From a virus (Duplodnaviria > Heunggongvirae > Uroviricota > Caudoviricetes): a stretch of DNA of 46,408 bases. The stretch lies in the IMG/VR virus record IMGVR_UViG_2740892219_000006; one strand, 5' to 3'. Shown piece after piece: positions 1 to 46,408 of this stretch (positions are counted from its first letter, which is position 1; the number at the start of each line of letters is the position of its first letter). The position numbers and the translations under genes were made by a program. The notes beneath the pieces are model-generated. The model saw nothing but the letters and a program-made list of their open reading frames with translations, was not told where the DNA came from and did not search any database.

Positions 1-30
1 GCTTTTAGCAACAATCGCGGTTTAGAAAGT

Positions 31-585
31 ATGCAATATGGTTATGCGAGGGTGTCAACTTTTGACCAGAATTTGGAATTACAACTGGAGGCGCTCAGGA
101 GTTCAGGATGTGACCGGATTTTTGAAGATAAAATATCCGGTGCTAAATCAAAACGACCAGGACTTGATAAGCTACTGAAGGTGTTACGGCCGGGCGATAC
201 GGTTATTGTCTGGAAGCTGGACCGAATGGGGCGTTCTCTGATTCATCTTGTTGATTTACTAAACTATTTTTTATCAAACAACATTGAGTTTATTTCGATT
301 ACGGAAGGGATAAAAATTAGCACTTCAATTGGCCGCTTTGCCTACACGATGCTGAGTGCAGTCGCAGAGATGGAGCGGGAAAATATGATTGAGAGAACGC
401 GTGCAGGATTGGCGGTGGCAAGGGCTAACGGCAGGATAGGAGGACGCCGCTCAAAATTGGCACCAGAGCAATGGGAACAGATCGGAAGGCTTATTGCGAA
501 TGGTGTTTCACGTAAGCGGATAGCGATTATCTTCGATGTTACCTTATCCACGCTTTACCGCAGGTTTCCGGCTGGGAATCATTGA
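31..585 (+). CDS. Serine DNA invertase (Hin/Gin/Cin/Pin family)
   Basis: 184-aa ORF; N-terminal GYARVST catalytic-serine motif and overall resolvase/invertase pattern with C-terminal HTH; size typical of tail-fibre invertases. Confidence 0.9.
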   Translation: MQYGYARVSTFDQNLELQLEALRSSGCDRIFEDKISGAKSKRPGLDKLLKVLRPGDTVIVWKLDRMGRSLIHLVDLLNYFLSNNIEFISITEGIKISTSIGRFAYTMLSAVAEMERENMIERTRAGLAVARANGRIGGRRSKLAPEQWEQIGRLIANGVSRKRIAIIFDVTLSTLYRRFPAGNH

Positions 586-715
586 CTGGAGTTAGGCCAG
601 TAGTATGATGCTCGCAAAACGAGATCCAATTTAGATCCTTTTACTGGTGGATTATCGTTCGATCAGTGAGAGACTTCGTGCATGACCGAAAGTGTTGTGG
701 TAGAGTTCTCTTAAA

Positions 716-730
716 ACCACGTAACGTGGT
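716..730. promoter_or_regulatory. Operator-like palindrome ACCACGTAACGTGGT upstream of the repA leader
   Basis: Perfect 5-N5-5 inverted repeat lying between a possible -35 and a TATGAT -10 (731-736); same motif class as the sites between the divergent repressor and cro-like genes. Confidence 0.45.
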
Positions 731-780
731 TATGATTGTGGGTGTCTGGTTGGAAACTGACCAGATATGGAAACAAAAAG

Positions 781-806
781 CCCGCAGATAAATCTGCGGG
801 CTTCTT
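781..806 (-). terminator. Stem-loop with U-tract on the minus strand; possible terminator of a CopA-like antisense RNA
   Basis: GCCCGCAGA-TAAA-TCTGCGGGC hairpin; on the minus strand it is followed by CTTTTTGTTTCC; lies antisense to the repA leader as in IncFII copy control. Confidence 0.35.
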
Positions 807-897
807 GCGACATCCACGGAAAACCAACAACAATATCCATGGGCGCCTCGACAACTCCCATTATACGTTGGTTTTCCGTGGACGCAAGAGCGAACAT

Positions 898-1746
898 ATG
901 GATAGACCAATGCCGTCTCTACGTTCAGCTTACGTTTGTAATTTGTCGCCGGAGTTCCAGCCTCCAAAGCACCATACGCACAAGCTGCCGCTGGTGTTAT
1001 CTGATGCTTTACAGCGCATTAATGGGCGTGATCTTACGTGTGAGGTTGCGTTCTACGTTAATCAACCGTCAGAGCGGAAGCGCCGGATAAACGAGCATCG
1101 TCGTCGGGCGATTAATGCTGTGATCGCTGCGATTTTGCACCATGTAAACATCATTTCTAAGCGGGTTCTGGTTAGTGCTGAGGCGTTGGCTGATTTTTGC
1201 GGCCTGTCTACCGTATCCGAAGCTGGGAACAAGTCTATAACGCGCTGTACAAGGGCGTTGTCGCAACTGAAAGCGTTAGGTTTTATTGATTATGAACGTC
1301 GCTGGGATCGGGTGAATAAACAGTATTGGCCAGCGAAAATAGAGATTCGTGATCAACTGCTGGAAACCGTTGGTATTACTGAACAAGCATGGAGACGTGC
1401 GGTTAGCCAGAAACTTAATTACTTCAATGCGAAGAATAGCGAACGGCTTAAAAAAGCGATAACGGAGGCTGATTATAAGCGTATTGTTATTCAGGAGCAG
1501 ATGGAGAATGTATGGCGTCAGAGGAAGACGGCCAGAGAGATAAAGGCAAAACAGAAAGCAGCGGAGAGAGCTGCGCGTCTTGTTCGGGAAAAGGGAGAGG
1601 CCGAACTTCGTCATCAAATCACTAGAGAGGTTAGCCAGGAATTTGCTGATGGCATGTATCCTGGAGCTGACCTTGCATATTTACGATCCCTCGTTGAGCA
1701 GCGTTATAACAGGTTAAGAAAGACCTGGAAATCACTCCAACATTAA
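898..1746 (+). CDS. repA: Plasmid replication initiator RepA (IncFII RepA1-like)
   Basis: Translation contains SITRCTRALSQLKALGFIDYE and an HRRRAINAV block, recalled as matching IncFII RepA1 conserved regions; start placed at ATG 898 (about 283 aa) rather than the upstream alternative start of the ORF track. Confidence 0.75.
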   Translation: MDRPMPSLRSAYVCNLSPEFQPPKHHTHKLPLVLSDALQRINGRDLTCEVAFYVNQPSERKRRINEHRRRAINAVIAAILHHVNIISKRVLVSAEALADFCGLSTVSEAGNKSITRCTRALSQLKALGFIDYERRWDRVNKQYWPAKIEIRDQLLETVGITEQAWRRAVSQKLNYFNAKNSERLKKAITEADYKRIVIQEQMENVWRQRKTAREIKAKQKAAERAARLVREKGEAELRHQITREVSQEFADGMYPGADLAYLRSLVEQRYNRLRKTWKSLQH

Positions 1747-1749
1747 CCC

Positions 1750-2000
1750 TCCTGAATGATGAATCCGGTTTTACCGGAGGATTATCTACGTCGCAATAAA
1801 ATATCTGTTCAAAAAACAATCTGAATTAATTTTCTCTAAACCTGAACACAGCAAAAATATCGCCTTTACAGGCATCGGCTAATAAAGTTATCCACAGTTT
1901 TGATATGTATATGCAAATGGTTTTTTATAATAGATGCACTAAACAAATAAATGCAAAATCACTTTCTTTTATTAAGACTTTCTTTATTTAACTTACGCAG
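1750..2000. other. Putative plasmid replication origin: AT-rich tract with consensus DnaA box
   Basis: Strongly AT-rich region immediately downstream of repA; perfect TTATCCACA at 1888-1896. Confidence 0.45.
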
Positions 2001-2389
2001 GCTTTGCCTGTGAATATGTTCGCCCTTGCAGCGAGCTAAAGCTCGCGCCGGTTCGAGTCGCTACGCTCAAATATACCTCCTCCGGCACTTGCCGGAGGCA
2101 TGGAGCAGCCTGATCATCCTTTTCGAAACGGCGCGTTTCGAACTATACAAAATCAATTTATATAAGGCCGAAATAAGGCCTACGGCCGGGCTTTGCAGGA
2201 GGAAGGGGCGAGCCTTATCAATAAACGTCGATAAATACGCACACAGTAGCCATCAGAACGCGATAAAACGTAAGAAACATCATTTCCTATTAGACATAGA
2301 AAACTTATCTTATACGCAATGTAGTAAATTTCTATTGCCACATAGGAAAAGATTTCCTACCATCGTAGATATAATAAATGGAGATGGTT

Positions 2390-2677
2390 ATGGATAAAGA
2401 TACTGTTTTAAAAATGTTGAATCCGGCTTGTTTAAAAAAAGCGGATGAATGGGAATCTCCTACATGTGGAGAAGTTCGGGCAGTTATTGGCCTGACCGGA
2501 ATGAGCGGCTCGCAGTTGGCCAAAAAACTAGGCTTAAAAGATAGTCGCAATGTTCGCAACTGGCAGATGTTAAAGGAGTCCACATCCAGATCCAGCATTC
2601 CGTATGCAGCCTGGGCGCTGCTGTGTTACTTCGCTGGGTTAGGGTTAATCTTCATTGATGACAAAACAGATGTTTGA
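2390..2677 (+). CDS. XRE-family helix-turn-helix DNA-binding protein
   Basis: HTH-like segment LTGMSGSQLAKKLGLKDSRNVRNWQ; GGAG RBS before ATG 2390. Confidence 0.55.
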   Translation: MDKDTVLKMLNPACLKKADEWESPTCGEVRAVIGLTGMSGSQLAKKLGLKDSRNVRNWQMLKESTSRSSIPYAAWALLCYFAGLGLIFIDDKTDV

Positions 2678-2700
2678 AACATGCAAATATGAGGTTTGTT

Positions 2701-2964
2701 ATGGAACTTGTACGCAAAACACGCAAAGAGTTCTTGGACCTGTATCGCATGGGAGCTTTCACTTGTGTTGTGGCTACCCAGGACGAAGTGACAAAAAGCT
2801 GGCGGCTTTTTGCTCTCAATAAAAAAGGGATTGCCGTTTTCATTGAAAAAGCCCGTGGTGGTATCCGCGAATGGGCGGGATTGAATTATGTGGCTGATTT
2901 TTGCGCAGCTATGGGGATTCGTCGCTGGGAAGTCCATATGCCAGGAGTAAAGTCACAAAAATAG
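2701..2964 (+). CDS. Hypothetical protein (87 aa), co-oriented with the upstream HTH gene
   Basis: ORF with TGAGG RBS 7 nt upstream of ATG 2701; no recognised domain. Confidence 0.45.
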   Translation: MELVRKTRKEFLDLYRMGAFTCVVATQDEVTKSWRLFALNKKGIAVFIEKARGGIREWAGLNYVADFCAAMGIRRWEVHMPGVKSQK

Positions 2965-3140
2965 GGCTTTCGCGTCGAAAATGAGGCGAAACTGAAAACG
3001 AGATTTCATTAACAAATAAGCAACATAAAAAACGGTGGAAAACGCCCAGGAAAACATGATCTTTTGAGCGGATTTTTTAGATCCGACAATGAACGGTGAT
3101 CCGGTGGTGCCGATAACGTCCATTATGTTAAATAGCCCCG

Positions 3141-3200
3141 TTTTTCTTGAAATTATAACCTACGGGTTATATAGTTAGTGATATAAACTACAGGTTATAG
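3141..3200. promoter_or_regulatory. Tandem palindromic operators upstream of the toxin-antitoxin operon
   Basis: TATAACCTACGGGTTATA and ATAAACTACAGGTTAT, two related inverted repeats spaced about 40 bp apart just before the toxin start. Confidence 0.5.
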
Positions 3201-3208
3201 GATTGATC

Positions 3209-3556
3209 ATGTGGACGGTACTTTTTAGCCAGCGATTTGACGACTGGCTAAATGAGCAAGAAGACGCTCTTCAGGAAAAGGTTTTGGCTGATTTGAAAAA
3301 TCTACAGGTTTACGGACCTGAGTTACCCAGGCCATATGCCGATACCGTAAAAGGTTCTCGGTACAAAAATATGAAAGAGCTTCGCGTTCAGTTTTCTGGC
3401 CGTCCGATAAGAGCCTTTTATGCGTTCGATCCGATTCGCCGGGCCATCGTTCTTTGTGCAGGAGACAAAAGTAACGATAAGCGGTTTTATAAAAAACTGG
3501 TGCGTATAGCTGAGGATGAGTTTGCAGCACATCTGAACACACTGGAGAGCAAGTAA
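3209..3556 (+). CDS. RelE/ParE-superfamily toxin (HigB/Gp49-like)
   Basis: 115-aa protein with the pattern recalled for HigB-like toxins (RVQFSGRPIRAFYAFD...AIVLCAGDKSNDKRFYKK); toxin-first order followed by an overlapping XRE antitoxin. Confidence 0.75.
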   Translation: MWTVLFSQRFDDWLNEQEDALQEKVLADLKNLQVYGPELPRPYADTVKGSRYKNMKELRVQFSGRPIRAFYAFDPIRRAIVLCAGDKSNDKRFYKKLVRIAEDEFAAHLNTLESK

Positions 3557-3855
3557 TGAGAACATTAGATGAGGTGATTGCCAGCCGTTCACCGGAAAGC
3601 CAGGCGCGAATTAAAGAAATGGCAGATGAGATGATTCTTGAGGTCGGCTTGCAGATGATGCGTGAAGAACTCCAGTTATCACAAAAACAGGTTGCTGAAG
3701 CGATGGGTATAAGCCAGCCAGCAGTAACAAAGCTGGAGCAGCGCGGAAATGATTTAAAGCTGGCGACGTTAAAGCGTTACGTTGAAGCTATGGGAGGCAA
3801 ATTAAGCCTGGATGTTGAGCTTCCCACAGGAAAGCGAGTAGCGTTCCATGTCTAA
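3556..3855 (+). CDS. XRE-family HTH antitoxin (HigA-like)
   Basis: 99-aa protein with HTH LSQKQVAEAMGISQPAVTKLE; start overlaps the toxin stop (TAATG). Confidence 0.75.
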   Translation: MRTLDEVIASRSPESQARIKEMADEMILEVGLQMMREELQLSQKQVAEAMGISQPAVTKLEQRGNDLKLATLKRYVEAMGGKLSLDVELPTGKRVAFHV

Positions 3856-3862
3856 CATAATG

Positions 3863-3890
3863 TAAGGCCCCATTGGGGCCTTACTTATTT
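3863..3890. terminator. Hairpin terminator between convergent genes
   Basis: TAAGGCCCC-ATTG-GGGCCTTA stem-loop followed by a T-rich tract. Confidence 0.55.
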
Positions 3891-4173
3891 ACTTACCATT
3901 TTTGCGGTTTTTTTCGGACTTCATAAGCTGGCTAACGCGCCCTGGTGTGATATTTAACATGCGGCTTACTTCAGCTTGTGATCCTACTTCCTCTACTAGC
4001 GATGCAACATAGCGAGATTTTCCTGAGGAGGTTAATCCATTATATGTTGCTCGTGCGACTTTTCCCTGAGCTTCTCTCATATCAACTAATGCCTGAGCAA
4101 CCTGCTCAAAACCTTTAATTGTTACTTCTGTTAATGCTTGAATAGCATCAATTTCAGATTTTGGTTTAGCCAT
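3889..4173 (-). CDS. Small DNA-binding protein with C-terminal HTH
   Basis: 94 aa from ATG 4173 (GAGG RBS 8 nt upstream); C-terminal SRMLNITPGRVSQLMK resembles an HTH. Confidence 0.45.
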   Translation of the reverse strand: MAKPKSEIDAIQALTEVTIKGFEQVAQALVDMREAQGKVARATYNGLTSSGKSRYVASLVEEVGSQAEVSRMLNITPGRVSQLMKSEKNRKNGK

Positions 4174-4331
4174 TTGGTACCTCAAATTGTTTAAAATGTG
4201 TTAATTACAAAATTCAGCCGATACCATGTTCAATGGTATAGCATTGCTGAAATGTCTTTTTCAAGACCTTGCCAATAAGCTAAACAAAAATGTTTAATGC
4301 TTCGCCTAAAAAAACACCAGTCACTATTGTT

Positions 4332-4440
4332 TATATAATTATAGATTTATATAAAAAGTGCTTTACGGGTGGAAAAAAATTTCCTAAGGTTATACCCGAA
4401 ACCGAGCGATACCCGCCCTGGTTAAACCGGAGATAACCCG
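4332..4440 (+). promoter_or_regulatory. Conserved promoter/leader/RBS cassette, copy A (includes the AT-rich 22-bp motif)
   Basis: About 109 bp nearly identical to 14027-14134 and 21124-21233: AT-rich motif, TTTACG-N17-TAAGGT promoter-like hexamers, conserved leader and GGAG RBS directly before the ATG. Confidence 0.55.
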
Positions 4441-4821
4441 ATGAGCATGATTAAAATCCGCAAAAACGCTTTCCTTAAAATTCAAACTATCCTGGCTGGT
4501 TCTGTTGGCGTGATTTGCCGTTCTTCTTCAAGCCGCATCGATGACGGCTACGATGATGAGTATCGTGTGTCCTCGTGCGATGAGGCTTTAACCTGGCTGA
4601 AGGAGAATCAGGAACGTGCCCAGGTATATCTGGAAACAGAGAACGGCAATCAGATGCTGCGTATTAGCGGTCGTTATGGATTTGAAACTACATTCATGGC
4701 CTATTTTAATCAGGCTTACTTTGACAAGGAGTTGGCCTGGTACACTGATCGCATGAGCAAAAGCGAGCCAGCCCCGATTACACCGCCGAACAATAAACCA
4801 TTTTTATTCCTCGTTAAGTAA
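4441..4821 (+). CDS. Hypothetical protein (126 aa)
   Basis: ORF directly driven by cassette A; no recognised domain. Confidence 0.5.
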   Translation: MSMIKIRKNAFLKIQTILAGSVGVICRSSSSRIDDGYDDEYRVSSCDEALTWLKENQERAQVYLETENGNQMLRISGRYGFETTFMAYFNQAYFDKELAWYTDRMSKSEPAPITPPNNKPFLFLVK

Positions 4822-4884
4822 ACACAATGCGTAAAGTGTCATTTTGACACTTTGCGAGTGTTAATATTGTGCGAGGAGGGTGCT

Positions 4885-5157
4885 ATGACGGGTTATGAAT
4901 TGAAATTATGGCGTCGTGGGATGAACTGGACGCAGGAGCGAGCCGCCGAAGAATTTGGGATATCGTTGGCTACATATAAGCGATATGAGAAGGGGGAGCC
5001 GCCGAGGGTCATTGAGATGGCCATTCGCGTTCTGTCGTTTGACGATATGGTGAAGGATCTTTCACACCTTGATAAAGACGCGATTCTGTTAAGGCTGCAA
5101 ACCCTTGTATGGGAAAAGGTTAAAGTGTCGTCAGAATTGGAACAAGGGATCAAATGA
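4885..5157 (+). CDS. XRE-family HTH protein
   Basis: HTH-like LKLWRRGMNWTQERAAEEFGISLATYKRYE; GAGGAGGG RBS before ATG 4885. Confidence 0.5.
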   Translation: MTGYELKLWRRGMNWTQERAAEEFGISLATYKRYEKGEPPRVIEMAIRVLSFDDMVKDLSHLDKDAILLRLQTLVWEKVKVSSELEQGIK

Positions 5158-5205
5158 TCCTTTACGGATCGTTTTATGGTGGTGTAATGTAAGCGCCAGA
5201 AAGAC

Positions 5206-5231
5206 AAAAACCGCCTTGCCGGGCGGTTTTC
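5206..5231 (+). terminator. Intrinsic terminator-like hairpin
   Basis: AAAACCGCC-TTGCCG-GGCGGTTTT immediately after the 4885-5157 gene. Confidence 0.5.
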
Positions 5232-5924
5232 AGTCTGAAATTTAAATCTTGCTTGGTAGGCTGGATTTAAAAAGACACCTCTTGATTGGGGCGGCTTTCT
5301 TGCGTCTAAAGATAATCAAATCTTTTTGCGCCTGCAACCCCTTTTTTACTGGTGCCCATTTCAGACTCACGCTCGCGTCGTTGTCTTTGCCACTTCGTTG
5401 GGTTCGGTGTTTTTGGGCGAAGTGGCGCGCGGGTATGCGTACAAGGGGAAAGTGTGCTGACGCAAGCCAGGAACAGCGATCTAAACTAAGTCGAGTCTGA
5501 GAAAGGCAGGAGTGCGACAACTCGCCTGTGCTCTATGAGCAGAAGAAGGTATATCAGACGACCAATGGCATGATTGTGGGCCACAGGGCGCACACGGCGG
5601 CGAAGCATTGGAAACGATGTGGAGCTATCTGGTGGCATGAGTTCCGGTACTCGATCTCGAGCTTTTTTTGATGCTTTTGAGAAGGGGCCGGAACTCCGGT
5701 AAAGGGCACCCTGTATGGGGGGAGGGGGGGGTGTGTCTGAAGGGTGGTTATCGGTTATGGTGGAATTATGATGCGTAGAAAAGCGAGTTTGCTGCAAGCT
5801 ATTGGGTCCATTATTTCTTTGTTTCCGGCAGTTGATCATTTTCGTCATATGGCGACGCGTTCCAGTATGGGCTTGGCGCGTGATGCTGACGCTATTCGAA
5901 AGGATTTTCAGAACGTCTCTGGCG

Positions 5925-5962
5925 TTGATAAGAGAGAAAAGAGTAAGGGGCCGTAGCCCCTT
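5925..5962 (-). terminator. Intrinsic terminator downstream of the antirepressor gene (minus strand)
   Basis: AAGGGGC-CGTA-GCCCCTT hairpin followed on the minus strand by CTCTTTTCTCTCTT. Confidence 0.6.
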
Positions 5963-5966
5963 GTAG

Positions 5967-7112
5967 TTATGGTCTGCTTTTCTGTGCCAGCTTATCAGCA
6001 CATGTTTTTATCAGATCCTGTAGTGTCCTGGCTGGCAGGTTTGCATCCAGAACGCTGAGTATGCTGTTGTGATCAGCCTGGTCGACTACTTTGCCTGTCG
6101 GTGGTAGTAGCTTGAGCTGAGGATTCAGGTTTTCGTCAAAGCTGATAAGTGCTCTGGCGTTTCTGAGCAGATCAAGAAGTAAGGCTGATATCACATTTTC
6201 CTGAGTCATTGCTGGCAGATTTAGCGTCGCTTTGGTTTTCCCTGTTGCCTTGTCAAACTCCTTGATTAGTTCCTTCCTGTAGTTCGGTTCCGTTAATAGC
6301 CGATTATGCTCTGTTGCCGCGCGGATAATCGTTTTTTCCTGGTACAGTCGTTTAGCCAGATCGCGCTCGTACTGTGTTTTTAACACGCTGCTGATAGCGT
6401 TAAAGGCTTCAATGTAGGCCAGCTTGATATCCTTCACGCCTGGGCCGTCGATACTTTCCATGAGCAAGGTAAATCCGTCTTTTGTCATGCGATAGATTGT
6501 TATTTCGCGGTCGCTTCCTTCCAGCGGTCGTTGCTCTTTAAAGAAATGACGTGCCGCAGCCGTGCGAGGAATGCGTAGCGCATCGATGGCCATAACGATG
6601 GAATTGTTTGTGGTGCTGAATGCCTGGGCAACATCGGCTGAGGTTGTGAGTGGCTCGTTGTTGCACACCTTAATGTAAAACATCGGTTTGGCGTTGAGCG
6701 TATCGACAACCTCACGAGCATTGTTTGGCGAGACGGTAACGGTCGCGGCCGTTTGCGCGTTCTGGTTGAAGTAGCAGTCTTCCAGCCGTTCGAACACATC
6801 CCACGCTTGGTTAGTTTCAAGCATTTTGGCGTGACGTGCAGCCCCGCGTTCTGTCCAGAGGATGAGGGAGCGGACTTTAGGTGAAACTGGATTTTGTGAG
6901 TAGTTTAAAGCTACCCGCAATTCTTTAAGGTCATTACCAACAACTTTGAAAAAGTGTTTCCCTTCAACGAAACGTACTTTGTTCTCATGATGATTCTGGC
7001 GAATACGCACCGGCTCAGTGCCGTAAAGCTGTGCCAGTAACTCGGTAGTAATGACAGGGATTTGGTTATGCAGGATAGGCTGTAGGGTGTTAACGGTCGG
7101 AAGCGTTTTCAT
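5967..7112 (-). CDS. Phage antirepressor (ORF6N-type N-terminal domain plus Rha-like domain)
   Basis: 381 aa; N-terminal ELLAQLYGTEPVRIRQNHHENKVRFVEGKHFF is recalled as ORF6N/Ant-like; central region ITIYRMTKDGFTLLMESIDGPG..IKLAYIEAFN is recalled as Rha-like. Confidence 0.7.
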   Translation of the reverse strand: MKTLPTVNTLQPILHNQIPVITTELLAQLYGTEPVRIRQNHHENKVRFVEGKHFFKVVGNDLKELRVALNYSQNPVSPKVRSLILWTERGAARHAKMLETNQAWDVFERLEDCYFNQNAQTAATVTVSPNNAREVVDTLNAKPMFYIKVCNNEPLTTSADVAQAFSTTNNSIVMAIDALRIPRTAAARHFFKEQRPLEGSDREITIYRMTKDGFTLLMESIDGPGVKDIKLAYIEAFNAISSVLKTQYERDLAKRLYQEKTIIRAATEHNRLLTEPNYRKELIKEFDKATGKTKATLNLPAMTQENVISALLLDLLRNARALISFDENLNPQLKLLPPTGKVVDQADHNSILSVLDANLPARTLQDLIKTCADKLAQKSRP

Positions 7113-7300
7113 TTTGTACCTCCCATAACTACTTTGGTTACGAGGGAGATTTTTGCGTCAGAAACAGTGTTATCGTTGCTGGCGATGCGCATAGCTTCGC
7201 GCTCGATGATTTCAGCCAGGCGGAATTTATCGGCGTATGAGGCTTTCTTGAGAAGGATCTTTACGAGGTTGACGTAATAGTCATGGGGTAGGTTTGTCAT
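7109..7300 (-). CDS. Small protein (63 aa) translationally coupled to the antirepressor
   Basis: ATG 7300 with GGAGAT RBS; stop overlaps the antirepressor start. Confidence 0.45.
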   Translation of the reverse strand: MTNLPHDYYVNLVKILLKKASYADKFRLAEIIEREAMRIASNDNTVSDAKISLVTKVVMGGTK

Positions 7301-7594
7301 TGTGATATCTCCGATTAAAGGAACTATCACCACCAATGACGCCAATCAATATGGTGGTGAGACGTACAGGGTTGGCGTAACCGGCACAATGACAAACCCG
7401 GCGCGGATTTCTCCGCCCCCGCACGCCCCACCATAATTTGGGTGTAGCAGTGCTTTACGCATAAAAAAACCGCTAACGCGGTATGCGCCATTGTGCAATC
7501 GGGACGCCAATCCCGACCGTAGATTTTGCTACGGCTCGGAAAGTGTCCACCAATGGCGCATTCATGTCAATACGGCGGGATTTTAACAGAGACA

Positions 7595-7609
7595 ACCACA
7601 TAGCGTGGG
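7595..7609. promoter_or_regulatory. Operator-like site ACCACATAGCGTGGG upstream of the antirepressor operon
   Basis: 14/15 match to the ACCAC-N5-GTGGT palindrome. Confidence 0.35.
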
Positions 7610-7680
7610 TTTGAAAAACGGAATTTTCTGCTCATTAAGCGCATGATTTGACCAATCAAATTTGTTTGATACTGAATTTT

Positions 7681-7806
7681 GGGAATCTAATGTGAATGTA
7701 AGGAACCTTAACGTGAGTGTTGGGAACTTAACGTGATTTATTGTTGAAAAAAGTTGCTTTGCATCCAATTTTTTGGATATGATTTGAATGTAGGGAACTT
7801 CATTGT
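7681..7806. promoter_or_regulatory. Direct-repeat array (GGGAAC-TTAACGTGA-like, 3-4 copies) plus palindrome ATCCAATTTTTTGGAT in a putative promoter
   Basis: Repeats at about 7681, 7700, 7720 and 7790; the 16-bp palindrome at 7763-7778 sits between TTGCTT (-35-like) and TATGAT (-10-like). Confidence 0.45.
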
Positions 7807-7869
7807 ATTGGATGTGGTTTCTTTTGAGAATGGAAATTGGTAGTGAATTTAATGCAGAGGAGGTAAAAA

Positions 7870-8442
7870 ATGACTGAACTGTCAAAAAACTCATGTTTTT
7901 CAACAATTCACCTAATGATCATAAAAGAACTTAGGCTAGAAAGAGGTGTGCATCAAGGAGTGCTGGCCCAAGCGGCTGGAAAAACACCAAACGCATGGAC
8001 AAAGATAGAGAACGGGCAGTCTGTATTAACGGTTGATGCTCTTTTTGGTGCTTGCTCTGCCCTTAATATTAGCCCAATGAATTTCATGTTGTTGGTAGAA
8101 AAACTGATTCCCGAATTTAATCGCTGTGGTTACTACTTTTTCCCGGGAACAATCGATCAGGACGAGGATAACCTTTTGCCTCTGATGCTGAGTTACTTCA
8201 ACAGCAAGGGGTTTGAAGCATTGAGAAATAGGCCATTCGAAAGAATTAGCATTAGCTCAATGGGATTCTCATTTGGGGGCGGCTTCCCTGTTACTCCAAC
8301 TGCTGTAATGTATTGTTGCGATGAAGCATATAGACATTGGGTCGATAACGGTGCTGATATGGATAATCGAGATTATCTGGAGTCATCAACAGGTCTTGGA
8401 CGGTTTTTAATGAGTGAAGAAACAAAAAAACCGCCCTATTGA
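7870..8442 (+). CDS. XRE-HTH regulator with C-terminal domain of unknown function
   Basis: 190 aa; N-terminal HTH (LAQAAGKTPNAWTKIENGQ); unrecognised C-terminal about 110 aa; GAGGAGG RBS. Confidence 0.55.
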   Translation: MTELSKNSCFSTIHLMIIKELRLERGVHQGVLAQAAGKTPNAWTKIENGQSVLTVDALFGACSALNISPMNFMLLVEKLIPEFNRCGYYFFPGTIDQDEDNLLPLMLSYFNSKGFEALRNRPFERISISSMGFSFGGGFPVTPTAVMYCCDEAYRHWVDNGADMDNRDYLESSTGLGRFLMSEETKKPPY

Positions 8443-8847
8443 GGACGGTTCTTTCGTGCTGATCGGATTCGCGGTCCTTTCAGCATTACGTTGTTGTATA
8501 AACAACCACGCAAGCACAAGCAGCAAGTTGATTTTACCCAAAAGGTAATAATAGTCCACTATTATGCTTCAAAAAATTGTGGTTCTTGTTGTGTCTGCAA
8601 ACTCACAGATTGTGGGTAGGTTACTGATTTTGTGAAAATAAACTGGTTTTTTCGTTTAATTTATTTCCTATTACTAATCTTAAAATAATCGTAAAATACC
8701 TGTGGACCTTCCCGCCGATTCGCACCCGGGCACCGACTTTAGGGGAGGATTTCCTGTTGCCGTACATGCAAGCACAAGCAGCCGTGCTTGCTCTCGCGTT
8801 GTTTTCGTCGGTGGGGATGCCGTGAAACGGCCTGTAAGGGCCATACA

Positions 8848-8970
8848 ATGAAAAAATACTGTATGTGTATTTTTATCGTTGTTACTGGGGCTTTGTTTAC
8901 GCCACATGGGGAGGGTTGGAAGATTACTGATAACGCTCTGAATGTGACGATAAACATTAGCAGCAAGTAG
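8848..8970 (+). CDS. Possible small hydrophobic peptide (40 aa)
   Basis: MKKYCMCIFIVVTGALFT signal-like N-terminus; immediately followed by a strong terminator; weak RBS. Confidence 0.25.
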   Translation: MKKYCMCIFIVVTGALFTPHGEGWKITDNALNVTINISSK

Positions 8971-8975
8971 CGATT

Positions 8976-8998
8976 AGGCCCCTTCGGGGGCCTTTTTT
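8976..8998 (+). terminator. Rho-independent terminator
   Basis: AGGCCCC-TTCG-GGGGCCT followed by TTTTTT. Confidence 0.7.
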
Positions 8999-9008
8999 AT
9001 GGTTGAAT

Positions 9009-9158
9009 TTAAACGCTGGAGCGCATTAAGCCTTTCAGAACTGCTTCACGTACCCATTCTGGCCTGGTGGATAGCAGGGCAAATAAGCGGCCAGCTTGCA
9101 GCCGTTTGAGGTCTATTAGACGAGTTTTTAGTAACCGTGTATATTGTTGCTCGGACAT
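9009..9158 (-). CDS. Small hypothetical protein (49 aa) downstream of parG
   Basis: ATG 9158 with AAGGGG RBS; no recognised domain. Confidence 0.3.
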   Translation of the reverse strand: MSEQQYTRLLKTRLIDLKRLQAGRLFALLSTRPEWVREAVLKGLMRSSV

Positions 9159-9220
9159 AACAAATTCCCCTTGTTGTGTCGCGACGGCCAACAGTTGGCG
9201 CTGGAGGCCGTCACCTTCTC

Positions 9221-9469
9221 TTACTTCTGGTTGTATTGAGCCTTAAGTAACTCAAAAGATTTTGTCAGCACTTCTTTCAATGACATATCCATTGAGCTGG
9301 CGAACGTTTTGTACTCGCGTTTAAATTCAGGGTCGACGTTAAACGCCATTTGTGCCCCACCTGATTTGGTTCTGGTTGGCGTTTCAGTCGGGTCGAAAAC
9401 CTGCGGTTGTTCGATCGATGGCGGTACGCCTTTGCTGTTCTTCTTTGGTGGTTTTGATGGTGCGGCCAT
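9221..9469 (-). CDS. ParG-like ribbon-helix-helix centromere-binding protein
   Basis: 82 aa directly downstream of parA; basic, probably disordered N-terminus and an RHH-like C-terminus (MAFNVDPEFKREYKTFA...); AGAGGGG RBS. Confidence 0.55.
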   Translation of the reverse strand: MAAPSKPPKKNSKGVPPSIEQPQVFDPTETPTRTKSGGAQMAFNVDPEFKREYKTFASSMDMSLKEVLTKSFELLKAQYNQK

Positions 9470-9482
9470 GTGTATCCCCTCT

Positions 9483-9512
9483 TATATAAATCTATAAAAC
9501 TATAATTATATA
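9483..9512. repeat. AT-rich 22-bp motif copy (TATATAAATCTATA / TATAATTATATA) between parA and parG
   Basis: Member of the dispersed motif family also found at 4331, 10191, 10265, 14019, 15231, 15281, 19977 and 21116. Confidence 0.5.
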
Positions 9513-10166
9513 TTACGCGGCAGTAGTCAGAGCCTCAAGCTGGTTGATAATCCCCTGAATAACGTCGTCTGCCTTTTTGCGTGGCGCAACGTATGAGCAC
9601 TCAATGAGGCTTAAGCCCTTATCCTGAGCTTTGCTCAGAGCTGGCTTGTGGGGAATGTACTTATCGACAACAAAGTATGGCGTATTAGCCAGGTACTCTT
9701 GGGCTTCAATATAGTCAGCTTCGTTTTCAGCCGCGCCGGAAAACACCATGCAAATTTTCTTGATTGGTACACCCTTTTTAACGATGCCGTGAGCTGTGTT
9801 AACGGTGGTTTCCAGGTCATCGGTAGAGAATCTGGTTGGCAAAATAACCATATCCAGAAATTCAGAGAGCTTCGGTACTGATTCAGATGCGTAGGCACCG
9901 CCATCGACGATAACCAAGTCGTATACTTCTGATTCGATGATTTTCTGGACTTGTGATGGTGTGCCGCACGGCTGCGCCGCGATTGCTGGTTCGATATTGT
10001 TGGCCATTCTGCGTTGTACCCAACGCGTTACCGTTCCGTTAAGCACATCCATATCGATCAGGCATACATTCCAGCCAGCCTTTGCATAAGCAACTGCTAA
10101 AGCACGGGCAATTGTTGATTTGGTTACGCCGCCTTTTCCGTTGAAAATACCTACAGAGATAGTCAT
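9513..10166 (-). CDS. parA: ParA-family partition ATPase (small type Ib ParA/ParF-like)
   Basis: Deviant Walker A GKGGVTKST near the N-terminus; about 217 aa; start placed at ATG 10166 (GGAG RBS). Confidence 0.8.
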   Translation of the reverse strand: MTISVGIFNGKGGVTKSTIARALAVAYAKAGWNVCLIDMDVLNGTVTRWVQRRMANNIEPAIAAQPCGTPSQVQKIIESEVYDLVIVDGGAYASESVPKLSEFLDMVILPTRFSTDDLETTVNTAHGIVKKGVPIKKICMVFSGAAENEADYIEAQEYLANTPYFVVDKYIPHKPALSKAQDKGLSLIECSYVAPRKKADDVIQGIINQLEALTTAA

Positions 10167-10190
10167 TTGTCGAGACTCCATGTGTTTGAT

Positions 10191-10294
10191 TATATAATTC
10201 TATAAATCTATATTTATAGAACGAGGTAAGCATAACCAACTTTTTGGCGGATGAAAAGCGTTTTATATAATTATATAAATCTATAATCATATAA
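10191..10294. repeat. Centromere/operator-like AT-rich iterons upstream of parA
   Basis: Two direct copies of TATATAATT-TATAAATCTATA about 70 bp apart (10191-10220 and 10265-10294) in the parA promoter region. Confidence 0.5.
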
Positions 10295-10316
10295 GCGGGC
10301 GTTAGCCCGCTTGCAG

Positions 10317-10691
10317 TCAGAGGTCAGCTATCGTTGATATCAGTTGATTTGCTAGCTGTCGCTGTTTACGTGAGAGGGTTAGAGCAGCTTCTGAGCGGTC
10401 GCTAAGAGGGGTGTTTTCATCGAGAATCATGAGGCATACAGAAATAATAGCTCTGTTATATGCCATCAATGGCTGGCACAGCTTCGATACCGCTGGCACA
10501 TCGTATTGTAAGGCCGTTTTGAGGCAGATTTTTTGTTCTGATGCCAGATGAAGGATAGATTCTATCCAGTCGATATCTTTCTCATTATCAATGATTTGGC
10601 ATAACATACACTCAATCGCTATGTTCAACGCTTGGATTTCGATTCCAGCAGTGATCAGAGTTTCGTTTTTATTGGCTGTATGTAATTCCAT
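10317..10691 (-). CDS. Hypothetical protein (124 aa) downstream of the repressor gene
   Basis: AAGAGG RBS 7 nt upstream of the ATG; no recognised domain. Confidence 0.45.
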   Translation of the reverse strand: MELHTANKNETLITAGIEIQALNIAIECMLCQIIDNEKDIDWIESILHLASEQKICLKTALQYDVPAVSKLCQPLMAYNRAIISVCLMILDENTPLSDRSEAALTLSRKQRQLANQLISTIADL

Positions 10692-10726
10692 GCGTAGCCT
10701 CTTTTATACTTTTACATGTTGTCAAA

Positions 10727-10741
10727 ACCACAAAATGTGGT
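10727..10741. promoter_or_regulatory. Operator-like palindrome ACCACAAAATGTGGT (followed by a T-run)
   Basis: Perfect ACCAC-N5-GTGGT between the repressor gene and the next gene; could also act as a terminator hairpin. Confidence 0.45.
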
Positions 10742-10783
10742 TTTTTTGAGCGTAGAAATGCACGGCTTCCGCCGTGCTGTGTA

Positions 10784-11440
10784 TCATAACCAGTTGACAA
10801 CACTAACTACGCGGCCAAGAACTTTATAACGCTTAAATTCCTCATTATTCAGATGCTTAGTGTTCATTTCAGCATCCCTTTCGGTTGACAGCATAACAGC
10901 ATTGTCACCCGGTATGACTCTACAGTGCCTCAAAACAACCAGGCCATTTCTGTCTTCAAGGGCATAGATCCCCTCATGAATCTCTGTATCGTCTGTATTA
11001 ATCAGGACTTGGGAGCCAGGGGATATTGTTGGTGACATTAACTCATCGTTGCTCTGGAGAACTGACAGAGACGATGGGTTGATGTTCTTGCTTCGTAGAA
11101 TCTCCTGTTCTATCGCCAGCACTGGCTTTTCTCCGGCGTGCGATGCTATGTCATTTTTTATAGCTACAAGCCCAGGAATAACAGGAGCGTTAGTATTCTG
11201 GGGTGGGAACGGGTTATCTGTTAAGCACGCGATATAAGGCGCTGATGCTTTCAGGGCGTGCGCGATTTTCTTGATGGCAGGTATAGATGGTTGTCTTAAT
11301 CCGGCCTCATAGTTCTGCAAGGTGCTTAAGCCTATTCCAGTGACTTGCTGGAGATCTCCGGCAGTCATGCCGGATTGTTTCCGTAGAGTCTGAATGCGCA
11401 GACCTATTTCTTTCTTGATGTTCTCGTCGTTGCTTTTCAT
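10784..11440 (-). CDS. CI-like prophage repressor (N-terminal HTH, C-terminal S24 LexA-type peptidase domain)
   Basis: 218 aa; HTH near the N-terminus (LQQVTGIGLSTLQNYEAG); C-terminal region with lambda CI/LexA-like architecture. Confidence 0.85.
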   Translation of the reverse strand: MKSNDENIKKEIGLRIQTLRKQSGMTAGDLQQVTGIGLSTLQNYEAGLRQPSIPAIKKIAHALKASAPYIACLTDNPFPPQNTNAPVIPGLVAIKNDIASHAGEKPVLAIEQEILRSKNINPSSLSVLQSNDELMSPTISPGSQVLINTDDTEIHEGIYALEDRNGLVVLRHCRVIPGDNAVMLSTERDAEMNTKHLNNEEFKRYKVLGRVVSVVNWL

Positions 11441-11477
11441 GTCTCATCAATCGTGAATGGTGGGTTATTTATACATT

Positions 11478-11595
11478 ACCACATTTAGTGGTTTTCACAT
11501 GGTAAGACGAGAGGTGGACCACAAATAGAAGGTTATTTTTTGTTTTGCTCATTGAAAAACTCACGATATGTGGTTTTAATACCACGTATCGTGGT
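11478..11595. promoter_or_regulatory. Immunity control region: three ACCAC-N5-GTGGT operators with divergent promoters
   Basis: Sites at 11478-11492, 11560-11574 (one mismatch) and 11581-11595; rightward promoter TTGAAA (11552-11557), 17 bp, TTTAAT (11575-11580) overlapped by two operators. Confidence 0.6.
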
Positions 11596-11614
11596 TTTAA
11601 CTGGAGTTCGTTAA

Positions 11615-12109
11615 ATGACCTTTCAGGAGTGGGTTGACGAAAATGGAGGCCAAATTGGTGTTGCCAGAAAGTTTGGCTTTACGTCATCACTGATTGGTGC
11701 CTGGTATCGCTTCGAGAGATTCCCTCGTGCGGATAACCTGACGCTGCTGGTGGCGTATTCGGAAGGCCGGATTAACGTCCAGCAATGGGCGGCAGATTTT
11801 GCCGAACGTCAGCGCCAGCGTAGCGATGGCACATCGGTTCGGCAGAACAAGATCAAAGGGAATCTCCCTGTTAACTGCTTATCAAGGCTGAAAGCGGTTT
11901 TCTCTGAGTTGGGGATGCCTGCGGAGCGTTGCAATCTACGCGGTCCGCGATTCATTGCTCGCTGGAAACACTCACACGTAACCGTTTCAGAGGTTCGTGA
12001 TGCGATTACCGTGCTGGAGCTTAAGAATAAAGATTCCAGCGATATCGAGCTGATTCATAAGGAGATTAGCAACGCCCGGCGTTCAGCACTTGGGAGGCTT
12101 GAGGAATGA
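11615..12109 (+). CDS. Cro-like HTH protein with C-terminal extension
   Basis: First gene of the rightward operon; N-terminal GGQIGVARKFGFTSSLIGAWY resembles a Cro/YdaS-type HTH. Confidence 0.5.
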   Translation: MTFQEWVDENGGQIGVARKFGFTSSLIGAWYRFERFPRADNLTLLVAYSEGRINVQQWAADFAERQRQRSDGTSVRQNKIKGNLPVNCLSRLKAVFSELGMPAERCNLRGPRFIARWKHSHVTVSEVRDAITVLELKNKDSSDIELIHKEISNARRSALGRLEE

Positions 12110-12621
12110 TGATTCTGGCCTTCTTTGGTGATAATCACCAGATTCAATCGAAGGTGGTGCACTACCTTGATCAAACGATTAAAGGATTTGCTATCGATCA
12201 TATTGATAACGATAGCAAACATCTATCTGTAGATCAGAAAATTGGACGTGTGCAGCGACTGGTTGCCAGCCGTAACAGACGTGACACCGTAACAGTAGTC
12301 ACGGGGATAACGGAGGTCATGGAGTACCAGATGTTGCTGCATCGTGGAGCTGTTTTCTGCGTTCTTCCTGGCATTCTGCCAGCAATTCTTGCTCGTGGTT
12401 TTGTCCCTATTGATGAGTCGTTTTTATATGTAACCCCAAGCCGTTCCCTTCTGGATACGGAGGCGAAGCGTCGCATTTATATGATGCCGGACGAGGCATT
12501 TTCTGAATGTTACCGCCGTGAAATGAGGTTGGGTAAACGAGAAGTGTCTGTTGTTCGTGATGGCAGGTTTTTAAGAAGCCGCACGGTGAAAAGCACCAGA
12601 AATGACGGGGGCCATCAATGA
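12106..12621 (+). CDS. Hypothetical protein (171 aa)
   Basis: Start overlaps the upstream stop; no recognised domain. Confidence 0.45.
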   Translation: MMILAFFGDNHQIQSKVVHYLDQTIKGFAIDHIDNDSKHLSVDQKIGRVQRLVASRNRRDTVTVVTGITEVMEYQMLLHRGAVFCVLPGILPAILARGFVPIDESFLYVTPSRSLLDTEAKRRIYMMPDEAFSECYRREMRLGKREVSVVRDGRFLRSRTVKSTRNDGGHQ

Positions 12622-12851
12622 GTAGTTATGTTCGCGGTGCTGCGATGCATTGCCAGAATCCCCAATTCTGGCGCTTTCTGACCAGTAAAACAGGGAAGAA
12701 CATTTCAAACAGTTCTGAGGCCTCTGTGATTCTGCGTGAGTTTTGCGGGATCTCATCCCGTAAAGAGCTGGCAAAGAACTACGCGGCCAGAAGCATGTAT
12801 GTCCAGTTAATCAACGAGTTCAACCTCTTTATCAATGGTAAGGGGCGCTGA
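12618..12851 (+). CDS. Hypothetical protein (77 aa)
   Basis: Translationally coupled ORF in the early operon. Confidence 0.4.
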   Translation: MSSYVRGAAMHCQNPQFWRFLTSKTGKNISNSSEASVILREFCGISSRKELAKNYAARSMYVQLINEFNLFINGKGR

Positions 12852-13255
12852 TGAACGGACGTACGCCAACGAAGAAAGAGAAACTTTATATACAAGCGGT
12901 GCTCACTCACGTGGGTTGCATAGCTTGCATTATTGATGGCCGTGAAATTGAGAATCCAGAGCTGTGGACGGAGCTACATCACGATCCTGATTACGGCAGC
13001 GTTGATGAGAATTGCCACTTCCATAGCTTTGGGTTGTGCGCACCACATCATCGCGGTGTTGTGCCTGGTGGTGGGCGCGTGCCTCCGCATATTGCCGTTC
13101 GTCACCCTCCCCTGAGTAATTGTGCTCGCTTTGTTGAGCGTTATGGCACCGATGAATTTTTGTGTGCGCAGACGTGGGAGCTGTTGCCGCAGTCAGTTAA
13201 AGACGAAATTGGGTTTGATCTTAGTCTTGGTGAAGTACCAGGGGATACCAAATGA
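12851..13255 (+). CDS. Ref-like HNH-type nuclease (recombination enhancement function family)
   Basis: GRTPT...GCIAC...LHH...LC..HH pattern recalled from P1 Ref. Confidence 0.5.
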   Translation: MNGRTPTKKEKLYIQAVLTHVGCIACIIDGREIENPELWTELHHDPDYGSVDENCHFHSFGLCAPHHRGVVPGGGRVPPHIAVRHPPLSNCARFVERYGTDEFLCAQTWELLPQSVKDEIGFDLSLGEVPGDTK

Positions 13256-13584
13256 GATATACCGGCTTTCGCAAACCAGCGACCAGGAAAAGCAAATACG
13301 GCAATAAAAAAACGGTTGTCGATGATATCGCTTTTGATAGCAAAAAAGAGGCTGATTACTACTGCGAACTGAAGCTACTGAGAAAAGCTGGCCGCGTTGT
13401 GACGTTTCTTATGCAGGTGCCTTTTCATCTGCCAGGTGGTGTCGTTTATAAACTTGATTTCATGGTGTTTTATGACGATGGGACGATTGATTGTGTCGAC
13501 ACTAAAGGTGTGCGAACAGACGTCTACATCATGAAGAAAAAGCAGGTAGAGGCGCTTTATCCCGTCACGATACGGGAGATCTGA
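13252..13584 (+). CDS. DUF1064-like protein (putative PD-(D/E)XK-type nuclease / resolvase-like)
   Basis: N-terminal KYGNKKTVVDDIAFDSKKEADYY matches the remembered DUF1064 signature. Confidence 0.45.
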   Translation: MRYTGFRKPATRKSKYGNKKTVVDDIAFDSKKEADYYCELKLLRKAGRVVTFLMQVPFHLPGGVVYKLDFMVFYDDGTIDCVDTKGVRTDVYIMKKKQVEALYPVTIREI

Positions 13585-13587
13585 ACA

Positions 13588-13965
13588 GTGAGACGCGATC
13601 TGGATAGCTTGTTTGAGCTATGGGCGCTGTGGGTGCGCAATGGCTGCAACGCCCGTAGCGGTTTCGCGTCGATGTTAGAAATGATGATGGTTACGCGTTG
13701 CCAGTTTACCGGAGGGGGCGGCGCACCAAATGACTCACTGGAAACCAGTATCGAGGGAGCGGTGACGGCCCTCACGGTAGTTGATGAGACTGCGGCGCTG
13801 GTTGTCCGAATTGAATACGGGGCGTGGGAGATTCGGGGCCTCGACATAAATGCACCGCATATTGATAAAGCCCACGCCCTTTCTCTTAGTCTCAGACAGT
13901 ATCGCCGGAAGCTGGCAAAAGCCAGGGCGTATGTTGTCGACTATTTGAAAAAGCGAAGAGAGTGA
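13588..13965 (+). CDS. Possible Q-like antiterminator (small prophage Q-family)
   Basis: 125 aa; LFELWALWVRNG resembles the LERWGAWA motif recalled for a small Q-like family; GTG start. Confidence 0.35.
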   Translation: MRRDLDSLFELWALWVRNGCNARSGFASMLEMMMVTRCQFTGGGGAPNDSLETSIEGAVTALTVVDETAALVVRIEYGAWEIRGLDINAPHIDKAHALSLSLRQYRRKLAKARAYVVDYLKKRRE

Positions 13966-14026
13966 AAGTGTCATTTTGAGCTGTTTTGATAGTGTGTAGA
14001 CATCGGGAACATCGAAAATCTATAAA

Positions 14027-14134
14027 TATATAATTATAGATTTATATAAAAAGTGCTTTACAGGTGGGAAAAAATTTCCTAAGGTTATACCCGAAACCGA
14101 GCGATACCCGCCCTGGTTAAACCGGAGAAATCTG
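14027..14134 (+). promoter_or_regulatory. Conserved promoter/leader/RBS cassette, copy B
   Basis: Near-identical to 4332-4440; ends at ATG 14135. Confidence 0.55.
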
Positions 14135-15202
14135 ATGAATAAACAAGTAATTATTTCTGACTGGATCAACAACCCTAACAGCCTGTTAAGCACTGATACT
14201 GGCTACCTATTACGCCATGTTAATGGTCGTATGGTCAAAAGCGATGAGCACGAAACCTTTTTCTTTGTTGAAGACGATGGGCGCATCTATGAGGATGGTT
14301 ACTCTTATGAAGCCCAAACAGGTTGTATCCCTGCGGAGCTGGTGGACGTAACAGAAGAGCTGCGCAAAGCATGGCTTGAACAGCAGCAGCGCGGAGATGA
14401 TTACGTAAATACCTATCAGGAACGCCAGAACGCGCGTCTTGCCCGATATATTGCTCGTGCAGAAAAAGCCAGAAAAGAAGGAGCGGTAGCGCATAAGCGA
14501 GCGCATGACCTGTTGGATGTGATCCCGTTAGGCCAGCCGATTTTAGTTGACCATTATAGCGCGAAAGGCCATCGCCGCCGTTTGTCTAAAGCTGATGCGT
14601 TATTCAGAAAAGCGTTTGTTGAATGCGAAAGTAAAGCATCACACTACGAGAGCAAAGCCGCAGGTGTTGGTCGTAATGGAATTTCGTCTGATGATCCTGA
14701 TGCGCTATTTAAGTTGCTTCGTAAGCTGCAAGGCTGCATGAAGTCACACGTCAAAATGAAGGCCGCAAATAAGGCCATTCGCAAATACAAAAAAGACCAA
14801 TTACAGCAGCTTTCTGCATTAATCGATCTCAGGTTTACAGAAAGCGAAGCCAAAGAGTTACTGGCCGGAGATTTCTGTGGGTGCATCGGATTCCCTTCAT
14901 ACGCACTGAGCAACAATAACGCCGCAATCAAACGACTACAGAGCCGTATTAAGGAGCTTGAATCGGTCAAGTCTGTAACAGGAGCACAGCGCGAAGAATA
15001 CGACGGCTTTTCTATGGAGATAGATCCAGAGGATAACCGCATCCTGTTTTATTTCCCTGGCAAACCAGAGGCAAACATTCGTTCGCTGCTTAAATCACGC
15101 GCCTTTAAGTGGAGTCCAACCCGTAATGCATGGGTTCGCAAGATTACTCCAAACGCCCTGGCTGATGCCCGATATCTAAAAGAATCGCTATTGAAAGCCT
15201 GA
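14135..15202 (+). CDS. Conserved hypothetical protein (355 aa; possibly DUF3560-like)
   Basis: Long ORF driven by cassette B; the C-terminal half resembles a remembered plasmid/phage DUF3560 pattern, unverified. Confidence 0.55.
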   Translation: MNKQVIISDWINNPNSLLSTDTGYLLRHVNGRMVKSDEHETFFFVEDDGRIYEDGYSYEAQTGCIPAELVDVTEELRKAWLEQQQRGDDYVNTYQERQNARLARYIARAEKARKEGAVAHKRAHDLLDVIPLGQPILVDHYSAKGHRRRLSKADALFRKAFVECESKASHYESKAAGVGRNGISSDDPDALFKLLRKLQGCMKSHVKMKAANKAIRKYKKDQLQQLSALIDLRFTESEAKELLAGDFCGCIGFPSYALSNNNAAIKRLQSRIKELESVKSVTGAQREEYDGFSMEIDPEDNRILFYFPGKPEANIRSLLKSRAFKWSPTRNAWVRKITPNALADARYLKESLLKA

Positions 15203-15212
15203 CAGTAAGCCT

Positions 15213-15310
15213 ACGGCGGGACGTCTCCCCCCGTATATAGAATTATATATTTATATAAATAACGGCGGGACGTCTCCCGCCGTATATAGAATTATATATT
15301 TATATAAATG
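15213..15310. repeat. Tandem duplication (2 x 49 bp) of a GC hairpin fused to the AT-rich motif
   Basis: ACGGCGGGACGTCTCCCGCCG palindrome followed by TATATAGAATTATATATTTATATAAAT, present twice in tandem; first copy has one stem mismatch. Confidence 0.6.
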
Positions 15311-15328
15311 TATAAGGACGCCTCGACA

Positions 15329-15610
15329 ATGAAACGCAAAATTATTAACCCCCAAGATGTGATTAATTTCCTGACCGATCACCCATGTTCAAAAGTGGAC
15401 GTAATCGCGGAGCACATTGGTGTGTCGCAGAACTCTATGCGTTGCAGACTGAGAAGCATGGTTGCCGAAGGACAGATAACAACCAGGAAAATAAATGGTT
15501 GCCTGTACTACTCCGCTAAACCGGAATTGCCATTTGGCATGAATCCTAACTCCATGTTGTTTAACACCTTATTAGCCAAAGTTAAGCCGTTGAGAGGGGC
15601 TGTGGCATGA
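15329..15610 (+). CDS. Small putative DNA-binding protein
   Basis: 93 aa from ATG 15329; segment VDVIAEHIGVSQNSMRCRLRSMVAEGQI resembles a winged-helix/HTH. Confidence 0.4.
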   Translation: MKRKIINPQDVINFLTDHPCSKVDVIAEHIGVSQNSMRCRLRSMVAEGQITTRKINGCLYYSAKPELPFGMNPNSMLFNTLLAKVKPLRGAVA

Positions 15611-15972
15611 GCATCAAAACCCATACCGGAATAATCATTACCAATGATGGTGAGAAAAGAGTGAAGTTGCGTGAAACGCCGACAACCTGGTGTGTTGGTC
15701 CGAAAGAAACATATCGCAAGGAAGATGGCCGTCGTTGTGGGGCACCACTTTCCCGCCGTCGCCTCCTTTTGAGCACGATAAAACCTATCGGGCAGGTTGA
15801 GCAACCAACGACTCCGGTAACGAAGATTTCAGACAATAGTCTGGCAAACCTGATCGCTGATGCGGACAAGGTGCTGGAGCGAAACACCCCCGTTGCAGAT
15901 GAGGAATGGTGGCAGGATTTCCGAGCTGCAATGCTAGAGCTTCAGGAACGTCGTCGGGAGGAGTTGAAGTGA
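15607..15972 (+). CDS. Hypothetical protein (121 aa)
   Basis: ATG overlaps the upstream stop; no recognised domain. Confidence 0.4.
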   Translation: MSIKTHTGIIITNDGEKRVKLRETPTTWCVGPKETYRKEDGRRCGAPLSRRRLLLSTIKPIGQVEQPTTPVTKISDNSLANLIADADKVLERNTPVADEEWWQDFRAAMLELQERRREELK

Positions 15973-15992
15973 GCAAGGTGAAAGAGCGCGGC

Positions 15993-16598
15993 ATGATTTT
16001 TAATGATGAGATGGTCCGAGCCATCCTCGAAGGCAGGAAGACGCAGACTCGTCGACCTGTAAAAAATGTCAGGGCCGATAACTGCCTGGTTATCAGTAAA
16101 CCGACAAAGAAACGCAATGGTGTCTATACCCACGTTATGGATGCACCTGAGCATGGCTTATGCCCGTTCGGTAACGTTGGTGATCGCATATGGGTACGTG
16201 AGACATTCAACGCTTTTTGGCTGGATGACGATGTTATTCAGGAAATCAAAGATGGTGTCTCTCTGGCTTCTGAACTGTGTGATTACAAGGCTGATTACTC
16301 AGATAGTAGCAAGCCATCTGAGGGCTGGACCCCGTCAATTCACATGCCGAGATGGGCATCGCGAATTTTGCTGGAAATTACCGACGTGCGTGTGGAGCGG
16401 CTGCATGACATGAGCGAGGCAGATGCCAAAGCGGAAGGCGCATCTCCGGCAACGTACAAGATTACGCCGCCGGAAGCTGTTTATCGTGTTGGTTTTGGTG
16501 ATATCTGGCGCGGTATTTACGGGCAAGAGAACTGGCTATCTAACCCGTGGGTATGGGTAATTGAGTTTAAACGTATTCAGGGGGCAAACAGTGAGTAA
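15993..16598 (+). CDS. Hypothetical protein, possibly ASCH-like
   Basis: N-terminus MIFNDEMVRAILEGRKTQTRRPV is common in a prophage protein family; start uncertain (alternative GTG 15969/15978). Confidence 0.4.
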   Translation: MIFNDEMVRAILEGRKTQTRRPVKNVRADNCLVISKPTKKRNGVYTHVMDAPEHGLCPFGNVGDRIWVRETFNAFWLDDDVIQEIKDGVSLASELCDYKADYSDSSKPSEGWTPSIHMPRWASRILLEITDVRVERLHDMSEADAKAEGASPATYKITPPEAVYRVGFGDIWRGIYGQENWLSNPWVWVIEFKRIQGANSE

Positions 16599-16848
16599 TT
16601 CCGCACGGCTACAGCTTGGTTTTTCACCGCTATCAAAAACCATCGTGTTGGCCAAAATGCGCGATTTAGGTGACGGAACAAAACGCCGTGTAGGCAATGA
16701 TCGCGGTCGTGATGTAACCAACGAGGCCGCACAACTCGTTTGGCATCTTGTCATGGCAGAAGGCGGTGAAATCAATTGGGAGCTGGATGATGGTTCTCGC
16801 ATGGTGTTAAGGGCAGAAAAGCAGGGGGCAAACGATGAAAAACCGTAA
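16591..16848 (+). CDS. Hypothetical protein
   Basis: GTG start preceded by AGGGGGCAAAC, the same RBS context as the next gene. Confidence 0.35.
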   Translation: MSNSARLQLGFSPLSKTIVLAKMRDLGDGTKRRVGNDRGRDVTNEAAQLVWHLVMAEGGEINWELDDGSRMVLRAEKQGANDEKP

Positions 16849-17029
16849 AGCAAAGATTCTGTTAGTTCGTAGAAACGCTCCTGGCGTCTGGCAGTGGGTG
16901 AGACTCAGCAACCGACGGATGGGGTTAATGAAACATTACGGGATGATGGATTGTGGTTTTTGCAAAAAGCCCAGCGCGGCGCAAAACCGCTGGAAAAACC
17001 ACTGTTATCTGCGCACTAAAGGAGAGTGA
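16835..17029 (+). CDS. Small Cys-containing hypothetical protein (64 aa)
   Basis: AGGGGGCAAAC RBS before ATG 16835. Confidence 0.4.
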   Translation: MKNRKAKILLVRRNAPGVWQWVRLSNRRMGLMKHYGMMDCGFCKKPSAAQNRWKNHCYLRTKGE

Positions 17030-17030
17030 G

Positions 17031-17546
17031 ATGGCGTTAACACACCGCGAACTCTGTCAGATTGCGTACAAGTTCCTTAAGCGCAACGGGTTCAAGGTTT
17101 GCTTTCATGACCGCTTTATAGCTGTAACCAGTACCGGAGAACAGCCAGATGCTATGGGATTCAGAAATTCAGCATCATGCCTGATAGAGGCAAAGTGTTC
17201 TCGTGCTGACTTGTTGGCAGATAGAAAAAAGCGTTTCCGTAAAAATCCCTCACTTGGCATGGGCGACTGGCGATTCTTTATTAGTGAGCCGGGAATTATT
17301 TCAGTTGAGGATTTACCTCCCGGCTGGGGATTACTTCACGTTGTTAACGGAAGAGTACGGAAAGTACATGGGTGGCCCAAGGGAAATTGCTGTTGGGGTA
17401 ATCCTGACGATAAGCCATTTACTGGAAATAAGCAGGTTGAATGCGATTACATGTTATCTGCATTAAGGCGCATGGAGTTGAGAGGGCACCTTAATGAAAT
17501 ATATGACGGTGTAATTGTTAATAAGAAAGAAGGAAACGCGGCATGA
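17031..17546 (+). CDS. Putative PD-(D/E)XK-family nuclease
   Basis: AAGGAG RBS before ATG 17031; motif PDAMGF...CLIEAKCSRAD is compatible with a D...E.K nuclease core. Confidence 0.4.
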   Translation: MALTHRELCQIAYKFLKRNGFKVCFHDRFIAVTSTGEQPDAMGFRNSASCLIEAKCSRADLLADRKKRFRKNPSLGMGDWRFFISEPGIISVEDLPPGWGLLHVVNGRVRKVHGWPKGNCCWGNPDDKPFTGNKQVECDYMLSALRRMELRGHLNEIYDGVIVNKKEGNAA

Positions 17547-17986
17547 TTACTATTACCAAAGAGCGACTACTGACAATCAAGCAGTGGCGCGAAACATACG
17601 GACCTAGTAGCAACGTTGTACTGCCAGCAGAAGAAGCGGAAGAACTGGCACGAATTGCTCTGGCAGCGCTGGAAGTCGAGCCGGTTGCAGTAAACGACGA
17701 CATGGCTTACGCATTCCATCACGCATTGTCAGATTCATCGCTAGGCGCTGATGAAGTAGAGGAAATTAAGGCCGGTTTGCGTGCTGCCTTTGCCAACGTC
17801 ACTATCCAACCAGAGCCGGTAGTGCCGGATGATGGTCGCGAAAAGTTCGAAGCACTTGTCAGGTTTCATGCGGGTGATAAAGACCATGAAACATTATTGC
17901 TTCGTGCCAACGAAGGGATGAATTACCAGGACCCGAATGTTGATCTGGCGTGGATATTCTGGAAGTCCAGTCGTGAACATATATAA
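17543..17986 (+). CDS. Hypothetical acidic protein (147 aa)
   Basis: Start overlaps the upstream stop; no recognised domain. Confidence 0.45.
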   Translation: MITITKERLLTIKQWRETYGPSSNVVLPAEEAEELARIALAALEVEPVAVNDDMAYAFHHALSDSSLGADEVEEIKAGLRAAFANVTIQPEPVVPDDGREKFEALVRFHAGDKDHETLLLRANEGMNYQDPNVDLAWIFWKSSREHI

Positions 17987-18328
17987 GCTGTAGTGAGAAG
18001 CCATGCGATTACGAGCAGTATTCAGATATTCAGAGCGGATAATGAAGCACATACAACCGAAAACATGGCAGAAACTGGACTCTATGGGAGTTAAGTTGGA
18101 GAAGATTACTCAACTTAAGCAGTGGCATATCGGCGAATATTATGGAAGTCCTGGTCGGGATGTTCGGTTGGTAAAAAGTTGAACATTGCTTTTTTATTGA
18201 TCGATTAACCACGATATGAAGGTTTTTTTATGGGAAAACCTTGTTTTAGGTGGTAACTGGGTGTAGTGTTTCATTTAACGTAGTAAAACTGCGTTAAGCG
18301 ATTACCGCGTAATTTGTTGCTTTATGAA

Positions 18329-18359
18329 GCCCTGCCTTTTTCGGCGGGGCTTTTTTTTT
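18329..18359 (+). terminator. Rho-independent terminator ending the early operon
   Basis: GCCCTGCC-loop-GGCGGGGC hairpin followed by a 9-T run. Confidence 0.7.
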
Positions 18360-18372
18360 AACGAGGATTTCA

Positions 18373-18768
18373 ATGTCAGCAGAACCAATTTCCGGTACGG
18401 CCGTTGCTGCTGGTGGCCTGATGGGTGCCAGCGTTTTTGGTATTGCAACTGGTATTGATTACGGCGTTGTATTCGGGGCATTTGCTGGCGCTGTTTTCTA
18501 TGTTGCTACAGCGGTGAATATTAGCCGTCTCAAGCTGATTGGCTATTTCTTTACATCGTTCATTGTTGGAGTGATTGGAGCGCCGTTAGTTGGCTCATTT
18601 CTTGCCAAATGGACCAGCTACAACGATCGTCCTCTGGATGCGCTTGGTGCGGTTATTGTGGCTGCATTGACCATTAAAATCCTCACGTTCGTAAACAGCC
18701 AGGATCTCGGTAGCATCTTTGGAATGCTTTCCCGCTTACGTGGAGGGGGTTCAAATGGTAAGCAGTGA
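18373..18768 (+). CDS. Holin-like membrane protein
   Basis: 131 aa, several hydrophobic segments, first gene of the lysis cassette. Confidence 0.5.
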   Translation: MSAEPISGTAVAAGGLMGASVFGIATGIDYGVVFGAFAGAVFYVATAVNISRLKLIGYFFTSFIVGVIGAPLVGSFLAKWTSYNDRPLDALGAVIVAALTIKILTFVNSQDLGSIFGMLSRLRGGGSNGKQ

Positions 18769-19051
18769 CCCGTCAGCACTGATTAATGCGGTGCTTTGCA
18801 CAGTAATCGTAATGGCGCTGATGCTTTATCGACGGAAAGACTCCAGGCATCGTCCATTTGTTTCCTTTCTGGCTTATATCTACGTCATTGTATACGCCAA
18901 TGTTCCCTTCCGTTATGTGTTCGGTCTTTATCAAGAATCCCACTGGCTGGTGGTTATTGGAAATCTGATTATCTGCATCGTTGTTCTGTATTTCAGGGGC
19001 AATCTGGCGCGGATAGTTGACGCATTAGGATTTAATCATGACCAAAGATGA
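18755..19051 (+). CDS. Second small membrane protein (holin/antiholin-like)
   Basis: 98 aa from ATG 18755 (GGAGGGGG RBS); two hydrophobic segments. Confidence 0.45.
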   Translation: MVSSDPSALINAVLCTVIVMALMLYRRKDSRHRPFVSFLAYIYVIVYANVPFRYVFGLYQESHWLVVIGNLIICIVVLYFRGNLARIVDALGFNHDQR

Positions 19052-19580
19052 GATTTTTAACAGCATTCTTGGAAAAGAGGGCGGCTATGTGGATCACCCT
19101 GACGACAAGGGAGGCCCAACAAAGTGGGGCATTACTCAGAACACTGCCCGTGCTCATGGATACCGTGGCGATATGCGCGATTTAACCCGCGAACAGGCAC
19201 TAGAAATCCTTGAGGCTGATTACTGGTACGGACCACGCTTTGATCAGGTGGCCGCATTATCCTCTGATATTGCCGCAGAGCTGTGTGATACCGGTGTGAA
19301 TATGGGGCCAACAGTGGCGTCCAAAATGCTTCAACGCTGGCTGAATGTGTTCAATCTGCGTGGGAAGCTGTATCCCGATTTGGATGCAGATGGACGAATC
19401 GGTCCACGTACCATTAATGCGCTGCGTGCTTATCTTGGGAATCGGGGAAAAGACGGCGAACGGGTGATGCTGACGTCGCTGAACTGTACGCAGGGCGAAC
19501 GCTATCTGGAGTTGGCGGAGAAGCGCGAGGCGAATGAGTCGTTTGTCTACGGCTGGATGAAAGAGCGAGTGGTGGTATGA
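19038..19580 (+). CDS. Endolysin (glycoside hydrolase family 108 plus peptidoglycan-binding domain)
   Basis: N-terminal KEGGYVDHPDDKGGPTKWGIT signature recalled for GH108 lysozymes. Confidence 0.8.
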   Translation: MTKDEIFNSILGKEGGYVDHPDDKGGPTKWGITQNTARAHGYRGDMRDLTREQALEILEADYWYGPRFDQVAALSSDIAAELCDTGVNMGPTVASKMLQRWLNVFNLRGKLYPDLDADGRIGPRTINALRAYLGNRGKDGERVMLTSLNCTQGERYLELAEKREANESFVYGWMKERVVV

Positions 19581-19855
19581 CTGGTTTGAAGGCCGTTTTG
19601 TCATTTATTGGCACAATTATATTGGTTGCATTCGGCGCGTTTGGTTTTGGTCGTATGAAGGGGCGAGAAAAGGCCGAAGATGAAGCTGAAAAGCAGCGCA
19701 TTAATGAGAATGCAGCCGCCGTAAAAGCCACTGCGGAGCGGCGTATAGAAGTGACAAAAGAGGTGGGGAATGTACAGCAGAGTGTTAACCATATGGCTGA
19801 TGACGATGTTGATCGCGAGCTGCGGGAGTCGTGGAAGCGTCCCGGTGGTGGTTGA
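19577..19855 (+). CDS. Rz-like inner-membrane spanin
   Basis: 92 aa with N-terminal TM segment and charged coiled-coil region; follows the endolysin. Confidence 0.6.
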   Translation: MTGLKAVLSFIGTIILVAFGAFGFGRMKGREKAEDEAEKQRINENAAAVKATAERRIEVTKEVGNVQQSVNHMADDDVDRELRESWKRPGGG

Positions 19856-19979
19856 TACCGCCTGTGATTGGGTAAAGCCCATCTACCTGACTGATCACGA
19901 CATCGATGTTATGGACCGCCAGACAAAGAAAGATATTCTGGCTCATAACAGGGCATGGGAAATCAACTGCCGAAAGTAA
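19770..19979 (+). CDS. Rz1-like outer-membrane lipoprotein spanin, overlapping Rz in another frame
   Basis: Signal peptide with lipobox LIASC; AGAGGTGGGG RBS; starts inside the Rz reading frame. Confidence 0.55.
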   Translation: MYSRVLTIWLMTMLIASCGSRGSVPVVVDTACDWVKPIYLTDHDIDVMDRQTKKDILAHNRAWEINCRK

Positions 19980-20013
19980 TATATATTTCTATAATTATAT
20001 AAATATATAGTTA
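19977..20013. repeat. AT-rich 22-bp motif copy
   Basis: TCTATAATTATATAAATATATA; same family as the par-region iterons. Confidence 0.45.
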
Positions 20014-20148
20014 CAACATTCTATGCGCTTTTCTCATGAGCGCACGCATCAACCATGTTTGTCTGATATGCCGCCGCGCCCAAAAATCCTGAATTTATTG
20101 GCTGGGATTTTCGTGCGCGGCGCCACACCAGACAAACAGATCAAATAT

Positions 20149-20224
20149 GGCCCCTTAGCTCAGTGGTTAGAGCAGGCGACTCATAATCGCACGGTCATCG
20201 GTTCAAATCCGGTAGGGGCCACCA
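20149..20224 (+). tRNA. tRNA with CAU anticodon (Met or lysidine-dependent Ile2 type), 3-prime CCA encoded
   Basis: Manually folded cloverleaf: 7-bp acceptor GGCCCCT/AGGGGCC, D-stem GCTC/GAGC, anticodon loop CTCATAA, T-stem ATCGG/CCGGT with TTCAAAT loop; the 5-prime half resembles the E. coli Ile2 tRNA from memory. Confidence 0.85.
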
Positions 20225-20532
20225 ATTCACTCTCACACATAAAGATAAGCGCGGTGGAGTTACTTCCTTCGTGCTCATCTTTATGCGTGCCTGGTGCGCA
20301 TTTCGGGCGAACGTGGGGCTAAGTTACAGGCAGGGCCTGTTATCCGCAAAGGGGTAAAAGCTGGAGCGGCGCGGAACTGTAGCCGTGTTACCAAAACAGC
20401 GTTGTCGGGCGATATCCGGCACACAACAGGCAAGGGCATTAATCAGTCTGGTTAGTGCCCTTTTCGTTGTGTTTGCTGTAGAGCTGGCCAGCGTTATGAC
20501 TGCCGGAGATAAGCGCCGGAGGCACAACTAAC

Positions 20533-21120
20533 ATGGAGGCAATTGCATTGTTTAATCTGATTTATGCAGATCCCCCCTGGGAATACAAAGACAAGTGTAA
20601 GGATGGGAATCGTGGAGCTGGTTTTAAGTATCCAACGATGAAAGCTGAGGATATTGCTCGTATTCCTGTCTGGCAGCTTGCTAATCCTGAATCGTGTTTG
20701 TTGGCCATGTGGTGGGTTCCGACTCAGCCAGAAGAAGCGTTGCTGGTGGTGAAAGCATGGGGATTCAGGCTTATGACCATGAAGGGCTTCACATGGAACA
20801 AATGTGGTAGCCGACAACCAGATAAGCTGGTGATGGGGATGGGGCATATGACTCGTGCGAACAGTGAAGATTGCTTGTTTGCGGTAAAAGGCAAACTGCC
20901 GACCCGCCTTGATGCGGGGATCATTCAGTCGTTTACATCGCCTCGTTTGGAGCATTCTCGGAAGCCTGATGTGGTCCGTGACAAGCTGGTAAAGCTGTTA
21001 GGCGATGTTCCTCGTATTGAGCTGTTTGCTCGCGGAGATTTACCTGATGGTTGGCATGGCTGGGGCAACCAGTGCAATGGAGGTATCCAGTTGCATGATG
21101 CTCTCTGGCAAGTGGTATAG
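20533..21120 (+). CDS. MT-A70-family N6-adenine DNA methyltransferase
   Basis: 195 aa with DPPW motif (LIYADPPWEY) near the N-terminus; GGAGG RBS. Confidence 0.8.
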   Translation: MEAIALFNLIYADPPWEYKDKCKDGNRGAGFKYPTMKAEDIARIPVWQLANPESCLLAMWWVPTQPEEALLVVKAWGFRLMTMKGFTWNKCGSRQPDKLVMGMGHMTRANSEDCLFAVKGKLPTRLDAGIIQSFTSPRLEHSRKPDVVRDKLVKLLGDVPRIELFARGDLPDGWHGWGNQCNGGIQLHDALWQVV

Positions 21121-21123
21121 AAT

Positions 21124-21233
21124 TATATAATTATAGATTTATATAAAAAGTGCTTTGCAGGTGGGAAAAAATTTCCTATAGTGGCAACCAGAAACCGAGC
21201 GATAGTCGCCCTGGTTAAACCGGAGATAACCCG
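21124..21233 (+). promoter_or_regulatory. Conserved promoter/leader/RBS cassette, copy C
   Basis: TTTGCA (21154-21159), 17 bp, TATAGT (21177-21182); the leader differs from copies A/B by clustered substitutions creating AACCAG...CTGGTT complementarity. Confidence 0.55.
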
Positions 21234-21494
21234 ATGAAAAGTAGCGATATGGTAGAAGCTCTCGAAATTAACGCAGCAATCGATACTATGATTACTGACC
21301 GTCAGGCAATTGCTGATCGCCAAAAACACCACGTTGATGTACTACAAGAAACTTGGGATCTTGTGCGCTTGGGGCATCAGTATAAAGATGCTGGGAAGGA
21401 CTGGTATCGCTGGGCGAAAGCTACAGCAATTAGACTGTGGGAAAGCACGCAATCTCGGGCAGAAGAGCTGAAAGATAACGGGGTGAGTCTATGA
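21234..21494 (+). CDS. Hypothetical protein (86 aa)
   Basis: Driven by cassette C; no recognised domain. Confidence 0.45.
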   Translation: MKSSDMVEALEINAAIDTMITDRQAIADRQKHHVDVLQETWDLVRLGHQYKDAGKDWYRWAKATAIRLWESTQSRAEELKDNGVSL

Positions 21495-21688
21495 GCTACA
21501 TTCCATTCTCTCGCGCAACGACAGCACAGCGTATCGAGATCATTGCGAACGACATTGAGCGTCTTAATGAAGATGTTAACCAAATGGTTGATACGGGCGA
21601 TTTAACTCTTTGCAAGCTGTTAAAAGTGCAAGCCATGATGCGTGATCTACAGACCAAAGCAAAAATTGTCTCGATACATGCTGAATAA
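21491..21688 (+). CDS. Hypothetical protein (65 aa)
   Basis: Translationally coupled; followed by a terminator. Confidence 0.4.
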   Translation: MSYIPFSRATTAQRIEIIANDIERLNEDVNQMVDTGDLTLCKLLKVQAMMRDLQTKAKIVSIHAE

Positions 21689-21702
21689 TTCGAATCTCTA
21701 AC

Positions 21703-21729
21703 GCCCCTTTACCCATCGGGGCTTTTTTA
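21703..21729 (+). terminator. Intrinsic terminator
   Basis: GCCCC-loop-GGGGC followed by TTTTTT. Confidence 0.55.
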
Positions 21730-21970
21730 TGTGTTCTGTATGGGGTTGCTGGAGGGCTAACTGATGTAGGTGGAAATATGTTTGATGAATTTGACGGTTT
21801 CTGAGCTTGATGCGTGACGACGGCGTTACTCCGGTCGGGTTCCCATGGCGACGTAGTGAGGGAGAGGAAGCGTAAAGCATCACTGAGTTACGGTTGGCGC
21901 CCGATTTAACGCGTAAGCAGCCTGATAATGAGATGGTACACCGCAACCTATAGCGGTAATTAACAACGAG

Positions 21971-21996
21971 CCTCGGCAATTGCCGGGGCTTTTTTA
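21971..21996 (+). terminator. Intrinsic terminator with no ORF upstream (orphan)
   Basis: CCTCGGC-AATT-GCCGGGG followed by CTTTTTT. Confidence 0.6.
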
Positions 21997-22020
21997 CATC
22001 CAGACAAAGGAGAACATGGG

Positions 22021-22320
22021 ATGCCTTCGACAAGCACCAAAAAAGAAATGGCGATTAGTGATGTGCTTTACGCGCTTTCGATTATGTGTGACGGAGCAAT
22101 GATTAGGATGAAAGTCCTCCATGAAGCATACGGAAAAAGTCACGATGAGGCAGCTAAAGAGTGCCTGAATGAGATTGTGGACTTCATTGATAGCCATCGT
22201 TCAATTATATCGCGTCAACCGACAGCGTCGTCCATCACGATTAGCGCACCGGTTATCAATATATCAGTAACTGCGGCATGTAAATCAGCAGCGGAAGATG
22301 ATCGTGCTTATGCCGAGTGA
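22021..22320 (+). CDS. Hypothetical protein (99 aa)
   Basis: AAGGAGA RBS upstream; no recognised domain. Confidence 0.4.
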   Translation: MPSTSTKKEMAISDVLYALSIMCDGAMIRMKVLHEAYGKSHDEAAKECLNEIVDFIDSHRSIISRQPTASSITISAPVINISVTAACKSAAEDDRAYAE

Positions 22321-22510
22321 TTTGTTCTGGTTTCCGCTTCCAATAAGAGATTTGTTGGTATTTCTGGCTGGCGCTTACGTCTGGAGAAAAGCGAAAGACA
22401 CCTCGTTATCTTTGAGGTTTGTCTTAGCTATATCGGTAGGAACCGCGCTGGGGACGGCTTATCTCTTGACATTACTGGAGATATTCATTGAAGAATGGAT
22501 AGTTTCATGA
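22298..22510 (+). CDS. Small membrane protein (70 aa)
   Basis: Two hydrophobic segments; overlaps neighbouring genes. Confidence 0.35.
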   Translation: MIVLMPSDLFWFPLPIRDLLVFLAGAYVWRKAKDTSLSLRFVLAISVGTALGTAYLLTLLEIFIEEWIVS

Positions 22511-22659
22511 ATGGTGTTGGCATTTTTCTGATGGTTGTGGCCGTGTGTTTTTGTATCTCGCTGGTGGTTATTGCTGGTGTCCTGTGGCGCATCTTAGTGG
22601 CGCAGAGAGCTTTTCGGCTTAAGCGGGAGCAAATGCGCCTTGATTTCTATCGAAAGTAA
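22507..22659 (+). CDS. Small single-pass membrane protein (50 aa)
   Basis: ATGA start/stop overlap with the upstream gene; hydrophobic N-terminus; followed by a terminator. Confidence 0.35.
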   Translation: MNGVGIFLMVVAVCFCISLVVIAGVLWRILVAQRAFRLKREQMRLDFYRK

Positions 22660-22667
22660 CTCTTACA

Positions 22668-22697
22668 GCTTCGCGGTGTCGCGGGGCTTTTTATTTT
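22668..22697 (+). terminator. Intrinsic terminator
   Basis: GCTTCGCG-GTGT-CGCGGGGC followed by TTTTTATTTT. Confidence 0.55.
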
Positions 22698-22708
22698 CAG
22701 GTGATGTT

Positions 22709-23119
22709 ATGGAAAAGAAAGAAGATAAACCGATTGCCATTGGTGCAGAGTCTGTTCCGTTTAAGTTTGAATTATCCCAACTGGTAACAATGCGTATCAG
22801 TGACGAATGGGGAGAAGTTCAAGCCCGTGCTCAGTATGCAAATGGCGAAAACCAGTATCTGATTCACTATCAGGCGGCTGATGGCCGTGCTACCACAGAG
22901 TGGTTCGGTGAGTCGATGCTGATTGCGATGGAAGATGATCGTTATCCTGGCTGCCCTGTTTTTGCCTGTGTTGATTTGCCAGAAGGCGCGGTACTTGAAG
23001 ACGACAAAGAAGAATGCTCGTCTGATGGCGAACTTGTCATTACTGGAATCGTTGATGGTAAGCCGGAATACTCTCGTATTGAGGTAAATAACGGCTGCCT
23101 CCGTTTGATCCCTGCGTAA
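22709..23119 (+). CDS. Hypothetical protein (136 aa)
   Basis: AGGTGA RBS before ATG 22709; no recognised domain. Confidence 0.4.
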   Translation: MEKKEDKPIAIGAESVPFKFELSQLVTMRISDEWGEVQARAQYANGENQYLIHYQAADGRATTEWFGESMLIAMEDDRYPGCPVFACVDLPEGAVLEDDKEECSSDGELVITGIVDGKPEYSRIEVNNGCLRLIPA

Positions 23120-23353
23120 CGCATTACAGCAGCTCTTGTGCCTATCAGGGGCTGCGATAATGCGCAAACCAAAGCTGCCTCATTAACCCCAGCTCGCTGT
23201 GGAGTTAATGCTGGTGGCTTTTTTATTACTGGAAGGTGGGCGACCGCCGTCAGTTGCGACCTGACGACAGTCATTCATACCCACAGGGTGCCGTGGATAC
23301 AAACCGAGGCCCACTTGCTTGCACAAGCGAGGGGATTTTAGCGGATAAACGGC

Positions 23354-23977
23354 ATGACAAAACATCTTAATGTGGTTTCTTTACCACTTTCTGTGTTGAT
23401 TGGTTATGAAAAGAACGCTCGCACACACTCCGTGGAGCAGGTAGATCAGATTGTTGCCAGCATACAGGAGTACGGATGGACTAATCCGATCCTGATAGAC
23501 GAGAACAACGTTGTAATTGCTGGTCATGGTCGAATTGCTGCGGCCACTCAGTTGGGGATGGATGATGTTCCCTGCGTTGTTCTGGCTGGGCTAACGGAGA
23601 ATCAGAAGAAGGCATATCGTCTGGCCGACAACCGTATTCCGCTGAATGCTGGTTGGGATGAAGAGTTGTTAAGCGCGGAGCTTGCAGATCTTGCGGCCGA
23701 TGATTTTGCTCTGGACTCAATTGGTTTTACTCAGCGCGAACTGGATAACTTATTGAGTGCGGCAGTCTACGATGACACAGAGGGTATGGATATCCCATTT
23801 GAGAAGGATGAGGCCAAATCAGGCGTAAAAGTTCAGTACCTGTCATTTGGAGGTCATAAAATCCCGGCAACGGATGAGGAAGCGGATCGTTTTGACTGCG
23901 CGGTGTCTCGTTATGTTGATGATAATGGCAGCTATATCGGATTTGTATCCGCATTGCTGGCTGGGGAGGTGTGCTGA
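23354..23977 (+). CDS. ParB-like nuclease domain protein (paralog 1)
   Basis: ParB N-domain-like NPILIDENNVVIAGHGRIAAA; clearly paralogous to the 26644-27234 product. Confidence 0.7.
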   Translation: MTKHLNVVSLPLSVLIGYEKNARTHSVEQVDQIVASIQEYGWTNPILIDENNVVIAGHGRIAAATQLGMDDVPCVVLAGLTENQKKAYRLADNRIPLNAGWDEELLSAELADLAADDFALDSIGFTQRELDNLLSAAVYDDTEGMDIPFEKDEAKSGVKVQYLSFGGHKIPATDEEADRFDCAVSRYVDDNGSYIGFVSALLAGEVC

Positions 23978-25350
23978 TGCTTCACCTCAATTACGACATA
24001 ACGCACCTACGCGGCGCGGAATATAACCCGCGTTTTATCGGTGAGGATGATCTTGCGAGGCTGGCGGAAAGCGTCAGGGAGCTGGGGCTTGTGAAGCCAT
24101 TGATAGTGCGCGGCGATTTGCTGGTGGCGGGACACCAAAGGACGAAGGCGCTACGTAAATTGGGAATAACGCGTGCTGCGGTGTATGTGTTGCCCTGTGA
24201 AACGACGGTATACGACGAAGTACGGTTTAACCAACTGCATAACGGAACGGATTTTGATAGCGGAGATGAGCGTTGCAGGGTGTCAGGTCTGGAAGATAAG
24301 CATGGTTTTGTTCAGGTATCGGCAAGCCAGATCTCAGGCAATATGCGCGCGAAAATGGCATATGTTCGAAAGAACATAGCGGAACTGGTTATCAAGTATG
24401 GTCCGTGGGGTGGTTGTGTTGCTACTCAGTCTGGTGAGGTTATTCACTGTGCTCAGTATGCATTAGCAGCGAAAATGACGCGCACACCGCTAACGGTGTT
24501 TGTGATCCCTGATGTTGAGAAGGAAAAATACCAAAGTTATCTGAATAAAACTTATGGTGTATTTGAGTATTCTCATCTGGAGAAAACAACATACATCCAG
24601 ACGTATGCGCAGCTTATGCGGTTGCGTAATGGTGGCAGCCTGAAATCAAATCTGTATGAGTCGTTGATCCTCCCGATCATTGCCAAGACGCCAAGAGGAA
24701 TTGATTTTGGTTCGGGGCAGGGAGACTACGCGCGAATGCTCAGGGCAAAGGGATATAACCTGCATGATCTCGAGCTTTTCCGCCGTAAGGGCGCTGGAAA
24801 CACTCTGGATAGGGCCGCAACAAACCGGATGATTGATACGCTGGTGGACGACTTAAAAACGCGAGGGCGTTACGACTACGTGATTTGCGATAGCGTTTTG
24901 AACTCGGTCGATAGTGTCGAGGCTGAATGGTCCGTTCTGACGGTTCTAAAAGGCCTGTGTAAAGCTGGTGGGTCAATATTCTTTTCTGGTCGTAGCCGTG
25001 GAGAGCTGGAAACAGTCCTGAAGCAAACACAAGCGGCGAGTTCCAAAAGCCGGCTTTATTTTATTGATCATAACGGTTTTACCGCGTTGTACCGGAAGGG
25101 GCACTGGTTTTACCAGAAGTTTCACTCTGATGATGAAGTGAAGCAGTTGTGTCGTGTACATGGTTTCAGGATTAAGCGGTCAATATTCAACTGTAAGAGC
25201 TGGTATTTGCACGTCATTAACGATGATTCCCTTAGTTGGGCGAGTCTGGAGAAAGCTGTTCGTTTTGAGTTTGAGTTGCCGTTGCCTGGTGGTTCAACAA
25301 TCGGACGATCTGATGATGTGCTGGCGGCTTTCCGGCCGTTGATTAAGTAG
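23974..25350 (+). CDS. Fusion protein: ParB-like N-terminal domain plus class I SAM-dependent methyltransferase-like domain
   Basis: N-terminus LIVRGDLLVAGHQRTKAL (ParB-like); C-terminal half with GIDFGSGQGDYARML (motif I), DYVICDSVL and LKGLCKAGGSIFFS; no DPPY/NPPY amino-methylase motif seen. Confidence 0.6.
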   Translation: MMLHLNYDITHLRGAEYNPRFIGEDDLARLAESVRELGLVKPLIVRGDLLVAGHQRTKALRKLGITRAAVYVLPCETTVYDEVRFNQLHNGTDFDSGDERCRVSGLEDKHGFVQVSASQISGNMRAKMAYVRKNIAELVIKYGPWGGCVATQSGEVIHCAQYALAAKMTRTPLTVFVIPDVEKEKYQSYLNKTYGVFEYSHLEKTTYIQTYAQLMRLRNGGSLKSNLYESLILPIIAKTPRGIDFGSGQGDYARMLRAKGYNLHDLELFRRKGAGNTLDRAATNRMIDTLVDDLKTRGRYDYVICDSVLNSVDSVEAEWSVLTVLKGLCKAGGSIFFSGRSRGELETVLKQTQAASSKSRLYFIDHNGFTALYRKGHWFYQKFHSDDEVKQLCRVHGFRIKRSIFNCKSWYLHVINDDSLSWASLEKAVRFEFELPLPGGSTIGRSDDVLAAFRPLIK

Positions 25351-25366
25351 TGTGTAGGAGGCGCTG

Positions 25367-26086
25367 GTGGCTGACAGAATTGAGATAAAGATGGATTTTT
25401 CTTCTCAGGATATTCAACGACAACTCCAGCGCCTTGAAGAACGCGAATTGCCGTTCGCAATGGCGCTTGCGGCAACCAGAACGGCAAAGGCTTCTCAGGC
25501 TGCGATTAAGAATGAAATTAATCGGGTATTTGACAGGCCCACGCCGTGGATTCAGAACTCTACTTACGTTTTGGCCGCAAAGAAGAGTGATCCTACAGCC
25601 ATTGTGTATGCTCGTGAATGGGGAGGAACGCCAGCCCCTGTAACGTTGACTCCGCAAATCGAAGGTGGCCAACGACAGTACAAACGCTCAGAAGGGGCGC
25701 TAAGGGCTGGTGGATATTTGCCTAACGGCTGGCAGCTTGCTCCTGGTCCCGGCGCAAAGCTGGACAAATACGGGAATATTTCGCGGGGGCAATTACAGCA
25801 GGTCTTATCTGGCCTAAGAGTTCAGCGAGATGCGCATCAAAATCGCCGTCAGGGCAAGCCTACGGAGTTTTTTGTTGTTCGACCTGGTACAAGTAACCCG
25901 CTTCAACCAGGCGTCTGGCAGCGCGTTGGGCGGCGTCCTACGTTGATCCTTACGTTTATCCAGCAACCTAACTATTCGCAGCGTCTTGATTGGCATGGCG
26001 TGGCGCTGCGTGCTGGTGAGGATGCGTTTGCTGATGAAGTCACAAAGGCTATTGATGACATTCTTTCTAAGACCTTCTCTCGTTAA
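25367..26086 (+). CDS. Hypothetical protein (239 aa, Gly/Pro/Gln-rich centre)
   Basis: GTG start 6 nt after AGGAG; no recognised domain. Confidence 0.45.
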   Translation: MADRIEIKMDFSSQDIQRQLQRLEERELPFAMALAATRTAKASQAAIKNEINRVFDRPTPWIQNSTYVLAAKKSDPTAIVYAREWGGTPAPVTLTPQIEGGQRQYKRSEGALRAGGYLPNGWQLAPGPGAKLDKYGNISRGQLQQVLSGLRVQRDAHQNRRQGKPTEFFVVRPGTSNPLQPGVWQRVGRRPTLILTFIQQPNYSQRLDWHGVALRAGEDAFADEVTKAIDDILSKTFSR

Positions 26087-26643
26087 TCATCGTGTGGTTG
26101 ATGGTGTTGTTATGCAGAGTGTATTCACTGTGTTCTGTAGCGTCGCTCGCTGGCTGTCTGTGGGGGAGCACGAGCATCGTTTCATCGTCCGGCAGAATTG
26201 GGTCCTTCTGGCCAAAAGCGTTGGATGCGGGTCATTCGAACCCCGATGTTCGGCTAGCTAAACGTGAAAAAAGTTAGGTTAAAAGTTGCGGTAAAAGAAA
26301 TTTACTCATCTCATTGAAAAATATCGGGAAAATGTGATTTTTTGCTGTATTTGTGCTGGTAAAAAGAAAGTAGAAAATTTTCTTTTAGATCATCAAGATA
26401 CGTTCAGATCTTTAACCAATGTGATGTTGTTCTGATAAAAATCGTTATAAATCATGCAAATACATCCAATCTTTTAACTAAAACACCATCGCAAGATCCT
26501 TTTTACTTATAAAAACTTAATAAAATCAGATAATTATGCTGGTTTGTGTGATTTTTTATGAGTAAAAAGATCGTCATTTTTCTCTTTTAGTATCAATAAG
26601 TTAAACAGTTTTCTTTAACCTGTTGTGTTATGGCGGTTAAAAA

Positions 26644-27234
26644 ATGGCTCTAAAAATCGAATACTTACCAGTCGGTAAGCTGCTCAGATATGCCAAAAAT
26701 TCACGGACTCATTCAGATGAGCAAGTTGAACAGTTGGTGAACAGTATCCGTGAGTTCGGTTTCACTAATCCTGTGCTGATCGATGAAAAGAATGAACTGA
26801 TTGCGGGGCATGGGCGGCTTGCAGCAGCCGAAATTCTGGAAATGGATAAAGTTCCGGCGATTCGGTTGAGTAACCTTTCTGAAAAACAGAAGAAGGCGTA
26901 CAGGATTGCAGATAACAAGCTGGCCTTAAATGCTGGCTGGGATATGCAGCTTCTGGCCGAAGAAGTCAAAGAGTTAATGGATGATGATTTTGATATTGAT
27001 CTGCTTGGGTTTAATGATGCAGAGCTTGACGAAATGTTAAGCGATGAACAGCCGCAGGAAGAAGACGATAATTCTTCCCCTGTTGTTCAAATTAAGTACC
27101 TGGCTATTGATAAAGAACGTATTCCCGCGACGGATATGGAAATTGCATTGTTGCTGGATGTTTATCGTCAGTACCACGACGCGCATGAAACGCATGAGGG
27201 ATTTGTTCAGTATCTTGCTAATGGTTGCAAGTAA
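26644..27234 (+). CDS. ParB-like nuclease domain protein (paralog 2), immediately upstream of terminase
   Basis: NPVLIDEKNELIAGHGRLAAA; high similarity to paralog 1 over the first ~110 residues. Confidence 0.7.
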   Translation: MALKIEYLPVGKLLRYAKNSRTHSDEQVEQLVNSIREFGFTNPVLIDEKNELIAGHGRLAAAEILEMDKVPAIRLSNLSEKQKKAYRIADNKLALNAGWDMQLLAEEVKELMDDDFDIDLLGFNDAELDEMLSDEQPQEEDDNSSPVVQIKYLAIDKERIPATDMEIALLLDVYRQYHDAHETHEGFVQYLANGCK

Positions 27235-27785
27235 TGGCCATCGTCAGTAAGTCAGAGTTTGCCCGCCGGAAAGGTATTTCTCCGGCAATGGTTACGAAGC
27301 TTTGTCGTTCCGGTCGCATTCCAGTGCTGAAAAGCGGCAAGCTGGATTTTGATAAAGCTAGTGCGGCTTATGAAGCGAGCCGACAGGTTGGTCGTGAGGT
27401 ATCTGCTGAAAACGGAAAAAGAGGGCATGGGATATCTTCGGAACAACCAGAGTTACCCGCTGATGATGCCGGATTAGCTGGTGGTACTTCCGGTGTTGCG
27501 GTGCAATTCAACAAGGCTAAGACTGCAGAAAAAATTTATCAGGCAAAGCTGAAACGCCTTGAATTTGAAGAAAAGGAAGGCTCTCTCATCGCTAAAGATG
27601 CGGTCAGGGATGATGCATTTCTGGCAGCTAATGAATTGCGTAGCCGCTTATTTAGTATTGCTCCAAGAGCAGCTCCCCGTTGTGAAGGCAAAACAGCCAG
27701 GGAGATCGAACGCATTATTGAAGACGAGATTAATTTTGCGCTTCAGGCGCTCCAGGAATCCCGATTTATTAAGCAGGAAGAATAA
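27234..27785 (+). CDS. Terminase small subunit (Nu1-like, N-terminal DNA-binding domain)
   Basis: 183 aa directly upstream of the large terminase; start overlaps the upstream stop. Confidence 0.6.
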   Translation: MAIVSKSEFARRKGISPAMVTKLCRSGRIPVLKSGKLDFDKASAAYEASRQVGREVSAENGKRGHGISSEQPELPADDAGLAGGTSGVAVQFNKAKTAEKIYQAKLKRLEFEEKEGSLIAKDAVRDDAFLAANELRSRLFSIAPRAAPRCEGKTAREIERIIEDEINFALQALQESRFIKQEE

Positions 27786-27790
27786 ACCTC

Positions 27791-29647
27791 ATGGGCGAAA
27801 CAGTATGGAGCACCGCTTTTTTCCGTGCGCTTCGCCCTAAATCACGGCTAACTGTTTCCGAATGGGCTGATAAGTATCGTCATGTAGCGCCGGGAACGTC
27901 TCCAGAGCCAGGGCCGTGGCGTACAAGCCGAGTGCCATATTTGCGTGAACCAATGGATGTTATTGGTGACGCTGATACAGAAACAGTAGTGATGCAATGT
28001 AGCTCGCAAATTGGTAAATCCGAATTACAGCTAAATGTTATGGGTTACTTTGCAGATCAGGAGCCATCTCCTCAGTTGATGATTTATCCAACGGTAGAGG
28101 CGGCTGAGGCTTTTTCAAAAGAGCGTATTGATCCGACGTTCAAATATTCCCCTGGTTTGAAACACAAGCTGCATGAAGGGAAAGAGGGGCGCGGTGCAGC
28201 CAAAAAGTCCAGCACGACTATACGTATGAAGCATTACGCTGGTGGATATATAGCACTTGTTGGTGCTAATTCCCCAGCAGGTCTTGCATCTAGGCCAATT
28301 CGAATACTGTTAGCTGATGAGATTGATCGTTACGGTGTGACGCAGGAGGGCGACCCACTAAAACTAGGTATTCAGCGTACTACCAACTTTCATAATCGTA
28401 AGAAAGTTTTTGTTTCTACTCCTGTTTTGGAGGAAACGAGCAAAATCCACAAGTGGTTTAAGCTCTCCGATCAGCGTTACTACCATGTTCCTTGCCCATG
28501 TTGTGGCACCATGCAGGTGATGAAATGGTCGCAAGTCAGATGGGATAAGAGCGATTCAGGTGAGGCGTTACCGGAAACGGCCAGATATGAGTGCTGTGAG
28601 TGCGGCGGGATTATGCGCGGATCTGGTAAACCAGACGTTGATTGGTTGGCGAAGGGGGTATGGATAGCTGAACATACTGGAGTTAAAGGTATTGTTGGTT
28701 TTCATATTAACAGTCTTTACTCCCCGTGGGTTGCATTGTCAGAGCTGGTTGAAGAATTTACGGAAGCAACCAGAAACCGCGATAAAAATGGATTAATGGA
28801 GTTTATTAACCTTAAGCTGGGTGAGCCATGGAAAGAGGATGCTAAAGACGATATCGATCCTGAATACTTGTTGCAACGCAGAATAAGGTTTGAAGAGTTT
28901 TTACCAGATGATGTTTTATTGTTAAGTGCTGGTGTTGACGTACAGGACACGTATTTAGTTTGTGAATTGGTCGGTTGGGGAAAAGGTAAGGAGTCATGGG
29001 GGATAGAATATAAAATATTCCCAGGTGATCCCGCACAAGATGTTGTCTGGAAACAACTTGATGAATACTTACTCCGTAGCTGGTCATTCCGTGACGGTCG
29101 AAAATTACAGATTTCTTCCGTTTGTATTGACTCTGGTGGGCATTTTACGACAGAGGTATATCGCTTTACTAAGCCGAGAGAATCAAGGCGAATATACTCT
29201 ATCAGGGGGCGTGGTGGGGTAGGTTTACCATTTATAGGAAAGCCAAGTAATAATAACCGTGTGGGTGCTATGTTGTTTAATTTGGGGGTTGATGATGGTA
29301 AAGGGACCATCATGGCAAGAATTAAACTACATGATCCTGGTCCTGGTTATATGCATTTCCCATTAGATTCTGACAGAGGATATGATACCGAATACTTTAA
29401 AGGATTATTATCAGAGAAAAAAATATTTGAATATAAAAATGGGCAGACAAAAGAAAAGTGGGTGAAAGTCTACGAGCGTAACGAGCCTCTTGATTGCCGT
29501 AACTATGCAACTGCCGCGATGGAAATTCTGAACCCTAATTTTAACTGGCTTGCCGAACAGGAAATGCGAGGTAATGTGTATGTGCAGAACTCGTCAGGTA
29601 TACGTAGAAGACGCCGTAGAGTTATAAGTAAAGGCGTAACCATATAG
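27791..29647 (+). CDS. Terminase large subunit (lambda GpA family)
   Basis: 618 aa; GpA-like N-terminal ATPase region (IRILLADEIDRYG); gene order as in lambda. Confidence 0.85.
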   Translation: MGETVWSTAFFRALRPKSRLTVSEWADKYRHVAPGTSPEPGPWRTSRVPYLREPMDVIGDADTETVVMQCSSQIGKSELQLNVMGYFADQEPSPQLMIYPTVEAAEAFSKERIDPTFKYSPGLKHKLHEGKEGRGAAKKSSTTIRMKHYAGGYIALVGANSPAGLASRPIRILLADEIDRYGVTQEGDPLKLGIQRTTNFHNRKKVFVSTPVLEETSKIHKWFKLSDQRYYHVPCPCCGTMQVMKWSQVRWDKSDSGEALPETARYECCECGGIMRGSGKPDVDWLAKGVWIAEHTGVKGIVGFHINSLYSPWVALSELVEEFTEATRNRDKNGLMEFINLKLGEPWKEDAKDDIDPEYLLQRRIRFEEFLPDDVLLLSAGVDVQDTYLVCELVGWGKGKESWGIEYKIFPGDPAQDVVWKQLDEYLLRSWSFRDGRKLQISSVCIDSGGHFTTEVYRFTKPRESRRIYSIRGRGGVGLPFIGKPSNNNRVGAMLFNLGVDDGKGTIMARIKLHDPGPGYMHFPLDSDRGYDTEYFKGLLSEKKIFEYKNGQTKEKWVKVYERNEPLDCRNYATAAMEILNPNFNWLAEQEMRGNVYVQNSSGIRRRRRRVISKGVTI

Positions 29648-29658
29648 AGGAAATATAA

Positions 29659-29898
29659 ATGAACAATGAAGCATTTTCTCTGACTGAAGCCAGAGAGATG
29701 TTATCTGTCTGGCGGGAAGCATATCGCGCTATTGCTATTGGCGGTCAGTCATATAAATTTGGTACGCGGCAGTTAACTCGTGCGGATTTATCAGAAGTCA
29801 GAAAAGAGATGGATTACTGGCGTAATGAAGTAGAAAGATTATCAGCAGGTATACGCCGAGGCCCACGAATTAAACGAGTGGTGATAAGAGATTTATGA
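29659..29898 (+). CDS. Head-tail joining protein (gpW-like)
   Basis: 79-aa ORF between terminase and portal, lambda W position. Confidence 0.55.
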   Translation: MNNEAFSLTEAREMLSVWREAYRAIAIGGQSYKFGTRQLTRADLSEVRKEMDYWRNEVERLSAGIRRGPRIKRVVIRDL

Positions 29899-31469
29899 AT
29901 ATTCTTGATCGAGTTATTGCGCCGTTTTCACCTCAGAGGGCATTAAATCGAGCTTTGGCAAGAAAACGGTTAGAAGCACTTGAAGGTATTAATAACCTTG
30001 GATATTCACGTCATGGTGCAAGCACTCATAAAAAATCATTAAGGGGTTGGTTTAGTAAAGCTGGTTCTCCTGATGATGATATTGTTAAAAATATAGATAA
30101 ATTGCGTGAGCGTTCTCGTGATCTCTTCATGGGAAACCCGCTATCTGTTGGCGCAATAAAAACTATCAGGACAAACGTTGTTGGTTCCGGTTTAAAACTA
30201 AATGCGAACATTGATGCCGATTTCTTGGGGATGACGCAGGAAGAAGCGCGAGCATGGGAAAAGCATGTTGAGCGTGAGTTTAGATTATGGGCTGATTCTC
30301 CAAATTGTGATGCATCAAGAATGTGTACTTTTGGACAATTGCAATCATTGGTCCAAATATCTGCGTTAACATCTGGCGATATATTTGCTGCGCTACCAGT
30401 TATTAAGCGTAAGGGTGTTATATATGATTTGTGCGTCTATTTAATTGAAGGTGATCGTGTTTGCAATCCAGAGGATCGTTTTATACCAAATCTTTACGGT
30501 GGCGTAGAGGTTGGTGAATTTAGCGAGCCTGTGGCGTACTGGGTTGCAAAACATCACCCAGCCGGGACTTCTGGTTTTGTAACCCGCAAGTGGGAACGTA
30601 TTCCCGCATATGGGAGTAAAACAGGAAGAAGAAATATTCTGCATGTCATGCAGGATTTTGAAAGGCCTGGGCAACGCCGTGGCGTTCCTGTCCTTGCTCC
30701 TGTAATTGAAGCATTGAAGCAGTTAGGACGATACACCGATGCTGAATTGGTTGCTGCGGTTGTGTCAGGGATGTTTACTGTCTTTATTAAAACAGACGCT
30801 CCTGATGGACCAGTCGGTGAATCGGGTATCCCTCAGTACGAGCAGATCGATAACCATGATGATAACACCCAAGAAATGGGGAATGGCTCCATAGTAAGTT
30901 TGGGTGAAGGTGAGTCGATAGATACAGCAAATCCCGGGCGACCAAATACGGCATTTGATGGTTTTGTTGTCGCCATATGCCGTCAAATTGGGGCTGCTTT
31001 AGAACTCCCTTACGAACTCTTGGTAAAGCATTTTACAGCAAGTTATAGCGCAAGCAGGGCCGCATTACTTGAAGCCTGGAAAATGTTCCGTATGCGACGT
31101 GACTGGATGGTTCAGTCATTTTGCCAACCGATCTATGAGGAATGGTTGGCCGAAGCCGTTGCTAAAGGTCGTGTTATTGCCCCTGGTTTTTTTTATGGGC
31201 CTGAATATCGCGCTGCATGGAGTGGCGCTCAATGGTATGGCCCATCACAAGGCCAATTAGATCCCCTTAAAGAAGTCAAAGCTGCAAAACTGCGTGTTGA
31301 GGAAACATTCTCTACCCGTGAAAAGGAAGCGGCTGAAATGTCAGGTCTTAACTGGGAAGAAACCGCACAAATTTGTGGCAGAGAAGAGAATGCTCGCCGT
31401 GAGTTGGGGCTGATTACGCCTCCTGTTTCTGAGGTAAATGAACAAAATATGGAGACAGATGATGCCTAA
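29895..31469 (+). CDS. Portal protein (lambda gpB family)
   Basis: 524 aa in the position and size of a lambda-family portal. Confidence 0.85.
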   Translation: MNILDRVIAPFSPQRALNRALARKRLEALEGINNLGYSRHGASTHKKSLRGWFSKAGSPDDDIVKNIDKLRERSRDLFMGNPLSVGAIKTIRTNVVGSGLKLNANIDADFLGMTQEEARAWEKHVEREFRLWADSPNCDASRMCTFGQLQSLVQISALTSGDIFAALPVIKRKGVIYDLCVYLIEGDRVCNPEDRFIPNLYGGVEVGEFSEPVAYWVAKHHPAGTSGFVTRKWERIPAYGSKTGRRNILHVMQDFERPGQRRGVPVLAPVIEALKQLGRYTDAELVAAVVSGMFTVFIKTDAPDGPVGESGIPQYEQIDNHDDNTQEMGNGSIVSLGEGESIDTANPGRPNTAFDGFVVAICRQIGAALELPYELLVKHFTASYSASRAALLEAWKMFRMRRDWMVQSFCQPIYEEWLAEAVAKGRVIAPGFFYGPEYRAAWSGAQWYGPSQGQLDPLKEVKAAKLRVEETFSTREKEAAEMSGLNWEETAQICGREENARRELGLITPPVSEVNEQNMETDDA

Positions 31470-32526
31470 TTGGTGGGAAATAAAAAATAGCACGGGTGAA
31501 GATGACTCTCCGGCTGAACTTTTAATCTACGGATATATTGGCGAATTTGATGAGGTTTCTTCTTCTGACATAGTTAATAAATTAAAGGATATATCATCAA
31601 ATGCTATCAACGTAAAAATTAATAGTTATGGTGGTTCTGTTTTTACTGCTCAAGCTATTCTTTCTTCATTAAAACGTCATAAGGCTAATATTACTGTTTA
31701 TATTGATGGTATTGCTGCATCGGCTGCAACCATTATTGCAATGGCAGGTGATAAAGTTGTTATCCCATCTAATGCTATGATGATGATCCATAATCCGTGG
31801 ACATTTGCTGCTGGTGATGCGGATGAACTACGTGATATTGCTGAGATGATGGATAAGATACGAGATAGTATTTTATCTGCATATAAGGAGAAAACAGGGC
31901 TTTCTGAGGATAAATTAATTGAACTAATGGATCAGGAAACATGGCTAAATGCAGAAGAGGCTGTAGAGCTTGGATTTGCTGACGAAGTTGAAAAACCAAT
32001 GCGCTTATCCGCTTCTATAAAGGAAGGGATGCTTTCGCTCAATGGAATAACTTTTGAAGCATCAAGGTTTTCAAAATTACCTGATTCGCTCGCAAAGTTG
32101 CCACAAAATAAAAATGAATTATCTACTGAATTAAATGAACAAAATGAGGACGATGTTGTGACTCTTGATGAATTAAAAAATAAACATCCAGAATTATACA
32201 ATCAGGTTTTTAATGCTGGTAAAGACGAGGGCGTTAAATCAGAACGCGAGCGCATTGAAACAATCGAGAATAGCGTAATTCCAGGTCATGACGACTTGGT
32301 TAAGAATGCAAAATTTAAAACGGGAATTTCTGCGGCTGAACTTGCTTTGGAAATTATGAATGCAGAGCGAGCGCGTAACAAAAACTTTCTTAATCAACGG
32401 CAAGAAGACGCAAATGAGGTGAATGATTCAGTTGATGTTAATCAACCAGAAAACAACGGCGATAAACAAGCTGAAGTAGTAAAAAATGTTATTGGGTCAG
32501 TATTTAAAAACCGCGATAAAAATTAA
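31462..32526 (+). CDS. Head maturation protease (ClpP/S49-like) with C-terminal scaffold region
   Basis: ClpP/SppA-like core (NSYGGSVFTAQAI...IDGIAASAATIIAMAGDK); start uncertain (31438, 31462 or 31465). Confidence 0.8.
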   Translation: MPNWWEIKNSTGEDDSPAELLIYGYIGEFDEVSSSDIVNKLKDISSNAINVKINSYGGSVFTAQAILSSLKRHKANITVYIDGIAASAATIIAMAGDKVVIPSNAMMMIHNPWTFAAGDADELRDIAEMMDKIRDSILSAYKEKTGLSEDKLIELMDQETWLNAEEAVELGFADEVEKPMRLSASIKEGMLSLNGITFEASRFSKLPDSLAKLPQNKNELSTELNEQNEDDVVTLDELKNKHPELYNQVFNAGKDEGVKSERERIETIENSVIPGHDDLVKNAKFKTGISAAELALEIMNAERARNKNFLNQRQEDANEVNDSVDVNQPENNGDKQAEVVKNVIGSVFKNRDKN

Positions 32527-32535
32527 GGTGAGTTT

Positions 32536-32919
32536 ATGCGAGAGTCTTTTTCATTTGAACCAGATAATCTGATTATTTCTGGTGGTATGCCAGCAATTAC
32601 AACAAGTATTAAACTTGCCAGCGGTAAAGTAAATCGAGGTGAGTTGCTTGCTTTTGTCAGTATTGATCAGACAACAAATGTTGTCACTGTGGCACCAATA
32701 AATCTCTCTGGTGAGGGGGTGGCAAAAGAACCATATTGTATCGCTCAACATAGTATTGATGCGACTGATTCAGCGCAAGTTGGAACAGCATGGCTGACCG
32801 GAATGTTCAATGCACATGCGGTTATCCTTCCTGAATCAGCAAAGATTGCCGATGTATATCTGGCTTGCCGGAAGGTTGGGATATTCCTTAATACCGCACA
32901 ACAAAATCCATCTGCATAA
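32536..32919 (+). CDS. Head decoration protein (gpD-like)
   Basis: 127-aa ORF between protease and major capsid, lambda D position. Confidence 0.6.
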   Translation: MRESFSFEPDNLIISGGMPAITTSIKLASGKVNRGELLAFVSIDQTTNVVTVAPINLSGEGVAKEPYCIAQHSIDATDSAQVGTAWLTGMFNAHAVILPESAKIADVYLACRKVGIFLNTAQQNPSA

Positions 32920-32939
32920 TATAAAGAGGTCGTATTTTT

Positions 32940-33983
32940 ATGCCGAATATTGATATTTTTGAACGACGTACAATGCTTGAGCCTGTTATTCAGAATTTCA
33001 AGGCTCGTCGTTTTCTTCTTCGTACCTTTTTTCCTGGTGTTCAGACCTTTAATACAAAGAAAGTTGATCTGGATTTTGTTCGCGGTGGCCGTACTATGGC
33101 TCCGTTTGTTGGTAAAGGTTTTGGGTCAAAAACCGTTGAGCGACGCGGCTTTGTAACGAGAACTCTGGAGCCACCACTTGTTGCACCTGATTTGGTAACA
33201 ACAGCCGAGCTGCTTTTAAACAGGCTTCCGGGTGAGAATATTTACAACGCAAAATCGCCAGCAGAACGAGCCGCCGAGCAATTAGGTAAAGATTTGCTTG
33301 AGCTTGATGAAATGGTTAACCGCCGTGAAGAATGGATGTGTGCACAAGTCTTGTTTACGGGGCAGGTTGATATTGTTGGTGAAGGAGTGGATGACACAGT
33401 TTATTTTTGGCCTGAAGAGGAAGGAGATAAACCATATCTTGAACTGACAGGTGATGATTTATGGAGTGCAGCAAAATCTGATCCGTTGGTCAATGTTCGC
33501 AACTGGAAACGTCGGGTATCACTAACTTCAGGTTTTACACCTCGTGTTGCCGTAATGGGCGCAAAAGTTGTTGATGCCTTCGTTAAAAATGAAGCAGTAA
33601 CTAAATATCTTGATAATCGCCGAAAAGAGCTTGGGTATATTGAGCCTAAGGAGTTAGAAGAAGGCGTAACTCATTATGGCAATCTTGAAGGTGTCGATTT
33701 TTATGGTTACGACGAACTTATTCGCAATGATAAAACAGGAAAACCAGAACCATTAGTACCGGAAGATAAGATCCTCTTTGGCTCTCCTGGTCGAGGAACG
33801 ATGCTGTATGGTGCTGTAGAGCTTGTAGATGACGCCGAAAAGACTCTAACGATTGTTGAGTCGCCACGAGTTCCAGACACCTGGGTAACTCGTAAGCCGG
33901 CTGGCCGTTATGTTGCCATGAAGTCATCTCCACTGCCTAATCCAGGTGTGGCTGATGCCTATCTGGTGGCTAAGGTGGTTTAA
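32940..33983 (+). CDS. Major capsid protein (lambda gpE family)
   Basis: 347 aa; C-terminal region aligns by eye with lambda E (VPDTWVTRKP...). Confidence 0.85.
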   Translation: MPNIDIFERRTMLEPVIQNFKARRFLLRTFFPGVQTFNTKKVDLDFVRGGRTMAPFVGKGFGSKTVERRGFVTRTLEPPLVAPDLVTTAELLLNRLPGENIYNAKSPAERAAEQLGKDLLELDEMVNRREEWMCAQVLFTGQVDIVGEGVDDTVYFWPEEEGDKPYLELTGDDLWSAAKSDPLVNVRNWKRRVSLTSGFTPRVAVMGAKVVDAFVKNEAVTKYLDNRRKELGYIEPKELEEGVTHYGNLEGVDFYGYDELIRNDKTGKPEPLVPEDKILFGSPGRGTMLYGAVELVDDAEKTLTIVESPRVPDTWVTRKPAGRYVAMKSSPLPNPGVADAYLVAKVV

Positions 33984-34376
33984 ATGGCCAGACTGATTAA
34001 AAATATTGATACGATAAGCCACGGCTCGCTAAAAGCGGGCCGTTTGCTTAATGGGCTAATGGATAACTCCAGAATTGCTGAACTGATTGCGTCAGGACAT
34101 GCTATTGCCACCGAAGAGGATGGGGATTTGGCATCGGCCGGGGGCTATGATGCTGCTAAGTTAGCTTTTGAGCATGGATACGCATCTGCTGTTAATGATG
34201 CTGTGGACGCGGGGTTGATTACGCGAACGGAGGCGGGTAGCTGTGTATTCGAGGTTGAGTTTGAGGATGATGGCGGCAATGAGGAAACGGTTGCTGATGA
34301 TTCATCTGAATCTGTAGCTACTTCTGATACCAGTAATGCGAAAAAATCAACGCAAAAAAAAGGTAATAAGAAGTAA
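33984..34376 (+). CDS. Hypothetical head-associated protein (FI-like position, acidic C-terminus)
   Basis: Position after the capsid gene; no recognised domain. Confidence 0.4.
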   Translation: MARLIKNIDTISHGSLKAGRLLNGLMDNSRIAELIASGHAIATEEDGDLASAGGYDAAKLAFEHGYASAVNDAVDAGLITRTEAGSCVFEVEFEDDGGNEETVADDSSESVATSDTSNAKKSTQKKGNKK

Positions 34377-34720
34377 TGAACTCCTTCAAAGAGGTTATAG
34401 CGCAAGATATTTCTGCAATATTCCTCAATGAAAAAGAGTTTGCCGATACATATAACATAGACGGCAAGGATATCCTTGCCGTTATTGATACAGACCTTAT
34501 TCATGAGCGGAATAAACGCTCATATGCTGAGTTTGCAGAGGGAATAAATCAGGGGCAAATAATATTATTTGTTTCAAGAAAAGATTTTCCTGTTCTCCCA
34601 GTCAAAGACCAGTCAATGAAAATCAACGGTAAAAATTATATTGTTGATGAAGTATCAGATAATGTTGGTGTATTGGAAATAACTCTCACTGTTAATACTA
34701 ACAGAGGAATGCCGATTTGA
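34376..34720 (+). CDS. Putative head completion / head-tail connector protein
   Basis: 114-aa ORF, synteny only. Confidence 0.4.
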   Translation: MNSFKEVIAQDISAIFLNEKEFADTYNIDGKDILAVIDTDLIHERNKRSYAEFAEGINQGQIILFVSRKDFPVLPVKDQSMKINGKNYIVDEVSDNVGVLEITLTVNTNRGMPI

Positions 34721-35202
34721 TTAATCTTTTGATAGATGCAATAAAAAATCGGTTGGAACATGAGGTTTTCCATGATTTATTAGTGCAGGGGCCTCCTTAT
34801 GATGAAACAGACAGCGATATTAAATTGTTTGTTCCAACAATATTTAAAGGGTACTTGCCTCCTAAATCACAACCATCTCCAGATAAACCGCCAGAATTTC
34901 CTCATGTGATTATCAGGCCCACGGAAGGAGGAATGCAGCCTGAAACGGATGAAGTTAAGGTTAAGTTTCTTCTAGGTGGTTTTTGTGAGGACCATACTGG
35001 ATATGAATGGGTAATGGCTCTTCTTGAAAGGATGATGTTTCATTTTCAGGAGAAGCCTTTACTTGAAGAGAAATTTCTTTTTCAGGGCGATATCAGATGG
35101 CGAATGTTTGATGATCAACCGTATCCATATTGGATAACGGAAGCAACTGGAACGTGGCTAGTATTAAAGCCTCAGAATATTCAGTCTCAGGAGTTTATCT
35201 AA
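34717..35202 (+). CDS. Putative tail completion / neck protein
   Basis: 161-aa ORF, synteny only; TTG start. Confidence 0.4.
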   Translation: MINLLIDAIKNRLEHEVFHDLLVQGPPYDETDSDIKLFVPTIFKGYLPPKSQPSPDKPPEFPHVIIRPTEGGMQPETDEVKVKFLLGGFCEDHTGYEWVMALLERMMFHFQEKPLLEEKFLFQGDIRWRMFDDQPYPYWITEATGTWLVLKPQNIQSQEFI

Positions 35203-35493
35203 ATGGCTAATAAGAAAAGTAGTAAAGAAGATATAGAAAAGAAGGAAGATGTTGCTCAAACATTTGTATATATAGGACCAACAATTCCTCAACTCTCAAT
35301 TTTGAAGCATAAACTATTTAAGAATGGCTTATCTCCAGAGTGTAAAAAATTAATATCACATATTCCTGGTGCAAAGTGTTTGTTTGTGGCAACCAGTGAT
35401 TTTGCAGATGCAGAGAAAAGACTTTCTGATAAAACCAGTGTCGAGTATGTAATGTACTCTAGAGTTTCTTCTTCTATCATGGAGATTAAATAA
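35203..35493 (+). CDS. Hypothetical protein (96 aa)
   Basis: ORF immediately before the sheath gene. Confidence 0.4.
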   Translation: MANKKSSKEDIEKKEDVAQTFVYIGPTIPQLSILKHKLFKNGLSPECKKLISHIPGAKCLFVATSDFADAEKRLSDKTSVEYVMYSRVSSSIMEIK

Positions 35494-36956
35494 TGGGATA
35501 TCGCCACGGTATTTATATATCTGAGCTGGCTACATCTATAACTCCTCCAGTGCAAGTTAGTGCTGGGTTGATTGTCGCATTTGGTACGGCTCCTGTTAAT
35601 CAGTTAGAAGATCCAGCCTCAGCGGTAAATAAACCTATCATTGCTTATACATACGCAGAGGCCGTATCTAAAATAGGATATAGCACAAACTTCGAGAAAT
35701 ATACTTTAAGCGAAGTAATTAAAGTCGCATTTGGAATATATGGTGTTGCGCCAGTTGTATTTATCAATGTGCTTGATCCAGCAAAGCATAAGAAAGACGT
35801 TACTGATGAGTTAGTAAAACTTTCTGGCGGGAAAGGTACGCTCTCTAACGATGGTGTCTTATATAAATCTGTTGTTGTGAAAAAAGCAGATGGTGATTCG
35901 CCTGGGTTAACGGTTGATACCGATTATGTGCTGGCGCTGGATGATAATGGCTATACGGTCATTACAGCTATTAGCGGAGGAAAAATTACCGAAAAAGACG
36001 CTACTCTTAAGGTTAGTTATACGCATCTTGATCCCGGTGCCGTAACTAAAAATGACATTATCGGTGGTGTGGATTCAAACACTAAAGCCAATACAGGGCT
36101 TGAGTTACTGTCAGATGTGTATCCCCGCTTCAAGTTAGTTCCTGGACAAGTGATTGCACCTGGATTTAGTTCTGATAGTGAAGTTGGTCAGCTAATGGCG
36201 GCTAAAGCCGCGCTGATTAGTGAATTGTTCAAAGCAGAAGCTATAACGGATGCGCCGACCGATAAATCTACTATCAGTGATTACTCGGCTGTTCCTGAAT
36301 GGAAACAGAACAATAATCACATGGCCGCTAACCAGACAGTGTGCTGGCCGATGGTGAAACTTGGTGACAATATTTACCATCACTCAACCCATTTAGCGGC
36401 CGCAACATGCTTGCTGGATAGTCAGTATGGTGATATTCCATCACGTTCTCCGTCAAATATAAAACTACAGATGGACGGTGCTGTACGTAAAGATGGCAGT
36501 GAAGTATGGCTTAACATTAGCCAGGCAAACTACTTAAATGGGCAGGGGATTGTAACAAGCCTTAATTTTGATGGTTGGAAATCATGGGGAAACCGTAATG
36601 CTATTTATCCAACATCTACAGACCCCAAAGACGCATTTCGTGTTTGCCGACGTATGTTTAACTGGGTGGGTAATACGTTAATTCTTTCGCATTGGTCAAA
36701 AATAGACAATCCTGCAAACCGTCGATTAATTGAATCGATTGTTACAAGTGCGAATATTTGGCTTAACGGCCTCACAGGTAATCAGGATATTGCAGGTGGT
36801 GTTGTTACCTTTGATCAGTCTGAAAACACGATTACGTCATTGATGGACGGGATTGTTAAATTCCATGTAAAAATGACACCATTCTCACCTGCCAGAGATA
36901 TAGAGTTCGTCATGGAATATAATCCTGATTATCTGCTGAACTTGTTTTCTGAATAA
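35493..36956 (+). CDS. Contractile tail sheath protein
   Basis: 487 aa, in the position and size expected for a myovirus tail sheath. Confidence 0.85.
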   Translation: MGYRHGIYISELATSITPPVQVSAGLIVAFGTAPVNQLEDPASAVNKPIIAYTYAEAVSKIGYSTNFEKYTLSEVIKVAFGIYGVAPVVFINVLDPAKHKKDVTDELVKLSGGKGTLSNDGVLYKSVVVKKADGDSPGLTVDTDYVLALDDNGYTVITAISGGKITEKDATLKVSYTHLDPGAVTKNDIIGGVDSNTKANTGLELLSDVYPRFKLVPGQVIAPGFSSDSEVGQLMAAKAALISELFKAEAITDAPTDKSTISDYSAVPEWKQNNNHMAANQTVCWPMVKLGDNIYHHSTHLAAATCLLDSQYGDIPSRSPSNIKLQMDGAVRKDGSEVWLNISQANYLNGQGIVTSLNFDGWKSWGNRNAIYPTSTDPKDAFRVCRRMFNWVGNTLILSHWSKIDNPANRRLIESIVTSANIWLNGLTGNQDIAGGVVTFDQSENTITSLMDGIVKFHVKMTPFSPARDIEFVMEYNPDYLLNLFSE

Positions 36957-36972
36957 ATGATAGGAGGTTGCT

Positions 36973-37494
36973 TTGAGCAATCAAATTCCTGAGAGACTTA
37001 TTAACTTTACAGTATACGGTGAGGGAAACCGTATTATCGGTGTTGCTGACGCAAAGCTGCCATCAATCGAGATGATGACAGAGACAGTTAGTGGAGCAGG
37101 TATTGCTGGAGAGCTTGAGAGCGGAACGCTGGGGCATTTCAAACCAATGACCGTCTCTCTTAAATGGCGAACCCTAACCTCTGCTGGTACAAAATTATTT
37201 CTATCCTCATCGCATCAGGTAGATTTTCGTGGTAGCCAGCAGGTTTATGATGCCGGAACAGGAAAATATAAAACGGTTCCCATTCGGGCTTCAATGAAGC
37301 TAAACCCTAAAAAACTGGATTTAGGTTCGCTACAGGTGGCAAAGGCTACTGATTCAGAGAATGAATTTGAAGTTCTCTATATCAAATTATTTATTGATGG
37401 AAAAGAAGTCCTGGAAATTGATAAATTGAACTTTATTTGTATCTTCGATGGTGAAGATATATTAAAAAGCGTTCGTGATGATTTAGGTTTATAA
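36973..37494 (+). CDS. Tail tube protein
   Basis: 173 aa following the sheath; TTG start after AGGAGG. Confidence 0.8.
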   Translation: MSNQIPERLINFTVYGEGNRIIGVADAKLPSIEMMTETVSGAGIAGELESGTLGHFKPMTVSLKWRTLTSAGTKLFLSSSHQVDFRGSQQVYDAGTGKYKTVPIRASMKLNPKKLDLGSLQVAKATDSENEFEVLYIKLFIDGKEVLEIDKLNFICIFDGEDILKSVRDDLGL

Positions 37495-37503
37495 GGTGAC
37501 AAA

Positions 37504-37785
37504 ATGGAAACCGTTAAATTAAGTAAAGAGTATCGTTTTGAAGACTTCGAGCCGGTGACTGAACTCAACCTTGATTTAGACAACCTAAAAGGCAGCGATA
37601 TTTTAGAAGTATCGGACTTACTGCAATCTCAAGGGCATGTTACAGTTCAAACATCACTTGATCATAAAGTCCACGTTGCTCTGGCTGCTCGCTGTATTGG
37701 CCGTCCGATAGAGTATCTGAATGGATTGCCAGCGAAAGACTTTGTTAAAGTTTGCCAAAAGGTACAGAATTTTTTGCTCTCGTAG
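37504..37785 (+). CDS. Tail assembly chaperone (short form)
   Basis: 93-aa ORF upstream of the tape measure gene. Confidence 0.65.
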   Translation: METVKLSKEYRFEDFEPVTELNLDLDNLKGSDILEVSDLLQSQGHVTVQTSLDHKVHVALAARCIGRPIEYLNGLPAKDFVKVCQKVQNFLLS

Positions 37786-37934
37786 GTTTTGATGAGCAAA
37801 AACCTATTGATAAGCAAATAATGAGGGCCGCGAGTTCTCTATCTCAATCATCTCAATCAACACCTATATCCTACTGGCTTTCTCTTCGGTTGAGGCGAAT
37901 TGTCGCATGGATTGATGTGTTTAATGAGGATTAA
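37504..37934 (+). CDS. Tail assembly chaperone, -1 frameshift extended product
   Basis: Slippery heptamer T TTT TTG at 37770-37776 in the zero frame; the -1 frame stays open to 37934. Confidence 0.6.
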
Positions 37935-37939
37935 TACTA

Positions 37940-40732
37940 ATGGCCAGCAATAAGAACTTTAAGCTGGCTTTTGAAATTGGCGGCAAAGTTGCCGCCTCTC
38001 TCCCCAAAAGTTTTACTACAGCTAATCAGGCTGTTGCTAAATTAAATGCCGAGCTTGCTGGATTAACGAAAGAACATGGGGAAATTCAAAAGCTACAATC
38101 TGTAAAAGTAAAGGTTGGACAGACTGCCCTCGAATATCATAAAGCTGCCGCTCGCGTTGAAGAGTTACAGAAGCAAATAAAAAACACGGCCAATCCAACC
38201 AGAGCGATGCTTCGTGACTTTGAGAAGGCAAAAACACATTCATCGAATTTACGAGCATCACTACGTTCTCAGCGTGAAGAACTGGCCGCTTTAAAGTCTG
38301 CCTATCAGGGAGCTGATACATCTGCCAGAGCTTTGGCTTCAAGAGAGAAAGAACTTAAAGCCAGCATTGATCGTAATCGTGAGGCTCAGGCCCGTAGCGT
38401 TGAGCAGGTTAACCGCTACAGAACGGCTTTGGCTTTAGCCAGAGCAAATGTTCAGCAAGTGAAAAAACAGCAGGAGGAACTTAACCGGGCATTAGAAAAA
38501 CAACGTATTGATAAAATTAACAGCTATAAAAATGCGTTGGCTGAAGCACGGAAAAATGTTCTTGCAGTAAAACGTGCTCAGGAGGAGTTAAACCGCGCGT
38601 TGGAAAGGCAGCGTGAATTGAAGCGAGAGCATCTTGGTGAGGCAAAGAGTCAACTTGTAAGGTCAGGATTACAAACTGGTGCTGTAGCGGCTGGTGCATT
38701 TGCTGCTGCTAACAATGCAGCAAATTTCAATCGTGAAAACAAAATGATTGGTCTTACGGCAGATATGAAGCCGGAAGAAGTTCAGGCGATGGGGCAGGCG
38801 ATGCTTGTTACCGGAACGGCTACCAACCAGTTTGCATCTGATATTCAGGCCGCTCAGGGTTTTCTCGTCGCTGCTGGGCAGGATTATAAAGAGGCTCAGG
38901 CGAATCTACTAACTATTGGGCGAACAGCTACAGCTACTGGCTCTGATATCCTCGATGTCTCGAAAGCATCATTTACATTAAGTGACTCATTGAAGATTGA
39001 TCCATCTCAAATGAAGTCTGCAATGGGGATTCTGGTTCAGGCAGGGAAAGAGGGAAACTTTGAATTTAAAGATATGGCCAAAAATCTTCCTGTGCTTGGT
39101 GCCCAGTTCCAGGCATTAAAAATGGGAGGTAAAGAAGCCGCCGCGACGATGGGGGCTGCTTTGCAGATAGCTCGCAAAGGTGCTGCAACTTCGGATGAGG
39201 CTGCTAATAATATGAACAACTTTTTGGCGAAAATACTTTCCCCTGAAACGCTAAAAAAAGCAAAGAAAAATTTCGGTGTAGATTTATATAAAATTGTCAC
39301 AACAGCGCAGAAAAAAGGGAAGAATCCATTCGAAGCTGCAATGCATTCTGTCATGAAAATGACTAAGAACGGAGATCAGAAGTTACTTGGTGAGCTATTT
39401 GGCGATATGCAGGTTCAGAACTTTGTTCGTCCGATGATTCAAAACTGGAAGGAATACCAGAGAATCAAAGCAACATCTCTTGGTGCTGGAAGTGCTGTTA
39501 TTGACCGCGATTTTGCCAACATAACGAAAGACAATGCGGAGCGATTGAAACAATTACGTATTCAGGCTAGCAATGCATCATTAAGTTTTGGTCAGGCCTT
39601 GCAACCTGCTTTGAATGCCGCGCTTAGTGTTTTGGTTCCGCTGATTACAAAAATTAGTGAATTTGTAGCTAACAACCCCAATTTTGTGTCTCAGATTGTG
39701 ATGGCGGCAGGTGCGTTTCTAACCATGAAAAGTGTGGTTATAGCGTGTAGGGTAGCTATGCTGGCTTTATCTGTAGCGACAAAGCTAACACCCTTCGGGT
39801 GGATTCAGATGGCTATATCTGCGCTGGTTGCCGCAGGAATATTGCTCTATCAGAACTGGGATAAGATCAGAGATTATGCTGTCAGAGTTTGGCCTTCTGT
39901 TAAGGAATATACAGTTAAATCGTTTGAAGCTATAAAAAACTTTATCTTAAACTTTGATCTCAATGGATGGATTATATCTATGTTTGGTAAAGCATGGGAT
40001 TATCTTTCCAACATAAACTGGAGTTCGGCAGGAGTAAGAATTTACAGTACATTAATTAGTGCTTTTAAATGGATGTCTCCGCTTCCGTTCTTAATTAAAG
40101 CATTTAAACTTACAACAAATTACCTTTCTGGTATTAATTGGAGCGAAACAGGAAAGAAAATCATAGATACACTGGTATCTGTTTTTATGCGTTTTTCACC
40201 AGTTGGACTCTTTATAAGAGCATTCCAATCTGTAACGGCTTATTTGTCTGGAATAAACTGGAGTGAGTCAGGCGCAAAAATAATTGAGACGTTAATCACT
40301 GGGATAAAATCAAAAGCAAATGCTTTAATTAATGAAGTGAAAGGCGTTTTTTCTTCTGTACGTGAGTATTTACCGTTCTCTGATGCGAAAAAAGGTCCAT
40401 TCTCACAGCTAACAAAGTCAGGTAGTGCAATAATGACTACTCTGGCATCTGGTGTTAGCAGAAATAACAGCTTACAGAATGCAATCGCAACCCAGTTCGG
40501 GCAATCAAATTTATCACCTCACGGGATCTCTGCTGCCGGGAGTTATGGACCTCGCCAGAACGTTAACGCAGTGACTGGTGGGATAACCTATTCGCCTGTA
40601 ATCAATCTTCCGGCTGGCTCACCAAAGGAAACTGAGGCGGCAGCTAAAAGAGCATTAGATGCGGGATATTCTGATTTTGAGAAGAAATTGAGTGCTCATA
40701 TGTTCCAACAACGGAGATTAAGTTTTGGATGA
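37940..40732 (+). CDS. Tail tape measure protein
   Basis: 930 aa; coiled-coil N-terminus with internal repeats, hydrophobic centre, repeated NWS..G blocks. Confidence 0.85.
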   Translation: MASNKNFKLAFEIGGKVAASLPKSFTTANQAVAKLNAELAGLTKEHGEIQKLQSVKVKVGQTALEYHKAAARVEELQKQIKNTANPTRAMLRDFEKAKTHSSNLRASLRSQREELAALKSAYQGADTSARALASREKELKASIDRNREAQARSVEQVNRYRTALALARANVQQVKKQQEELNRALEKQRIDKINSYKNALAEARKNVLAVKRAQEELNRALERQRELKREHLGEAKSQLVRSGLQTGAVAAGAFAAANNAANFNRENKMIGLTADMKPEEVQAMGQAMLVTGTATNQFASDIQAAQGFLVAAGQDYKEAQANLLTIGRTATATGSDILDVSKASFTLSDSLKIDPSQMKSAMGILVQAGKEGNFEFKDMAKNLPVLGAQFQALKMGGKEAAATMGAALQIARKGAATSDEAANNMNNFLAKILSPETLKKAKKNFGVDLYKIVTTAQKKGKNPFEAAMHSVMKMTKNGDQKLLGELFGDMQVQNFVRPMIQNWKEYQRIKATSLGAGSAVIDRDFANITKDNAERLKQLRIQASNASLSFGQALQPALNAALSVLVPLITKISEFVANNPNFVSQIVMAAGAFLTMKSVVIACRVAMLALSVATKLTPFGWIQMAISALVAAGILLYQNWDKIRDYAVRVWPSVKEYTVKSFEAIKNFILNFDLNGWIISMFGKAWDYLSNINWSSAGVRIYSTLISAFKWMSPLPFLIKAFKLTTNYLSGINWSETGKKIIDTLVSVFMRFSPVGLFIRAFQSVTAYLSGINWSESGAKIIETLITGIKSKANALINEVKGVFSSVREYLPFSDAKKGPFSQLTKSGSAIMTTLASGVSRNNSLQNAIATQFGQSNLSPHGISAAGSYGPRQNVNAVTGGITYSPVINLPAGSPKETEAAAKRALDAGYSDFEKKLSAHMFQQRRLSFG

Positions 40733-40943
40733 TTATAGAACGGTTCAAGGGGACTCATGGGATAGCATCGCGTTAAAGTTGTATGGTAATGAGTACCTGT
40801 CTTATCTTCTTATTGATGCTAATACTGAGCACCGCTTTACGGTGCTTTTTTCTGCGGGAATTATTCTTAAAGTTCCTGATGCTCCGGTTATGCCAATATC
40901 AGTAAACAATTTGCCTCCGTGGAGACGCAATAGTGTTACGTAA
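40725..40943 (+). CDS. Tail protein X-like (LysM-like)
   Basis: 72 aa; YRTVQGDSWDSIALKLYG resembles a LysM/gpX motif; TTG start. Confidence 0.55.
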   Translation: MDDYRTVQGDSWDSIALKLYGNEYLSYLLIDANTEHRFTVLFSAGIILKVPDAPVMPISVNNLPPWRRNSVT

Positions 40944-41934
40944 AACGCTTTTTGATGTTATATATCAGAATGTAAATATTACCGCTCATATGTCACCTGA
41001 TGTTTTGTCAATGTCTTATACAGATAATGAAGATGGTCAGGTCGATGATATTTCTATCATATTAAAAAATGATGATGGGAAATGGTCTGGAGACTGGACA
41101 CCTAAAAAGGGTGATTTTATTGATTTGAGCTTTAAGCCTATAAATCAAATCGTTCTTGAGTGCGGGAAATTCCAGGTAGATGGCATAACTTGCTCTGGAC
41201 CACCTTCTGTTGTTGAGGTGACTGCTGTTTCTGTTCCTGTTTCATCAGGCATTAGACGAGATTTAAAAAGTAATGCATGGGAGAAAACAACTCTTAAAGA
41301 TATAGCAACTTCTATAGCTAAATTAGCTAACCTTGAGCTGTTGTTTCTTATTGATGGTGATAGTAATCCATATTATGCGCGTGAAGATCAAATGGAGGAA
41401 AGCGATTTAAAATTTCTCCATCGACTTTGCCAGGACGAAGGGTTGTCGTTAAAGGTCACTGATAGCCAATTAATAATATTTGCTCAAGAGATGTTTGAGC
41501 AAAAAGATCCTATCGCTACGCTTACGTTAGGTATTGATGAGATAATCAGATATAGCTTTAGCACACAATCTACTGATTTATATAAAAGTTGCACATGCAA
41601 ATATCGCGTACCTAAAAAAAGAAAGTCGCTTTCGTATACTTGGGTAGATCCATCCGTAGAAGAAGGGTCGAATCTTAAGATAAGAAAACTGGTAGCTAAT
41701 TTAGATGAAGCAAAACGTAAGGCAAAGGCTGCTTTGCGGCTTAAAAATAGATATCAAAATACCGGATCTTTAGTATTGGTTGGAGACACCAGATTGGTAG
41801 CTGGTGTAACTATAAATCTGGACGGATTCGGTTCATTTTCTGGAAAATATCTTATATCGAAAGCTGTGCATTCAATTGGGGCTAGTGGTTATACCACCTC
41901 GATTGATGTCCGAAGAGTAATTAATGGGTATTAA
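40933..41934 (+). CDS. Tail/baseplate hub protein (late control gene D family)
   Basis: 333-aa gpD-like protein; GTG start after GGAGACG. Confidence 0.8.
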   Translation: MLRKTLFDVIYQNVNITAHMSPDVLSMSYTDNEDGQVDDISIILKNDDGKWSGDWTPKKGDFIDLSFKPINQIVLECGKFQVDGITCSGPPSVVEVTAVSVPVSSGIRRDLKSNAWEKTTLKDIATSIAKLANLELLFLIDGDSNPYYAREDQMEESDLKFLHRLCQDEGLSLKVTDSQLIIFAQEMFEQKDPIATLTLGIDEIIRYSFSTQSTDLYKSCTCKYRVPKKRKSLSYTWVDPSVEEGSNLKIRKLVANLDEAKRKAKAALRLKNRYQNTGSLVLVGDTRLVAGVTINLDGFGSFSGKYLISKAVHSIGASGYTTSIDVRRVINGY

Positions 41935-41936
41935 TT

Positions 41937-42557
41937 ATGAATGATTTAGAAACATTATTACGTCAGACTATAAGAGTTGGCGTTGTTTCTGATATTGATG
42001 ATGGTGATGTTACAGCAAGAGTTACTTTCGATGATCAGGATAACGTCACTTCGGCAAAGTTATCAGTTATTGTGAAAAATACAGATAAGAATGCTGATTA
42101 CTGGATGCCAGATATTGGTGAGCAAGTTTTGTGTATCTTTCATCCCGCAGGGCCGCAACAAGGTTTTATTCTTGGTAGTTTTTATGATGAAACACAGAAG
42201 CCGCCATCTAATACTGTTAATAAACGCGTCATTAGATTTAATAACGGAACTCGTATTGAGATAGACAGAGAATCTAATTTACTCCTTGTTGATGCTGTCG
42301 GAGATGTAACCGTTAAGGCTACAGGAACCGTAACTATTGATGCTCCAGAAACCATCATTACCGGAAATGCTACAGTTGAAGGATTACTAACCTTCAAAGG
42401 TGGAATGAAAGGATCTTCTGCTGGAGGTGTTGCAGCTACAATTTCTGGGAATGTTAAGGTTGTTGGTGGTGATATAGATGTTGATGGGATTAAATCTAAA
42501 GGCCACCATCACACAGCTCAGGGGGAATACGCTTCGACAACGGAGGCTCAGGCATGA
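41937..42557 (+). CDS. Baseplate spike protein (gpV family)
   Basis: N-terminal RVGVVSDIDD...ARVTF pattern and size typical of gpV. Confidence 0.75.
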   Translation: MNDLETLLRQTIRVGVVSDIDDGDVTARVTFDDQDNVTSAKLSVIVKNTDKNADYWMPDIGEQVLCIFHPAGPQQGFILGSFYDETQKPPSNTVNKRVIRFNNGTRIEIDRESNLLLVDAVGDVTVKATGTVTIDAPETIITGNATVEGLLTFKGGMKGSSAGGVAATISGNVKVVGGDIDVDGIKSKGHHHTAQGEYASTTEAQA

Positions 42558-43021
42558 TTGTGGGTATGCTTGGTACAATGCCTTTTGTTGCCTCATCAAT
42601 AGTAGTGAATACGTTCAACAATTTTAAAAGGACGTCAAAGCGTCGTGTAGCGCGCCATGATGTTATTGGGCTTAAACCTGTTCTGGAGGATATAGGTCCA
42701 GATCTGGATGAAGTTAGTTTTAATATGCGGTTGGATACAACACTTGGCATTGTTCCATTGGCTGCGCTTTCATTACTTAGGACAATGCAATCAATTCAGG
42801 AAGTAAATCCTGTTGTAATTGGTATTCAGTATTTTGGTAATTTTATAATTACAGATATAGAGGAATCATGGACTTATTTCGGTCCAACTGGGAATCCGCG
42901 AGTGATTATCGTCGGCATTAAATTACAGGAAGTCGGACAGACCTCTCTGAAAGAAGCATTAGTTGATATTGCTGGCAATATAGAGTCAAAAACTAGAAGT
43001 GCGTTAGGTAAATTATTATGA
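42554..43021 (+). CDS. Tail protein, gpU-like
   Basis: 155 aa; pattern RHDVIGLKPVLEDIGPDLDEVSFNMRLD resembles remembered gpU proteins. Confidence 0.45.
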   Translation: MIVGMLGTMPFVASSIVVNTFNNFKRTSKRRVARHDVIGLKPVLEDIGPDLDEVSFNMRLDTTLGIVPLAALSLLRTMQSIQEVNPVVIGIQYFGNFIITDIEESWTYFGPTGNPRVIIVGIKLQEVGQTSLKEALVDIAGNIESKTRSALGKLL

Positions 43022-43338
43022 ATAATACGTTTACCATATCATCACCTTCTTACTCGATTGATTGGTCGCCCAAAACAGTTGTAGAAGAAGTTTTGCAAAA
43101 TGTCTCTACTATTATTAATACTCAGATTGGCACTGTACCATATGCCAGAAAATTAGGAGTTAATTCAAGTCTTGTTGATAGCCCCAGTCCAATTTTTATT
43201 GCTACAGCAACACGAGAAATAATTCAAAAAATTAGTGAGTTTGAGCCTAGAGCGATTATCCATTCTGTTACTTTTGAAAGAACGGACGTTTCTGATGGTT
43301 TTATTAGGCCAAAACTTGTGATAGGAGTTAGAGAATGA
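43018..43338 (+). CDS. Baseplate wedge protein (gpW / gp25 lysozyme-like family)
   Basis: 106-aa protein of typical size and position. Confidence 0.7.
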   Translation: MNNTFTISSPSYSIDWSPKTVVEEVLQNVSTIINTQIGTVPYARKLGVNSSLVDSPSPIFIATATREIIQKISEFEPRAIIHSVTFERTDVSDGFIRPKLVIGVRE

Positions 43339-44459
43339 CGTTGCCGCGTGGTGGTTTGCCAGATATTACTTTCGCAGATTCTAACCCGACTGATATAACA
43401 ACTCGTTCAATCAGGGCTTTTGAGAGTATAACAGGTGAAACATTAGCACCTGCTGATCCACGTAGATTATTCATCTTATCATTGTGTGAGATTATTATAC
43501 AGCAAAGAAAAGCTATCGATTTTTCTGCAAAACAAAACCTTCTTACATATGGTGAAGGTGAATATCTCGACCATATAGGCTATCTGACGGATACGCCTAG
43601 GCTGGAAGCTCAATCTGCCTTGACTACATTTGAGTTTAATCTGTCAACAAAATTATCGGGGATATATACAATACCTTCTGGCACTCAAGTTTCAACTGGA
43701 AATGGTGTTATTTTCCAAACAGATGTTTTGTTGGAAATACCTGCTGGGAAAACAGTTGGTACAGTCTCAGGATATGCTGTTATACCTGGTTTATCGGGGA
43801 ATGGCTTTTTACCAGGGCAAATAAATGAGTTGGTGACTCCGTTGCCGTATGTTTCCAGCGTAAGGAATCTAACAACATCTAATTCTGGTGCTGATACAGA
43901 GTCAGATGATAATTATGCTGAAAGAATAAAACTGTCGCCGGAAAAACTGTCTACAGCAGGGCCGGAGGATTCTTATAAATATTGGACAAGAACAGCCAAT
44001 CAGAATATAAAAGATGTGAATGTATATACACCATCGCCCGGAACTGTAGAAATCCGTTCTTTGTTAGAGAACGGAGATATACCTTCTGATGAACTATTGG
44101 AGCAGATAAATAGCGTTCTCTCTGCAACTAATATTCGACCATTCACAGATAAAGTTCTTGTTAAGAAACCAGAGAGCATTGAATACGATATAATAATTAA
44201 ATACTGGATTAACTCATCGGACAAAAACAGAACAACATTAATTCAAAGTGAGGTTGAGAAAGCTATTGATGAGTATAAACAATGGCAACGTTCGGTTATG
44301 GGAAGAGATATAAATCCAGATGAAATTATTCAACGTTTAAAAAATGCCGGGGCTAAAAGATTAGAAATATCAAGTCCTGTATTTACTGTGGTTGGAGAGA
44401 CGCAGGTCGCCAGAGAGAGAAATGTAAATTGCCAGTATGCGGGGTTAGAGGATGGCTGA
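43335..44459 (+). CDS. Baseplate protein J family
   Basis: 374 aa following the gpW-like gene. Confidence 0.8.
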   Translation: MTLPRGGLPDITFADSNPTDITTRSIRAFESITGETLAPADPRRLFILSLCEIIIQQRKAIDFSAKQNLLTYGEGEYLDHIGYLTDTPRLEAQSALTTFEFNLSTKLSGIYTIPSGTQVSTGNGVIFQTDVLLEIPAGKTVGTVSGYAVIPGLSGNGFLPGQINELVTPLPYVSSVRNLTTSNSGADTESDDNYAERIKLSPEKLSTAGPEDSYKYWTRTANQNIKDVNVYTPSPGTVEIRSLLENGDIPSDELLEQINSVLSATNIRPFTDKVLVKKPESIEYDIIIKYWINSSDKNRTTLIQSEVEKAIDEYKQWQRSVMGRDINPDEIIQRLKNAGAKRLEISSPVFTVVGETQVARERNVNCQYAGLEDG

Positions 44460-45033
44460 TATCTTTAATGTTAGCTTGTTGGATGTTTTACCTCCTAACT
44501 TAGCTAGAGATCCCAACGTGATAGCTATGTCGAAAGCTATCGATGATGAACTACAAGCAATTAACAATTTAATATATAAGACAGAAATATATAGCGTTGT
44601 TGATAACCTGGACTCAGTTGTTCTCGATCATTTAGCCTGGCAATGGAATGCTGATACATGGAGGGATAGTTGGCCTGTATCGTTAAAGCGTTCTGTTTTT
44701 AAATCAATAATACGAACAAAGCGAATAAAGGGTACAAGGGCAGCGGTTGAAGATGTAGTAAATAGCTTGGGTGGAGAGGTAAACATAACAGAATGGTTTG
44801 AAACATCACCACCTGGCGAACCATATACAGCCTCAATTGTTGCTTCGATTAACTCTTTTGATGGTGCCGTTCCTTCGAAAGAGATGTTGGAAGATACGTT
44901 AAGAAGTATCAAGAGCGCAAAGTCGGCAAGAACATTATTTACATTTTCGCAAGCTGCCAATGTTTCTGGTGGTGTTGGTATTGTTGGTGCTTGTCAGCCG
45001 GTGTCCTATGTACGATTAATTGGCGAGTGCTAA
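44452..45033 (+). CDS. Tail protein I family
   Basis: 193 aa; N-terminal LLDVLPPNLARDPNVIAM motif. Confidence 0.7.
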   Translation: MADIFNVSLLDVLPPNLARDPNVIAMSKAIDDELQAINNLIYKTEIYSVVDNLDSVVLDHLAWQWNADTWRDSWPVSLKRSVFKSIIRTKRIKGTRAAVEDVVNSLGGEVNITEWFETSPPGEPYTASIVASINSFDGAVPSKEMLEDTLRSIKSAKSARTLFTFSQAANVSGGVGIVGACQPVSYVRLIGEC

Positions 45034-45063
45034 TTCGCAATTTGTTAATTCAAGGAATTAAGC

Positions 45064-46408
45064 GTGAGTAAATTATTATTTACGATGACTGACGCCGGGC
45101 GTCAGGAGTTGGTTAATGCCAACAAAACAGGAACAAATAAAGTTGAGATTGTTTCTGTTGGTTTAGGTAGTAGATATTATGTCACGTCAACCTCACAAAC
45201 AAATATAACAGACGAAATAAAACGACTTACCACAATAGGTGGCAAAGTTGTTTCCCCTGATACAATTCATGTAACGGCGAAGGATGATAGTAAAGATGAG
45301 TATGTTGTCCATACAATAGGATTGTATACAAATAAGGGAACGTTGTTTGCTGTATACTCGCAAGAACAAGCAATAATAAATAAAGCATCATCTACTATTG
45401 CTTTAATATCAAGTGACATAGCAATTAAGACTCTTGATACTAAAAATATTACATTTGGTGATATTGAGTTTATTAATCCTCCCGCGACCGAAACTGTTGT
45501 TGGGGTTGCAAGATTTGCTAATGAACAAGAAATTGATGCAGGTACAGATGATTCCCTTGCTGTTTCAGCAAAGCGGCTTAAGCAAGCCATTGTGAAACAT
45601 GAGCAATCACGTAATCATCCTGATGCAACTTTAACCTCAAAAGGCTTTGTTCAACTTAGCAGCGCCACCAATAGCACGTCTGAAACGCTTGCTGCGACGC
45701 CTAAGGCTGTTAAGGCAGCATATGACCTGGCTAACGCTAAATACACCGCACAGGACGCTACCACGGCGCGAAAAGGGATTGTTCAGCTTAGTAGCGCAAC
45801 TAACAGCGATTCTGAGACGCTGGCAGCAACGCCAAAGGCGGTAAAGGCTGCATATGACCTTGCTAACGCTAAATACACCGCACAGGACGCTACCACGGCG
45901 CGAAAAGGGATTGTTCAACTCAGTAGCGCCACCAACAGCACGTCTGAAACACTGGCCGCGACATCGAAAGCTGTAAAGGTGGTAATGGATGAAACGAACA
46001 AGAAAGCGCCCCTGAACAGTCCGGCGCTGACCGGAACACCAACAACACCAACTGCGCCAAAAGGTACTAACAATACTCAGATCGCAAGCACGGCTTATGT
46101 TATGGCTGCGATCGCTGCCCTCGTGGACTCGTCGCCTGACGCACTGAATACGCTGAACGAGCTGGCTGCGGCGTTGGGCAACGACCCGAATTTTGCGACC
46201 ACCATGACTAACGCGCTTGCGGGTAAGCAACCGAAAGATGCCACCCTGACGGCGCTGGCCGGGCTTGCTACTGCGGCAGACAGGTTTCCGTATTTTACGG
46301 GGAATGATGTCGCCAGCCTGGCAACTCTGACAAAAGTCGGGCGGGATATTCTTGCGAAATCGACCGTTGCCGCCGTTATCGAATACCTCGGTTTACAGGA
46401 AACGGTAA
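45064..46408 (+). CDS. Tail fibre protein (P2 gpH / Mu S-like), 3-prime partial: ORF runs off the window
   Basis: GTG start after AAGGA; the sequence closely resembles P2 gpH as recalled, including Phage_fiber_2-type repeats and the C-terminal AVIEYLGLQETV segment; no stop before the window end. Confidence 0.85.
   Translation, partial: MSKLLFTMTDAGRQELVNANKTGTNKVEIVSVGLGSRYYVTSTSQTNITDEIKRLTTIGGKVVSPDTIHVTAKDDSKDEYVVHTIGLYTNKGTLFAVYSQEQAIINKASSTIALISSDIAIKTLDTKNITFGDIEFINPPATETVVGVARFANEQEIDAGTDDSLAVSAKRLKQAIVKHEQSRNHPDATLTSKGFVQLSSATNSTSETLAATPKAVKAAYDLANAKYTAQDATTARKGIVQLSSATNSDSETLAATPKAVKAAYDLANAKYTAQDATTARKGIVQLSSATNSTSETLAATSKAVKVVMDETNKKAPLNSPALTGTPTTPTAPKGTNNTQIASTAYVMAAIAALVDSSPDALNTLNELAAALGNDPNFATTMTNALAGKQPKDATLTALAGLATAADRFPYFTGNDVASLATLTKVGRDILAKSTVAAVIEYLGLQETV
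45640..46000 (+). repeat. Tandem 132-bp coding repeats (about 2.6 copies) inside the tail fibre gene
   Basis: Repeated block encoding KG(F/I)VQLSSATNS.SETLAATPKAVKAAYDLANAKYTAQDATTAR. Confidence 0.85.
46376..46401. other. gix/cix-like invertase recombination site inside the tail fibre gene
   Basis: TTATCGAATACC-TC-GGTTTACAGGAA, close to the Mu gix site as recalled (TTATCCAAAACCTCGGTTTACAGGAA). Confidence 0.6.

Follow-up and report, generated by a model that had tools for sequence, protein, structure and literature searches.

The window, i.e. the whole 46,408-nucleotide stretch of DNA analysed here, begins with a small serine DNA invertase and proceeds through replication, maintenance and immunity genes to an early operon, a lysis cassette and packaging, head and tail modules, ending within a tail-fibre gene (Table 1).

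Table 1. Positions and supporting matches of the features found in the window
Feature	Position	Strand	Matches and remarks
Hin/Gin/Cin-type small serine DNA invertase, tail-fibre switch	31–585	+	Pfam Resolvase E 1.2e-42, HTH_7 E 1.8e-12
Palindrome AAACCACGTAACGTGGTTAT	714–733	.	Between promoter-like site (582–609) and repA leader
Candidate CopA-like antisense RNA	765–895	−	Long bulged hairpin and intrinsic terminator, antisense to repA leader
RepA, IncFII-family replication initiator	898–1746	+	282 aa from ATG 898; Pfam IncFII_repA E 8.9e-42
Putative origin	1888–1995	+	DnaA box TTATCCACA (1888–1896), then AT-rich stretch; by IncFII oriR layout
Type II toxin–antitoxin pair	3203–3855	+	HigB/Gp49-family toxin 3203–3556 (Gp49 E 2.4e-21); HTH_3 antitoxin 3556–3855 (E 4.1e-18)
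P1 immI-like module	5967–7548	−	isrK/c4-a1b1 element 7463–7548; C4 antisense RNA 7350–7438; icd-like ORF 7109–7345; antirepressor 5967–7112 with ORF6N (E 5.2e-19) and Rha (Phage_pRha E 1.8e-11) domains
HTH regulator, divergent from immI-like operon	7870–8442	+	Pfam HTH_3
ryfA-family RNA, candidate type I toxin	8702–8998	+	40-aa hydrophobic ORF (8848–8970), terminator
Partition cassette with repeat arrays	9221–10293	−	ParA 9513–10181; 82-aa downstream gene 9221–9469
AT-rich 8-bp-period arrays	10190–10293; 9482–9504		Upstream of parA; between parA and 82-aa gene
CI-like repressor and divergent control region with operators	10784–11614	−	Repressor 10784–11440; HTH_3
ACCAC-N5-GTGGT operators by cI	11478, 11557, 11581		11557 degenerate
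Early rightward operon	11615–17986	+	Unknown proteins, Ref-type RecA-dependent nuclease (12851–13255), DUF1064, DUF3560 (14135–15202), DUF7446 (Pfam, PHROGs)
Lysis cassette	18373–19979	+	Holin, second holin, GH108 endolysin, two overlapping spanin-like ORFs
tRNA, CAT anticodon	20149–20224	+	Met by ARAGORN; Ile in RefSeq relatives
Methyltransferase, small unknown ORFs and ParB_N genes ahead of terminase	20533–27234	+	Pfam MT-A70, ParB_N, Methyltransf_23; PADLOC MTase_II matches
MT-A70 methyltransferase	20533–21120	+	
Three ParB_N-domain proteins	23354–23977; 23971–25350; 26644–27234	+	Second with methyltransferase domain
Packaging and head module	27225–35493	+	TerS (phrog_57 E 7.4e-42), gpA-type TerL (GpA_ATPase, GpA_nuclease), DUF6148, lambda-family portal (Phage_portal_2 E 2.4e-100), ClpP-type protease (CLP_protease), decoration-like protein, gpE-type capsid (Phage_cap_E E 2e-54), four connector ORFs
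Contractile tail and baseplate	35493–45033	+	Sheath, FII tube, chaperone, tape measure, gpD, gpV spike, gpU, gpW, gpJ, gpI; Pfam Phage_tube, PhageMin_Tail, Phage_GPD, Phage_base_V, Phage_P2_GpU, GPW_gp25, Baseplate_J, Tail_P2_I
Tail fibre, constant N-terminal part	45064–46408	+	Phage_fiber_2 repeats E 1.6e-61; cut at gix-like site
gix-like crossover site	46383–46408		At window end

The two ends of the window are the borders of an invertible stretch of tail-fibre genes, about 3.1 kb long, which is driven by the Hin-like invertase. The tail-fibre frame, with a repeat of the P2 gpH type, is open to the last base. Aligned to the plasmid of E. coli ATCC 25922, the window ends (46408) at plasmid position 9215 and begins (1) at 12303. 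The intervening 3,087 bp encode nothing but fibre C-termini and tail-fibre assembly proteins and are flanked by 83-nt inverted repeats, inside which the window end lies. The matching invertase gene of Yersinia phage vB_YpM_44 is annotated as 'hin: DNA-invertase'; a reading of the window's gene as an integrase was rejected, its 184-aa product falling well short of the size of a large serine integrase. The preliminary description had called the phage complete, which does not hold, since the fibre gene runs off the window end and the approximately 3.1 kb with which relatives continue, encoding the fibre C-termini and two proteins of tail-fibre assembly, are absent here. Likewise, the full head and tail modules that it listed are recovered as a lambda-type head and a P2-type contractile tail (the sheath identified by RefSeq annotation and tblastn), but lack the distal fibre and the assembly genes.

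The assignment of RepA as IncFII-like was confirmed by Pfam and by the NCBIfam model RepA_IncFII_LM (232 bits, cut-off 70), the profile of which begins at residue 14. The classical IncFII RepA equivalog model scored 79 bits, far under its cut-off of 447, and the longer repA start of RefSeq relatives is frameshifted by a 1-nt indel at 833. The box TTATCCACA, 142 bp 3' of the repA stop, is the sole perfect consensus DnaA box in 46 kb. A relaxed version of the DnaA-box pattern shows no enrichment (3 matches in the window against 5.9 expected), and the DnaA-box origin proposed earlier therefore rests on one well-placed box; by analogy with IncFII replicons, the segment at 1888–1995 may function as the origin. 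The candidate antisense RNA has a predicted MFE of −69.4 kcal/mol (z −9.5), matched by none of 200 shuffles, and a T-run read from the sequence follows its second hairpin on the minus strand only; no Rfam CopA match was obtained for it, even at E ≤ 1. The opposing 146-nt repA leader is invariant in five family members apart from a 6-nt hypervariable patch at 832–836, for which three alleles were found among the five. The palindrome AAACCACGTAACGTGGTTAT shares its core with the operators beside cI, a likeness which suggests that repA could be under repressor control.

Downstream of the replicon, the 222-aa ParA carries CbiA/ParA/MipZ domains (Pfam), lacks an N-terminal HTH and gives a weak PDB match to ParF (4dzz). 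Its 82-aa neighbour has no family or PDB match, ParG and omega families and structures included, and AF2 predicts with modest confidence a disordered N-terminal half followed by two helices (mean pLDDT 65, about 77–84 over the helices). The TATA-rich 8-bp-period unit of the arrays is found also at six other intergenic loci; both the arrays and the ACCAC-N5-GTGGT operators occur far more often than by chance and are kept in two relatives. The type Ib-like parA/parG cassette of the preliminary description thus stands as a small ParA with a very small gene, but the ParG identity is without a match. The three ParB_N-domain proteins ahead of the terminase were judged not to be partition proteins. 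The toxin–antitoxin pair was found as described, with a Gp49/HigB-type toxin, named RelE/ParE toxin by RefSeq in relatives, and an HTH_3 antitoxin. The ryfA-type toxin RNA had been overlooked; it matches the Rfam family over its full length (1–296) with 143 bits against a gathering threshold of 80, its 40-aa ORF and terminator being read from the sequence. For multimer resolution, neither a Xer (cer/dif-like) site nor a resolvase of the Cre type was found in the window.

The CI-like repressor matches phrog_4 'transcriptional repressor' (E 9.6e-27) and, over residues 110–214, phrog_6201 'CI-like repressor'. No Peptidase_S24 match was obtained and an S24 cleavage domain is not recognisable in the protein; among solved structures the HTH domain alone matches. 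ACCAC-N5-GTGGT occurs four times in the window (716, 10727, 11478 and 11581) against 0.05 expected, and a longer operator pattern yields seven matches on both strands at the same loci against 0.02 expected. No SOS box lies within a promoter in the window. The proposed CI/Cro-like immunity region is borne out for CI, but the presumed Cro (11615–12109) has no family match in Pfam or PHROGs. Most items of the gene inventory given earlier do lie at their expected places. A second, P1-like immunity layer, composed of a C4 antisense RNA, an icd-like ORF and an antirepressor, had escaped the preliminary description. Rfam scores are 72.3 bits for C4 (gathering 45) and 67.3 for isrK (gathering 50), with c4-a1b1 at 41.7 and thereby below its gathering value of 46.7. 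Three 20-bp direct repeats (7673–7736; TRF: period 20, 3.2 copies) separate this operon from the divergent HTH regulator.

Accessory genes of the early operon are common to Stx phages and P1, as seen from nucleotide matches to their EaA region, and within the operon neither Pfam nor PHROGs revealed a further replication initiator, a helicase or a loader. The lysis genes were verified as two holins and a GH108 endolysin (18373–19580; Phage_holin_8 E 7.4e-36, Phage_holin_3_7 E 8.8e-16, Glyco_hydro_108 and PG_binding_3), and the TM segment and lipobox in the translations of the overlapping ORFs at 19577–19979 suggest that these are spanins.

Near-identical elements are deposited as complete circular plasmid records of 47–51 kb in dozens of finished genomes (e.g. 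E. coli ATCC 25922 unnamed_1, NZ_CP009073.1; JE86-ST05_p3, NZ_AP022818.1; K. aerogenes NZ_CP139394.1) and as three isolated phages; the element is, for that reason, already known and not new. In public databases the family is represented by plasmids from E. coli, E. albertii, Klebsiella and Salmonella and by the Yersinia phages vB_YpM_39/41/44 (OR545053-55, circular genome records), which are 98–99% identical where aligned and have Yersinia pestis EV76-CN recorded as host. The late half is matched over at least 80% of its length by 42 plasmid records, at 95–99.6% identity. Across 5,426 complete E. coli genomes the structural module is present in 72, with 96 of its 97 places on plasmids (given as 47–51 kb) and one on a chromosome, and the repA-ori segment, present in 71, is plasmid-borne in 82 of 82 places. 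The gene order of the 47–51 kb plasmids and the vB_YpM phages is that of the window throughout, with a late half 98–99.6% identical and shared early parts 96–99% identical; invertase, RepA, HigBA, immI-like module, ParA, CI, lysis genes, tRNA and ParB_N genes are common to all. The window differs from these relatives in having its own allele of the 6-nt repA-leader patch, in being without the invertible segment, and in an early half in which accessory pieces are newly combined. Coverage of positions 1–25,000 by the best single relative is 57–65%, and the visible mosaicism is that of the early/accessory half.

The window is almost the entire genome of a tailed, temperate phage existing as a free plasmid in Escherichia coli and its relatives. 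With high confidence it can be taken as the non-invertible portion (~94%) of a temperate myovirus of roughly 48–50 kb, the lysogen of which would be a circular low-copy plasmid, belonging to a known and homogeneous family. Circular plasmid relatives, plasmid location in E. coli genomes and phage deposits all agree with the earlier reading, in which a temperate myovirus is maintained in plasmid form, and plasmid lysogeny is strongly supported by where the relatives reside, as judged from deposited sequences. Within the literature that could be searched, the family is under-described.

It is unlikely that the element is instead a cryptic phage-like plasmid, which replicates but of which this copy, or the plasmid-borne lineage, no longer yields infectious particles. 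Its relatives are mostly known as plasmid records only, some of them shortened to 31–39 kb or bearing an IS element, and the window is devoid of the distal fibre and assembly genes. However, a break of the assembly or window at the inverted repeats explains the missing segment, all head, tail, lysis and packaging genes of the window are intact ORFs with full-length family matches, and the late half is 98.7–99% identical to the deposited Yersinia phage genomes, i.e. to phages with a named Y. pestis host.

The mosaic proposed in the preliminary description, taken as a recent joining of a lambda-like head module to an AT-rich tail module of P2/Mu-like type and foreign origin, is somewhat less probable still. 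The head proteins do fall in lambda-named Pfam families and the tail proteins in P2-named ones. Moreover, GC is 0.44–0.50 over 1–26 kb and 0.38–0.43 over 31–46 kb, with the minimum (0.38–0.39) in the baseplate region, so that the tail is indeed more AT-rich than the early region. The head genes are, however, also affected: GC falls already within them (0.40–0.43 from about 29 kb), and there is no step at the head–tail junction. Capsid and sheath have the same distant match, Paenibacillus phage Lily (40 and 44% identity, respectively, the two genes being ordered alike and similarly spaced), and Vibrio phages as next-closest relatives (47–50%). The block at 26.6–45 kb is kept as a single piece, at 98–99%, in 58 E. 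coli plasmids. Because the low GC spans the entire structural module and head and tail share distant relatives, the head/tail mosaic is not supported.

An integrated prophage with its integrase and attachment site just beyond the window is highly improbable: the window is linear and incomplete with unseen flanks, and one structural module is chromosomal, but circular relatives join the window ends by the tail-fibre switch genes and nothing else, the full circular annotations of three relatives contain no integrase, and virtually all E. coli copies are plasmid-borne. In the window itself, Phage_integrase, large serine Recombinase and transposase domains were found by Pfam in none of 78 ORFs (nearly every ORF of at least 150 aa, two antisense ORFs inside the methyltransferase and TerL genes being omitted), and the reported lack of a tyrosine or large serine integrase is upheld.

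For a temperate myovirus with a plasmid lysogen, the following mechanism can be proposed. Replication would start from the origin just 3' of repA, at the DnaA box and AT-rich stretch, driven by the IncFII-family RepA, the synthesis of which would be throttled by the structured RNA antisense to the repA leader. Segregation would involve the small Walker-type ParA and, as an adaptor acting on the AT-rich 8-bp-period repeat arrays, the 82-aa protein with its disordered N-terminal half and two C-terminal helices, and plasmid loss would be penalised by the HigBA pair and probably also by the ryfA-type toxin RNA. Lysogeny would be maintained by the CI-like repressor at the ACCAC-N5-GTGGT operators, with a second switch, wired like P1 immI, in which the antirepressor is held down by the C4 antisense RNA. 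Following induction, virions would combine lambda-type terminase and head proteins with a P2-type tail, and host range would alternate as the Hin-like invertase flips the fibre segment.

Known systems resemble the element in part. P1 has about 94 kb, an iteron-type RepA, type Ia ParA/ParB, Cre-lox and headful packaging. It shares with the window the plasmid prophage, the invertible tail-fibre segment with a Cin/Hin-type invertase, the immI layout (C4 antisense RNA, icd, ant), the Ref nuclease, addiction modules and a short nucleotide match (95%) in the EaA region; the window, in contrast, has an IncFII-type replicon, a small ParA, no Cre, a lambda-type terminase and head, and unrelated structural genes. 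The IncFII replicons R1 and R100, with the layout copB-copA-tap-repA-oriR, share the RepA family and the DnaA box with AT-rich region just 3' of repA, and the candidate structured antisense transcript across the repA leader adds to the likeness. Conversely, the window's RepA is far under the classical equivalog cut-off, a CopA Rfam match and a copB gene are absent, and the position of CopB control is held by a palindrome of the phage immunity-operator type. Type Ib partition systems (TP228 ParF-ParG-parH; pSM19035 delta-omega) are likewise built from a small ParA that lacks an N-terminal DNA-binding domain and a tiny gene after it, and the short-period repeat arrays upstream of the par operon and the weak ParF match fit this type, whereas the 82-aa protein matches neither ParG nor omega and the 8-bp repeats are also dispersed. 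N15, whose prophage repressor acts on the plasmid replication gene as well, offers a possible parallel to the window, where palindromes of the same type lie at the cI control region and before repA. It differs as a siphovirus with a linear genome, a telomerase and another RepA.

The gene inventory was drawn from 78 ORFs, picked by means of an ORF list and the annotation of two relatives; their concatenated translations were scanned with Pfam, and chosen ORFs were additionally run against PHROGs, NCBIfam and PADLOC. Two antisense ORFs within the methyltransferase and TerL genes were the only unscanned ORFs of at least 150 aa, all others being accounted for. Pfam detected no tyrosine-integrase, large-serine-recombinase or transposase domain among the 78 ORFs, and the sole recombinase is an invertase. 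The virion, packaging and lysis gene set is full save for the distal part of the tail fibre and the genes for its assembly, which lie outside the window, and it shares one molecule with a plasmid RepA and a ParA, as is expected of a phage-plasmid (see the table).

The relatives of the element are found both as plasmids and as phages. Among PLSDB plasmids, 42 match the late half over 80% or more of its length, at identities of up to 99.6%. The 18-kb structural block occurs in 72 of 5,426 complete E. coli genomes, with 96 of its 97 places on plasmid records (nearly all 47-51 kb), and the repA-ori segment, present in 71 genomes, is located on plasmids in 82 of 82 places and never on the chromosome. 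Since both segments map to plasmids, the replicon and the virion genes travel together. The remaining place of the structural module is chromosomal, and among the plasmid relatives a few are reduced to 31-39 kb or have an IS3-family insertion. Fully annotated circular relatives display the same gene order without an integrase, and by the location of their records the relatives are autonomous circular replicons in lysogens. The Yersinia phages vB_YpM_39/41/44, whose database records name Y. pestis EV76-CN as host, have the same genome in circular records, with 98-99% identity over the aligned parts; by these records, elements of this kind may form infectious virions. The preliminary description had noted the lack of an integrase and interpreted the element as a phage-plasmid; the observation is borne out by the 78 ORFs and the annotated circular relatives, and the interpretation by the plasmid-borne relatives and the deposited phage genomes.

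That description had also named an integrase and attachment site beside the window, with chromosomal flanks, as what would speak against its reading. The question is answered by the circular relatives, because the DNA adjoining the window there is that of a fibre switch and not an integrase. The tail-fibre frame runs to the last base of the window without a stop, and its end is ...CCTCGGTTTACAGGAAACGGTAA, a Gin/Cin-type crossover sequence. In the circular plasmid of E. coli ATCC 25922 (NZ_CP009073.1) window position 46408 corresponds to 9215 and position 1 to 12303, and the 3,087 bp in between contain two tail-fibre assembly genes in opposed orientation, together with the variable C-terminus of the fibre and an alternative to it. 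The segment is bounded by 83-nt inverted repeats (93% complementary, 2.9 kb between them), and the end of the window falls within the left repeat. A small serine invertase lies beside a segment with inverted crossover sites on either side, within the fibre gene, the arrangement of a Gin/Hin/Cin-type switch. The window is the whole genome minus this invertible segment, and hence an incomplete genome; such a remainder is what a break at the inverted repeats would leave.

Features of the window, with the models or programs that identified them
Feature	Position	Strand	Basis
Invertase, 184 aa, Resolvase + HTH_7	31-585		Pfam
Palindromes ACCAC-N5-GTGGT	716-730, 10727-10741, 11478-11492, 11581-11595		
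Candidate antisense RNA	765-895	-	Predicted fold
RepA, IncFII family	start 898		Pfam + NCBIfam
Perfect DnaA box	1888-1896		
Gp49/HigB toxin + HTH antitoxin	3203-3855		Pfam
TATA-rich arrays	4332-4354, 9482-9504, 10190-10212, 10263-10293, 14027-14049, 15236-15315, 19979-20009, 21116-21146		
Antirepressor, ORF6N + Rha	5967-7112	-	Pfam
P1 immI-type operon	5967-7548	-	Rfam
Three 20-bp direct repeats	7673-7736		
ryfA-family RNA	8702-8998	+	Rfam
40-aa hydrophobic ORF in the ryfA-family RNA	8848-8970		
Small ParA, 222 aa, followed by 82-aa gene	9513-10181	-	CbiA/ParA/MipZ matches
CI-like repressor, divergent from long rightward operon	10784-11440	-	HTH + PHROG
Long rightward operon (Ref-type nuclease, DUF1064, DUF3560 among its genes)			
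49-bp unit in tandem duplicate	15213-15309		
Lysis genes: two holins, GH108 endolysin, two spanin-like ORFs	18373-19979		
tRNA, CAT anticodon	20149-20224		ARAGORN
MT-A70 methyltransferase	20533-21120		
Three ParB_N-domain proteins, one fused to a methyltransferase domain, directly before the terminase genes	23354-27234		
Head/packaging: TerS, gpA-type TerL, lambda-family portal, ClpP-type protease, gpE-type capsid protein	right 20 kb		
P2-type tail: sheath, FII tube, tape measure, gpD, gpV, gpU, gpW, gpJ, gpI, gpH-type fibre	right 20 kb		
Tail-fibre frame	opens at 45064		

RepA was matched by Pfam PF02387 (143.8 bits against a cut-off of 22.9, E 8.9e-42) as well as NCBIfam NF040977, RepA_IncFII_LM (232 bits, cut-off 70). 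It is not of the R1/R100 subtype, because the classical TIGR03474 model scored 79 bits against a cut-off of 447. In RefSeq relatives a 326-aa RepA is annotated from the ATG equivalent to window position 767, a start that would be frameshifted in the window by a 1-nt deletion at 833. A frameshifted pseudogene was rejected, as the indel lies upstream of the start of both profiles, within a patch that also differs between intact relatives. In an alignment of five family members the 146-nt repA leader (760-905) does not vary outside a 6-nt patch (832-836), which occurs as three alleles with 1-nt and 3-nt indels. Because the leader is otherwise invariant, and both profiles begin only downstream of Met 898, the indel is a natural allele and not damage, and the true start is at 898 (282 aa), the RefSeq start lying too far upstream.

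The minus strand of the leader can adopt a long, bulged hairpin, behind which come a perfect terminator hairpin and a T-run (MFE -69.4 kcal/mol, z -9.5, 0 of 200 shuffles as stable); in the bulged hairpin, the variable patch maps to the upper stem and an internal loop. Such an RNA would fit antisense copy control as in IncFII plasmids, and stays a candidate because the Rfam CopA model gave no match at E ≤ 1; the patch may be a determinant of copy-control or incompatibility specificity. The window has a single perfect DnaA box, TTATCCACA, which is found 142 bp past repA and is followed by an AT-rich stretch, the layout of a putative IncFII-type origin. A relaxed DnaA-box pattern is not enriched in the window. 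No further initiator, helicase or loader was recognised among the window ORFs, and RepA may drive lytic replication too.

The ParA protein gave CbiA/ParA/MipZ matches in Pfam, a weak match to ParF (E 3e-4) and 78.5 bits with NCBIfam ParA_partition, below the cut-off of 180. Its small size, deviant Walker motif and lack of an N-terminal HTH DNA-binding domain are features of type Ib, and the 82-aa gene downstream may encode the ribbon-helix-helix centromere-binding protein of such a system. TATA-rich arrays with an 8-bp period and the units TTATATAA / ATCTATAA occupy eight loci between genes, each within the early half (13 matches to the pattern in the window, none expected), and the same eight loci carry arrays in two relatives. 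The arrays at 10190-10293 lie upstream of parA and that at 9482-9504 lies between parA and the 82-aa gene; arrays often adjoin terminator hairpins, and one is positioned exactly at a homology breakpoint (4331). They are candidates for a centromere or operator, for promoters or for module boundaries. In a 49-bp unit, a TATA-rich array comes after a G+C-rich hairpin; the unit is duplicated in tandem in the window and present as a single copy in the ATCC 25922 plasmid and vB_YpM_44.

A full-length ryfA RNA (Rfam 143 bits, cut-off 80) has an HTH gene on one side and the partition genes on the other; it ends in a terminator and is unannotated in the RefSeq relatives examined. As it encodes a 40-aa hydrophobic ORF, it is a candidate type I toxin. 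A search for a cer/dif-like Xer site that could serve multimer resolution gave none in the window with up to 3 mismatches allowed. The tRNA with a CAT anticodon was assigned to Met by ARAGORN and is annotated as tRNA-Ile in RefSeq relatives, a reading that would require lysidine modification. Defence systems were sought among the accessory genes, where PADLOC matched methyltransferase models only. The ParB_N and MT-A70 proteins look like DNA-modification or packaging accessories, not partition proteins.

The preliminary description had recognised a CI/Cro-like immunity region, of which the CI-like repressor stands, and had overlooked a second layer of the P1 immI type. In the CI-like protein an HTH domain is recognised, and PHROG repressor families match it from end to end. 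A RecA-cleavable repressor was rejected, as Peptidase_S24 gave no match and solved structures match the HTH domain only. The second layer consists of isrK/c4-a1b1, a C4 antisense RNA, a small icd-like ORF and, overlapping it, the ORF6N/Rha antirepressor downstream of the C4 RNA; Rfam scores were 72.3 for C4 (cut-off 45), 67.3 for isrK (50) and 41.7 for c4-a1b1, slightly under its 46.7. With a C4 RNA upstream of an antirepressor operon, the locus has the layout of a P1-type immI. The interval that separates it from a divergent HTH gene contains three 20-bp direct repeats. Regulation of the antirepressor by SOS was likewise rejected: CTGT-N8-CAG occurs in the window at chance frequency and solely inside genes, with no SOS box in promoters.

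The palindrome ACCAC-N5-GTGGT is present four times in the window against 0.05 expected. Two copies lie in the divergent region between cI and the early genes, one between cI and the downstream orf124-parA, and one between a promoter-like site and the repA leader. Because of these positions, the palindromes suggest that one repressor may govern partition and replication as well as immunity.

An AT-rich tail had been put forward as a sign of mosaic origin. The low G+C content is confirmed (0.38-0.43 from ~31 kb, against 0.44-0.50 in the early half), but it drops through the head genes, without a step at the head-tail junction. The nearest relatives of capsid and sheath outside the family are Vibrio phages (47-50% identity), and in Paenibacillus phage Lily (capsid 40%, sheath 44%) the two have the same order and similar spacing. 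Because capsid and sheath share relatives, order and spacing, the lambda-type head and P2-type tail appear to be an old, co-inherited arrangement. Recent mosaicism is limited to the early half, where the best relative covers 57-65% and pieces are common to Stx phages and P1.

No shared persistent gene set was found with the curated groups of Pfeifer et al. 2021 (P1, N15, SSU5_pHCM2, pKpn, pSLy3, pMT1, AB and others), and nucleotide relatedness to P1 was absent beyond a short EaA segment. In the surveys consulted, the named groups are P1/D6, N15, the SSU5 supergroup and AB (PMC7969092; 10.1101/2025.09.12.675607), the SSU5 supergroup and N15 being siphoviruses and P1 the example of a myovirus (PMC7969092). 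Judged against the groups so named, the family lies outside all four, and surveys limited to them would therefore miss it. The literature searched contained no publication on vB_YpM_39/41/44 and no named phage-plasmid group for the family, and vB_EcoM-613R2, listed in one preprint, is not identified there as a plasmid prophage. Family accessions were absent from the supplementary tables of phage-plasmid surveys, where those could be searched. The name p0111 was considered and rejected, as the literature ties it to P1-like elements instead.

The element is consequently a member of an already sequenced, widespread and little-described phage-plasmid family, present in ~1.3% of the complete genomes of E. 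coli, among them that of the reference strain ATCC 25922. With near-identical genomes public as plasmids and phages, the element is an ordinary find; its correct filing is still useful, as the records examined label it as plasmid only, with gene products given as 'phage' or 'hypothetical'. It offers a compact model of ~48 kb that combines an IncFII-type replicon, minimal partition and two immunity layers with a lambda-head/P2-tail virion.

Beyond annotation, we infer an antisense RNA with a variable patch, operators shared by repA and par, and dispersed arrays. Taken jointly, these could make the phage and plasmid halves a single circuit, a reading that is speculative and rather unlikely to hold in full. 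The immunity repressor, acting at the ACCAC-N5-GTGGT sites, would set plasmid copy number and partition; once the repressor is lost, the single RepA would be free to drive lytic replication. The hypervariable leader patch could fix incompatibility types within the family. The 82-aa protein, ParG-like in this scheme, could bind the eight TATA-rich arrays as a dispersed centromere or regulon, a role that can be likened to that of omega from pSM19035.

Follow-up and report, generated by a model that had tools for sequence, protein, structure and literature searches.

Does the immunity repressor of this phage-plasmid act only at its own genetic switch, or does it also control the promoter of the replication gene repA? 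The window (the whole stretch of DNA analysed, 46,408 nucleotides) represents a circular phage-plasmid of E. coli and Yersinia, ~48 kb in size, that encodes a Hin-type invertase and a tail of the myovirus type. Its family is widespread and includes about 60 complete plasmids in PLSDB, one of them in the reference strain ATCC 25922, as well as infectious Yersinia phages. From the comparisons described below, we consider it likely that operators of the immunity repressor extend to the repA promoter and that this repressor sets both dormancy and copy number.

The original prediction had placed the motif ACCAC-N5-GTGGT at the repA promoter, downstream of the repressor gene and ahead of the antirepressor operon. 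Four exact copies are present in the window (starting at 716, 10727, 11478 and 11581) compared with 0.05 expected, and none of 100 shuffles of the window contained four or more. The first two placements are exact, at 716 and 10727; the third is, as stated, a 14/15 match (7595), and it occurs in one lineage only. Including 11560, the six sites are all intergenic, with none inside an ORF, and four of them are no more than 900 bp from the repressor gene. With its A/T flanks, the consensus extends to AAACCAC-N5-GTGGTTT. Using a 23-nt weight matrix derived from the other five sites across four lineages, with 7595 excluded from training, we found the same six sites set apart from the background of the window. 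The 7595 site ranked sixth with 19.6 bits, the next site scored 14.3 bits, and the mean maximum over shuffles was 9.0 bits, with 19.6 bits attained in 1 of 200 shuffles. Matches with one mismatch at 23383, 41199 and 45229 have low scores on the extended matrix and look like chance occurrences.

Table 1 Sites, promoters, RNAs and genes of the repA, antirepressor and immunity regions, in order of position in the window.
Feature	Position	Strand	Remarks
Upstream promoter-like P1, TTGACT-16-TATGAT	582-609	+	10/12 consensus match
Predicted extended -10 TGGTAGAGT of the putative repressor-controlled repA promoter P2	698-706	+	Sequence inference
Operator at repA promoter, ACCACGTAACGTGGT	716-730		Exact; ~+3 to +18 of predicted P2
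Predicted CopA-like antisense RNA region opposite repA leader	765-900	-	Two stem-loops, the second a terminator with U-tail
repA, IncFII-family replication initiator	895-1746	+	283 aa from ATG at 895; Pfam IncFII_repA, E = 9e-43; annotated RepA in relatives
Antirepressor operon	5967-7345	-	Small ORF 7109-7345 (78 aa) and ORF6N/Rha-domain antirepressor 5967-7112
c4 antisense RNA	7350-7438	-	Rfam C4, 72.3 bits (gathering 45); directly upstream of 78-aa ORF and Ant gene
isrK-like element	7463-7535	-	Rfam isrK, 67.3 bits (gathering 50)
Candidate a1/b1 target region	7496-7548	-	Rfam c4-a1b1, 41.7 bits, under gathering 46.7
Operator-like site ACCACATAGCGTGGG	7595-7609		14/15; upstream of c4-antirepressor operon
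OL-like operator	10727-10741		Exact; downstream of repressor gene and terminator, upstream of 124-aa gene and parA operon
CI-like immunity repressor, 218 aa	10784-11440	-	Pfam HTH_3, 4.5e-11; PHROG_4 repressor
O3-like operator	11478-11492		Exact; adjoins repressor gene start; unchanged in every E. coli and Salmonella relative
Half-degenerate site ACCACAAATAGAAGGTT between O3 and O2	11518-11534		Conserved in Salmonella; Citrobacter homologue ACTACAAAAAGTCGT
O2-like operator CTCACGATATGTGGT	11560-11574		13/15; in spacer of putative rightward promoter
O1-like operator	11581-11595		Exact; just past -10 of putative rightward promoter, over predicted transcription start
First rightward gene, cro position, 164 aa	11615-12109	+	PHROG_7452, unknown function

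The antirepressor matches Pfam ORF6N (5.9e-20) and Phage_pRha (4.7e-12) as well as PHROG anti-repressor families, and a repeat, CCACCAATG(A/G)CGC, is found at 7330 and 7547 in this region. The 7595 site ahead of the operon is statistically real and confined to the E. coli lineage. It is absent from the Salmonella and Citrobacter relatives, in which homology ends just before the site. The proposed repressor input at this operon is less secure than that at repA: the site is significant in the window but limited to that lineage, and its position relative to candidate promoters is ambiguous and could mean repression or activation. We take seriously, without favouring it, the explanation that 7595 is a relic or a near-match due to chance, and that the operon is under the c4 antisense RNA only, as in the relatives that lack the site. 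Its absence there, its one mismatch, its ambiguous position and the failure of the promoter scan to report any consensus promoter overlapping it all speak for this explanation. Several observations argue against it: (i) the score of 19.6 bits was obtained on a matrix built without 7595. (ii) E. coli and IMG/VR variants whose flanks and spacer have changed still carry the half-sites. (iii) The Salmonella O1 has the same GTGGG half-site. (iv) A possible extended -10 promoter, TGTTAAAAT, can be read by eye here, and the site falls in its spacer/-35 region. (v) In phage P1, a C1 operator (Op51) is reportedly located at the immI c4-icd-ant operon.

We compared the remaining sites among relatives: the copy at repA, the copy downstream of the repressor gene and those of the switch region. 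In relatives from Salmonella and Klebsiella (69-84% identity) the half-sites are constant, whereas the N5 spacers and flanks vary. At 10727, the half-sites AAAACCAC...GTGGTTTT are retained in Salmonella although both flanks diverge so completely that they are unalignable; the spacer reads AAAAT, AAATC, AAAGC or GAAAC, and the Citrobacter homologue retains GTAGT. In the switch region the repressor gene faces a divergent early operon with rightward ORFs beginning at 11615, and three conserved sites (11478, 11560 and 11581) together with 11518 lie between the divergent genes. Three operator copies had been predicted here, of which 11478 and 11581 are exact and 11560 is degenerate. The right half-site of 11560 is conserved, and its left half is CTCAC or CCCAC in relatives; 11581, with its centre 21 bp from that of 11560, keeps both half-sites (GTGGG in Salmonella) and has a variable spacer. 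The good rightward promoter said to overlap these sites would be TTGAAA-17-TTTAAT (11552-11580), a consensus reading whose -35 is conserved but which the promoter scan did not report. At 11478, autoregulation of the leftward promoter is a putative function.

The C-terminal domain of the repressor scores 18.4 bits against Peptidase_S24, under the cutoff of 23.3. Aligned by eye, the positions of the catalytic Ser and Lys of LexA and lambda CI are occupied by Leu and Arg in each of the three lineages, and no S24 Ser/Lys dyad for RecA-stimulated self-cleavage was found in the protein. This domain is probably degenerate, S24-like and non-cleaving, resembling N15 CB rather than lambda CI.

The first rightward gene had been called cro-like, a label that its position suggests and its sequence does not bear out. 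The 164-aa product, 42% identical in the Citrobacter relative, has no Pfam match even at E = 5, no HTH or Cro family assignment and no PDB relative. It could still be the main binder of the sites, or bind them together with the repressor, in which case those at repA and the antirepressor operon would act in lytic growth instead of in the prophage. The main operator cluster lies between its gene and that of the repressor, the two proteins are conserved together in all relatives, and its N-terminus appears HTH-like by eye; moreover, Cro and CI share operators in lambda. We nevertheless consider this arrangement improbable, given the lack of a recognisable DNA-binding family in the 164-aa protein, the clear HTH_3 domain in the CI-like protein, and the finding that the Cro proteins of phiKO2 and PY54 bind OR3 alone and none of the repA operators (PMC4997575). 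Several other early ORFs are of no known function and could conceal a lytic replication system.

The nearest RepAs of ordinary plasmids in PLSDB share only ~37% identity with the RepA of this element. It is the sole recognisable initiator in the window, and the early region contains no further recognisable replication gene. Opposite its leader, the 765-900 region folds with a minimum free energy of -69.4 kcal/mol (z = -9.1 relative to shuffles), and its terminator hairpin is conserved in relatives; an Rfam search of this region returned no family above threshold. No plus-strand ORF of at least 50 aa that could be a copB-like gene occurs between the end of the invertase gene (585) and the 716 site.

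The half-sites at 716 are invariant in the E. coli, Salmonella and Klebsiella relatives, with spacers GTAAC, GTTGT and GATGC. The site had been placed between the -35 and -10 of the repA leader promoter, a placement that is probably wrong. The conserved element is instead an extended -10 just upstream, TGnTAGAGT, which is invariant across all five aligned lineages while the neighbouring sequence diverges, and the exact site begins 9 nt past it. A TATGAT downstream decays among relatives. Assignment of P2 to this element is a consensus reading, and the promoter scan at repA reports only P1, a stronger consensus match, which lies ~90 nt upstream of P2 and is kept in Salmonella and Klebsiella relatives although the upstream genes differ. 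P1 is a candidate constitutive promoter of the repA leader and a positional analogue of PcopB. For transcription from P1, a repressor bound ~100 nt downstream at 716 would be at best a roadblock.

A Citrobacter element (L014) provides a further comparison. Its repressor is 30% identical with a near-identical recognition helix, its immunity operators carry GTAGT/ACTAC, and at the homologous repA position both half-sites are altered likewise, giving ACTACAAAACGTAGC (ACTAC-N5-GTAGC). TGTAGT/ACTACA occurs eight times in 20.8 kb of this element, including five copies inside the immunity gap or at its edge and one each at the OL-like and repA positions, and the same repA site is found on three further contigs of its RepA lineage. 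As aligned, the repA site covaries with the immunity operators in the Citrobacter lineage, by one base per half-site and in one relative with both regions on a single contig. The repA site is under selection and tracks repressor specificity, with spacer-only changes in Salmonella and Klebsiella and ACTAC..GTAGC where the operators carry GTAGT. The L014 operators are less symmetric, and its O2 retains GTGGT.

It is very unlikely that the 716 palindrome belongs to the IncFII-type replicon itself, as the target of a plasmid or host factor or as a leader RNA hairpin that resembles the operators by chance or through common ancestry and escapes repressor control: the whole 670-745 block is well conserved beyond the site alone, a short RNA hairpin is possible and RepA relatives on a conjugative plasmid have small HTH genes of their own upstream, but an exact ten-base match is expected 0.05 times per window, substitutions are confined to the N5 spacer except for the exact change in the lineage with GTAGT operators, the 610-700 interval lacks a copB-like ORF, and a 5-bp stem with three G-C pairs is weak as an RNA element. 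Gating of repA by the immunity repressor, as originally predicted, is well supported by this comparison, the motif having the character of an immunity operator whose copy at repA is conserved and covarying. That copy control is coupled to the lysis-lysogeny switch, the other part of that prediction, we infer with the backing of the N15/phiKO2 precedent.

With the repressor as the regulator of repA, ACCAC-N5-GTGGT would serve as the operator for the immunity system that the element itself encodes, and its likeliest binder would be a dimer of the 218-aa HTH protein encoded beside the main cluster. Sites 11560 and 11581 would overlie the rightward early promoter at its spacer and start region, 11478 would lie at the repressor's own promoter, 10727 would be an OL-like site, and 716 would directly follow the extended -10 of repA. 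While the element persists as a plasmid prophage, the repressor would hold P2 shut, in the role of CopB on classical IncFII replicons, with basal RepA supplied from P1 under the CopA-like antisense RNA. Inactivation of the repressor by the ORF6N/Rha antirepressor would derepress repA and the early lytic operon and so increase replication; in the E. coli lineage, 7595 would add repressor input to the c4-antirepressor operon. Joining all of these elements gives a more doubtful, tentative reading: the prophage repressor would have taken the CopB slot, a single RepA would serve as a low-copy initiator when repressed and as a lytic engine when derepressed, and in the E. coli lineage repressor centred near -42 of a c4-operon promoter would switch on the antirepressor-silencing antisense RNA, forming a positive loop that locks lysogeny.

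Phage-plasmids must reconcile two replication regimes, and the solution in N15 is to place prophage-repressor operators on the replication gene. The principle is already established for N15 and phiKO2, with CB at the repA promoter, and no existing concept is overturned here; what is new is the different type of replicon. The same logic on an IncFII-type, antisense-controlled replicon, apparently of independent origin, suggests a general solution. Mutating a single 15-bp site should uncouple copy number from immunity, and incompatibility or immunity cross-talk is predicted between co-resident elements that have the same repressor.

The immA region of N15 is a c4/CA-RNA-type antirepressor module, and a module of this type is present here. 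As in N15, the residues for self-cleavage appear to be missing from the repressor, and induction would be expected to proceed via the antirepressor. N15 and phiKO2 are telomere phage-plasmids with OR1-3 in immB and OL1-2 at the repA promoter, where their CB repressors bind OL operators overlapping the promoter and lower repA transcription and copy number (PMC4997575). The present element shares with them an immunity operator, exact at 716-730, at the repA promoter. It differs in its circular plasmid form, its myovirus-type tail and its Hin-type invertase, in having a 15-bp ACCAC-N5-GTGGT operator instead of the 16-bp TA-N10-TA type, and in having one repA operator ~10 kb from the repressor gene instead of two adjacent OL sites. 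RepA of N15 is a large primase-helicase-type protein, whereas the 283-aa RepA here is of the IncFII family and is associated with a predicted CopA-like RNA. Because RepA matches Pfam IncFII_repA and is not a homologue of N15 RepA, the resemblance to N15 would be functional and not by descent. Unlike in lambda, the first rightward gene is not recognised as Cro-family.

IncFII control in R1 and R100 comprises the CopA antisense RNA, a leader peptide and the CopB repressor of PrepA. The present replicon shares with R1/R100 the IncFII_repA protein, a long leader and a pair of promoter-like sites in tandem, the downstream member having a repressor operator; opposite the leader, a strongly structured antisense RNA with a terminator at its end is predicted. 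In contrast to R1/R100, copB is absent, the slot after the extended -10 holds the prophage repressor motif, and the antisense RNA has no Rfam CopA match. In P1, the C1 repressor is not of the HTH_3/S24 type, its operator is an asymmetric 17-bp sequence, and its replication target is the separate lytic replicon repL instead of the plasmid RepA. C1 controls RepL from dispersed operators (PMC8546580). Like P1, the present element has many scattered operators for one immunity repressor, predicted here to gate both replication and a c4-governed antirepressor operon.

Bases 1-12000 of the window are ~97% identical to ~48-kb circular, non-mobilizable E. coli plasmids (e.g., NZ_CP009073 of ATCC 25922), and three Yersinia pestis myophages, vB_YpM_39/41/44, also match this region in megablast searches. 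Thus, the element is a phage-plasmid. We found no paper on regulation in this family, including the three myophages.

Genes and RNA elements around the operator sites
Feature	Position	Strand	Remark
Hin-type invertase	31-585
RepA, IncFII family	probable start 895		Pfam E = 9e-43
Toxin-antitoxin pairs			among genes around operator sites
ORF6N/Rha antirepressor (Ant)	5967-7112	minus
C4 antisense RNA, isrK-like element and a1/b1 target region	7350-7548	minus	Rfam
190-aa HTH regulator	7870-8442
ParA	9513-10181	minus
Repressor, 218-aa HTH_3 protein	10784-11440	minus	degenerate S24-like C-terminus
164-aa protein	11615-12109	+	family not recognised; head of rightward early operon

The exact motif ACCAC-N5-GTGGT was counted four times in the window (sites 716, 10727, 11478 and 11581, named by their first base), against 0.05 expected, and no shuffle of the window gave four. 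Direct comparison bore out the site at 7595 as a 14/15 match. The original prediction of three copies in the switch region holds for O3 (11478) and O1 (11581), which are exact, but overstated O2 (11560; CTCACGATATGTGGT), which matches at only 13 of 15 positions. All six sites are intergenic. A symmetric 23-nt weight matrix, built on the five sites other than 7595 from four lineages, scored its training sites at 22-32 bits and the 7595 site, absent from training, at 19.6 bits; of 200 shuffled versions of the window (first-order Markov), one attained this value. The runners-up reached 14.3 bits (18208) and 12.2 bits (8602). The six sites therefore stand out from shuffled controls, in which the exact motif is not comparably frequent. 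One-mismatch matches at 23383, 41199 and 45229 score <6 bits and are chance occurrences, and the pair 23362/23383, 21 bp apart, was ruled out by location within coding sequence or low matrix score.

The sites were compared with those of three Salmonella plasmids, 69-75% identical in both regions, and of a Klebsiella aerogenes contig whose RepA is 82% identical. At 716, the half-sites are invariant while the spacer varies (GTAAC, GTTGT, GATGC). At 10727, AAAACCAC...GTGGTTTT is kept with four spacer variants, even though the flanks cannot be aligned. O3 has the same sequence in every relative compared, and O2 and O1 retain their half-sites with changing spacers, CCCAC and GTGGG being tolerated. 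Among eleven close E. coli and IMG/VR copies, the half-sites at 716, 10727 and 11478 carry zero substitutions. A 124-aa neighbour gene had no relatives in one-genome-per-species contigs, and its IMG/VR relatives are 95-99% identical copies only, too similar to be informative for covariation. In PLSDB (tblastn), the RepA lineage is confined to the phage-plasmid family; the next RepAs are only ~37% identical and hence unsuited to promoter comparison.

Searching proteins with RepA as query identified a lineage with 60% identity. One of its contigs, L014 from Citrobacter freundii, carries the entire syntenic block, which extends from the tail genes, via repA, as far as the repressor and 164-aa genes. 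Its repressor is 30% identical overall to that of the window, and the recognition-helix regions read RSTIQNYEAG (L014) and LSTLQNYEAG (window). The L014 immunity gap contains half-sites TTGTAGT/ACTACAA in place of GTGGT. L014 has eight copies of the hexamer TGTAGT/ACTACA in 20.8 kb, of which five fall within the immunity gap or at its edge and one marks the 10727-like (OL-like) position, with another at the repA promoter. This last site, ACTACAAAACGTAGC, lies 10 nt downstream of the TGnTAGAGT conserved between L014 and the window, is altered at the third position of both half-sites, and recurs in this form in three further contigs of the same RepA lineage. The window has no ACTAC-N5-GTAGT site, even allowing one mismatch. 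The contigs of four other RepA relatives (L016, L017, L018 and L021; 59-82%) end short of the immunity region, so L014 alone links the two regions. This covariation, involving one informative relative with less symmetric operators and one base per half-site, is the strongest available evidence for recognition of the repA site by the repressor of the same element. A sequence search of the PDB with the repressor gave generic HTH_3 matches only, and no characterised, closely related protein of known operator.

Other roles for the sites fare less well. The 190-aa HTH regulator is rejected as the binder, as Salmonella relatives without its gene still have five sites. A main role as intrinsic terminator is rejected for the 11561-11594 hairpin, given a weak stem and O2 variants that disrupt pairing, and for 10727, given a weak stem and the lack of rightward transcription into the site.

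At the switch, TTGAAA (11552) and TTTAAT (11575), 17 bp apart, are plausible elements of a rightward promoter, of which the -35 is conserved; the consensus scan did not list this promoter. On this reading, O2 occupies the spacer, and O1, centred 21 bp away, lies directly past the -10 element, over the predicted start. O3 is located before the repressor gene. Between O3 and O2, ACCACAAATAGAAGGTT at 11518 is conserved, and its Citrobacter homologue is more palindromic. The pattern ACCAC-N5-GAAGGTT, defined post hoc, occurs exactly twice (11518-11534 and 18208-18224); both copies are intergenic, are kept in Salmonella, and may be a half-operator or another regulator's site. The second copy falls in the 386-bp intergenic gap that precedes holin, and a strong terminator (18326-18353) follows it downstream, in an arrangement resembling a late promoter with an antitermination leader.

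The repressor's S24-like domain falls below the Pfam threshold, and manual alignment shows no S24 catalytic Ser/Lys dyad in any of the three lineages, which would make the repressor non-cleavable and its induction dependent on the antirepressor. LexA boxes are absent from the vicinity of both the antirepressor operon and the switch and number no more than expected by chance; this gives no support to an antirepressor under SOS control like N15 AntC. Given both absences, induction is expected to proceed through the antirepressor rather than RecA cleavage.

The C4 (72 bits), isrK-like (67 bits) and a1/b1 (41.7 bits, below gathering) elements lie directly upstream of a small ORF and the Ant gene, and the repeat CCACCAATG(A/G)CGC is present at 7330 and 7547. 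This c4-headed operon has the design of phage P1 immI and N15 immA. The 7595 site is just upstream of the c4 leader. It could overlap a promoter with extended -10 TGTTAAAAT (7588 to 7580), placing the operator at -36 to -22 and implying repression; alternatively, with TTGTCT-17-TATTGA, it would be centred near -42, and lambda CI activates PRM from a position near -42. The site is retained in E. coli and IMG/VR variants despite differing flanks. Salmonella homology stops near 7572, ~20-25 bp short of the site, and an operator is lacking at this position in both the Salmonella and the Citrobacter relatives. Repressor input to the antirepressor operon, as originally proposed, is thus plausible given the significant site, but would be specific to the E. 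coli lineage.

The entire 7573-9200 block is missing in the Salmonella relatives. A strong ryfA RNA match (143 bits; gathering 80; 8702-8998, +) falls between the 190-aa regulator gene and the par operon; together with partial repeats (8507-8528 and 8952-8968), it may mark a small addiction locus of the toxin/antisense type. The antirepressor operon and the divergently oriented 190-aa regulator gene are separated by a gap with direct repeats GG(G)AAC(C/T)TTAACGTGA and TGA(G/A)TGT(T/A)GGGAACTT (7702-7736 and 7785-7800), candidate operators of that regulator.

At repA, the consensus promoter scan reports only TTGACT-16-TATGAT (582-609), which is conserved even with a different upstream gene. The 716 operator had been placed between a -35 element and a -10 element, TATGAT at 731-736; in relatives this hexamer degenerates to TATGAA or TAAGAA or is missing. 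TGnTAGAGT (698-706), by contrast, stays unchanged in five lineages. We therefore infer an extended -10 promoter, P2, starting near 713, with the operator at ~+3 to +18. Downstream of P2, the predicted minus-strand structure (z = -9.1) consists of two stem-loops, the last a terminator with a U-tail, the hallmark of CopA-type antisense RNA; no Rfam family matched this region. There is no copB-like ORF between the upstream promoter and P2. The R1/IncFII control layout is PcopB, PrepA with operator, then CopA; the layout here resembles it, with the prophage repressor's operator apparently taking the CopB slot.

No helicase, primase or initiator had a Pfam match in the early rightward operon (12851-18372), which encodes a Ref nuclease, DUF1064, DUF3560 and unassigned ORFs, then holin and lysozyme. 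RepA is the sole identifiable initiator, and may thus also drive lytic replication, an absent Pfam match being weak evidence; the operator at repA would then gain its purpose.

Several further features surround this RepA lineage. Paired GATC motifs (GATCCAATTTAGATCC) at 623-638, immediately downstream of the upstream promoter, are kept in Salmonella and Klebsiella, with three GATC in the Citrobacter relative, and may reflect Dam/SeqA-sensitive replicon control. In L014 (9146-9180), the upstream promoter, TTGACG-16-TAGAAT, holds the perfect palindrome ACGACGTGTTGTCGT in its spacer. The window lacks such a site at its upstream promoter, so both repA promoters may be under control in the Citrobacter lineage. 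A conjugative type IV secretion plasmid (L015, 8960-10852; Logan SRR15533060) has a 63% identical RepA, its gene preceded by two small HTH_3 genes and an extended -10 TGAGTAGAAT, with LexA-box-like palindromes at 8800-8816 and 9734-9750. Different elements seem to use different regulators in the operator slot before RepA of this lineage.

Conservation and covariation support well the proposal that the repressor gates repA. We consider the full mechanism, with repressor control of repA, probable, and hold with greater confidence that 716 is a functional operator of the phage repressor. In N15/phiKO2, the targets of the CB repressor are three OR operators plus two OL operators that overlap the repA promoter; CB represses repA and lowers copy number, and Cro does not bind the repA operators (PMC4997575). 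Phage P1 C1 has 22 dispersed operators, one controlling RepL (PMC8546580). Repressor control of replication is thus an established principle. The window differs from these systems in its IncFII-like, antisense-controlled replicon, its operator sequence, its single distant site at repA and the apparent replacement of CopB.

Follow-up and report, generated by a model that had tools for sequence, protein, structure and literature searches.

Dispersed arrays of 8-bp-spaced boxes in an enterobacterial phage-plasmid and their probable link to a ParG-like ribbon-helix-helix partition protein

Introduction

KorB of the IncP plasmid RK2 is a helix-turn-helix (HTH) partition protein of the ParB family that binds about a dozen dispersed operators, which are 13-bp palindromes; it can act at a distance and is a global repressor of plasmid genes. 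In the phage-plasmid P1, one operator of the C1 repressor is present in many copies across the genome, but C1 is an immunity repressor and not a partition protein. The Sop partition system of the phage-plasmid N15 reportedly also influences late gene expression, an effect credited to Ravin, Rech and Lane (J Bacteriol, 2008). Among type Ib systems, ParG of TP228 (ParF/ParG, with the parH centromere and the OF operator) binds 4-bp boxes separated by 4-bp AT-rich spacers, direct or inverted, with one dimer per box, and about eight boxes are needed for good centromere function; the 8-bp-period rows upstream of the operon serve as both centromere and operator, and the described ParG sites all lie at its own locus (PMC3130281). 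Omega, the ribbon-helix-helix (RHH) ParB of the Inc18 plasmid pSM19035, is both a partition protein and a global regulator with several dispersed parS sites; its 7-bp repeats, in either orientation, overlap three promoters (copS, delta, and omega), and at least four contiguous repeats are needed to fully activate its ParA (PMC9499535).

The DNA analyzed here, a stretch of 46,408 nucleotides (the window), represents an enterobacterial phage-plasmid of about 48 kb. Like TP228, it has a gene for a small ParA and, next to it downstream, one for a small RHH protein that has a flexible tail, and there are 8-bp-period rows upstream of this operon, with boxes in either orientation. It differs in that its unit is a 6-bp box (TATAKA) plus a 2-bp spacer and its arrays hold 3 to 4 boxes rather than the 8 to 12 of ParG; it also has an array inside the operon, separating parA from the RHH gene, and six arrays away from the par locus. 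The likeness to Omega is one of position only, with arrays at promoters or gene starts of non-par operons; Omega binds WATCACW repeats in rows of 7 to 10, whereas the window has a period of 8 bp and the box TATAKA, and Omega belongs to a Gram-positive plasmid, whereas the window is an enterobacterial phage with different target genes. KorB, in turn, is not an RHH protein, does not bind arrays, and is not on a phage. N15 is likewise a phage-plasmid with partition-protein sites scattered over its genome (PMC7205306), but the window does not fit the N15 type, in which a large type Ia HTH ParB (SopB) acts on single palindromes; it has an 82-aa type Ib RHH protein and box arrays at promoter-fixed positions, and the two are alike in dispersal alone.

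Results

The AT-rich repeated motif is real and takes the form of short rows of 8-bp boxes. An initial annotation of the window had described a dispersed 22-bp motif and its reverse complement in at least nine copies; all nine listed sites were recovered within a few bases of the coordinates it gave, but each is a row of boxes with an 8-bp period and not a 22-bp word. The nine arrays comprise 34 boxes in total, each array having three or four tandem 8-bp units made of a 6-bp box, TATA[T/G/c]A or its complement T[A/C/g]TATA, and a 2-bp A/T spacer. The period is strict in every row. Boxes do occur both ways, as had been noted, but both orientations are mixed inside arrays and the distinction between strands means little. 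Across 66 units (the window plus a Salmonella relative), five box positions are nearly invariant (T1, 63/66; A2, 66/66; T3, 66/66; A4, 65/66; A6, 65/66) while the spacers drift, and the arrays are A/T only except for G/C at box position 5.

A 22-mer scan allowing at most 3 mismatches, the kind of motif search with statistics that had been proposed, returned 12 overlapping positions that resolve into exactly the nine sites, against none in 100 dinucleotide-preserving shuffles. In-register chains of at least two boxes number nine, compared with 0.15 in 300 shuffles keeping local composition, and chains of at least three boxes number eight, compared with none. All nine arrays fall between 4.3 and 21.2 kb, and the chain scan found no array from 21.2 to 46.4 kb, the late-gene half, which is more AT-rich; local AT-richness alone, which had been named as part of what would refute the proposal, is strongly disfavored as the source of the motif. 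All nine arrays are noncoding in a region that is only 16% noncoding, although one overlaps the final 5 nt of the MT-A70 methyltransferase gene.

Three arrays belong to the par operon, on the minus strand; their 12 boxes lie within 810 bp, on both sides of the predicted parA promoter. They had been described as flanking parA and parG; we place two of them ahead of parA and the third inside the operon, in the gap from parA to the RHH gene. The distal array (10264 to 10293, 4 boxes) directly follows a terminator hairpin (10295 to 10310) and ends 6 nt upstream of the predicted -35. The promoter, as read from the sequence, spans 10229 to 10257, with -35 TTTTCA (10257 to 10252), a 17-nt spacer, and -10 TATGCT (10234 to 10229). 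The proximal array (10191 to 10220, 4 boxes) begins 8 nt 3' of the -10 and leaves 9 nt to the parA ATG, an operator-like position. The resulting order of distal array, -35, 17 nt, -10, proximal array, and ribosome-binding site (RBS) recurs in four other lineages and is kept in groups A to D despite their differing box sequences. The third array (9483 to 9512, 4 boxes) occupies the whole interval from the parA stop codon to the RBS of the RHH gene, a placement also found in L003, L014, L015, and L022.

Three further arrays lie at the 5' edge of promoter cassettes on the plus strand, as the initial annotation had stated, and each ends 8 nt before the -35, occupying roughly -43 to -75. Cassette 1 (4332 to 4440) has an array of 3 boxes (4332 to 4353), -35 TTTACG (4362 to 4367), -10 TAAGGT (4385 to 4390), and a conserved leader with an RBS leading to the ATG at 4441; it is predicted to drive a 126-aa protein of unknown function and a 101-aa HTH protein. 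In groups A, B, and B', the orthologue of the 126-aa gene (orf4441) is preceded by an array at a distance of 84 to 89 nt. In cassette 2 (14019 to 14134), an array of 4 boxes (14019 to 14048) precedes -35 TTTACA (14057 to 14062), -10 TAAGGT (14080 to 14085), and a leader to the ATG at 14135, and the predicted product is a DUF3560 protein with primase-like similarity. Cassette 3 (21116 to 21233) has 4 boxes (21116 to 21145), -35 TTTGCA (21154 to 21159), -10 TATAGT (21177 to 21182), and a leader to the ATG at 21234. The -10 hexamer is thus the weak TAAGGT in two of the three cassettes. An array end 8 nt upstream of a -35 is a placement that also fits an activator.

The remaining three arrays are on the plus strand as well. 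Two (15236 to 15257 and 15285 to 15314) stem from one local tandem duplication of 49 bp (15213 to 15314) that includes a terminator hairpin; a close relative has the hairpin and array in single copy. The second of the pair lies directly ahead of the RBS of the gene string at 15308 to 17986 and ends 14 nt before an ATG (at 15308 in the frame used by the initial annotation). The last array (19980 to 20009, 4 boxes) follows the lysis genes, and downstream of it are a long hairpin (20056 to 20138), a tRNA-Met gene (20149 to 20224), and the MT-A70 methyltransferase gene (20533 to 21120). No promoter was recognized next to the arrays at 15285 and 19980. Array distances are fixed, at 8 nt to -35 hexamers or 9 to 24 nt to start codons.

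The ParA encoded at 9513 to 10181 (minus strand) is a 222-aa Walker-type partition ATPase with Pfam matches to CbiA (1.7e-12), ParA (2.7e-09), MipZ (5e-09), and AAA_31 and with a deviant Walker A motif, or P-loop, aligned as GKGGVTKS. It is small and has no N-terminal DNA-binding domain, as in type Ib systems. Directly after it, and also as in type Ib, lies the gene for a small RHH protein whose N-terminal tail is flexible (9221 to 9469, minus strand; 82 aa), a putative ParG-like centromere-binding protein. Plasmid NZ_CP009073 of E. coli ATCC 25922 encodes a protein 98% identical to it. Its basic tail (residues ~1 to 40) is disordered, and the C-terminal RHH domain comprises a beta-strand (QMAFNV, 40 to 45) and two helices (47 to 59 and 64 to 80). 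An AF2 model built on a 71-sequence alignment had block-mean pLDDT of 91 to 96 over residues 41 to 80, with lower confidence in the tail, and the top Foldseek matches were RHH proteins without exception, with target-normalized TM-scores up to 0.87. The fold class is clear. The window protein itself matched no Pfam family at E ≤ 0.01 and has no significant sequence match that would place it in the ParG family (PF09274), but 37 of the 71 family members matched RHH_10 and 5 of 71 matched ParG (best E = 2.7e-4), and the family profile matched RHH_10, Antitox_RHH, and ParG. The best PDB sequence match of the profile was ParG 1p94, at a marginal E of 0.094. No Omega chain was among its four PDB matches at E ≤ 10, and Omega was absent from the 25 Pfam families most often matched by family members.

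Relatives have 5 to 8 arrays each, at equivalent places but with lineage-specific boxes; shuffled sequences have none. Box sequence co-varies with the RHH beta-strand in at least four specificity groups: GAQM[A/S]FNV goes with TATAKA (window, L001, L003, L014, and L015), GKQLLL[R/Q]L with KATATA (L016 to L020), GK[L/P]MNFN[V/M] with TCTTTA-type boxes (L021 and the Serratia relative L002), and RKLVNFRW with CTATAAAG (L022). Lineage boxes that contain GC (TAGCGA and CTATAAAG) keep the 8-bp register. As a prediction test, two further homologues (P0013 and P0017) were afterwards chosen for the third beta-strand type, and each proved to have the predicted TCTTTA arrays, at parA as well as at other places. 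RHH homologues also follow a ParA gene on other backbones: L030 is a plasmid that has an RPA-type replication gene, L031 is a phage encoding a DEAD helicase and a primase, and L029 is a short contig. Each has 8-bp-period arrays of its own box at the par operon, and on these unrelated replicons the arrays lie only at the par locus. The entire early module co-diverges within the family (ParA, RHH, a CI-like protein, and the 164-, 171-, and 77-aa proteins of unknown function), and no clean recombinant separating RHH from the rest of the module was found among the relatives; within the family, co-variation alone therefore cannot separate the RHH protein from the unknown proteins.

Discussion

We consider it likely that the 82-aa ParG-like RHH protein binds the nine arrays, as had been proposed at the outset; the RHH fold, the co-variation of beta-strand and box, the outcome of the prediction test, the par arrays on unrelated replicons, and the conserved geometry at promoters all favor it. 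Counting against it are the shortness of the arrays, given that ParG needs about eight boxes and Omega at least four, the marginal similarity to ParG, and the co-divergence of the early module. The arrangement, with short boxes repeated every 8 bp and facing either way, is the one described for RHH centromere-binding proteins. One RHH dimer would occupy each 6-bp box, as for ParG and Omega, and the fixed spacing would let neighboring dimers touch one another. The 12 boxes at the parA-RHH operon would form the partition site, or centromere, and, because they bracket the parA promoter, would act as an autoregulatory operator too. The other six arrays would place the RHH protein at five more control regions (the three portable promoter cassettes, the start of one gene string, and one tRNA/methyltransferase unit), so the partition protein would double as a global regulator. 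Such a regulator would most likely repress: in an established plasmid-prophage, accumulated RHH protein would damp the promoters, which would be free in a newly entered genome. The best reading, in our view, is a putative centromere and autoregulatory operator at par, with the remaining arrays forming a dispersed regulon like those of Omega and KorB; one RHH protein probably couples plasmid segregation with gene control.

It has a small chance of being right that the RHH protein binds the arrays but activates the cassettes, recruiting or stabilizing RNA polymerase at weak -10s, with its own promoter still repressed from the downstream array. The position of the cassette arrays relative to the -35 and the TAAGGT hexamers are consistent with this, and RHH proteins such as AmrZ are described as both activating and repressing (PMC3325190). 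The geometry of the distal par array is nearly equal, however, at 6 nt from the -35, and the known centromere-binding proteins of type Ib act as repressors of the operons that encode them (PMC3130281, PMC9499535); Omega sites at other promoters are likewise described as controlling expression through sites that overlap the promoter (PMC9499535).

We regard it as quite unlikely that the dispersed arrays are extra partition sites only, in the manner of N15 IR1-4, with no role in transcription. There is precedent in the four separate SopB-binding IR sites of N15 (PMC7205306) and the six parS sites of pSM19035 (PMC9499535), and every array here resembles those of the par locus. The fixed distances to -35 hexamers or start codons argue against it, as does the fact that an orthologous gene has kept an upstream array in lineages whose boxes differ; moreover, unrelated replicons of the same par type keep arrays at par only, and the late-gene half has none.

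Binding by another protein of the element is very improbable. The candidates are two conserved proteins of 164 and 171 aa from the rightward early operon and a fast-evolving 124-aa protein whose gene lies in the interval from the CI-like gene to parA; they have no assigned function, and their genes co-diverge with box type, with no recombinant to part them from RHH. Yet they are absent from L029, L030, and L031, whose parA-RHH operons still have 8-bp arrays, and RHH proteins typically bind rows of short boxes that recur every 8 bp and point either way (PMC3130281). The 124-aa protein shows, in addition, only 52 to 60% identity among group A members, which share the same boxes, and no homologue of it was detected in groups B to E; a 77-aa protein is 57% identical in L015, with the same boxes. 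An origin with no specific protein (generic UP-like or bent-DNA elements, host nucleoid-protein sites, or a by-product of local AT-richness) is strongly disfavored, since, although the arrays are nearly pure A/T and three sit at UP-element positions, none arise in local-composition shuffles or in the more AT-rich late region, box positions stay invariant while spacers drift, and lineage-specific boxes, some with GC, hold an 8-bp register that a host factor or composition would not produce.

The CI-like HTH repressor was also considered as the binder of the arrays and rejected: its recognition helix (STLQNYE) is constant in groups A to D, whose boxes differ, and the repressor has separate palindromes. 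The immunity-repressor role in the window appears to fall to this HTH/S24 protein, with its ACCAC-N5-GTGGT sites.

An 8-bp unit is repeated in nine noncoding arrays

The initial annotation had described a dispersed, AT-rich 22-bp motif in at least nine copies. Allowing up to 3 mismatches, this 22-mer gave 12 overlapping matches in the window versus 0 in shuffles, and the matches collapse into nine sites, each where that annotation had placed one. The repeated motif is real, but its true unit is shorter: every one of the nine sites consists of 3 to 4 units in a strict 8-bp period, each unit joining a 6-bp box (TATA[T/G]A or its complement) to the 2 bp of A/T after it. The window has 34 such boxes. 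In a set of 66 units, taken from the window together with a Salmonella relative, positions 1 to 4 and 6 are essentially invariant, position 5 alternates between T and G, and positions 7 and 8 alternate between A and T. A generic lag-8 self-similarity scan proved too strict and missed most arrays.

We ran the motif scan with statistics, using shuffles that keep composition within 500-bp blocks. Arrays of at least two boxes were observed nine times versus 0.15 in these shuffles, arrays of at least three boxes did not arise in them (0), and no array was found in the late region of the window, which is AT-richer. Chance and local AT-richness, the latter already raised in the initial annotation, were rejected on these two grounds. 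All nine arrays are noncoding, in a region that is only 16% noncoding. Two of them stem from a 49-bp tandem duplication of a terminator hairpin plus array (15213-15309; copies 98% identical), which is single copy in a Klebsiella aerogenes relative (L001).

The arrays occupy fixed positions at the par operon and at promoter cassettes

The par operon lies on the minus strand, where a terminator hairpin (10310-10295) is followed by a distal array (10293-10264), 6 nt, the predicted parA promoter (-35 TTTTCA, 17 nt, -10 TATGCT), 8 nt, a proximal array (10220-10191), an RBS, and a small parA gene (9513-10181). A third par array (9512-9483) occupies the whole interval from the parA stop codon to the RBS of a gene for an 82-amino-acid (aa) protein (9221-9469, minus strand).

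Three further arrays do sit at the 5' edge of promoter cassettes, as first proposed; they are located at 4332, 14019, and 21116, each ending 8 nt before a predicted -35 element. Each cassette spans about 100 nt; the first two are 98% identical, and all share one layout: array, 8 nt, -35, 17-nt spacer, -10, and a conserved leader ending AAACCGGAGA..ATG. Their -35 and -10 elements are TTTACG and TAAGGT (cassette 1), TTTACA and TAAGGT (cassette 2), and TTTGCA and TATAGT (cassette 3). They look like portable promoter-leader modules placed ahead of unrelated genes. The leaders (4391-4443, 14086-14137, and 21183-21236) are near-identical through the RBS and start codon (AAACCGGAGATAACCCGATG), the RBS part is common to the Serratia lineage, and the leader is predicted to fold as a small hairpin (-9.6 kcal/mol, z = -2.4). 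The 17-nt spacer of every cassette (4368-4384, 14063-14079, and 21160-21176) holds an inverted repeat around an A-run, GGAAA-N4-TTTCC, and the cassette spacer of the Serratia relative L002 (16952-16968) holds TAGGA-N7-TCCTA; such a repeat might serve another protein as a second operator, or might bend the DNA. Behind cassette 1 (genes 4441-5157) are a 126-aa protein (phrog_8090) and a 101-aa HTH_3/MqsA-like protein, together perhaps a toxin-antitoxin-like pair; in the Salmonella relative, a RelE/ParE-HTH pair adjoins the orthologue of the 126-aa gene.

Of two "short" sites, one (15285-15314) is directly ahead of the RBS of a gene string (15308-17986), and the other (19980-20009) comes after the lysis genes and before a long hairpin, a tRNA-Met gene, and an MT-A70 methyltransferase gene. 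The hairpin is an inverted repeat at 20056-20138 with 34-nt arms (85% complementary), and the tRNA-Met(CAT) gene is at 20149-20224. Since the region holds these two features, an open reading frame at 20023-20322 that might have been the gene downstream of this array is doubtful and probably not a gene.

The gene after parA encodes a ribbon-helix-helix protein

The 82-aa protein alone matched no Pfam family. A word-indexed protein search returned close relatives only, whereas an exhaustive HMMER profile search reached further, to 92 related representatives of 50%-identity clusters (45-140 aa). The family alignment shows a conserved basic N terminus, MA..KP.K...KG.PP, and the C-terminal pattern LNFKV..EF.REFK.FA...D.SM..LL...FE..K. 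Among 71 family members, Pfam matches were to RHH_10 (37/71), Antitox_RHH (20/71), and ParG (5/71), and the best PDB sequence match of the family was ParG (1p94; E = 0.094), aligned over the ribbon-helix-helix (RHH) domain. An AlphaFold2 model built from a 71-sequence alignment has block-mean pLDDT values of 91 to 96 over residues 41 to 80, with helices at 47-59 and 64-80 and a lower-confidence tail before them. The first 40 or more Foldseek matches to this model are, with one exception, RHH proteins, including CdbA, StnY, AmrZ, CopG, Arc, and ParD-type antitoxins, with an RMSD typically of 1 to 3 Å over about 42 to 46 residues. As modeled, the 82-aa protein is built like a type Ib centromere-binding protein.

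Box sequence follows the RHH β-strand across lineages

The window is an almost complete, roughly 48-kb phage-plasmid of Enterobacteriaceae. Its left half carries an IncFII-type repA (736-1746) and its right half carries terminase, portal, and contractile-tail genes; a CI-like HTH/S24 repressor gene is at 10784-11440 (minus strand). Region 4000-22000 matches roughly 48-kb nonmobilizable plasmids of Escherichia coli, E. fergusonii, E. albertii, and K. aerogenes with 97 to 98% identity over 64 to 73% of its length, and also matches Yersinia phages vB_YpM_39, 41, and 44; the family occurs as virions of Yersinia phages, and it is also found in Salmonella, Klebsiella, Citrobacter, and Serratia. Of 5,426 complete E. 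coli genomes, 71 have the par locus, at 72 matching places in all, 71 of which are on plasmids. Membership of the pSLy3 group was rejected, as that group belongs to the SSU5 supercommunity. A literature search found no paper on this element family or its arrays, and a genome-collection scan for ParA relatives gave only two matches, both irrelevant.

Comparison loci were obtained through ParA, from a plasmid collection, and through RHH homologues. In relatives the early module comprises the CI-like gene, a small gene, parA, the RHH gene, and a divergent early operon, and every relative with this module has 5 to 8 arrays in 8-bp register versus 0 in shuffles. They lie at equivalent places, two bracketing the parA promoter and others at cassette-like positions. 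The boxes differ: group A (the window, L001, L003, L014, and L015) has box TATAKA and RHH β-strand GAQM[A/S]FNV; groups B/B' (L016-L020) have KATATA and GKQLLL[R/Q]L; groups C/D (L021 and Serratia L002) have TCTTTA/TWWWTA and GK[L/P]MNFN[V/M]; and group E (L022) has CTATAAAG and RKLVNFRW. The box is lineage specific and tracks the β-strand, with at least four specificities that have probably coevolved with the protein. Two loci picked for a C/D-type strand, P0013 (QPLNFNV) and P0017 (KPINFNV), have TCTTTA arrays at parA and elsewhere, as predicted. The array upstream of the orf4441 orthologue lies 84 to 89 nt from the start codon in groups A, B, and B', despite their different boxes.

RHH homologues on three unrelated replicons also follow a ParA gene, and their par-operon arrays each use a box of their own while keeping the 8-bp register: TAGCGA in a short contig (L029), TGTAGA in a plasmid with an RPA-type replication gene, a resolvase, and a Fic gene (L030), and ATAGCT in a phage with a DEAD helicase and primase (L031). 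The pairing of box and RHH protein is thus independent of the replicon backbone. All three have their arrays at the par locus and nowhere else, so the spread to other promoters is a peculiarity of the window's phage-plasmid family.

Other candidate binders fit the arrays less well

Among the other proteins that might bind the arrays are the 164- and 171-aa early proteins: they codiverge with the whole early module, and no recombinant separating RHH from other early proteins was found among the loci fetched, so covariation does not discriminate against them. Both are, however, absent from L029-L031, where the arrays persist. The 124-aa protein encoded upstream of parA diverges to 52 to 60% identity in group A, whose boxes do not change, and could not be detected in any other group. 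Its gene (10317-10691, minus strand), between the CI-like gene and parA, evolves very fast, and a gene of similar size is always at this position, also in distant relatives without a detectable homologue. The CI-like repressor was rejected, as it keeps one recognition helix (STLQNYE, unchanged in groups A to D) across differing boxes and has palindromes of its own. A reading of the arrays as generic AT-rich or UP elements misfits the invariant box positions, the GC-containing boxes of other lineages, and the shuffles.

The palindromes are of the type ACCAC-N5-GTGGT and occur in the divergent region adjoining the CI-like gene. At up to 1 mismatch the window has 8 matches versus 0.68 expected (716-730, 7595-7609, 10727-10741, 11478-11492, and 11581-11595, plus one-mismatch copies at 23383, 41199, and 45229), whereas an N6-spaced version matches only at chance level, so N5 is the correct spacing. 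Copies cluster beside the CI-like gene; one is 6 nt upstream of the repA open reading frame (start, 736) and another is upstream of the isrK/C4 RNA genes. They are probably operators of the CI-like repressor and form a regulon separate from the arrays; through them, immunity would be tied to both replication and the antirepressor module.

A probable dual role in partition and regulation

ParG places one dimer on each 4-bp box, with boxes 8 bp apart, and its coating of parH and the OF operator is cooperative (PMC3130281). The 7-bp repeats to which Omega dimers bind overlap the copS, delta, and omega promoters, and at least 4 contiguous repeats are required for full ParA activation (PMC9499535). 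N15 is a phage-plasmid with dispersed partition sites (PMC7205306).

The analogy with ParG and Omega suggests that RHH dimers cover every array, each box taking up one dimer. The segregation complex would then assemble on the 12 boxes at par, ParA would be contacted by the conserved basic tail of the 82-aa protein, and autoregulation would come from the two arrays that bracket the parA promoter. In the cassettes, whose array is just upstream of the -35, repression is the most likely effect, through occlusion of upstream promoter DNA or short-range spreading onto the -35; we favor it because the distal par array has near-identical geometry and known type Ib proteins are repressors of the operons that encode them. 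Activation of the cassette promoters by the RHH protein is a real alternative because the cassette -10 is weak.

The ParG-like protein appears to control no fewer than five regions outside its own operon. KorB is likewise a partition protein and global regulator in one, and Omega and KorB embody the principle proposed here, segregation and global regulation by one protein. The window differs from Omega, KorB, and N15 in having a ParG-like type Ib RHH protein on an enterobacterial contractile-tailed phage-plasmid, with sites of 8-bp period at fixed promoter positions; it would be an enterobacterial phage example of such duality. Phage-plasmids need plasmid-style maintenance and phage-style gene silencing in coordination, and how this is achieved is, to our knowledge, understood in no more than a few models, P1 and N15 among them.

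We consider it possible, if somewhat doubtful, that the partition protein times an "establishment regulon," its arrival shutting all array-linked promoters together. A newly entered genome would lack RHH protein, so these promoters would fire at once, expressing par, the possible toxin-antitoxin-like pair, a primase-like DUF3560 protein, a string of accessory genes, and the tRNA/MT-A70 methyltransferase unit, and would be silenced together as the protein fills the arrays. One protein would then serve segregation, copy-number sensing, and prophage gene silencing, and fast coevolution of β-strand and box (at least four specificities) would make separate incompatibility and regulatory groups among similar phage-plasmids. 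The lineage-specific pairs offer a natural series on how RHH proteins read DNA and predict which elements should exclude or cross-regulate one another. A role of the partition protein in both segregation and regulation lends itself to testing, since E. coli ATCC 25922, a common quality-control strain, carries a plasmid of this family.

RNA genes and tandem repeats

Rfam places a C4 antisense RNA (72 bits) and an isrK RNA (67 bits) at 7350-7438 and 7463-7535 (both minus strand), directly upstream of a 78-aa gene and a 381-aa ORF6N/Rha protein (5967-7112), an arrangement similar to that of the immI antirepressor control region in phage P1. Immediately downstream of the par operon, at 8702-8998 (plus strand), is a full-length match to ryfA RNA (143 bits, E = 7e-37), which overlaps several short opposite-strand open reading frames. 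A 120-nt-period repeat (39997-40281) is inside a 930-aa tail (tape-measure-like) gene, and near the right end a 132-nt unit is present in three tandem copies (45639-46034; 100/86/63% identity).

Follow-up and report, generated by a model that had tools for sequence, protein, structure and literature searches.

Three near-identical promoter/leader cassettes of an Escherichia coli phage-plasmid may form a regulon gated by its partition protein

Introduction

The window (the whole stretch of DNA analysed here, 46,408 nucleotides) is an E. coli phage-plasmid of ~48 kb and of the P2-tail type, found in 74 of 5426 complete E. coli genomes (~1.4%), including that of the reference strain ATCC 25922. 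To our knowledge, the coordination of plasmid maintenance with phage development in phage-plasmids has been worked out in detail in few models (P1 and N15). In this element a ~110-bp cassette of promoter, 5'-leader and ribosome site fronts three unrelated operons (A, 4332-4440; B, 14027-14134; C, 21124-21233), and none of the public-record matches listed carries an annotated feature under it. An earlier note, made from the sequence, had seen in the three copies a small regulon switched by one factor. The question raised by the locus is what the cassettes consist of, and what might read them.

Results

The cassettes and the genes behind them

The three near-identical units were found at the positions given in the earlier note, with 98% identity between A and B over 102 nt by BLAST and 90.3% between C and B over 103 nt with one 1-nt indel; a repeat search of the window agreed in grouping them as one family (D4). 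A MAFFT alignment of the three ran from the AT-rich 22-mer through to the ATG, so that the similarity was not limited to the AT-rich motif. The 22-mer, TATATAATTATAGATTTATATA, was exact in A, B and C and had 12 matches in the window at up to three mismatches (0 expected), while the promoter/leader part, CCCTGGTTAAACCGGAG, had three matches at the same tolerance (0.07 expected), which were these three cassettes only. All of the cassettes sit in an intergenic gap immediately before a Shine-Dalgarno sequence (SD) and ATG and, as had been claimed, end at the start codons of three unrelated ORFs (4441-4821, 14135-15202 and 21234-21494). Each is built of four layers, namely a box array, a sigma70-type promoter, a 17-bp palindrome in the promoter spacer and a leader of ~45 nt. 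The promoters, the leaders and the genes that follow are as listed here.

4362-4390, plus strand: cassette A core promoter, TTTACG-17 bp-TAAGGT; palindrome TGGAAAA-AAA-TTTCCTA at 4370-4386, overlapping the first two -10 bases
4398-4440, plus strand: cassette A leader; invariant core GAAACCGAGCGATAnnCGCCCTGGTTAAACCGGAG at 4398-4432, SD GGAG at 4429-4432, ATG at 4441
4441-5157, plus strand: operon A, a 126-aa protein, then a ~90-aa XRE-type HTH protein; hairpin terminator after it at 5205-5232
14057-14085, plus strand: cassette B core promoter, TTTACA-17-TAAGGT; palindrome at 14065-14081
14093-14134, plus strand: cassette B leader; SD at 14124-14127, ATG at 14135
14135-15202, plus strand: gene B, a 355-aa DUF3560 protein, similar in its C-terminal half to a 'primase' PHROG
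21154-21182, plus strand: cassette C core promoter, TTTGCA-17-TATAGT; palindrome at 21162-21178
21191-21233, plus strand: cassette C leader, 'type II' form with loop AGT; SD at 21222-21225, ATG at 21234
21234-21688, plus strand: operon C, an 86-aa ORF and a 65-aa ORF; terminators after it at ~21704-21730 and 21968-21991

Promoters and spacer palindrome

The -35 and -10 hexamers, TTTAC(G/A) or TTTGCA followed by TAAGGT or TATAGT, are 17 bp apart in all of the cassettes, including A and B, for which a spacing of 17 or 18 had been proposed. Among 56 distinct cassette sequences the -35 was almost invariant and the first, second and sixth bases of the -10 (T, A and T) never varied, with position 3 being T in 28, A in 25 and G in 3, and positions 4 and 5 variable; the promoter can be written TTTACA-17-TAnnnT. 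A sigma70 consensus scan listed copy C only (9/12), because TAAGGT matches the consensus hexamer at 3/6. Judged by these features the units look like real sigma70-type promoter/5'UTR/RBS modules before unrelated genes, in keeping with the promoter type first suggested for them, and transcription would start about 7 nt past the -10, which for cassette A predicts a start at ~4397-4399.

The spacer of the promoters is occupied by the 17-bp palindrome TAGGAAA-N3-TTTCCTA, the arms of which are identical across lineages, and this implies a second dimeric regulator. The same spacer operator recurs in a fourth promoter, which has neither an array nor the common leader and is conserved at the syntenic place in Salmonella relatives; the earlier note had mentioned neither the palindrome nor this promoter.

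2335-2363, plus strand: fourth promoter, TTGCCA-CATAGGAAAAGATTTCC-TACCAT

The leader

Of the 35 bases of the leader core 33 never change, and variation is confined to two hairpin-loop bases and the spacer between SD and ATG. The clustered substitutions of copy C had been noted as creating AACCAG/CTGGTT complementarity and as a hint of a structured leader. They are not new changes in C, as the form of its leader is that of all three cassettes in the Salmonella and Klebsiella relatives, and copy C of the window is a chimera of an E. coli-type promoter half and a type II leader half. Neither does the structure hold up well, since the leaders fold with ordinary energies (z -0.3 to -1.6) and the predicted start site is at AACCAG or downstream of it. 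Two alternative small hairpins can be drawn in the leader, one of which pairs part of the SD; their stems are invariant across the cassettes, and covariation therefore cannot be assessed.

Box arrays

The AT-rich 22-bp motif is present exactly in all three cassettes as had been noted, but it is not specific to them, being part of an array with an 8-bp period in which a tetramer box, TATA or TAGA, alternates with an AT spacer for 3-4 units. Arrays of at least three boxes occupy nine intergenic loci of the window, against 0.22 expected, and every one of them is conserved in Salmonella relatives. In the cassettes the arrays span roughly -44 to -72, directly upstream of the -35, to which an invariant AAAAAG adjoins. 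Apart from the par operon, promoter-adjacent arrays belong to cassettes A, B and C, and arrays also stand before a MarR-like gene and a tRNA. A window-wide scan found no array near repA, and the arrays are therefore not iterons.

4332-4353, plus strand: cassette A array, three TATA/TAGA boxes; putative site of the partition ribbon-helix-helix (RHH) protein
9485-9512, minus strand: 4-box array filling the gap from the parA stop codon to the RBS of the 82-aa gene
10191-10220, minus strand: 4-box array just upstream of the parA start, overlapping the likely parA -10 and start site
10264-10293, minus strand: 4-box array right after a hairpin, upstream of the likely parA -35
14019-14048, plus strand: cassette B array, four boxes
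15213-15314, plus strand: tandem duplicate of a hairpin, ACGGCGGGACGTCTCCCGCCGT, plus box array, between gene B and the gene for a 93-aa MarR/wHTH-like protein; repeat family D5
19980-20009, minus strand: 4-box array ~140 nt upstream of tRNA-Met
21116-21145, plus strand: cassette C array, four boxes; the first box and the stop codon that ends the MT-A70 methylase gene (20533-21120) overlap

The partition genes

Three of the nine array loci, each of four boxes, lie in or around parA and the 82-aa gene, and thus centromere-like iterated short repeats adjoin the par genes.

9513-10166, minus strand: small ParA of the Walker type, 217 aa when counted from the start codon annotated in relatives
9221-9469, minus strand: 82-aa candidate centromere-binding protein (CBP) with a basic disordered N-terminal tail and a ribbon-helix-helix

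ParA (217-222 aa) matches CbiA/ParA/MipZ along its length and has no N-terminal DNA-binding domain. In the structure predicted for the 82-aa protein, residues 1-40 are without regular structure and are followed by a strand or extended segment and then by two helices; pLDDT is 92-97 over this folded portion, and the model shows an RHH fold. The top Foldseek matches of this model were all RHH proteins, ParG included, with E-values that are weak because the domain is small. Profile searches pointed the same way: Pfam RHH_10 was matched by 16 of 48 members of the protein family, and Antitox_RHH was also matched, while the Pfam ParG model gave no match. Taken together, the small ParA, the RHH candidate with a flexible tail encoded downstream and the repeats beside the genes point to a par system of type Ib.

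Homologous ParA/CBP pairs stand in unrelated backbones, in four distant modules, and in each case box arrays lie beside par with the same 8-bp period. The boxes are the same TATA in module L025, TACA/TGTA in L042, GCGA/TCGC in L079 and ACGA/TCGT in L080; the pairing of par genes with arrays of 8-bp period is thus family-wide. On this comparison the arrays are most likely bound by the partition protein that the plasmid itself encodes, the 82-aa RHH candidate.

Conservation

A search for the cassette in related genomes, which the earlier note had proposed, returned almost always three copies per relative. The cassettes have 94-99 of 110 aligned columns identical (85-90%) when the window is compared with a Salmonella relative, whereas third codon positions of the flanking genes are only 41-56% identical, and on this measure the conservation of the cassettes is far above the neutral expectation. 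The leader core was unaltered even in relatives retrieved by protein alone, in which the product of gene A is only 61-71% identical. The paralogous cassettes of one genome nevertheless have lineage-specific changes in common, and part of the 'conservation' could therefore be due to gene conversion and not to selection on each copy.

Discussion

A proposed regulon gated by the partition protein

The reading that we favour, if by a narrow margin over its being wrong, is that the type Ib partition protein gates a regulon of which the three cassettes are paralogous regulatory units. On this reading the 82-aa protein would bind the box arrays both at the par operon and at the cassettes, and, as such arrays lie on both sides of the par operon and also within it, it would mark the plasmid for segregation and also set the output of at least three further operons. 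Repression is the most likely direction, as the protein would sit on the A/T-rich UP-element position beside the -35; the cassette operons would in that case be active when the element first enters a naive cell and would be turned down after establishment of the plasmid state. We infer both the binding and the sign of regulation by comparison. The cassette arrays stay clear of the core promoter, on the upstream side of the -35, a geometry that would suit activation, or a role in the centromere only, just as well as repression. Nor do the arrays account for the most conserved parts of the cassette, the spacer palindrome and the leader, for which other factors are needed.

A common trans factor, as had been proposed, is thus plausible, and of the candidates then named the comparative evidence points to the ParG-like protein, while the Q-like and CI-like ones find no support. 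The 125-aa ORF at 13588-13965 that had been called Q-like had no Pfam match, and its PHROG is without known function. A CI/C1 immunity regulon was considered but is not supported: its apparent operator, ACCAC-N5-GTGGT, occurs at seven places (including 716, 7595, 10727, 11478, ~11559 and 11581) and never in a cassette.

Other readings of the cassettes

It is possible, though we think it unlikely, that the cassettes are mainly portable junctions or 'linkers', copied by gene conversion and used as crossover points for swaps of cargo, so that their near-identity reflects recombination and not a common regulator. Homology blocks shared with most relatives start at 4331 and end at 15260, both of which are array positions, alignments with the Salmonella relatives begin at 4330, 14021 and 19980, and in 63 of 65 plasmids the match across cassette C stops at its ATG (~21243) with a different gene thereafter, the 86-aa ORF being present in just 2 of the 65; the chimeric copy C and the lineage-specific substitutions common to paralogues are also as expected of such a linker. 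Recombination alone would, however, leave unexplained both the invariant bases of the -10 and the identity of 33/35 leader bases and of the palindrome arms across lineages in which synonymous sites are near saturation, and the two readings are compatible, since a functional cassette can double as a crossover hotspot. Less probable still is that the arrays are read by some other factor and stand at par by coincidence, be it the 93-aa MarR-like protein encoded downstream of the array at 15285, the XRE protein of operon A, H-NS, IHF or Fis, or that they are passive UP elements. Two arrays do lie directly before the MarR-like gene, and the cassette arrays are very A/T-rich at the UP-element position, next to the invariant AAAAAG. 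But the box differs from one par-protein lineage to another (TATA, TACA, GCGA, ACGA) while the period and the adjacency to par stay constant, in backbones that lack the other candidates; a host nucleoid protein is unlikely to require exact 22-mers, and a period of 8 bp does not keep in phase with the helical turn of DNA, which argues against intrinsic curvature.

The invariant initially transcribed region, with GATAGT or GATACC at ~+11 to +16, and the palindrome between -35 and -10 recall lambda-type antitermination, in which a Q-like protein would load at the cassette by way of the spacer operator and the -10-like GATAGT as pause element and read through the terminators of the short operons, and from C into the packaging and structural genes. 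Hairpin terminators do end each of the short operons, with two behind operon C just before the late genes, but they lie 0.5-1.1 kb downstream of the cassettes, after coding genes, and beyond operon A the genes run on the other strand. The fourth promoter, moreover, has the palindrome without the leader, the 125-aa ORF matches no Q family, and in the Salmonella relatives another gene stands between this ORF and cassette B; we consider antitermination improbable. We hold in similarly low regard the proposal that the leader puts the three operons under joint translational control, whether as an RNA switch in cis or through pairing with an RNA that acts in trans, for which the element's C4 and isrK RNAs would be candidates. 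The near-invariance of the leader and its alternative hairpins would suit this role, but the folding energies are ordinary, Rfam gave no match to the leaders, either at the gathering threshold or with E relaxed to 5, and duplexes of C4 or isrK with the leaders were no better than those with shuffled leaders, although C4 with its own icd-like target was better than shuffled. The longest complementarity to the leader in the window was 11 nt, in a coding region and at about chance level.

Comparison with known systems

If the partition protein gates the cassettes, the closest parallel in mode of action, though not in family membership, is the omega/delta system of the inc18 plasmid pSM19035, which is likewise type Ib with a small RHH protein that has a disordered N-terminal tail. 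The omega arrays, short contiguous repeats in the promoter regions of copS, delta and omega, are operators that double as dispersed centromeres (PMC3074150), as the nine 3-4-unit arrays here, which include those of the par operon, are proposed to be. The omega repeat, however, is a 7-bp heptad (WATCACW) in 7-10 units and not an 8-bp TATA/TAGA unit in 3-4, its host is a Firmicute resistance plasmid and not an enterobacterial phage-plasmid, and only here are three of the arrays joined to an identical promoter together with a second operator and leader. Omega has no detectable sequence similarity to the 82-aa protein and was absent from the sequence and fold searches made with it.

ParF/ParG/parH of TP228 is similar in its small ParA, in an RHH protein with a flexible N-terminal tail encoded just downstream, and in a centromere and operator of tetramer boxes with AT-rich spacers (PMC3130281). 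Its box is ACTC and not TATA/TAGA, and it has one ~100-bp parH and the OF operator beside the genes, in contrast to the nine dispersed short arrays seen here, some of them at other operons; ParG was the best PDB profile match of the 82-aa protein, but a weak one (E = 0.37).

Several well-studied systems resemble the present one more loosely. The P1 late promoters and the T7 class promoters are also families of several units per genome with near-identical promoter and initial transcribed sequence, but the cassettes have ordinary sigma70-like hexamers, no dedicated polymerase or known late activator motif, and an identity that spans the whole 5'UTR to the RBS. The KorB regulon of RK2 couples segregation to global gene control, and Sop of N15 affects late genes. 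Partition protein sites scattered over the replicon, some beside promoters, are a feature of both KorB/OB of IncP RK2 and N15 SopB. Phage-plasmid N15 has four separate IR centromere sites (PMC7205306). KorB and SopB are large HTH ParB proteins (type Ia) acting on single palindromes, unlike the putative type Ib RHH protein on iterated boxes.

Implications

A bolder version, which we put forward only tentatively and rate as rather unlikely, is that the cassette is a three-input portable expression adaptor, in which a partition array, a further palindromic operator and the invariant leader of 35 nt together make up a new cis-regulatory element. An RNA- or DNA-binding factor would read this element, which would be homogenised by gene conversion and serve as a docking point for swaps of cargo genes, such that a temperate phage would have its establishment programme run by a segregation protein.

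Should three extra operons indeed be gated by the partition RHH protein, the omega regulon would have a counterpart among enterobacterial phage-plasmids. The cassettes mark points of cargo-gene exchange, which makes the mosaicism of these elements easier to interpret and the expression of accessory genes easier to predict. Two further regulators could be sought with the invariant leader and the spacer palindrome as defined targets.

Three conserved cassettes in a phage-plasmid

The three cassettes are real, strongly conserved and previously unannotated, and they are best filed as a putative regulon governed by a partition protein, akin to omega/ParG, in an enterobacterial phage-plasmid. The promoter/leader/RBS units that an earlier note had described were found at the coordinates it claimed, each stopping exactly at the ATG of its ORF, and in the alignment their similarity begins at the AT-rich 22-mer and continues up to the start codon, beyond the AT-rich motif alone.

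4332-4440, cassette A; followed by ORF 4441-4821 (gene A, 126 aa, without Pfam match)
14027-14134, cassette B; followed by ORF 14135-15202 (gene B, 355 aa, DUF3560)
21124-21233, cassette C; followed by ORF 21234-21494 (first gene of operon C, 86 aa, without Pfam match)

Over 102 nt, cassettes A and B share 98% identity, cassettes C and B are 90% identical with one 1-nt indel, and the 3' half of the cassette, CCCTGGTTAAACCGGAG, is found solely at these three places (0.07 expected). The promoter hexamers are 17 bp apart in all three copies, which corrects the 17/18-bp spacer of the earlier description. The product of gene A, which has no Pfam match, belongs to a PHROG without known function, and its AlphaFold model, although acceptable (pTM 0.70), gave Foldseek matches of TM ~0.26 only, none of them usable.

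The window is a ~48-kb circular phage-plasmid that encodes RepA, a small ParA, a RelE/HTH toxin-antitoxin pair, a CI-like repressor, a P1-immI-like isrK/C4 RNA/Ant module, a P2-type tail and ClpP-protease/portal head genes; among its close relatives are Yersinia phages vB_YpM_39/41/44 and a 48.5-kb plasmid of E. coli ATCC 25922 (NZ_CP009073), on which all three cassettes are found. A literature search on this family or on these Yersinia phages found no paper in the library covered. The tail-fibre region holds three tandem 132-nt repeats (45639-46034; 100/86/63%) and three repeats spaced 120 nt (39997-40281), both probably coding repeats.

Of 5426 complete E. coli genomes 74 have the cassette, as do 65 PLSDB plasmids, with a median of three copies; nearly all of its places (214/217) are plasmid-borne, and among the matches listed none coincides with an annotated feature. 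Searches for divergent cassettes gave chance matches in unrelated MAGs only (19-mer scan of one genome per species), the same family plus two chance matches (metagenome scan), or close relatives only (DUF3560-based locus search). Promoter-anchored and leader-anchored scans of viral contigs recovered the known loci again and one contig-end fragment, L043, in which the invariant leader is present too.

Conservation and concerted evolution

Synteny is kept in the Salmonella and Klebsiella relatives, where cassette A is followed by the 126-aa gene plus an XRE HTH gene, cassette B by DUF3560 and cassette C by the first gene downstream of the MT-A70 methylase. Given that the flanking genes are only 41-56% identical at third codon positions between the window and a Salmonella relative, neutral sites are near saturation; the cassettes themselves have 94, 98 and 99 matches per 110 aligned columns with those of the Salmonella relative.

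In a set of 56 distinct cassette sequences, nearly every copy has TTTACA as its -35, and in the -10 hexamer T1, A2 and T6 are invariant and positions 3-5 variable, the forms seen including TAAGGT, TATGGT, TAGTGT, TATGAT and TATAGT. In the leader core, GAAACCGAGCGATAnnCGCCCTGGTTAAACCGGAG, two hairpin-loop bases alone vary in this set, part of which came from leader-pattern retrieval; promoter-anchored and protein-anchored retrieval yield the same invariant leader, the gene A products at the protein-anchored loci being 61-71% identical. Lineage-specific changes are also common to the paralogues of one genome (GGTAGGAAAATATTT in all Salmonella copies versus GGTGGGAAAAAATTT in E. coli copies), and therefore concerted evolution contributes to the similarity of the cassettes.

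Cassette C and mosaic junctions

The substitutions in copy C, previously read as clustered changes creating a complementarity, are the leader form of all three Salmonella/Klebsiella cassettes (AACCAG...AGTCG). At position C most E. coli relatives have the A/B leader form followed by a different gene, and the window's 86-aa ORF is common to only 2 of the 65 plasmids, homology elsewhere ending at ~21243, that is, at the ATG. Given the leader form, the differing downstream gene and the end of homology, the window's cassette C is a recombinant in which an E. coli-type promoter half is joined to a leader half of type II and the gene downstream has been replaced. Since mosaic junctions coincide with cassette boundaries, the cassettes also serve as sites of crossover when genes are replaced.

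Downstream of operon C and ahead of the late genes, ~240 nt of non-coding DNA lie between a pair of intrinsic terminators (~21704-21730 and 21968-21991). This DNA is 71-79% conserved in Salmonella relatives, with only a sub-threshold isrJ-like Rfam match at 21934-21992; the region (21704-21991) could be a small RNA or a region of regulated read-through.

Box arrays and the par module

The AT-rich motif is an array of TATA/TAGA boxes with an 8-bp period. In the window, arrays of three or more boxes are confined to nine intergenic loci (0.22 expected).

Cassettes A, B and C (three loci)
Gap from the parA stop codon to the RBS of the 82-aa ORF (9221-9469, minus strand)
Immediately upstream of parA (9513-10166, minus strand)
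Farther upstream of parA, after a hairpin
Tandem duplicate of hairpin plus array after gene B (two loci)
Upstream of tRNA-Met

The syntenic loci of Salmonella relatives also bear arrays. That the arrays might be RepA iterons was ruled out, no array lying within 1-4300 near repA.

The 82-aa protein encoded after parA has a ribbon-helix-helix (RHH) fold. A basic N-terminal tail (KPPKK..KG.PP) is followed by a strand-helix-helix at the C-terminus, residues 41-80 are modelled by AlphaFold with pLDDT 92-97, and its top Foldseek matches are all RHH proteins (PutA, CopG, CdbA, ParG and Arc). Its best PDB profile match is ParG, weakly (E = 0.37), and 16 of the 48 members of its family match Pfam RHH_10.

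Arrays accompany par genes beyond the window as well. The 28-kb conjugative plasmid L025, whose ParA and small protein are 45% and 39% identical to those of the window, carries the same arrays ahead of parA and in the gap separating the two genes, with more in T4SS intergenic gaps, and three remoter par modules have 8-bp-period arrays beside par in which the box differs per lineage (TACA/TGTA; GCGA/TCGC; ACGA/TCGT). Such a layout beside par is the ParG/parH design (PMC3130281); arrays that are spread over further promoters correspond to the omega design (PMC3074150). Because the arrays track the par module and follow both designs, we infer on good grounds, from sequence comparison and analogy, that they bind the 82-aa protein.

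Also found on plasmid L025 (NZ_CP037908.1, cfr-carrying) are the initial 47 bp of cassette A, a truncated copy that breaks off ~65 bp from the end of a neighbouring IS26 transposase gene and adjoins the same RelE/HTH module as in the window; its sites, comprising this fragment and par-type arrays, are at 1444-1490, 11985-12014 and 13760-13781.

The tandem duplicate after the DUF3560 gene spans 15213-15314, with the hairpin ACGGCGGGACGTCTCCCGCCGT in each unit. At that spot a Salmonella relative has a DGQHR-domain gene after a single array (L023, 27957-29069), which suggests a cargo insertion point. At three places (10296-10315, 15213-15283) a G+C-rich hairpin has a box array directly behind it where a T-run would be expected, and the arrays may serve at the same time as A/T-rich terminator tails. 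The array upstream of tRNA-Met (CAT; 20149-20224) lies in region 19980-20224, which also contains, before the tRNA, an inverted repeat with 34-nt arms (20056-20089 / 20105-20138, 85% complementary). A full-length Rfam ryfA RNA match (143 bits) lies at 8702-8998 (plus strand), between an XRE gene and the par operon.

A spacer palindrome and a fourth promoter

The promoter spacer of the cassettes contains TAGGAAA-N3-TTTCCTA, perfect in Salmonella copies and with one mismatch in E. coli copies, its 3'-terminal two bases overlapping the first two of the -10 hexamer. This palindrome recurs in the same register in a fourth promoter, which has neither the AT array nor the shared leader.

2335-2363, fourth promoter, TTGCCA-17-TACCAT
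2343-2359, its palindrome
2390-2677, downstream ORF (no Pfam match)

This promoter is kept at the syntenic place in Salmonella relatives, although its flanks are not alignable (at L023 16342, L024 29092 and L026 22511). The sharing of the palindrome between the cassettes and a conserved fourth promoter implies a second, dimeric regulator. The 190-aa XRE protein (7870-8442) was rejected as its binder, being missing from Salmonella relatives that retain the palindrome; the candidates left are the operon A XRE protein, the 93-aa MarR-like protein and proteins without assigned function.

Other regulators and the leader RNA

Two regulators put forward earlier, CI-like and Q-like, found no support: the apparent CI operator, ACCAC-N5-GTGGT, is absent from the cassettes, and the 'Q-like' ORF is without match to any Q family. 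The operator motif has 8 matches at ≤1 mismatch in the window (0.68 expected), including the following.

716-730
7595-7609
10727-10741
11478-11492
~11559-11573
11581-11595

The motif is placed upstream of repA, upstream of the isrK/C4/ant (immI-like) module and between cI and the following gene, with three sites in the gap between cI and the early operon; the set likely represents the operators of the CI-like repressor, in a dispersed arrangement like that of P1 C1. The module resembles P1/P7 immI and, besides its two RNAs, comprises an icd-like ORF (78 aa) with complementarity to the C4 loops in its start region, as well as a 381-aa antirepressor (ORF6N and Rha domains).

5967-7535, minus strand, immI-like module
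7463-7535, minus strand, isrK-like RNA
7350-7438, minus strand, C4 antisense RNA

Control through the leader RNA fared no better. The AACCAG/CTGGTT helix suggested for copy C cannot form in RNA because, with an assumed start ~7 nt after the -10, AACCAG lies at or before the inferred +1, and the leaders, earlier thought to be structured, fold weakly (z -0.3 to -1.6). Rfam gave no match to the cassette at the gathering threshold or at E up to 5. C4/isrK antisense control was rejected, RNAduplex energies against the three leaders being no better than against shuffled leaders, unlike the clearly better pairing of C4 with its own icd-like target. A trans antisense RNA encoded in the window was likewise rejected, the longest complement being 11 nt, within a coding region and at about chance.

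Proposed role of the partition protein

In the mechanism that we propose, the partition protein would coat the arrays. At parA, where arrays overlap the core promoter, this would lead to autoregulation; at the cassettes, where the array would occupy the UP-element position directly upstream of the -35, the protein would most likely damp three promoters that are otherwise active, after establishment of the plasmid state. Such a partition-protein regulon would be comparable to KorB and the N15 Sop system, and the nine arrays jointly would also act as dispersed centromeres of the phage-plasmid.

Follow-up and report, generated by a model that had tools for sequence, protein, structure and literature searches.

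A conserved, structured non-coding element in a family of RepA phage-plasmids, with a layout compatible with an antisense-controlled, RNA-primed origin

What occupies some 0.8 kb of an otherwise tightly packed phage-plasmid genome, between an HTH gene and an antirepressor operon, where the first-pass annotation had found no credible gene (5160–5966) and had suggested a non-coding RNA locus, a decayed gene, a slipped-strand switch or an origin-like element? The window, i.e., the whole 46,408-nt stretch of DNA that was analysed, represents a ~48 kb RepA phage-plasmid and is near-identical to a plasmid of E. coli ATCC 25922. It shares 98–99.6% identity with plasmids in 72 of 5,426 complete E. coli genomes, that of ATCC 25922 among them, and with three Yersinia pestis phages. 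Its genes include an IncFII-type RepA, ParA, a HigB/HigA pair, a P1-like C4-icd-antirepressor module, lysis genes and a P2-like tail. Yersinia phage HQ103, a temperature-switched pseudolysogen (PMC11177050), was considered as a family member and set aside, being a different phage of 32 kb. The features that frame the stretch in question, hereafter the block (about 5158–5745), are the following.

4844, + strand: HTH gene promoter (TTGACA), assigned by promoter score and overlapping the perfect palindrome AAAGTGTCATTTTGACACTTT at 4833–4853
4885–5157, + strand: HTH gene, 90 aa, XRE/HTH_3 (Pfam HTH_3; PHROG 6962), always directly upstream of the block
5768–5956, + strand: optional 62-aa gene (accessory cargo), with a GGTGGA ribosome-binding site, a hypothetical protein in RefSeq and GenBank relatives
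5945–5965, both strands: bidirectional terminator from the terminator scan, common to the convergent antirepressor gene (7112–5967, minus strand)

The RepA/oriR replicon lies elsewhere and is complete at 736–2200, with a DnaA box (TTATCCACA, 1888–1896), an AT-rich stretch (1790–2000) and a hairpin cluster at 2030–2200 that may serve as its priming site. No lytic replication proteins are recognisable in the window annotation. A 32 kb plasmid, pCREC-544_3, is a deletion derivative that retains repA as well as the block and therefore cannot discriminate between the two as origin; a 31 kb record also considered as a deletion derivative is a partial assembly. An Rfam search of the whole window at gathering threshold returned only ryfA, C4, isrK and one tRNA, all outside the block, which adjoins this RNA-rich regulatory region. 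An HTH operator within the block was also considered and rejected, the palindrome AAAGTGTCATTTTGACACTTT being found only at 4833–4853, and HTH homologs at 57% identity or less occur in unrelated contexts from which the block is absent.

The view that the region lacks a credible gene holds for 5158–5767 and fails for 5768–5956, where the 62-aa ORF is a plausible gene: its copies differ by no indels, and codon position 3 takes six of their nine distinct substitutions. Its homologs are all at least 93% identical, with none more distant. In relatives, the slot after the block holds either a two-helix membrane protein of 211–218 aa (phrog_23465) or nothing, and the cargo proteins have hydrophobic N-terminal segments. 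Where cargo is missing, a terminator of the 5945–5965 type follows ~8 nt after the G-rich tract described below (alignment A1, rows EcO145 and SalWeltev). A 9-nt direct repeat, TTATGGTGG at 5174 and 5755, is at chance level and missing in the cargo-free relatives. The poly-Pro ORF had rightly been taken for an artefact, since the PPPPP run of this 171-aa minus-strand frame (5486–6001) is read from the G tract, and the terminators postulated on both sides were found as terminator-like hairpins at 5205–5232 and 5945–5965.

Within the block itself, the 114 variable sites of 5233–5745 are spread evenly over the codon phases (39/38/37), each frame contains three to seven stops, and the indels between lineages measure 1, 22 or 50 nt only; a search of the same interval for the marks of a protein-coding gene or pseudogene found no shared frame, no third-position bias and no indels in threes. 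No reading frame is common to the 27 distinct copies, an intact ORF at the block is missing from every relative, and the neighbouring genes are less conserved than the block. The lack of codon periodicity, the frame-shifting indels and the lack of an intact ORF in relatives therefore led us to reject the decayed gene proposed at first.

The block is present in 62 of 62 family plasmids of PLSDB (58 from Escherichia, three from Salmonella and one from Klebsiella), a count and set of genera that matches to the terminase gene reproduce. A blastn search of the block at word size 11 against 72,556 plasmids matched these 62 phage-plasmids only. In the ATCC 25922 plasmid (NZ_CP009073.1), the block occupies about 17,079–17,625. 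In total, 27 distinct block versions were gathered from plasmids, viral contigs, metagenomes and read assemblies, and they split into a ~99% identical group and seven lineages at 87–90% (Salmonella, Citrobacter, Yokenella, Klebsiella aerogenes and metagenomes). For the same cross-lineage pairs, flanking coding DNA is 50–80% identical in 50-nt bins and the terminase 77–79%, against 87–90% for the block, and the HTH protein is only 68–76% identical in lineages with a block at 87–90%. Being better conserved than its flanks, the terminase and the HTH protein, the block thus forms a conservation island (5180–5745), at a level comparable with that of the C4/isrK RNA region (86.7%). Identity reaches 98% in bin 5430–5479 in five of five cross-lineage pairs, and homology ends at 5742–5748 in all lineages, ~14 nt past the G tract.

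More distant relatives of the block were not found in exact-pattern scans of viral contigs (five patterns), of one genome per species and of metagenomes; the real matches were same-family copies at 87% identity or more, and the remainder were chance matches, as checked with nhmmer. The block is internally deleted in two of the metagenome copies, by 50 nt and 22 nt, so that either the missing parts are dispensable or these copies are defective; in copy L047, 5386–5435 is deleted, hairpin A (see below) included. Judging from these distributions, the block appears to be a core component of this E. coli/Salmonella phage-plasmid family.

The RNA structure was examined in a second alignment (A2) of 16 sequences, which comprises about seven divergent lineages. 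The consensus fold has the following main elements.

5198–5745, + strand: conserved structured non-coding RNA element, ~550 nt, proposed to be pre-primer-like (conservation, covariation, strand test)
5389–5426, + strand: hairpin A (GCCACTTCG...CGAAGTGGC), with five of 13 pairs changed on both sides and 97.9% of cells paired
5426–5477, + strand: near-invariant purine-rich ~50 nt (GTACAAGGGGAAAGTGTGCTGACGCAAGCCAGGAACAGC) in the 5300–5716 core, ~270–320 nt upstream of the block end
5605–5620, + strand: GAAA-capped hairpin with invariant tetraloop, three of six pairs compensatory (A-U/G-C, U-A/C-G, C-G/U-A)
5639–5696, + strand: long hairpin of 21 pairs that includes CCGGAACTCCGG, 99.4% of cells paired
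5717–5731, + strand: G6AG8 tract, unique in the window, ending 14 nt before conservation stops

The fold comprises 171 pairs with 99.3% of cells paired, a figure to be read with the same alignment having served both to derive and to test the structure. Compensatory double changes occur at ten base pairs, a number equalled in none of 500 column shuffles and compared with zero to three in six slid controls; about twenty further pairs vary on one side only, via G-U. The best-supported helices are hairpin A, the GAAA-capped hairpin at 5605–5620 and the upper stem of the 5241–5270 hairpin. One palindrome seen at first, GCCACTTCG/CGAAGTGGC, is thereby confirmed, its arms lying at 5389–5397 and 5418–5426. 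The other, CCGGAACTCCGG, is indeed present at 5688–5699, although its relevant partner is GAGTTCCGG at 5639–5647, within the long hairpin, where five pairs vary one-sidedly, all by G-U wobbles, and the loop contains a T6–T8 run of variable length (1-nt indels at 5662/5663). No variation occurs in the G tract, the C/U-rich partner proposed for it or any of the long-range helices, and their pairing thus has no covariation support.

The wobbles also point to a strand. The consensus fold comes to −325 for the + strand versus −258 for the minus strand, and of the 853 variable cells the + strand model pairs 799 when read as + RNA and 550 when read as minus RNA, while either strand satisfies the minus-strand model almost equally. 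The 5198–5745 segment folds with an MFE of −207.9 kcal/mol (z = −3.0). Taken together, the conservation island, the compensatory base-pair changes and the + strand wobble bias bear out the initial suggestion of a non-coding RNA locus, and we regard it as highly probable that the block is a selected, structured, non-coding + strand element. Regarding its affiliation, the covariance-model search suggested as a check placed no Rfam family in the block at gathering threshold, and Rfam 15 gave no credible match at E ≤ 10 in 4800–6300 or in the Salmonella copy.

The first ~100 nt (5205–5298) consist of three hairpins, with the differences between lineages located in the loops and in a hypervariable middle hairpin. 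This 5' module and the antisense RNA predicted to oppose it comprise the following.

5161–5188, + strand: candidate promoter TTTACG-16 nt-TGTAAT, start predicted near 5195–5198
5205–5232, both strands: stem-loop 1, a bidirectional terminator hairpin; inverted repeat with the better U tract on the minus strand and loop TTGCCG or TTGCAG
5241–5270, + strand: stem-loop 2, hypervariable, in the least conserved 50-nt bin (5230–5279; 74–76% versus 92–100% in adjacent bins)
5271–5298, + strand: stem-loop 3, with an invariant stem and four 6-nt loops (TTGATT, TCAATT, TTAAAT, TTGAAT)
5200–5302, minus strand: predicted antisense RNA, ~100 nt, three stem-loops and a terminator (folds, terminator, promoter candidate)
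5337–5332 and 5314–5309, minus strand: candidate antisense promoter TTGCAG-17 nt-TATCTT, the best minus-strand site in 5250–5500

The + strand promoter candidate falls within an invariant stretch (5158–5204); its hexamers are invariant in the 16 sequences, with substitutions only in the spacer (5176–5179). It is weak, though the best + site in 5100–5400, and ranks at the 99.93 percentile of the window, compared with the 99.97 percentile for the antisense candidate, in rankings by a home-made sigma-70 matrix whose percentiles still leave more than 100 equal sites in the window. A stricter consensus scan found no promoter in 4700–6200. Stem-loop 1 is 96–100% conserved and doubles as the terminator of the HTH gene, and the terminator scan scores its minus strand. 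Stem-loop 2 folds as a hairpin in every lineage and on both strands, and its pair 5252/5259 is C-G in nine sequences and U-A in seven. On the minus strand, 5305 to 5198 folds alike in four lineages, each time into these three stem-loops (z about −3), and the hexamers of the antisense promoter candidate are invariant, the two substitutions (5321 and 5328) falling in its spacer. Since the antirepressor operon has a terminator of its own (5962–5945), the minus-strand terminator at 5232–5205 implies minus-strand transcription from inside the block.

The 5' module combines variable loops with fixed stems, whereas in the rest of the block the reverse applies, with covarying stems and fixed loops. 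Variable loops on conserved stems are also explicable by unconstrained loops.

The G6AG8 tract had been noticed from the start (given as 5718–5733) and is confirmed as a single copy in the window, where chance would predict none. Its first G6 run and the A are constant throughout the 36 copies compared, and the second G run is G7 in 30, G8 in five, G6 in one and interrupted in one, the G8 form being a T-to-G substitution with length unchanged. The idea of a slipped-strand switch does not survive this comparison: 33 of 36 copies agree in total tract length and, with no ORF or promoter spacer around the tract, the free length variation and the sequence context of a phase-variable (contingency) homopolymer are both missing.

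What might such an element do? A predicted ~550-nt RNA, three 5' stem-loops, a predicted convergent antisense RNA and a terminal G run match the layout of ColE1, and a pre-primer is therefore proposed. In this preferred functional reading, to which we give a rough probability of 0.35, the block and its antisense RNA would be a ColE1-like pre-primer/antisense pair acting as a second, possibly lytic, origin; the origin-like element suggested at first is thus compatible with the anatomy. The + RNA (5198–5745) would work in the manner of RNA II in the ColE1 RNA II/RNA I system. Its G tract would stay paired with the template in a highly stable rG:dC hybrid (R-loop), and processing of this hybrid would leave a 3' end from which host DNA polymerase would begin rightward synthesis near 5745. 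The short antisense RNA would kiss the three 5' hairpins of the nascent + RNA and divert its folding, e.g., so that CAACCCCUUUUUU (5336–5348) sequesters the G tract, and this kissing may set both initiation frequency and lineage specificity. The block would be a second origin because the RepA/oriR replicon is complete elsewhere, and lytic replication is a plausible use because lytic replication proteins are not recognisable. By the same token, the completeness of the RepA replicon means that a second origin is not required for maintenance.

A more specific version is offered tentatively: a protein-independent RNA-primed origin with antisense copy control may have been recruited by a RepA phage-plasmid as a second origin, its likely use being lytic or induced replication, with a CSB II-like R-loop tract, a sequence unrelated to ColE1 and hypervariable kissing hairpins that would define replication-specificity groups. 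Such groups would be formed by co-circulating phage-plasmids of E. coli, Salmonella, Klebsiella and Citrobacter.

It is also possible, if somewhat doubtful, that the block encodes a stand-alone structured RNA of ~450–570 nt, transcribed from its own promoter or that of the HTH gene to the 5945–5965 terminator, with a function other than replication. The evidence for structure and conservation applies to it equally, and the position of the terminator ~8 nt past the G tract in cargo-free relatives describes a discrete transcription unit. The invariant GAAA tetraloop and extended unpaired stretches without variation hint at tertiary contacts or ligand binding, and with C4, isrK and ryfA as neighbours the element sits in a region rich in regulatory RNA. 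However, this RNA has neither an Rfam match nor a complementary target in the window, where a search for a trans target gave only 11–14 nt chance-level matches; its confinement to one phage-plasmid family offers no independent functional clue; and the abrupt end of conservation just past the G-rich tract would be left unexplained. Conceivable functions include host or phage protein binding, lysogeny control, and defence or counter-defence, with the 5' hairpins and the antisense RNA only tuning the level. A role as a CsrA sponge was rejected, as the GGA count is, by eye, about what composition predicts.

We consider it unlikely that the block is a regulatory leader (5' UTR) with an antisense RNA for the accessory genes, i.e., for the 62-aa ORF here and phrog_23465 in relatives, in a type I toxin-antitoxin or moron-like arrangement. 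The cargo genes do follow immediately after the block in the same orientation and lack a recognisable separate promoter, their products have the hydrophobic N-terminal segments mentioned above, and a cis-antisense RNA facing a highly folded mRNA is a hok/sok-type layout. Yet many members (L005, L007 and L018) are free of cargo and have an equally conserved block, and a single leader would have to be common to three unrelated cargo states; moreover, a search for a hok/sok-like system found no small ORF conserved across lineages inside the block, and the downstream ORFs are optional.

An element acting at the level of DNA, whether through + strand hairpins in ssDNA or through protein sites, as in single-strand initiation, recombination/multimer resolution or packaging, is in our judgement very unlikely. 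It is favoured by the tolerance of ssDNA for G-T wobbles, so that covariation alone cannot separate RNA from ssDNA. On the other hand, ~500 nt of continuous structure far exceeds known ssi, cer and pac sites, candidate priming hairpins for RepA exist already at 2030–2200, and the terminase genes are 20 kb from the block. Nor are there iterons or repeated protein sites: only short repeats at chance level were found in 5100–6050, without the tandem or dispersed repeats of an iteron-type origin. The DnaA box and AT-rich stretch expected of such an origin occur downstream of repA instead. At 5436–5444, TGCGTACAA matches nine of 11 bases of the XerC arm of cer; as a Xer/cer site it was rejected, since by eye this XerC-like 9-mer has no XerD arm.

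It is more improbable still that the antisense RNA is an OOP-like regulator of the HTH mRNA, comparable with lambda cII/oop, and the rest of the block an unrelated conserved element. The arrangement is similar, in that a ~90-aa HTH gene is followed by a convergent predicted RNA of ~100 nt whose terminator hairpin is shared with the 3' end of the gene, but the predicted antisense RNA ends ~43 nt past the HTH stop codon with no coding overlap, and the 440-nt structured region would be left unexplained. Finally, a decayed gene, or a phase-variable slipped-strand switch at the G tract, is close to negligible: low-complexity ORFs do span the region and the length of the second G run deviates in three of 36 copies, yet there is no codon periodicity, indels shift the frame, conservation exceeds that of real genes, and tract length is equal in the other 33 copies, with G8/G7 a substitution and no ORF or promoter context.

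If the block is an RNA-primed origin, it would explain amplification without recognisable lytic replication proteins, provide a second example of RNA-based prophage replication, outside the mycobacteriophages, and constitute a new compatible replicon with a natural incompatibility code. Otherwise, it would be a new large structured RNA, supported by covariation, in a genetically tractable host. The best-conserved non-structural segment of the family is an unannotated 0.5 kb RNA element, in phage-plasmids that are carried by the quality-control strain ATCC 25922 within those 72 E. coli genomes and also infect Y. pestis.

Among large phage RNAs, GOLLD and ROOL resemble the element in spanning several hundred nucleotides, in their intricate fold and in being borne by temperate phages. 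Neither model matches it at E ≤ 10, its distribution is much narrower, and it has a predicted cis-antisense module. Like phage P1 with its immI module (c4-icd-ant), this family combines a RepA plasmid replicon with a C4 antisense RNA that precedes icd-like and antirepressor genes, here adjoining the block. The two-origin design of P1 (oriR with RepA, and lytic oriL) would by analogy lead one to expect a separate lytic origin here. P1 differs in that its oriL lies inside repL and needs RepL, whereas no repL-like gene is recognised here and the block is non-coding.

In mitochondrial CSB II, a tract of the G6AG8 type gives a stable RNA-DNA hybrid or G-quadruplex and the replication primer at the heavy-strand origin. 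The block would share with it a nearly identical G6AG7–8 run that lies on the non-template strand where a non-coding transcript, predicted in our case, has its 3' end. CSB II belongs to an unrelated system with a different polymerase, and the resemblance is confined to a single sequence motif. Among phages, extrachromosomal mycobacterial prophages have a replication region that expresses a non-coding RNA and does not rely on a Rep protein (Wetzel et al., 2020; PMC7157519). Those phages lack repA, which the present family has, and their hosts differ.

With ColE1 the likeness is one of layout. No sequence homology was found: nhmmer with the block profile gave E = 6.8 against ColE1, in an unrelated region, and blastn against the 72,556 plasmids detected no homology to ColE1, pMB1 or p15A origins. 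The Rfam RNAI model (RF00106, gathering threshold 47 bits) scored 18.1 bits in the window (minus strand, 5204–5277) and 15–17 bits in L004 on either strand, sub-threshold scores that we attribute to a generic terminator hairpin. The family also differs in having no Rop gene, in its weak promoter candidates, and in being a 48 kb phage-plasmid with a RepA replicon as well. In the ColE1 record, a G6 run lies 25 nt before the origin and a second G6 at −272, and RNA I starts ~106 nt after the start of RNA II. Both systems would comprise an untranslated RNA of ~550 nt, predicted in our case, whose first ~100 nt form three stem-loops, opposed by a convergent antisense RNA of ~100 nt, likewise predicted here, which folds into three stem-loops and would terminate near the start of the long RNA. 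Both would have a G run ~15–25 nt before the end of the element and a second G-rich stretch ~270–300 nt upstream, here the invariant GGGG-containing purine stretch at about −300, as counted from a reference point set by the end of homology. In both, the differences between lineages are concentrated in hairpin loops. The RNA element belongs to no curated family and carries no annotation in the records examined, and the kind of system is one already known: a cis-antisense-controlled structured RNA, possibly an RNA-primed origin.

The conserved, structured non-coding block lies directly downstream of the HTH gene and is unaltered in vB_YpM_41, vB_YpM_44, vB_YpM_39, and plasmid p853EC2, despite the differences among these relatives upstream of that gene. 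In the Yersinia phages vB_YpM_41 and vB_YpM_44, an extra ~323 bp separates the 126-aa gene from the HTH gene (the region concerned is 4023-4408 of the vB_YpM_41 locus, L001, equivalent to about 4822-4884 in the window); this insert is absent from the window and from vB_YpM_39. At the same spot, p853EC2 (L006) carries a divergent 141-aa gene along with a different HTH allele. A perfect 9-3-9 palindrome, AAAGTGTCATTTTGACACTTT (4833-4853), which occurs only once in the window, overlaps TTGACA, the HTH gene's -35 hexamer, and probably serves as the operator through which the HTH protein regulates its own gene.

Natural variants of the block itself were identified in two metagenomic loci, each with a clean internal deletion: 50 nt in L047 (window equivalent 5386-5435), which removes hairpin A and is accompanied by an interrupted G tract, and 22 nt in L060 (window equivalent 5489-5510). 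Between lineages, length varies more in the T7 run of the long-hairpin loop (5657-5663), which ranges from T6 to T8 via 1-nt indels, than in the G tract near the 3' end of the block. The 32-kb plasmid pCREC-544_3 (L069, NZ_CP024829.1) is a circular deletion derivative that has no parA, CI-like repressor, early genes, or lysis genes, and retains repA and higBA along with the HTH gene, the block, and the antirepressor module. The G tract in this plasmid is shorter by one G (G6AG6).

The site immediately 3' of the G tract is a moron-like slot. In some relatives, the 62-aa ORF found there in the window is replaced by a 211-218-aa protein (L004 3054-3698, L006 3059-3694, and L017 1480-2136) with two hydrophobic helices at its N-terminus (phrog_23465).

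Elsewhere in the window, an AT-rich region downstream of repA contains a consensus DnaA box, TTATCCACA (1888-1896), and is followed by four GC-rich hairpins (about 2031-2190); the arrangement at 1760-2200 resembles an oriR of the IncFII type that includes a single-strand priming site. Upstream of repA, an Rfam search found no CopA-like RNA. The phage-plasmid also has a full-length match to ryfA RNA (8702-8998, plus strand; 143 bits, E = 7e-37), which is probably a locus resembling type I toxin-antitoxin systems. The window also encodes a tRNA, annotated as tRNA-Ile in the ATCC 25922 plasmid:

20149-20221, plus strand: tRNA gene (67 bits), between the lysis genes and a methyltransferase gene

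Rfam also identified C4 antisense RNA (72 bits) and isrK RNA (67 bits) in tandem on the minus strand of the window (7350-7535), with two genes downstream of them:

7345-7109, minus strand: icd-like ORF, 78 aa
7112-5967, minus strand: ORF6N/Rha antirepressor

This module of C4/isrK RNAs, icd-like ORF, and antirepressor, which is convergent with the block, resembles immI of P1.
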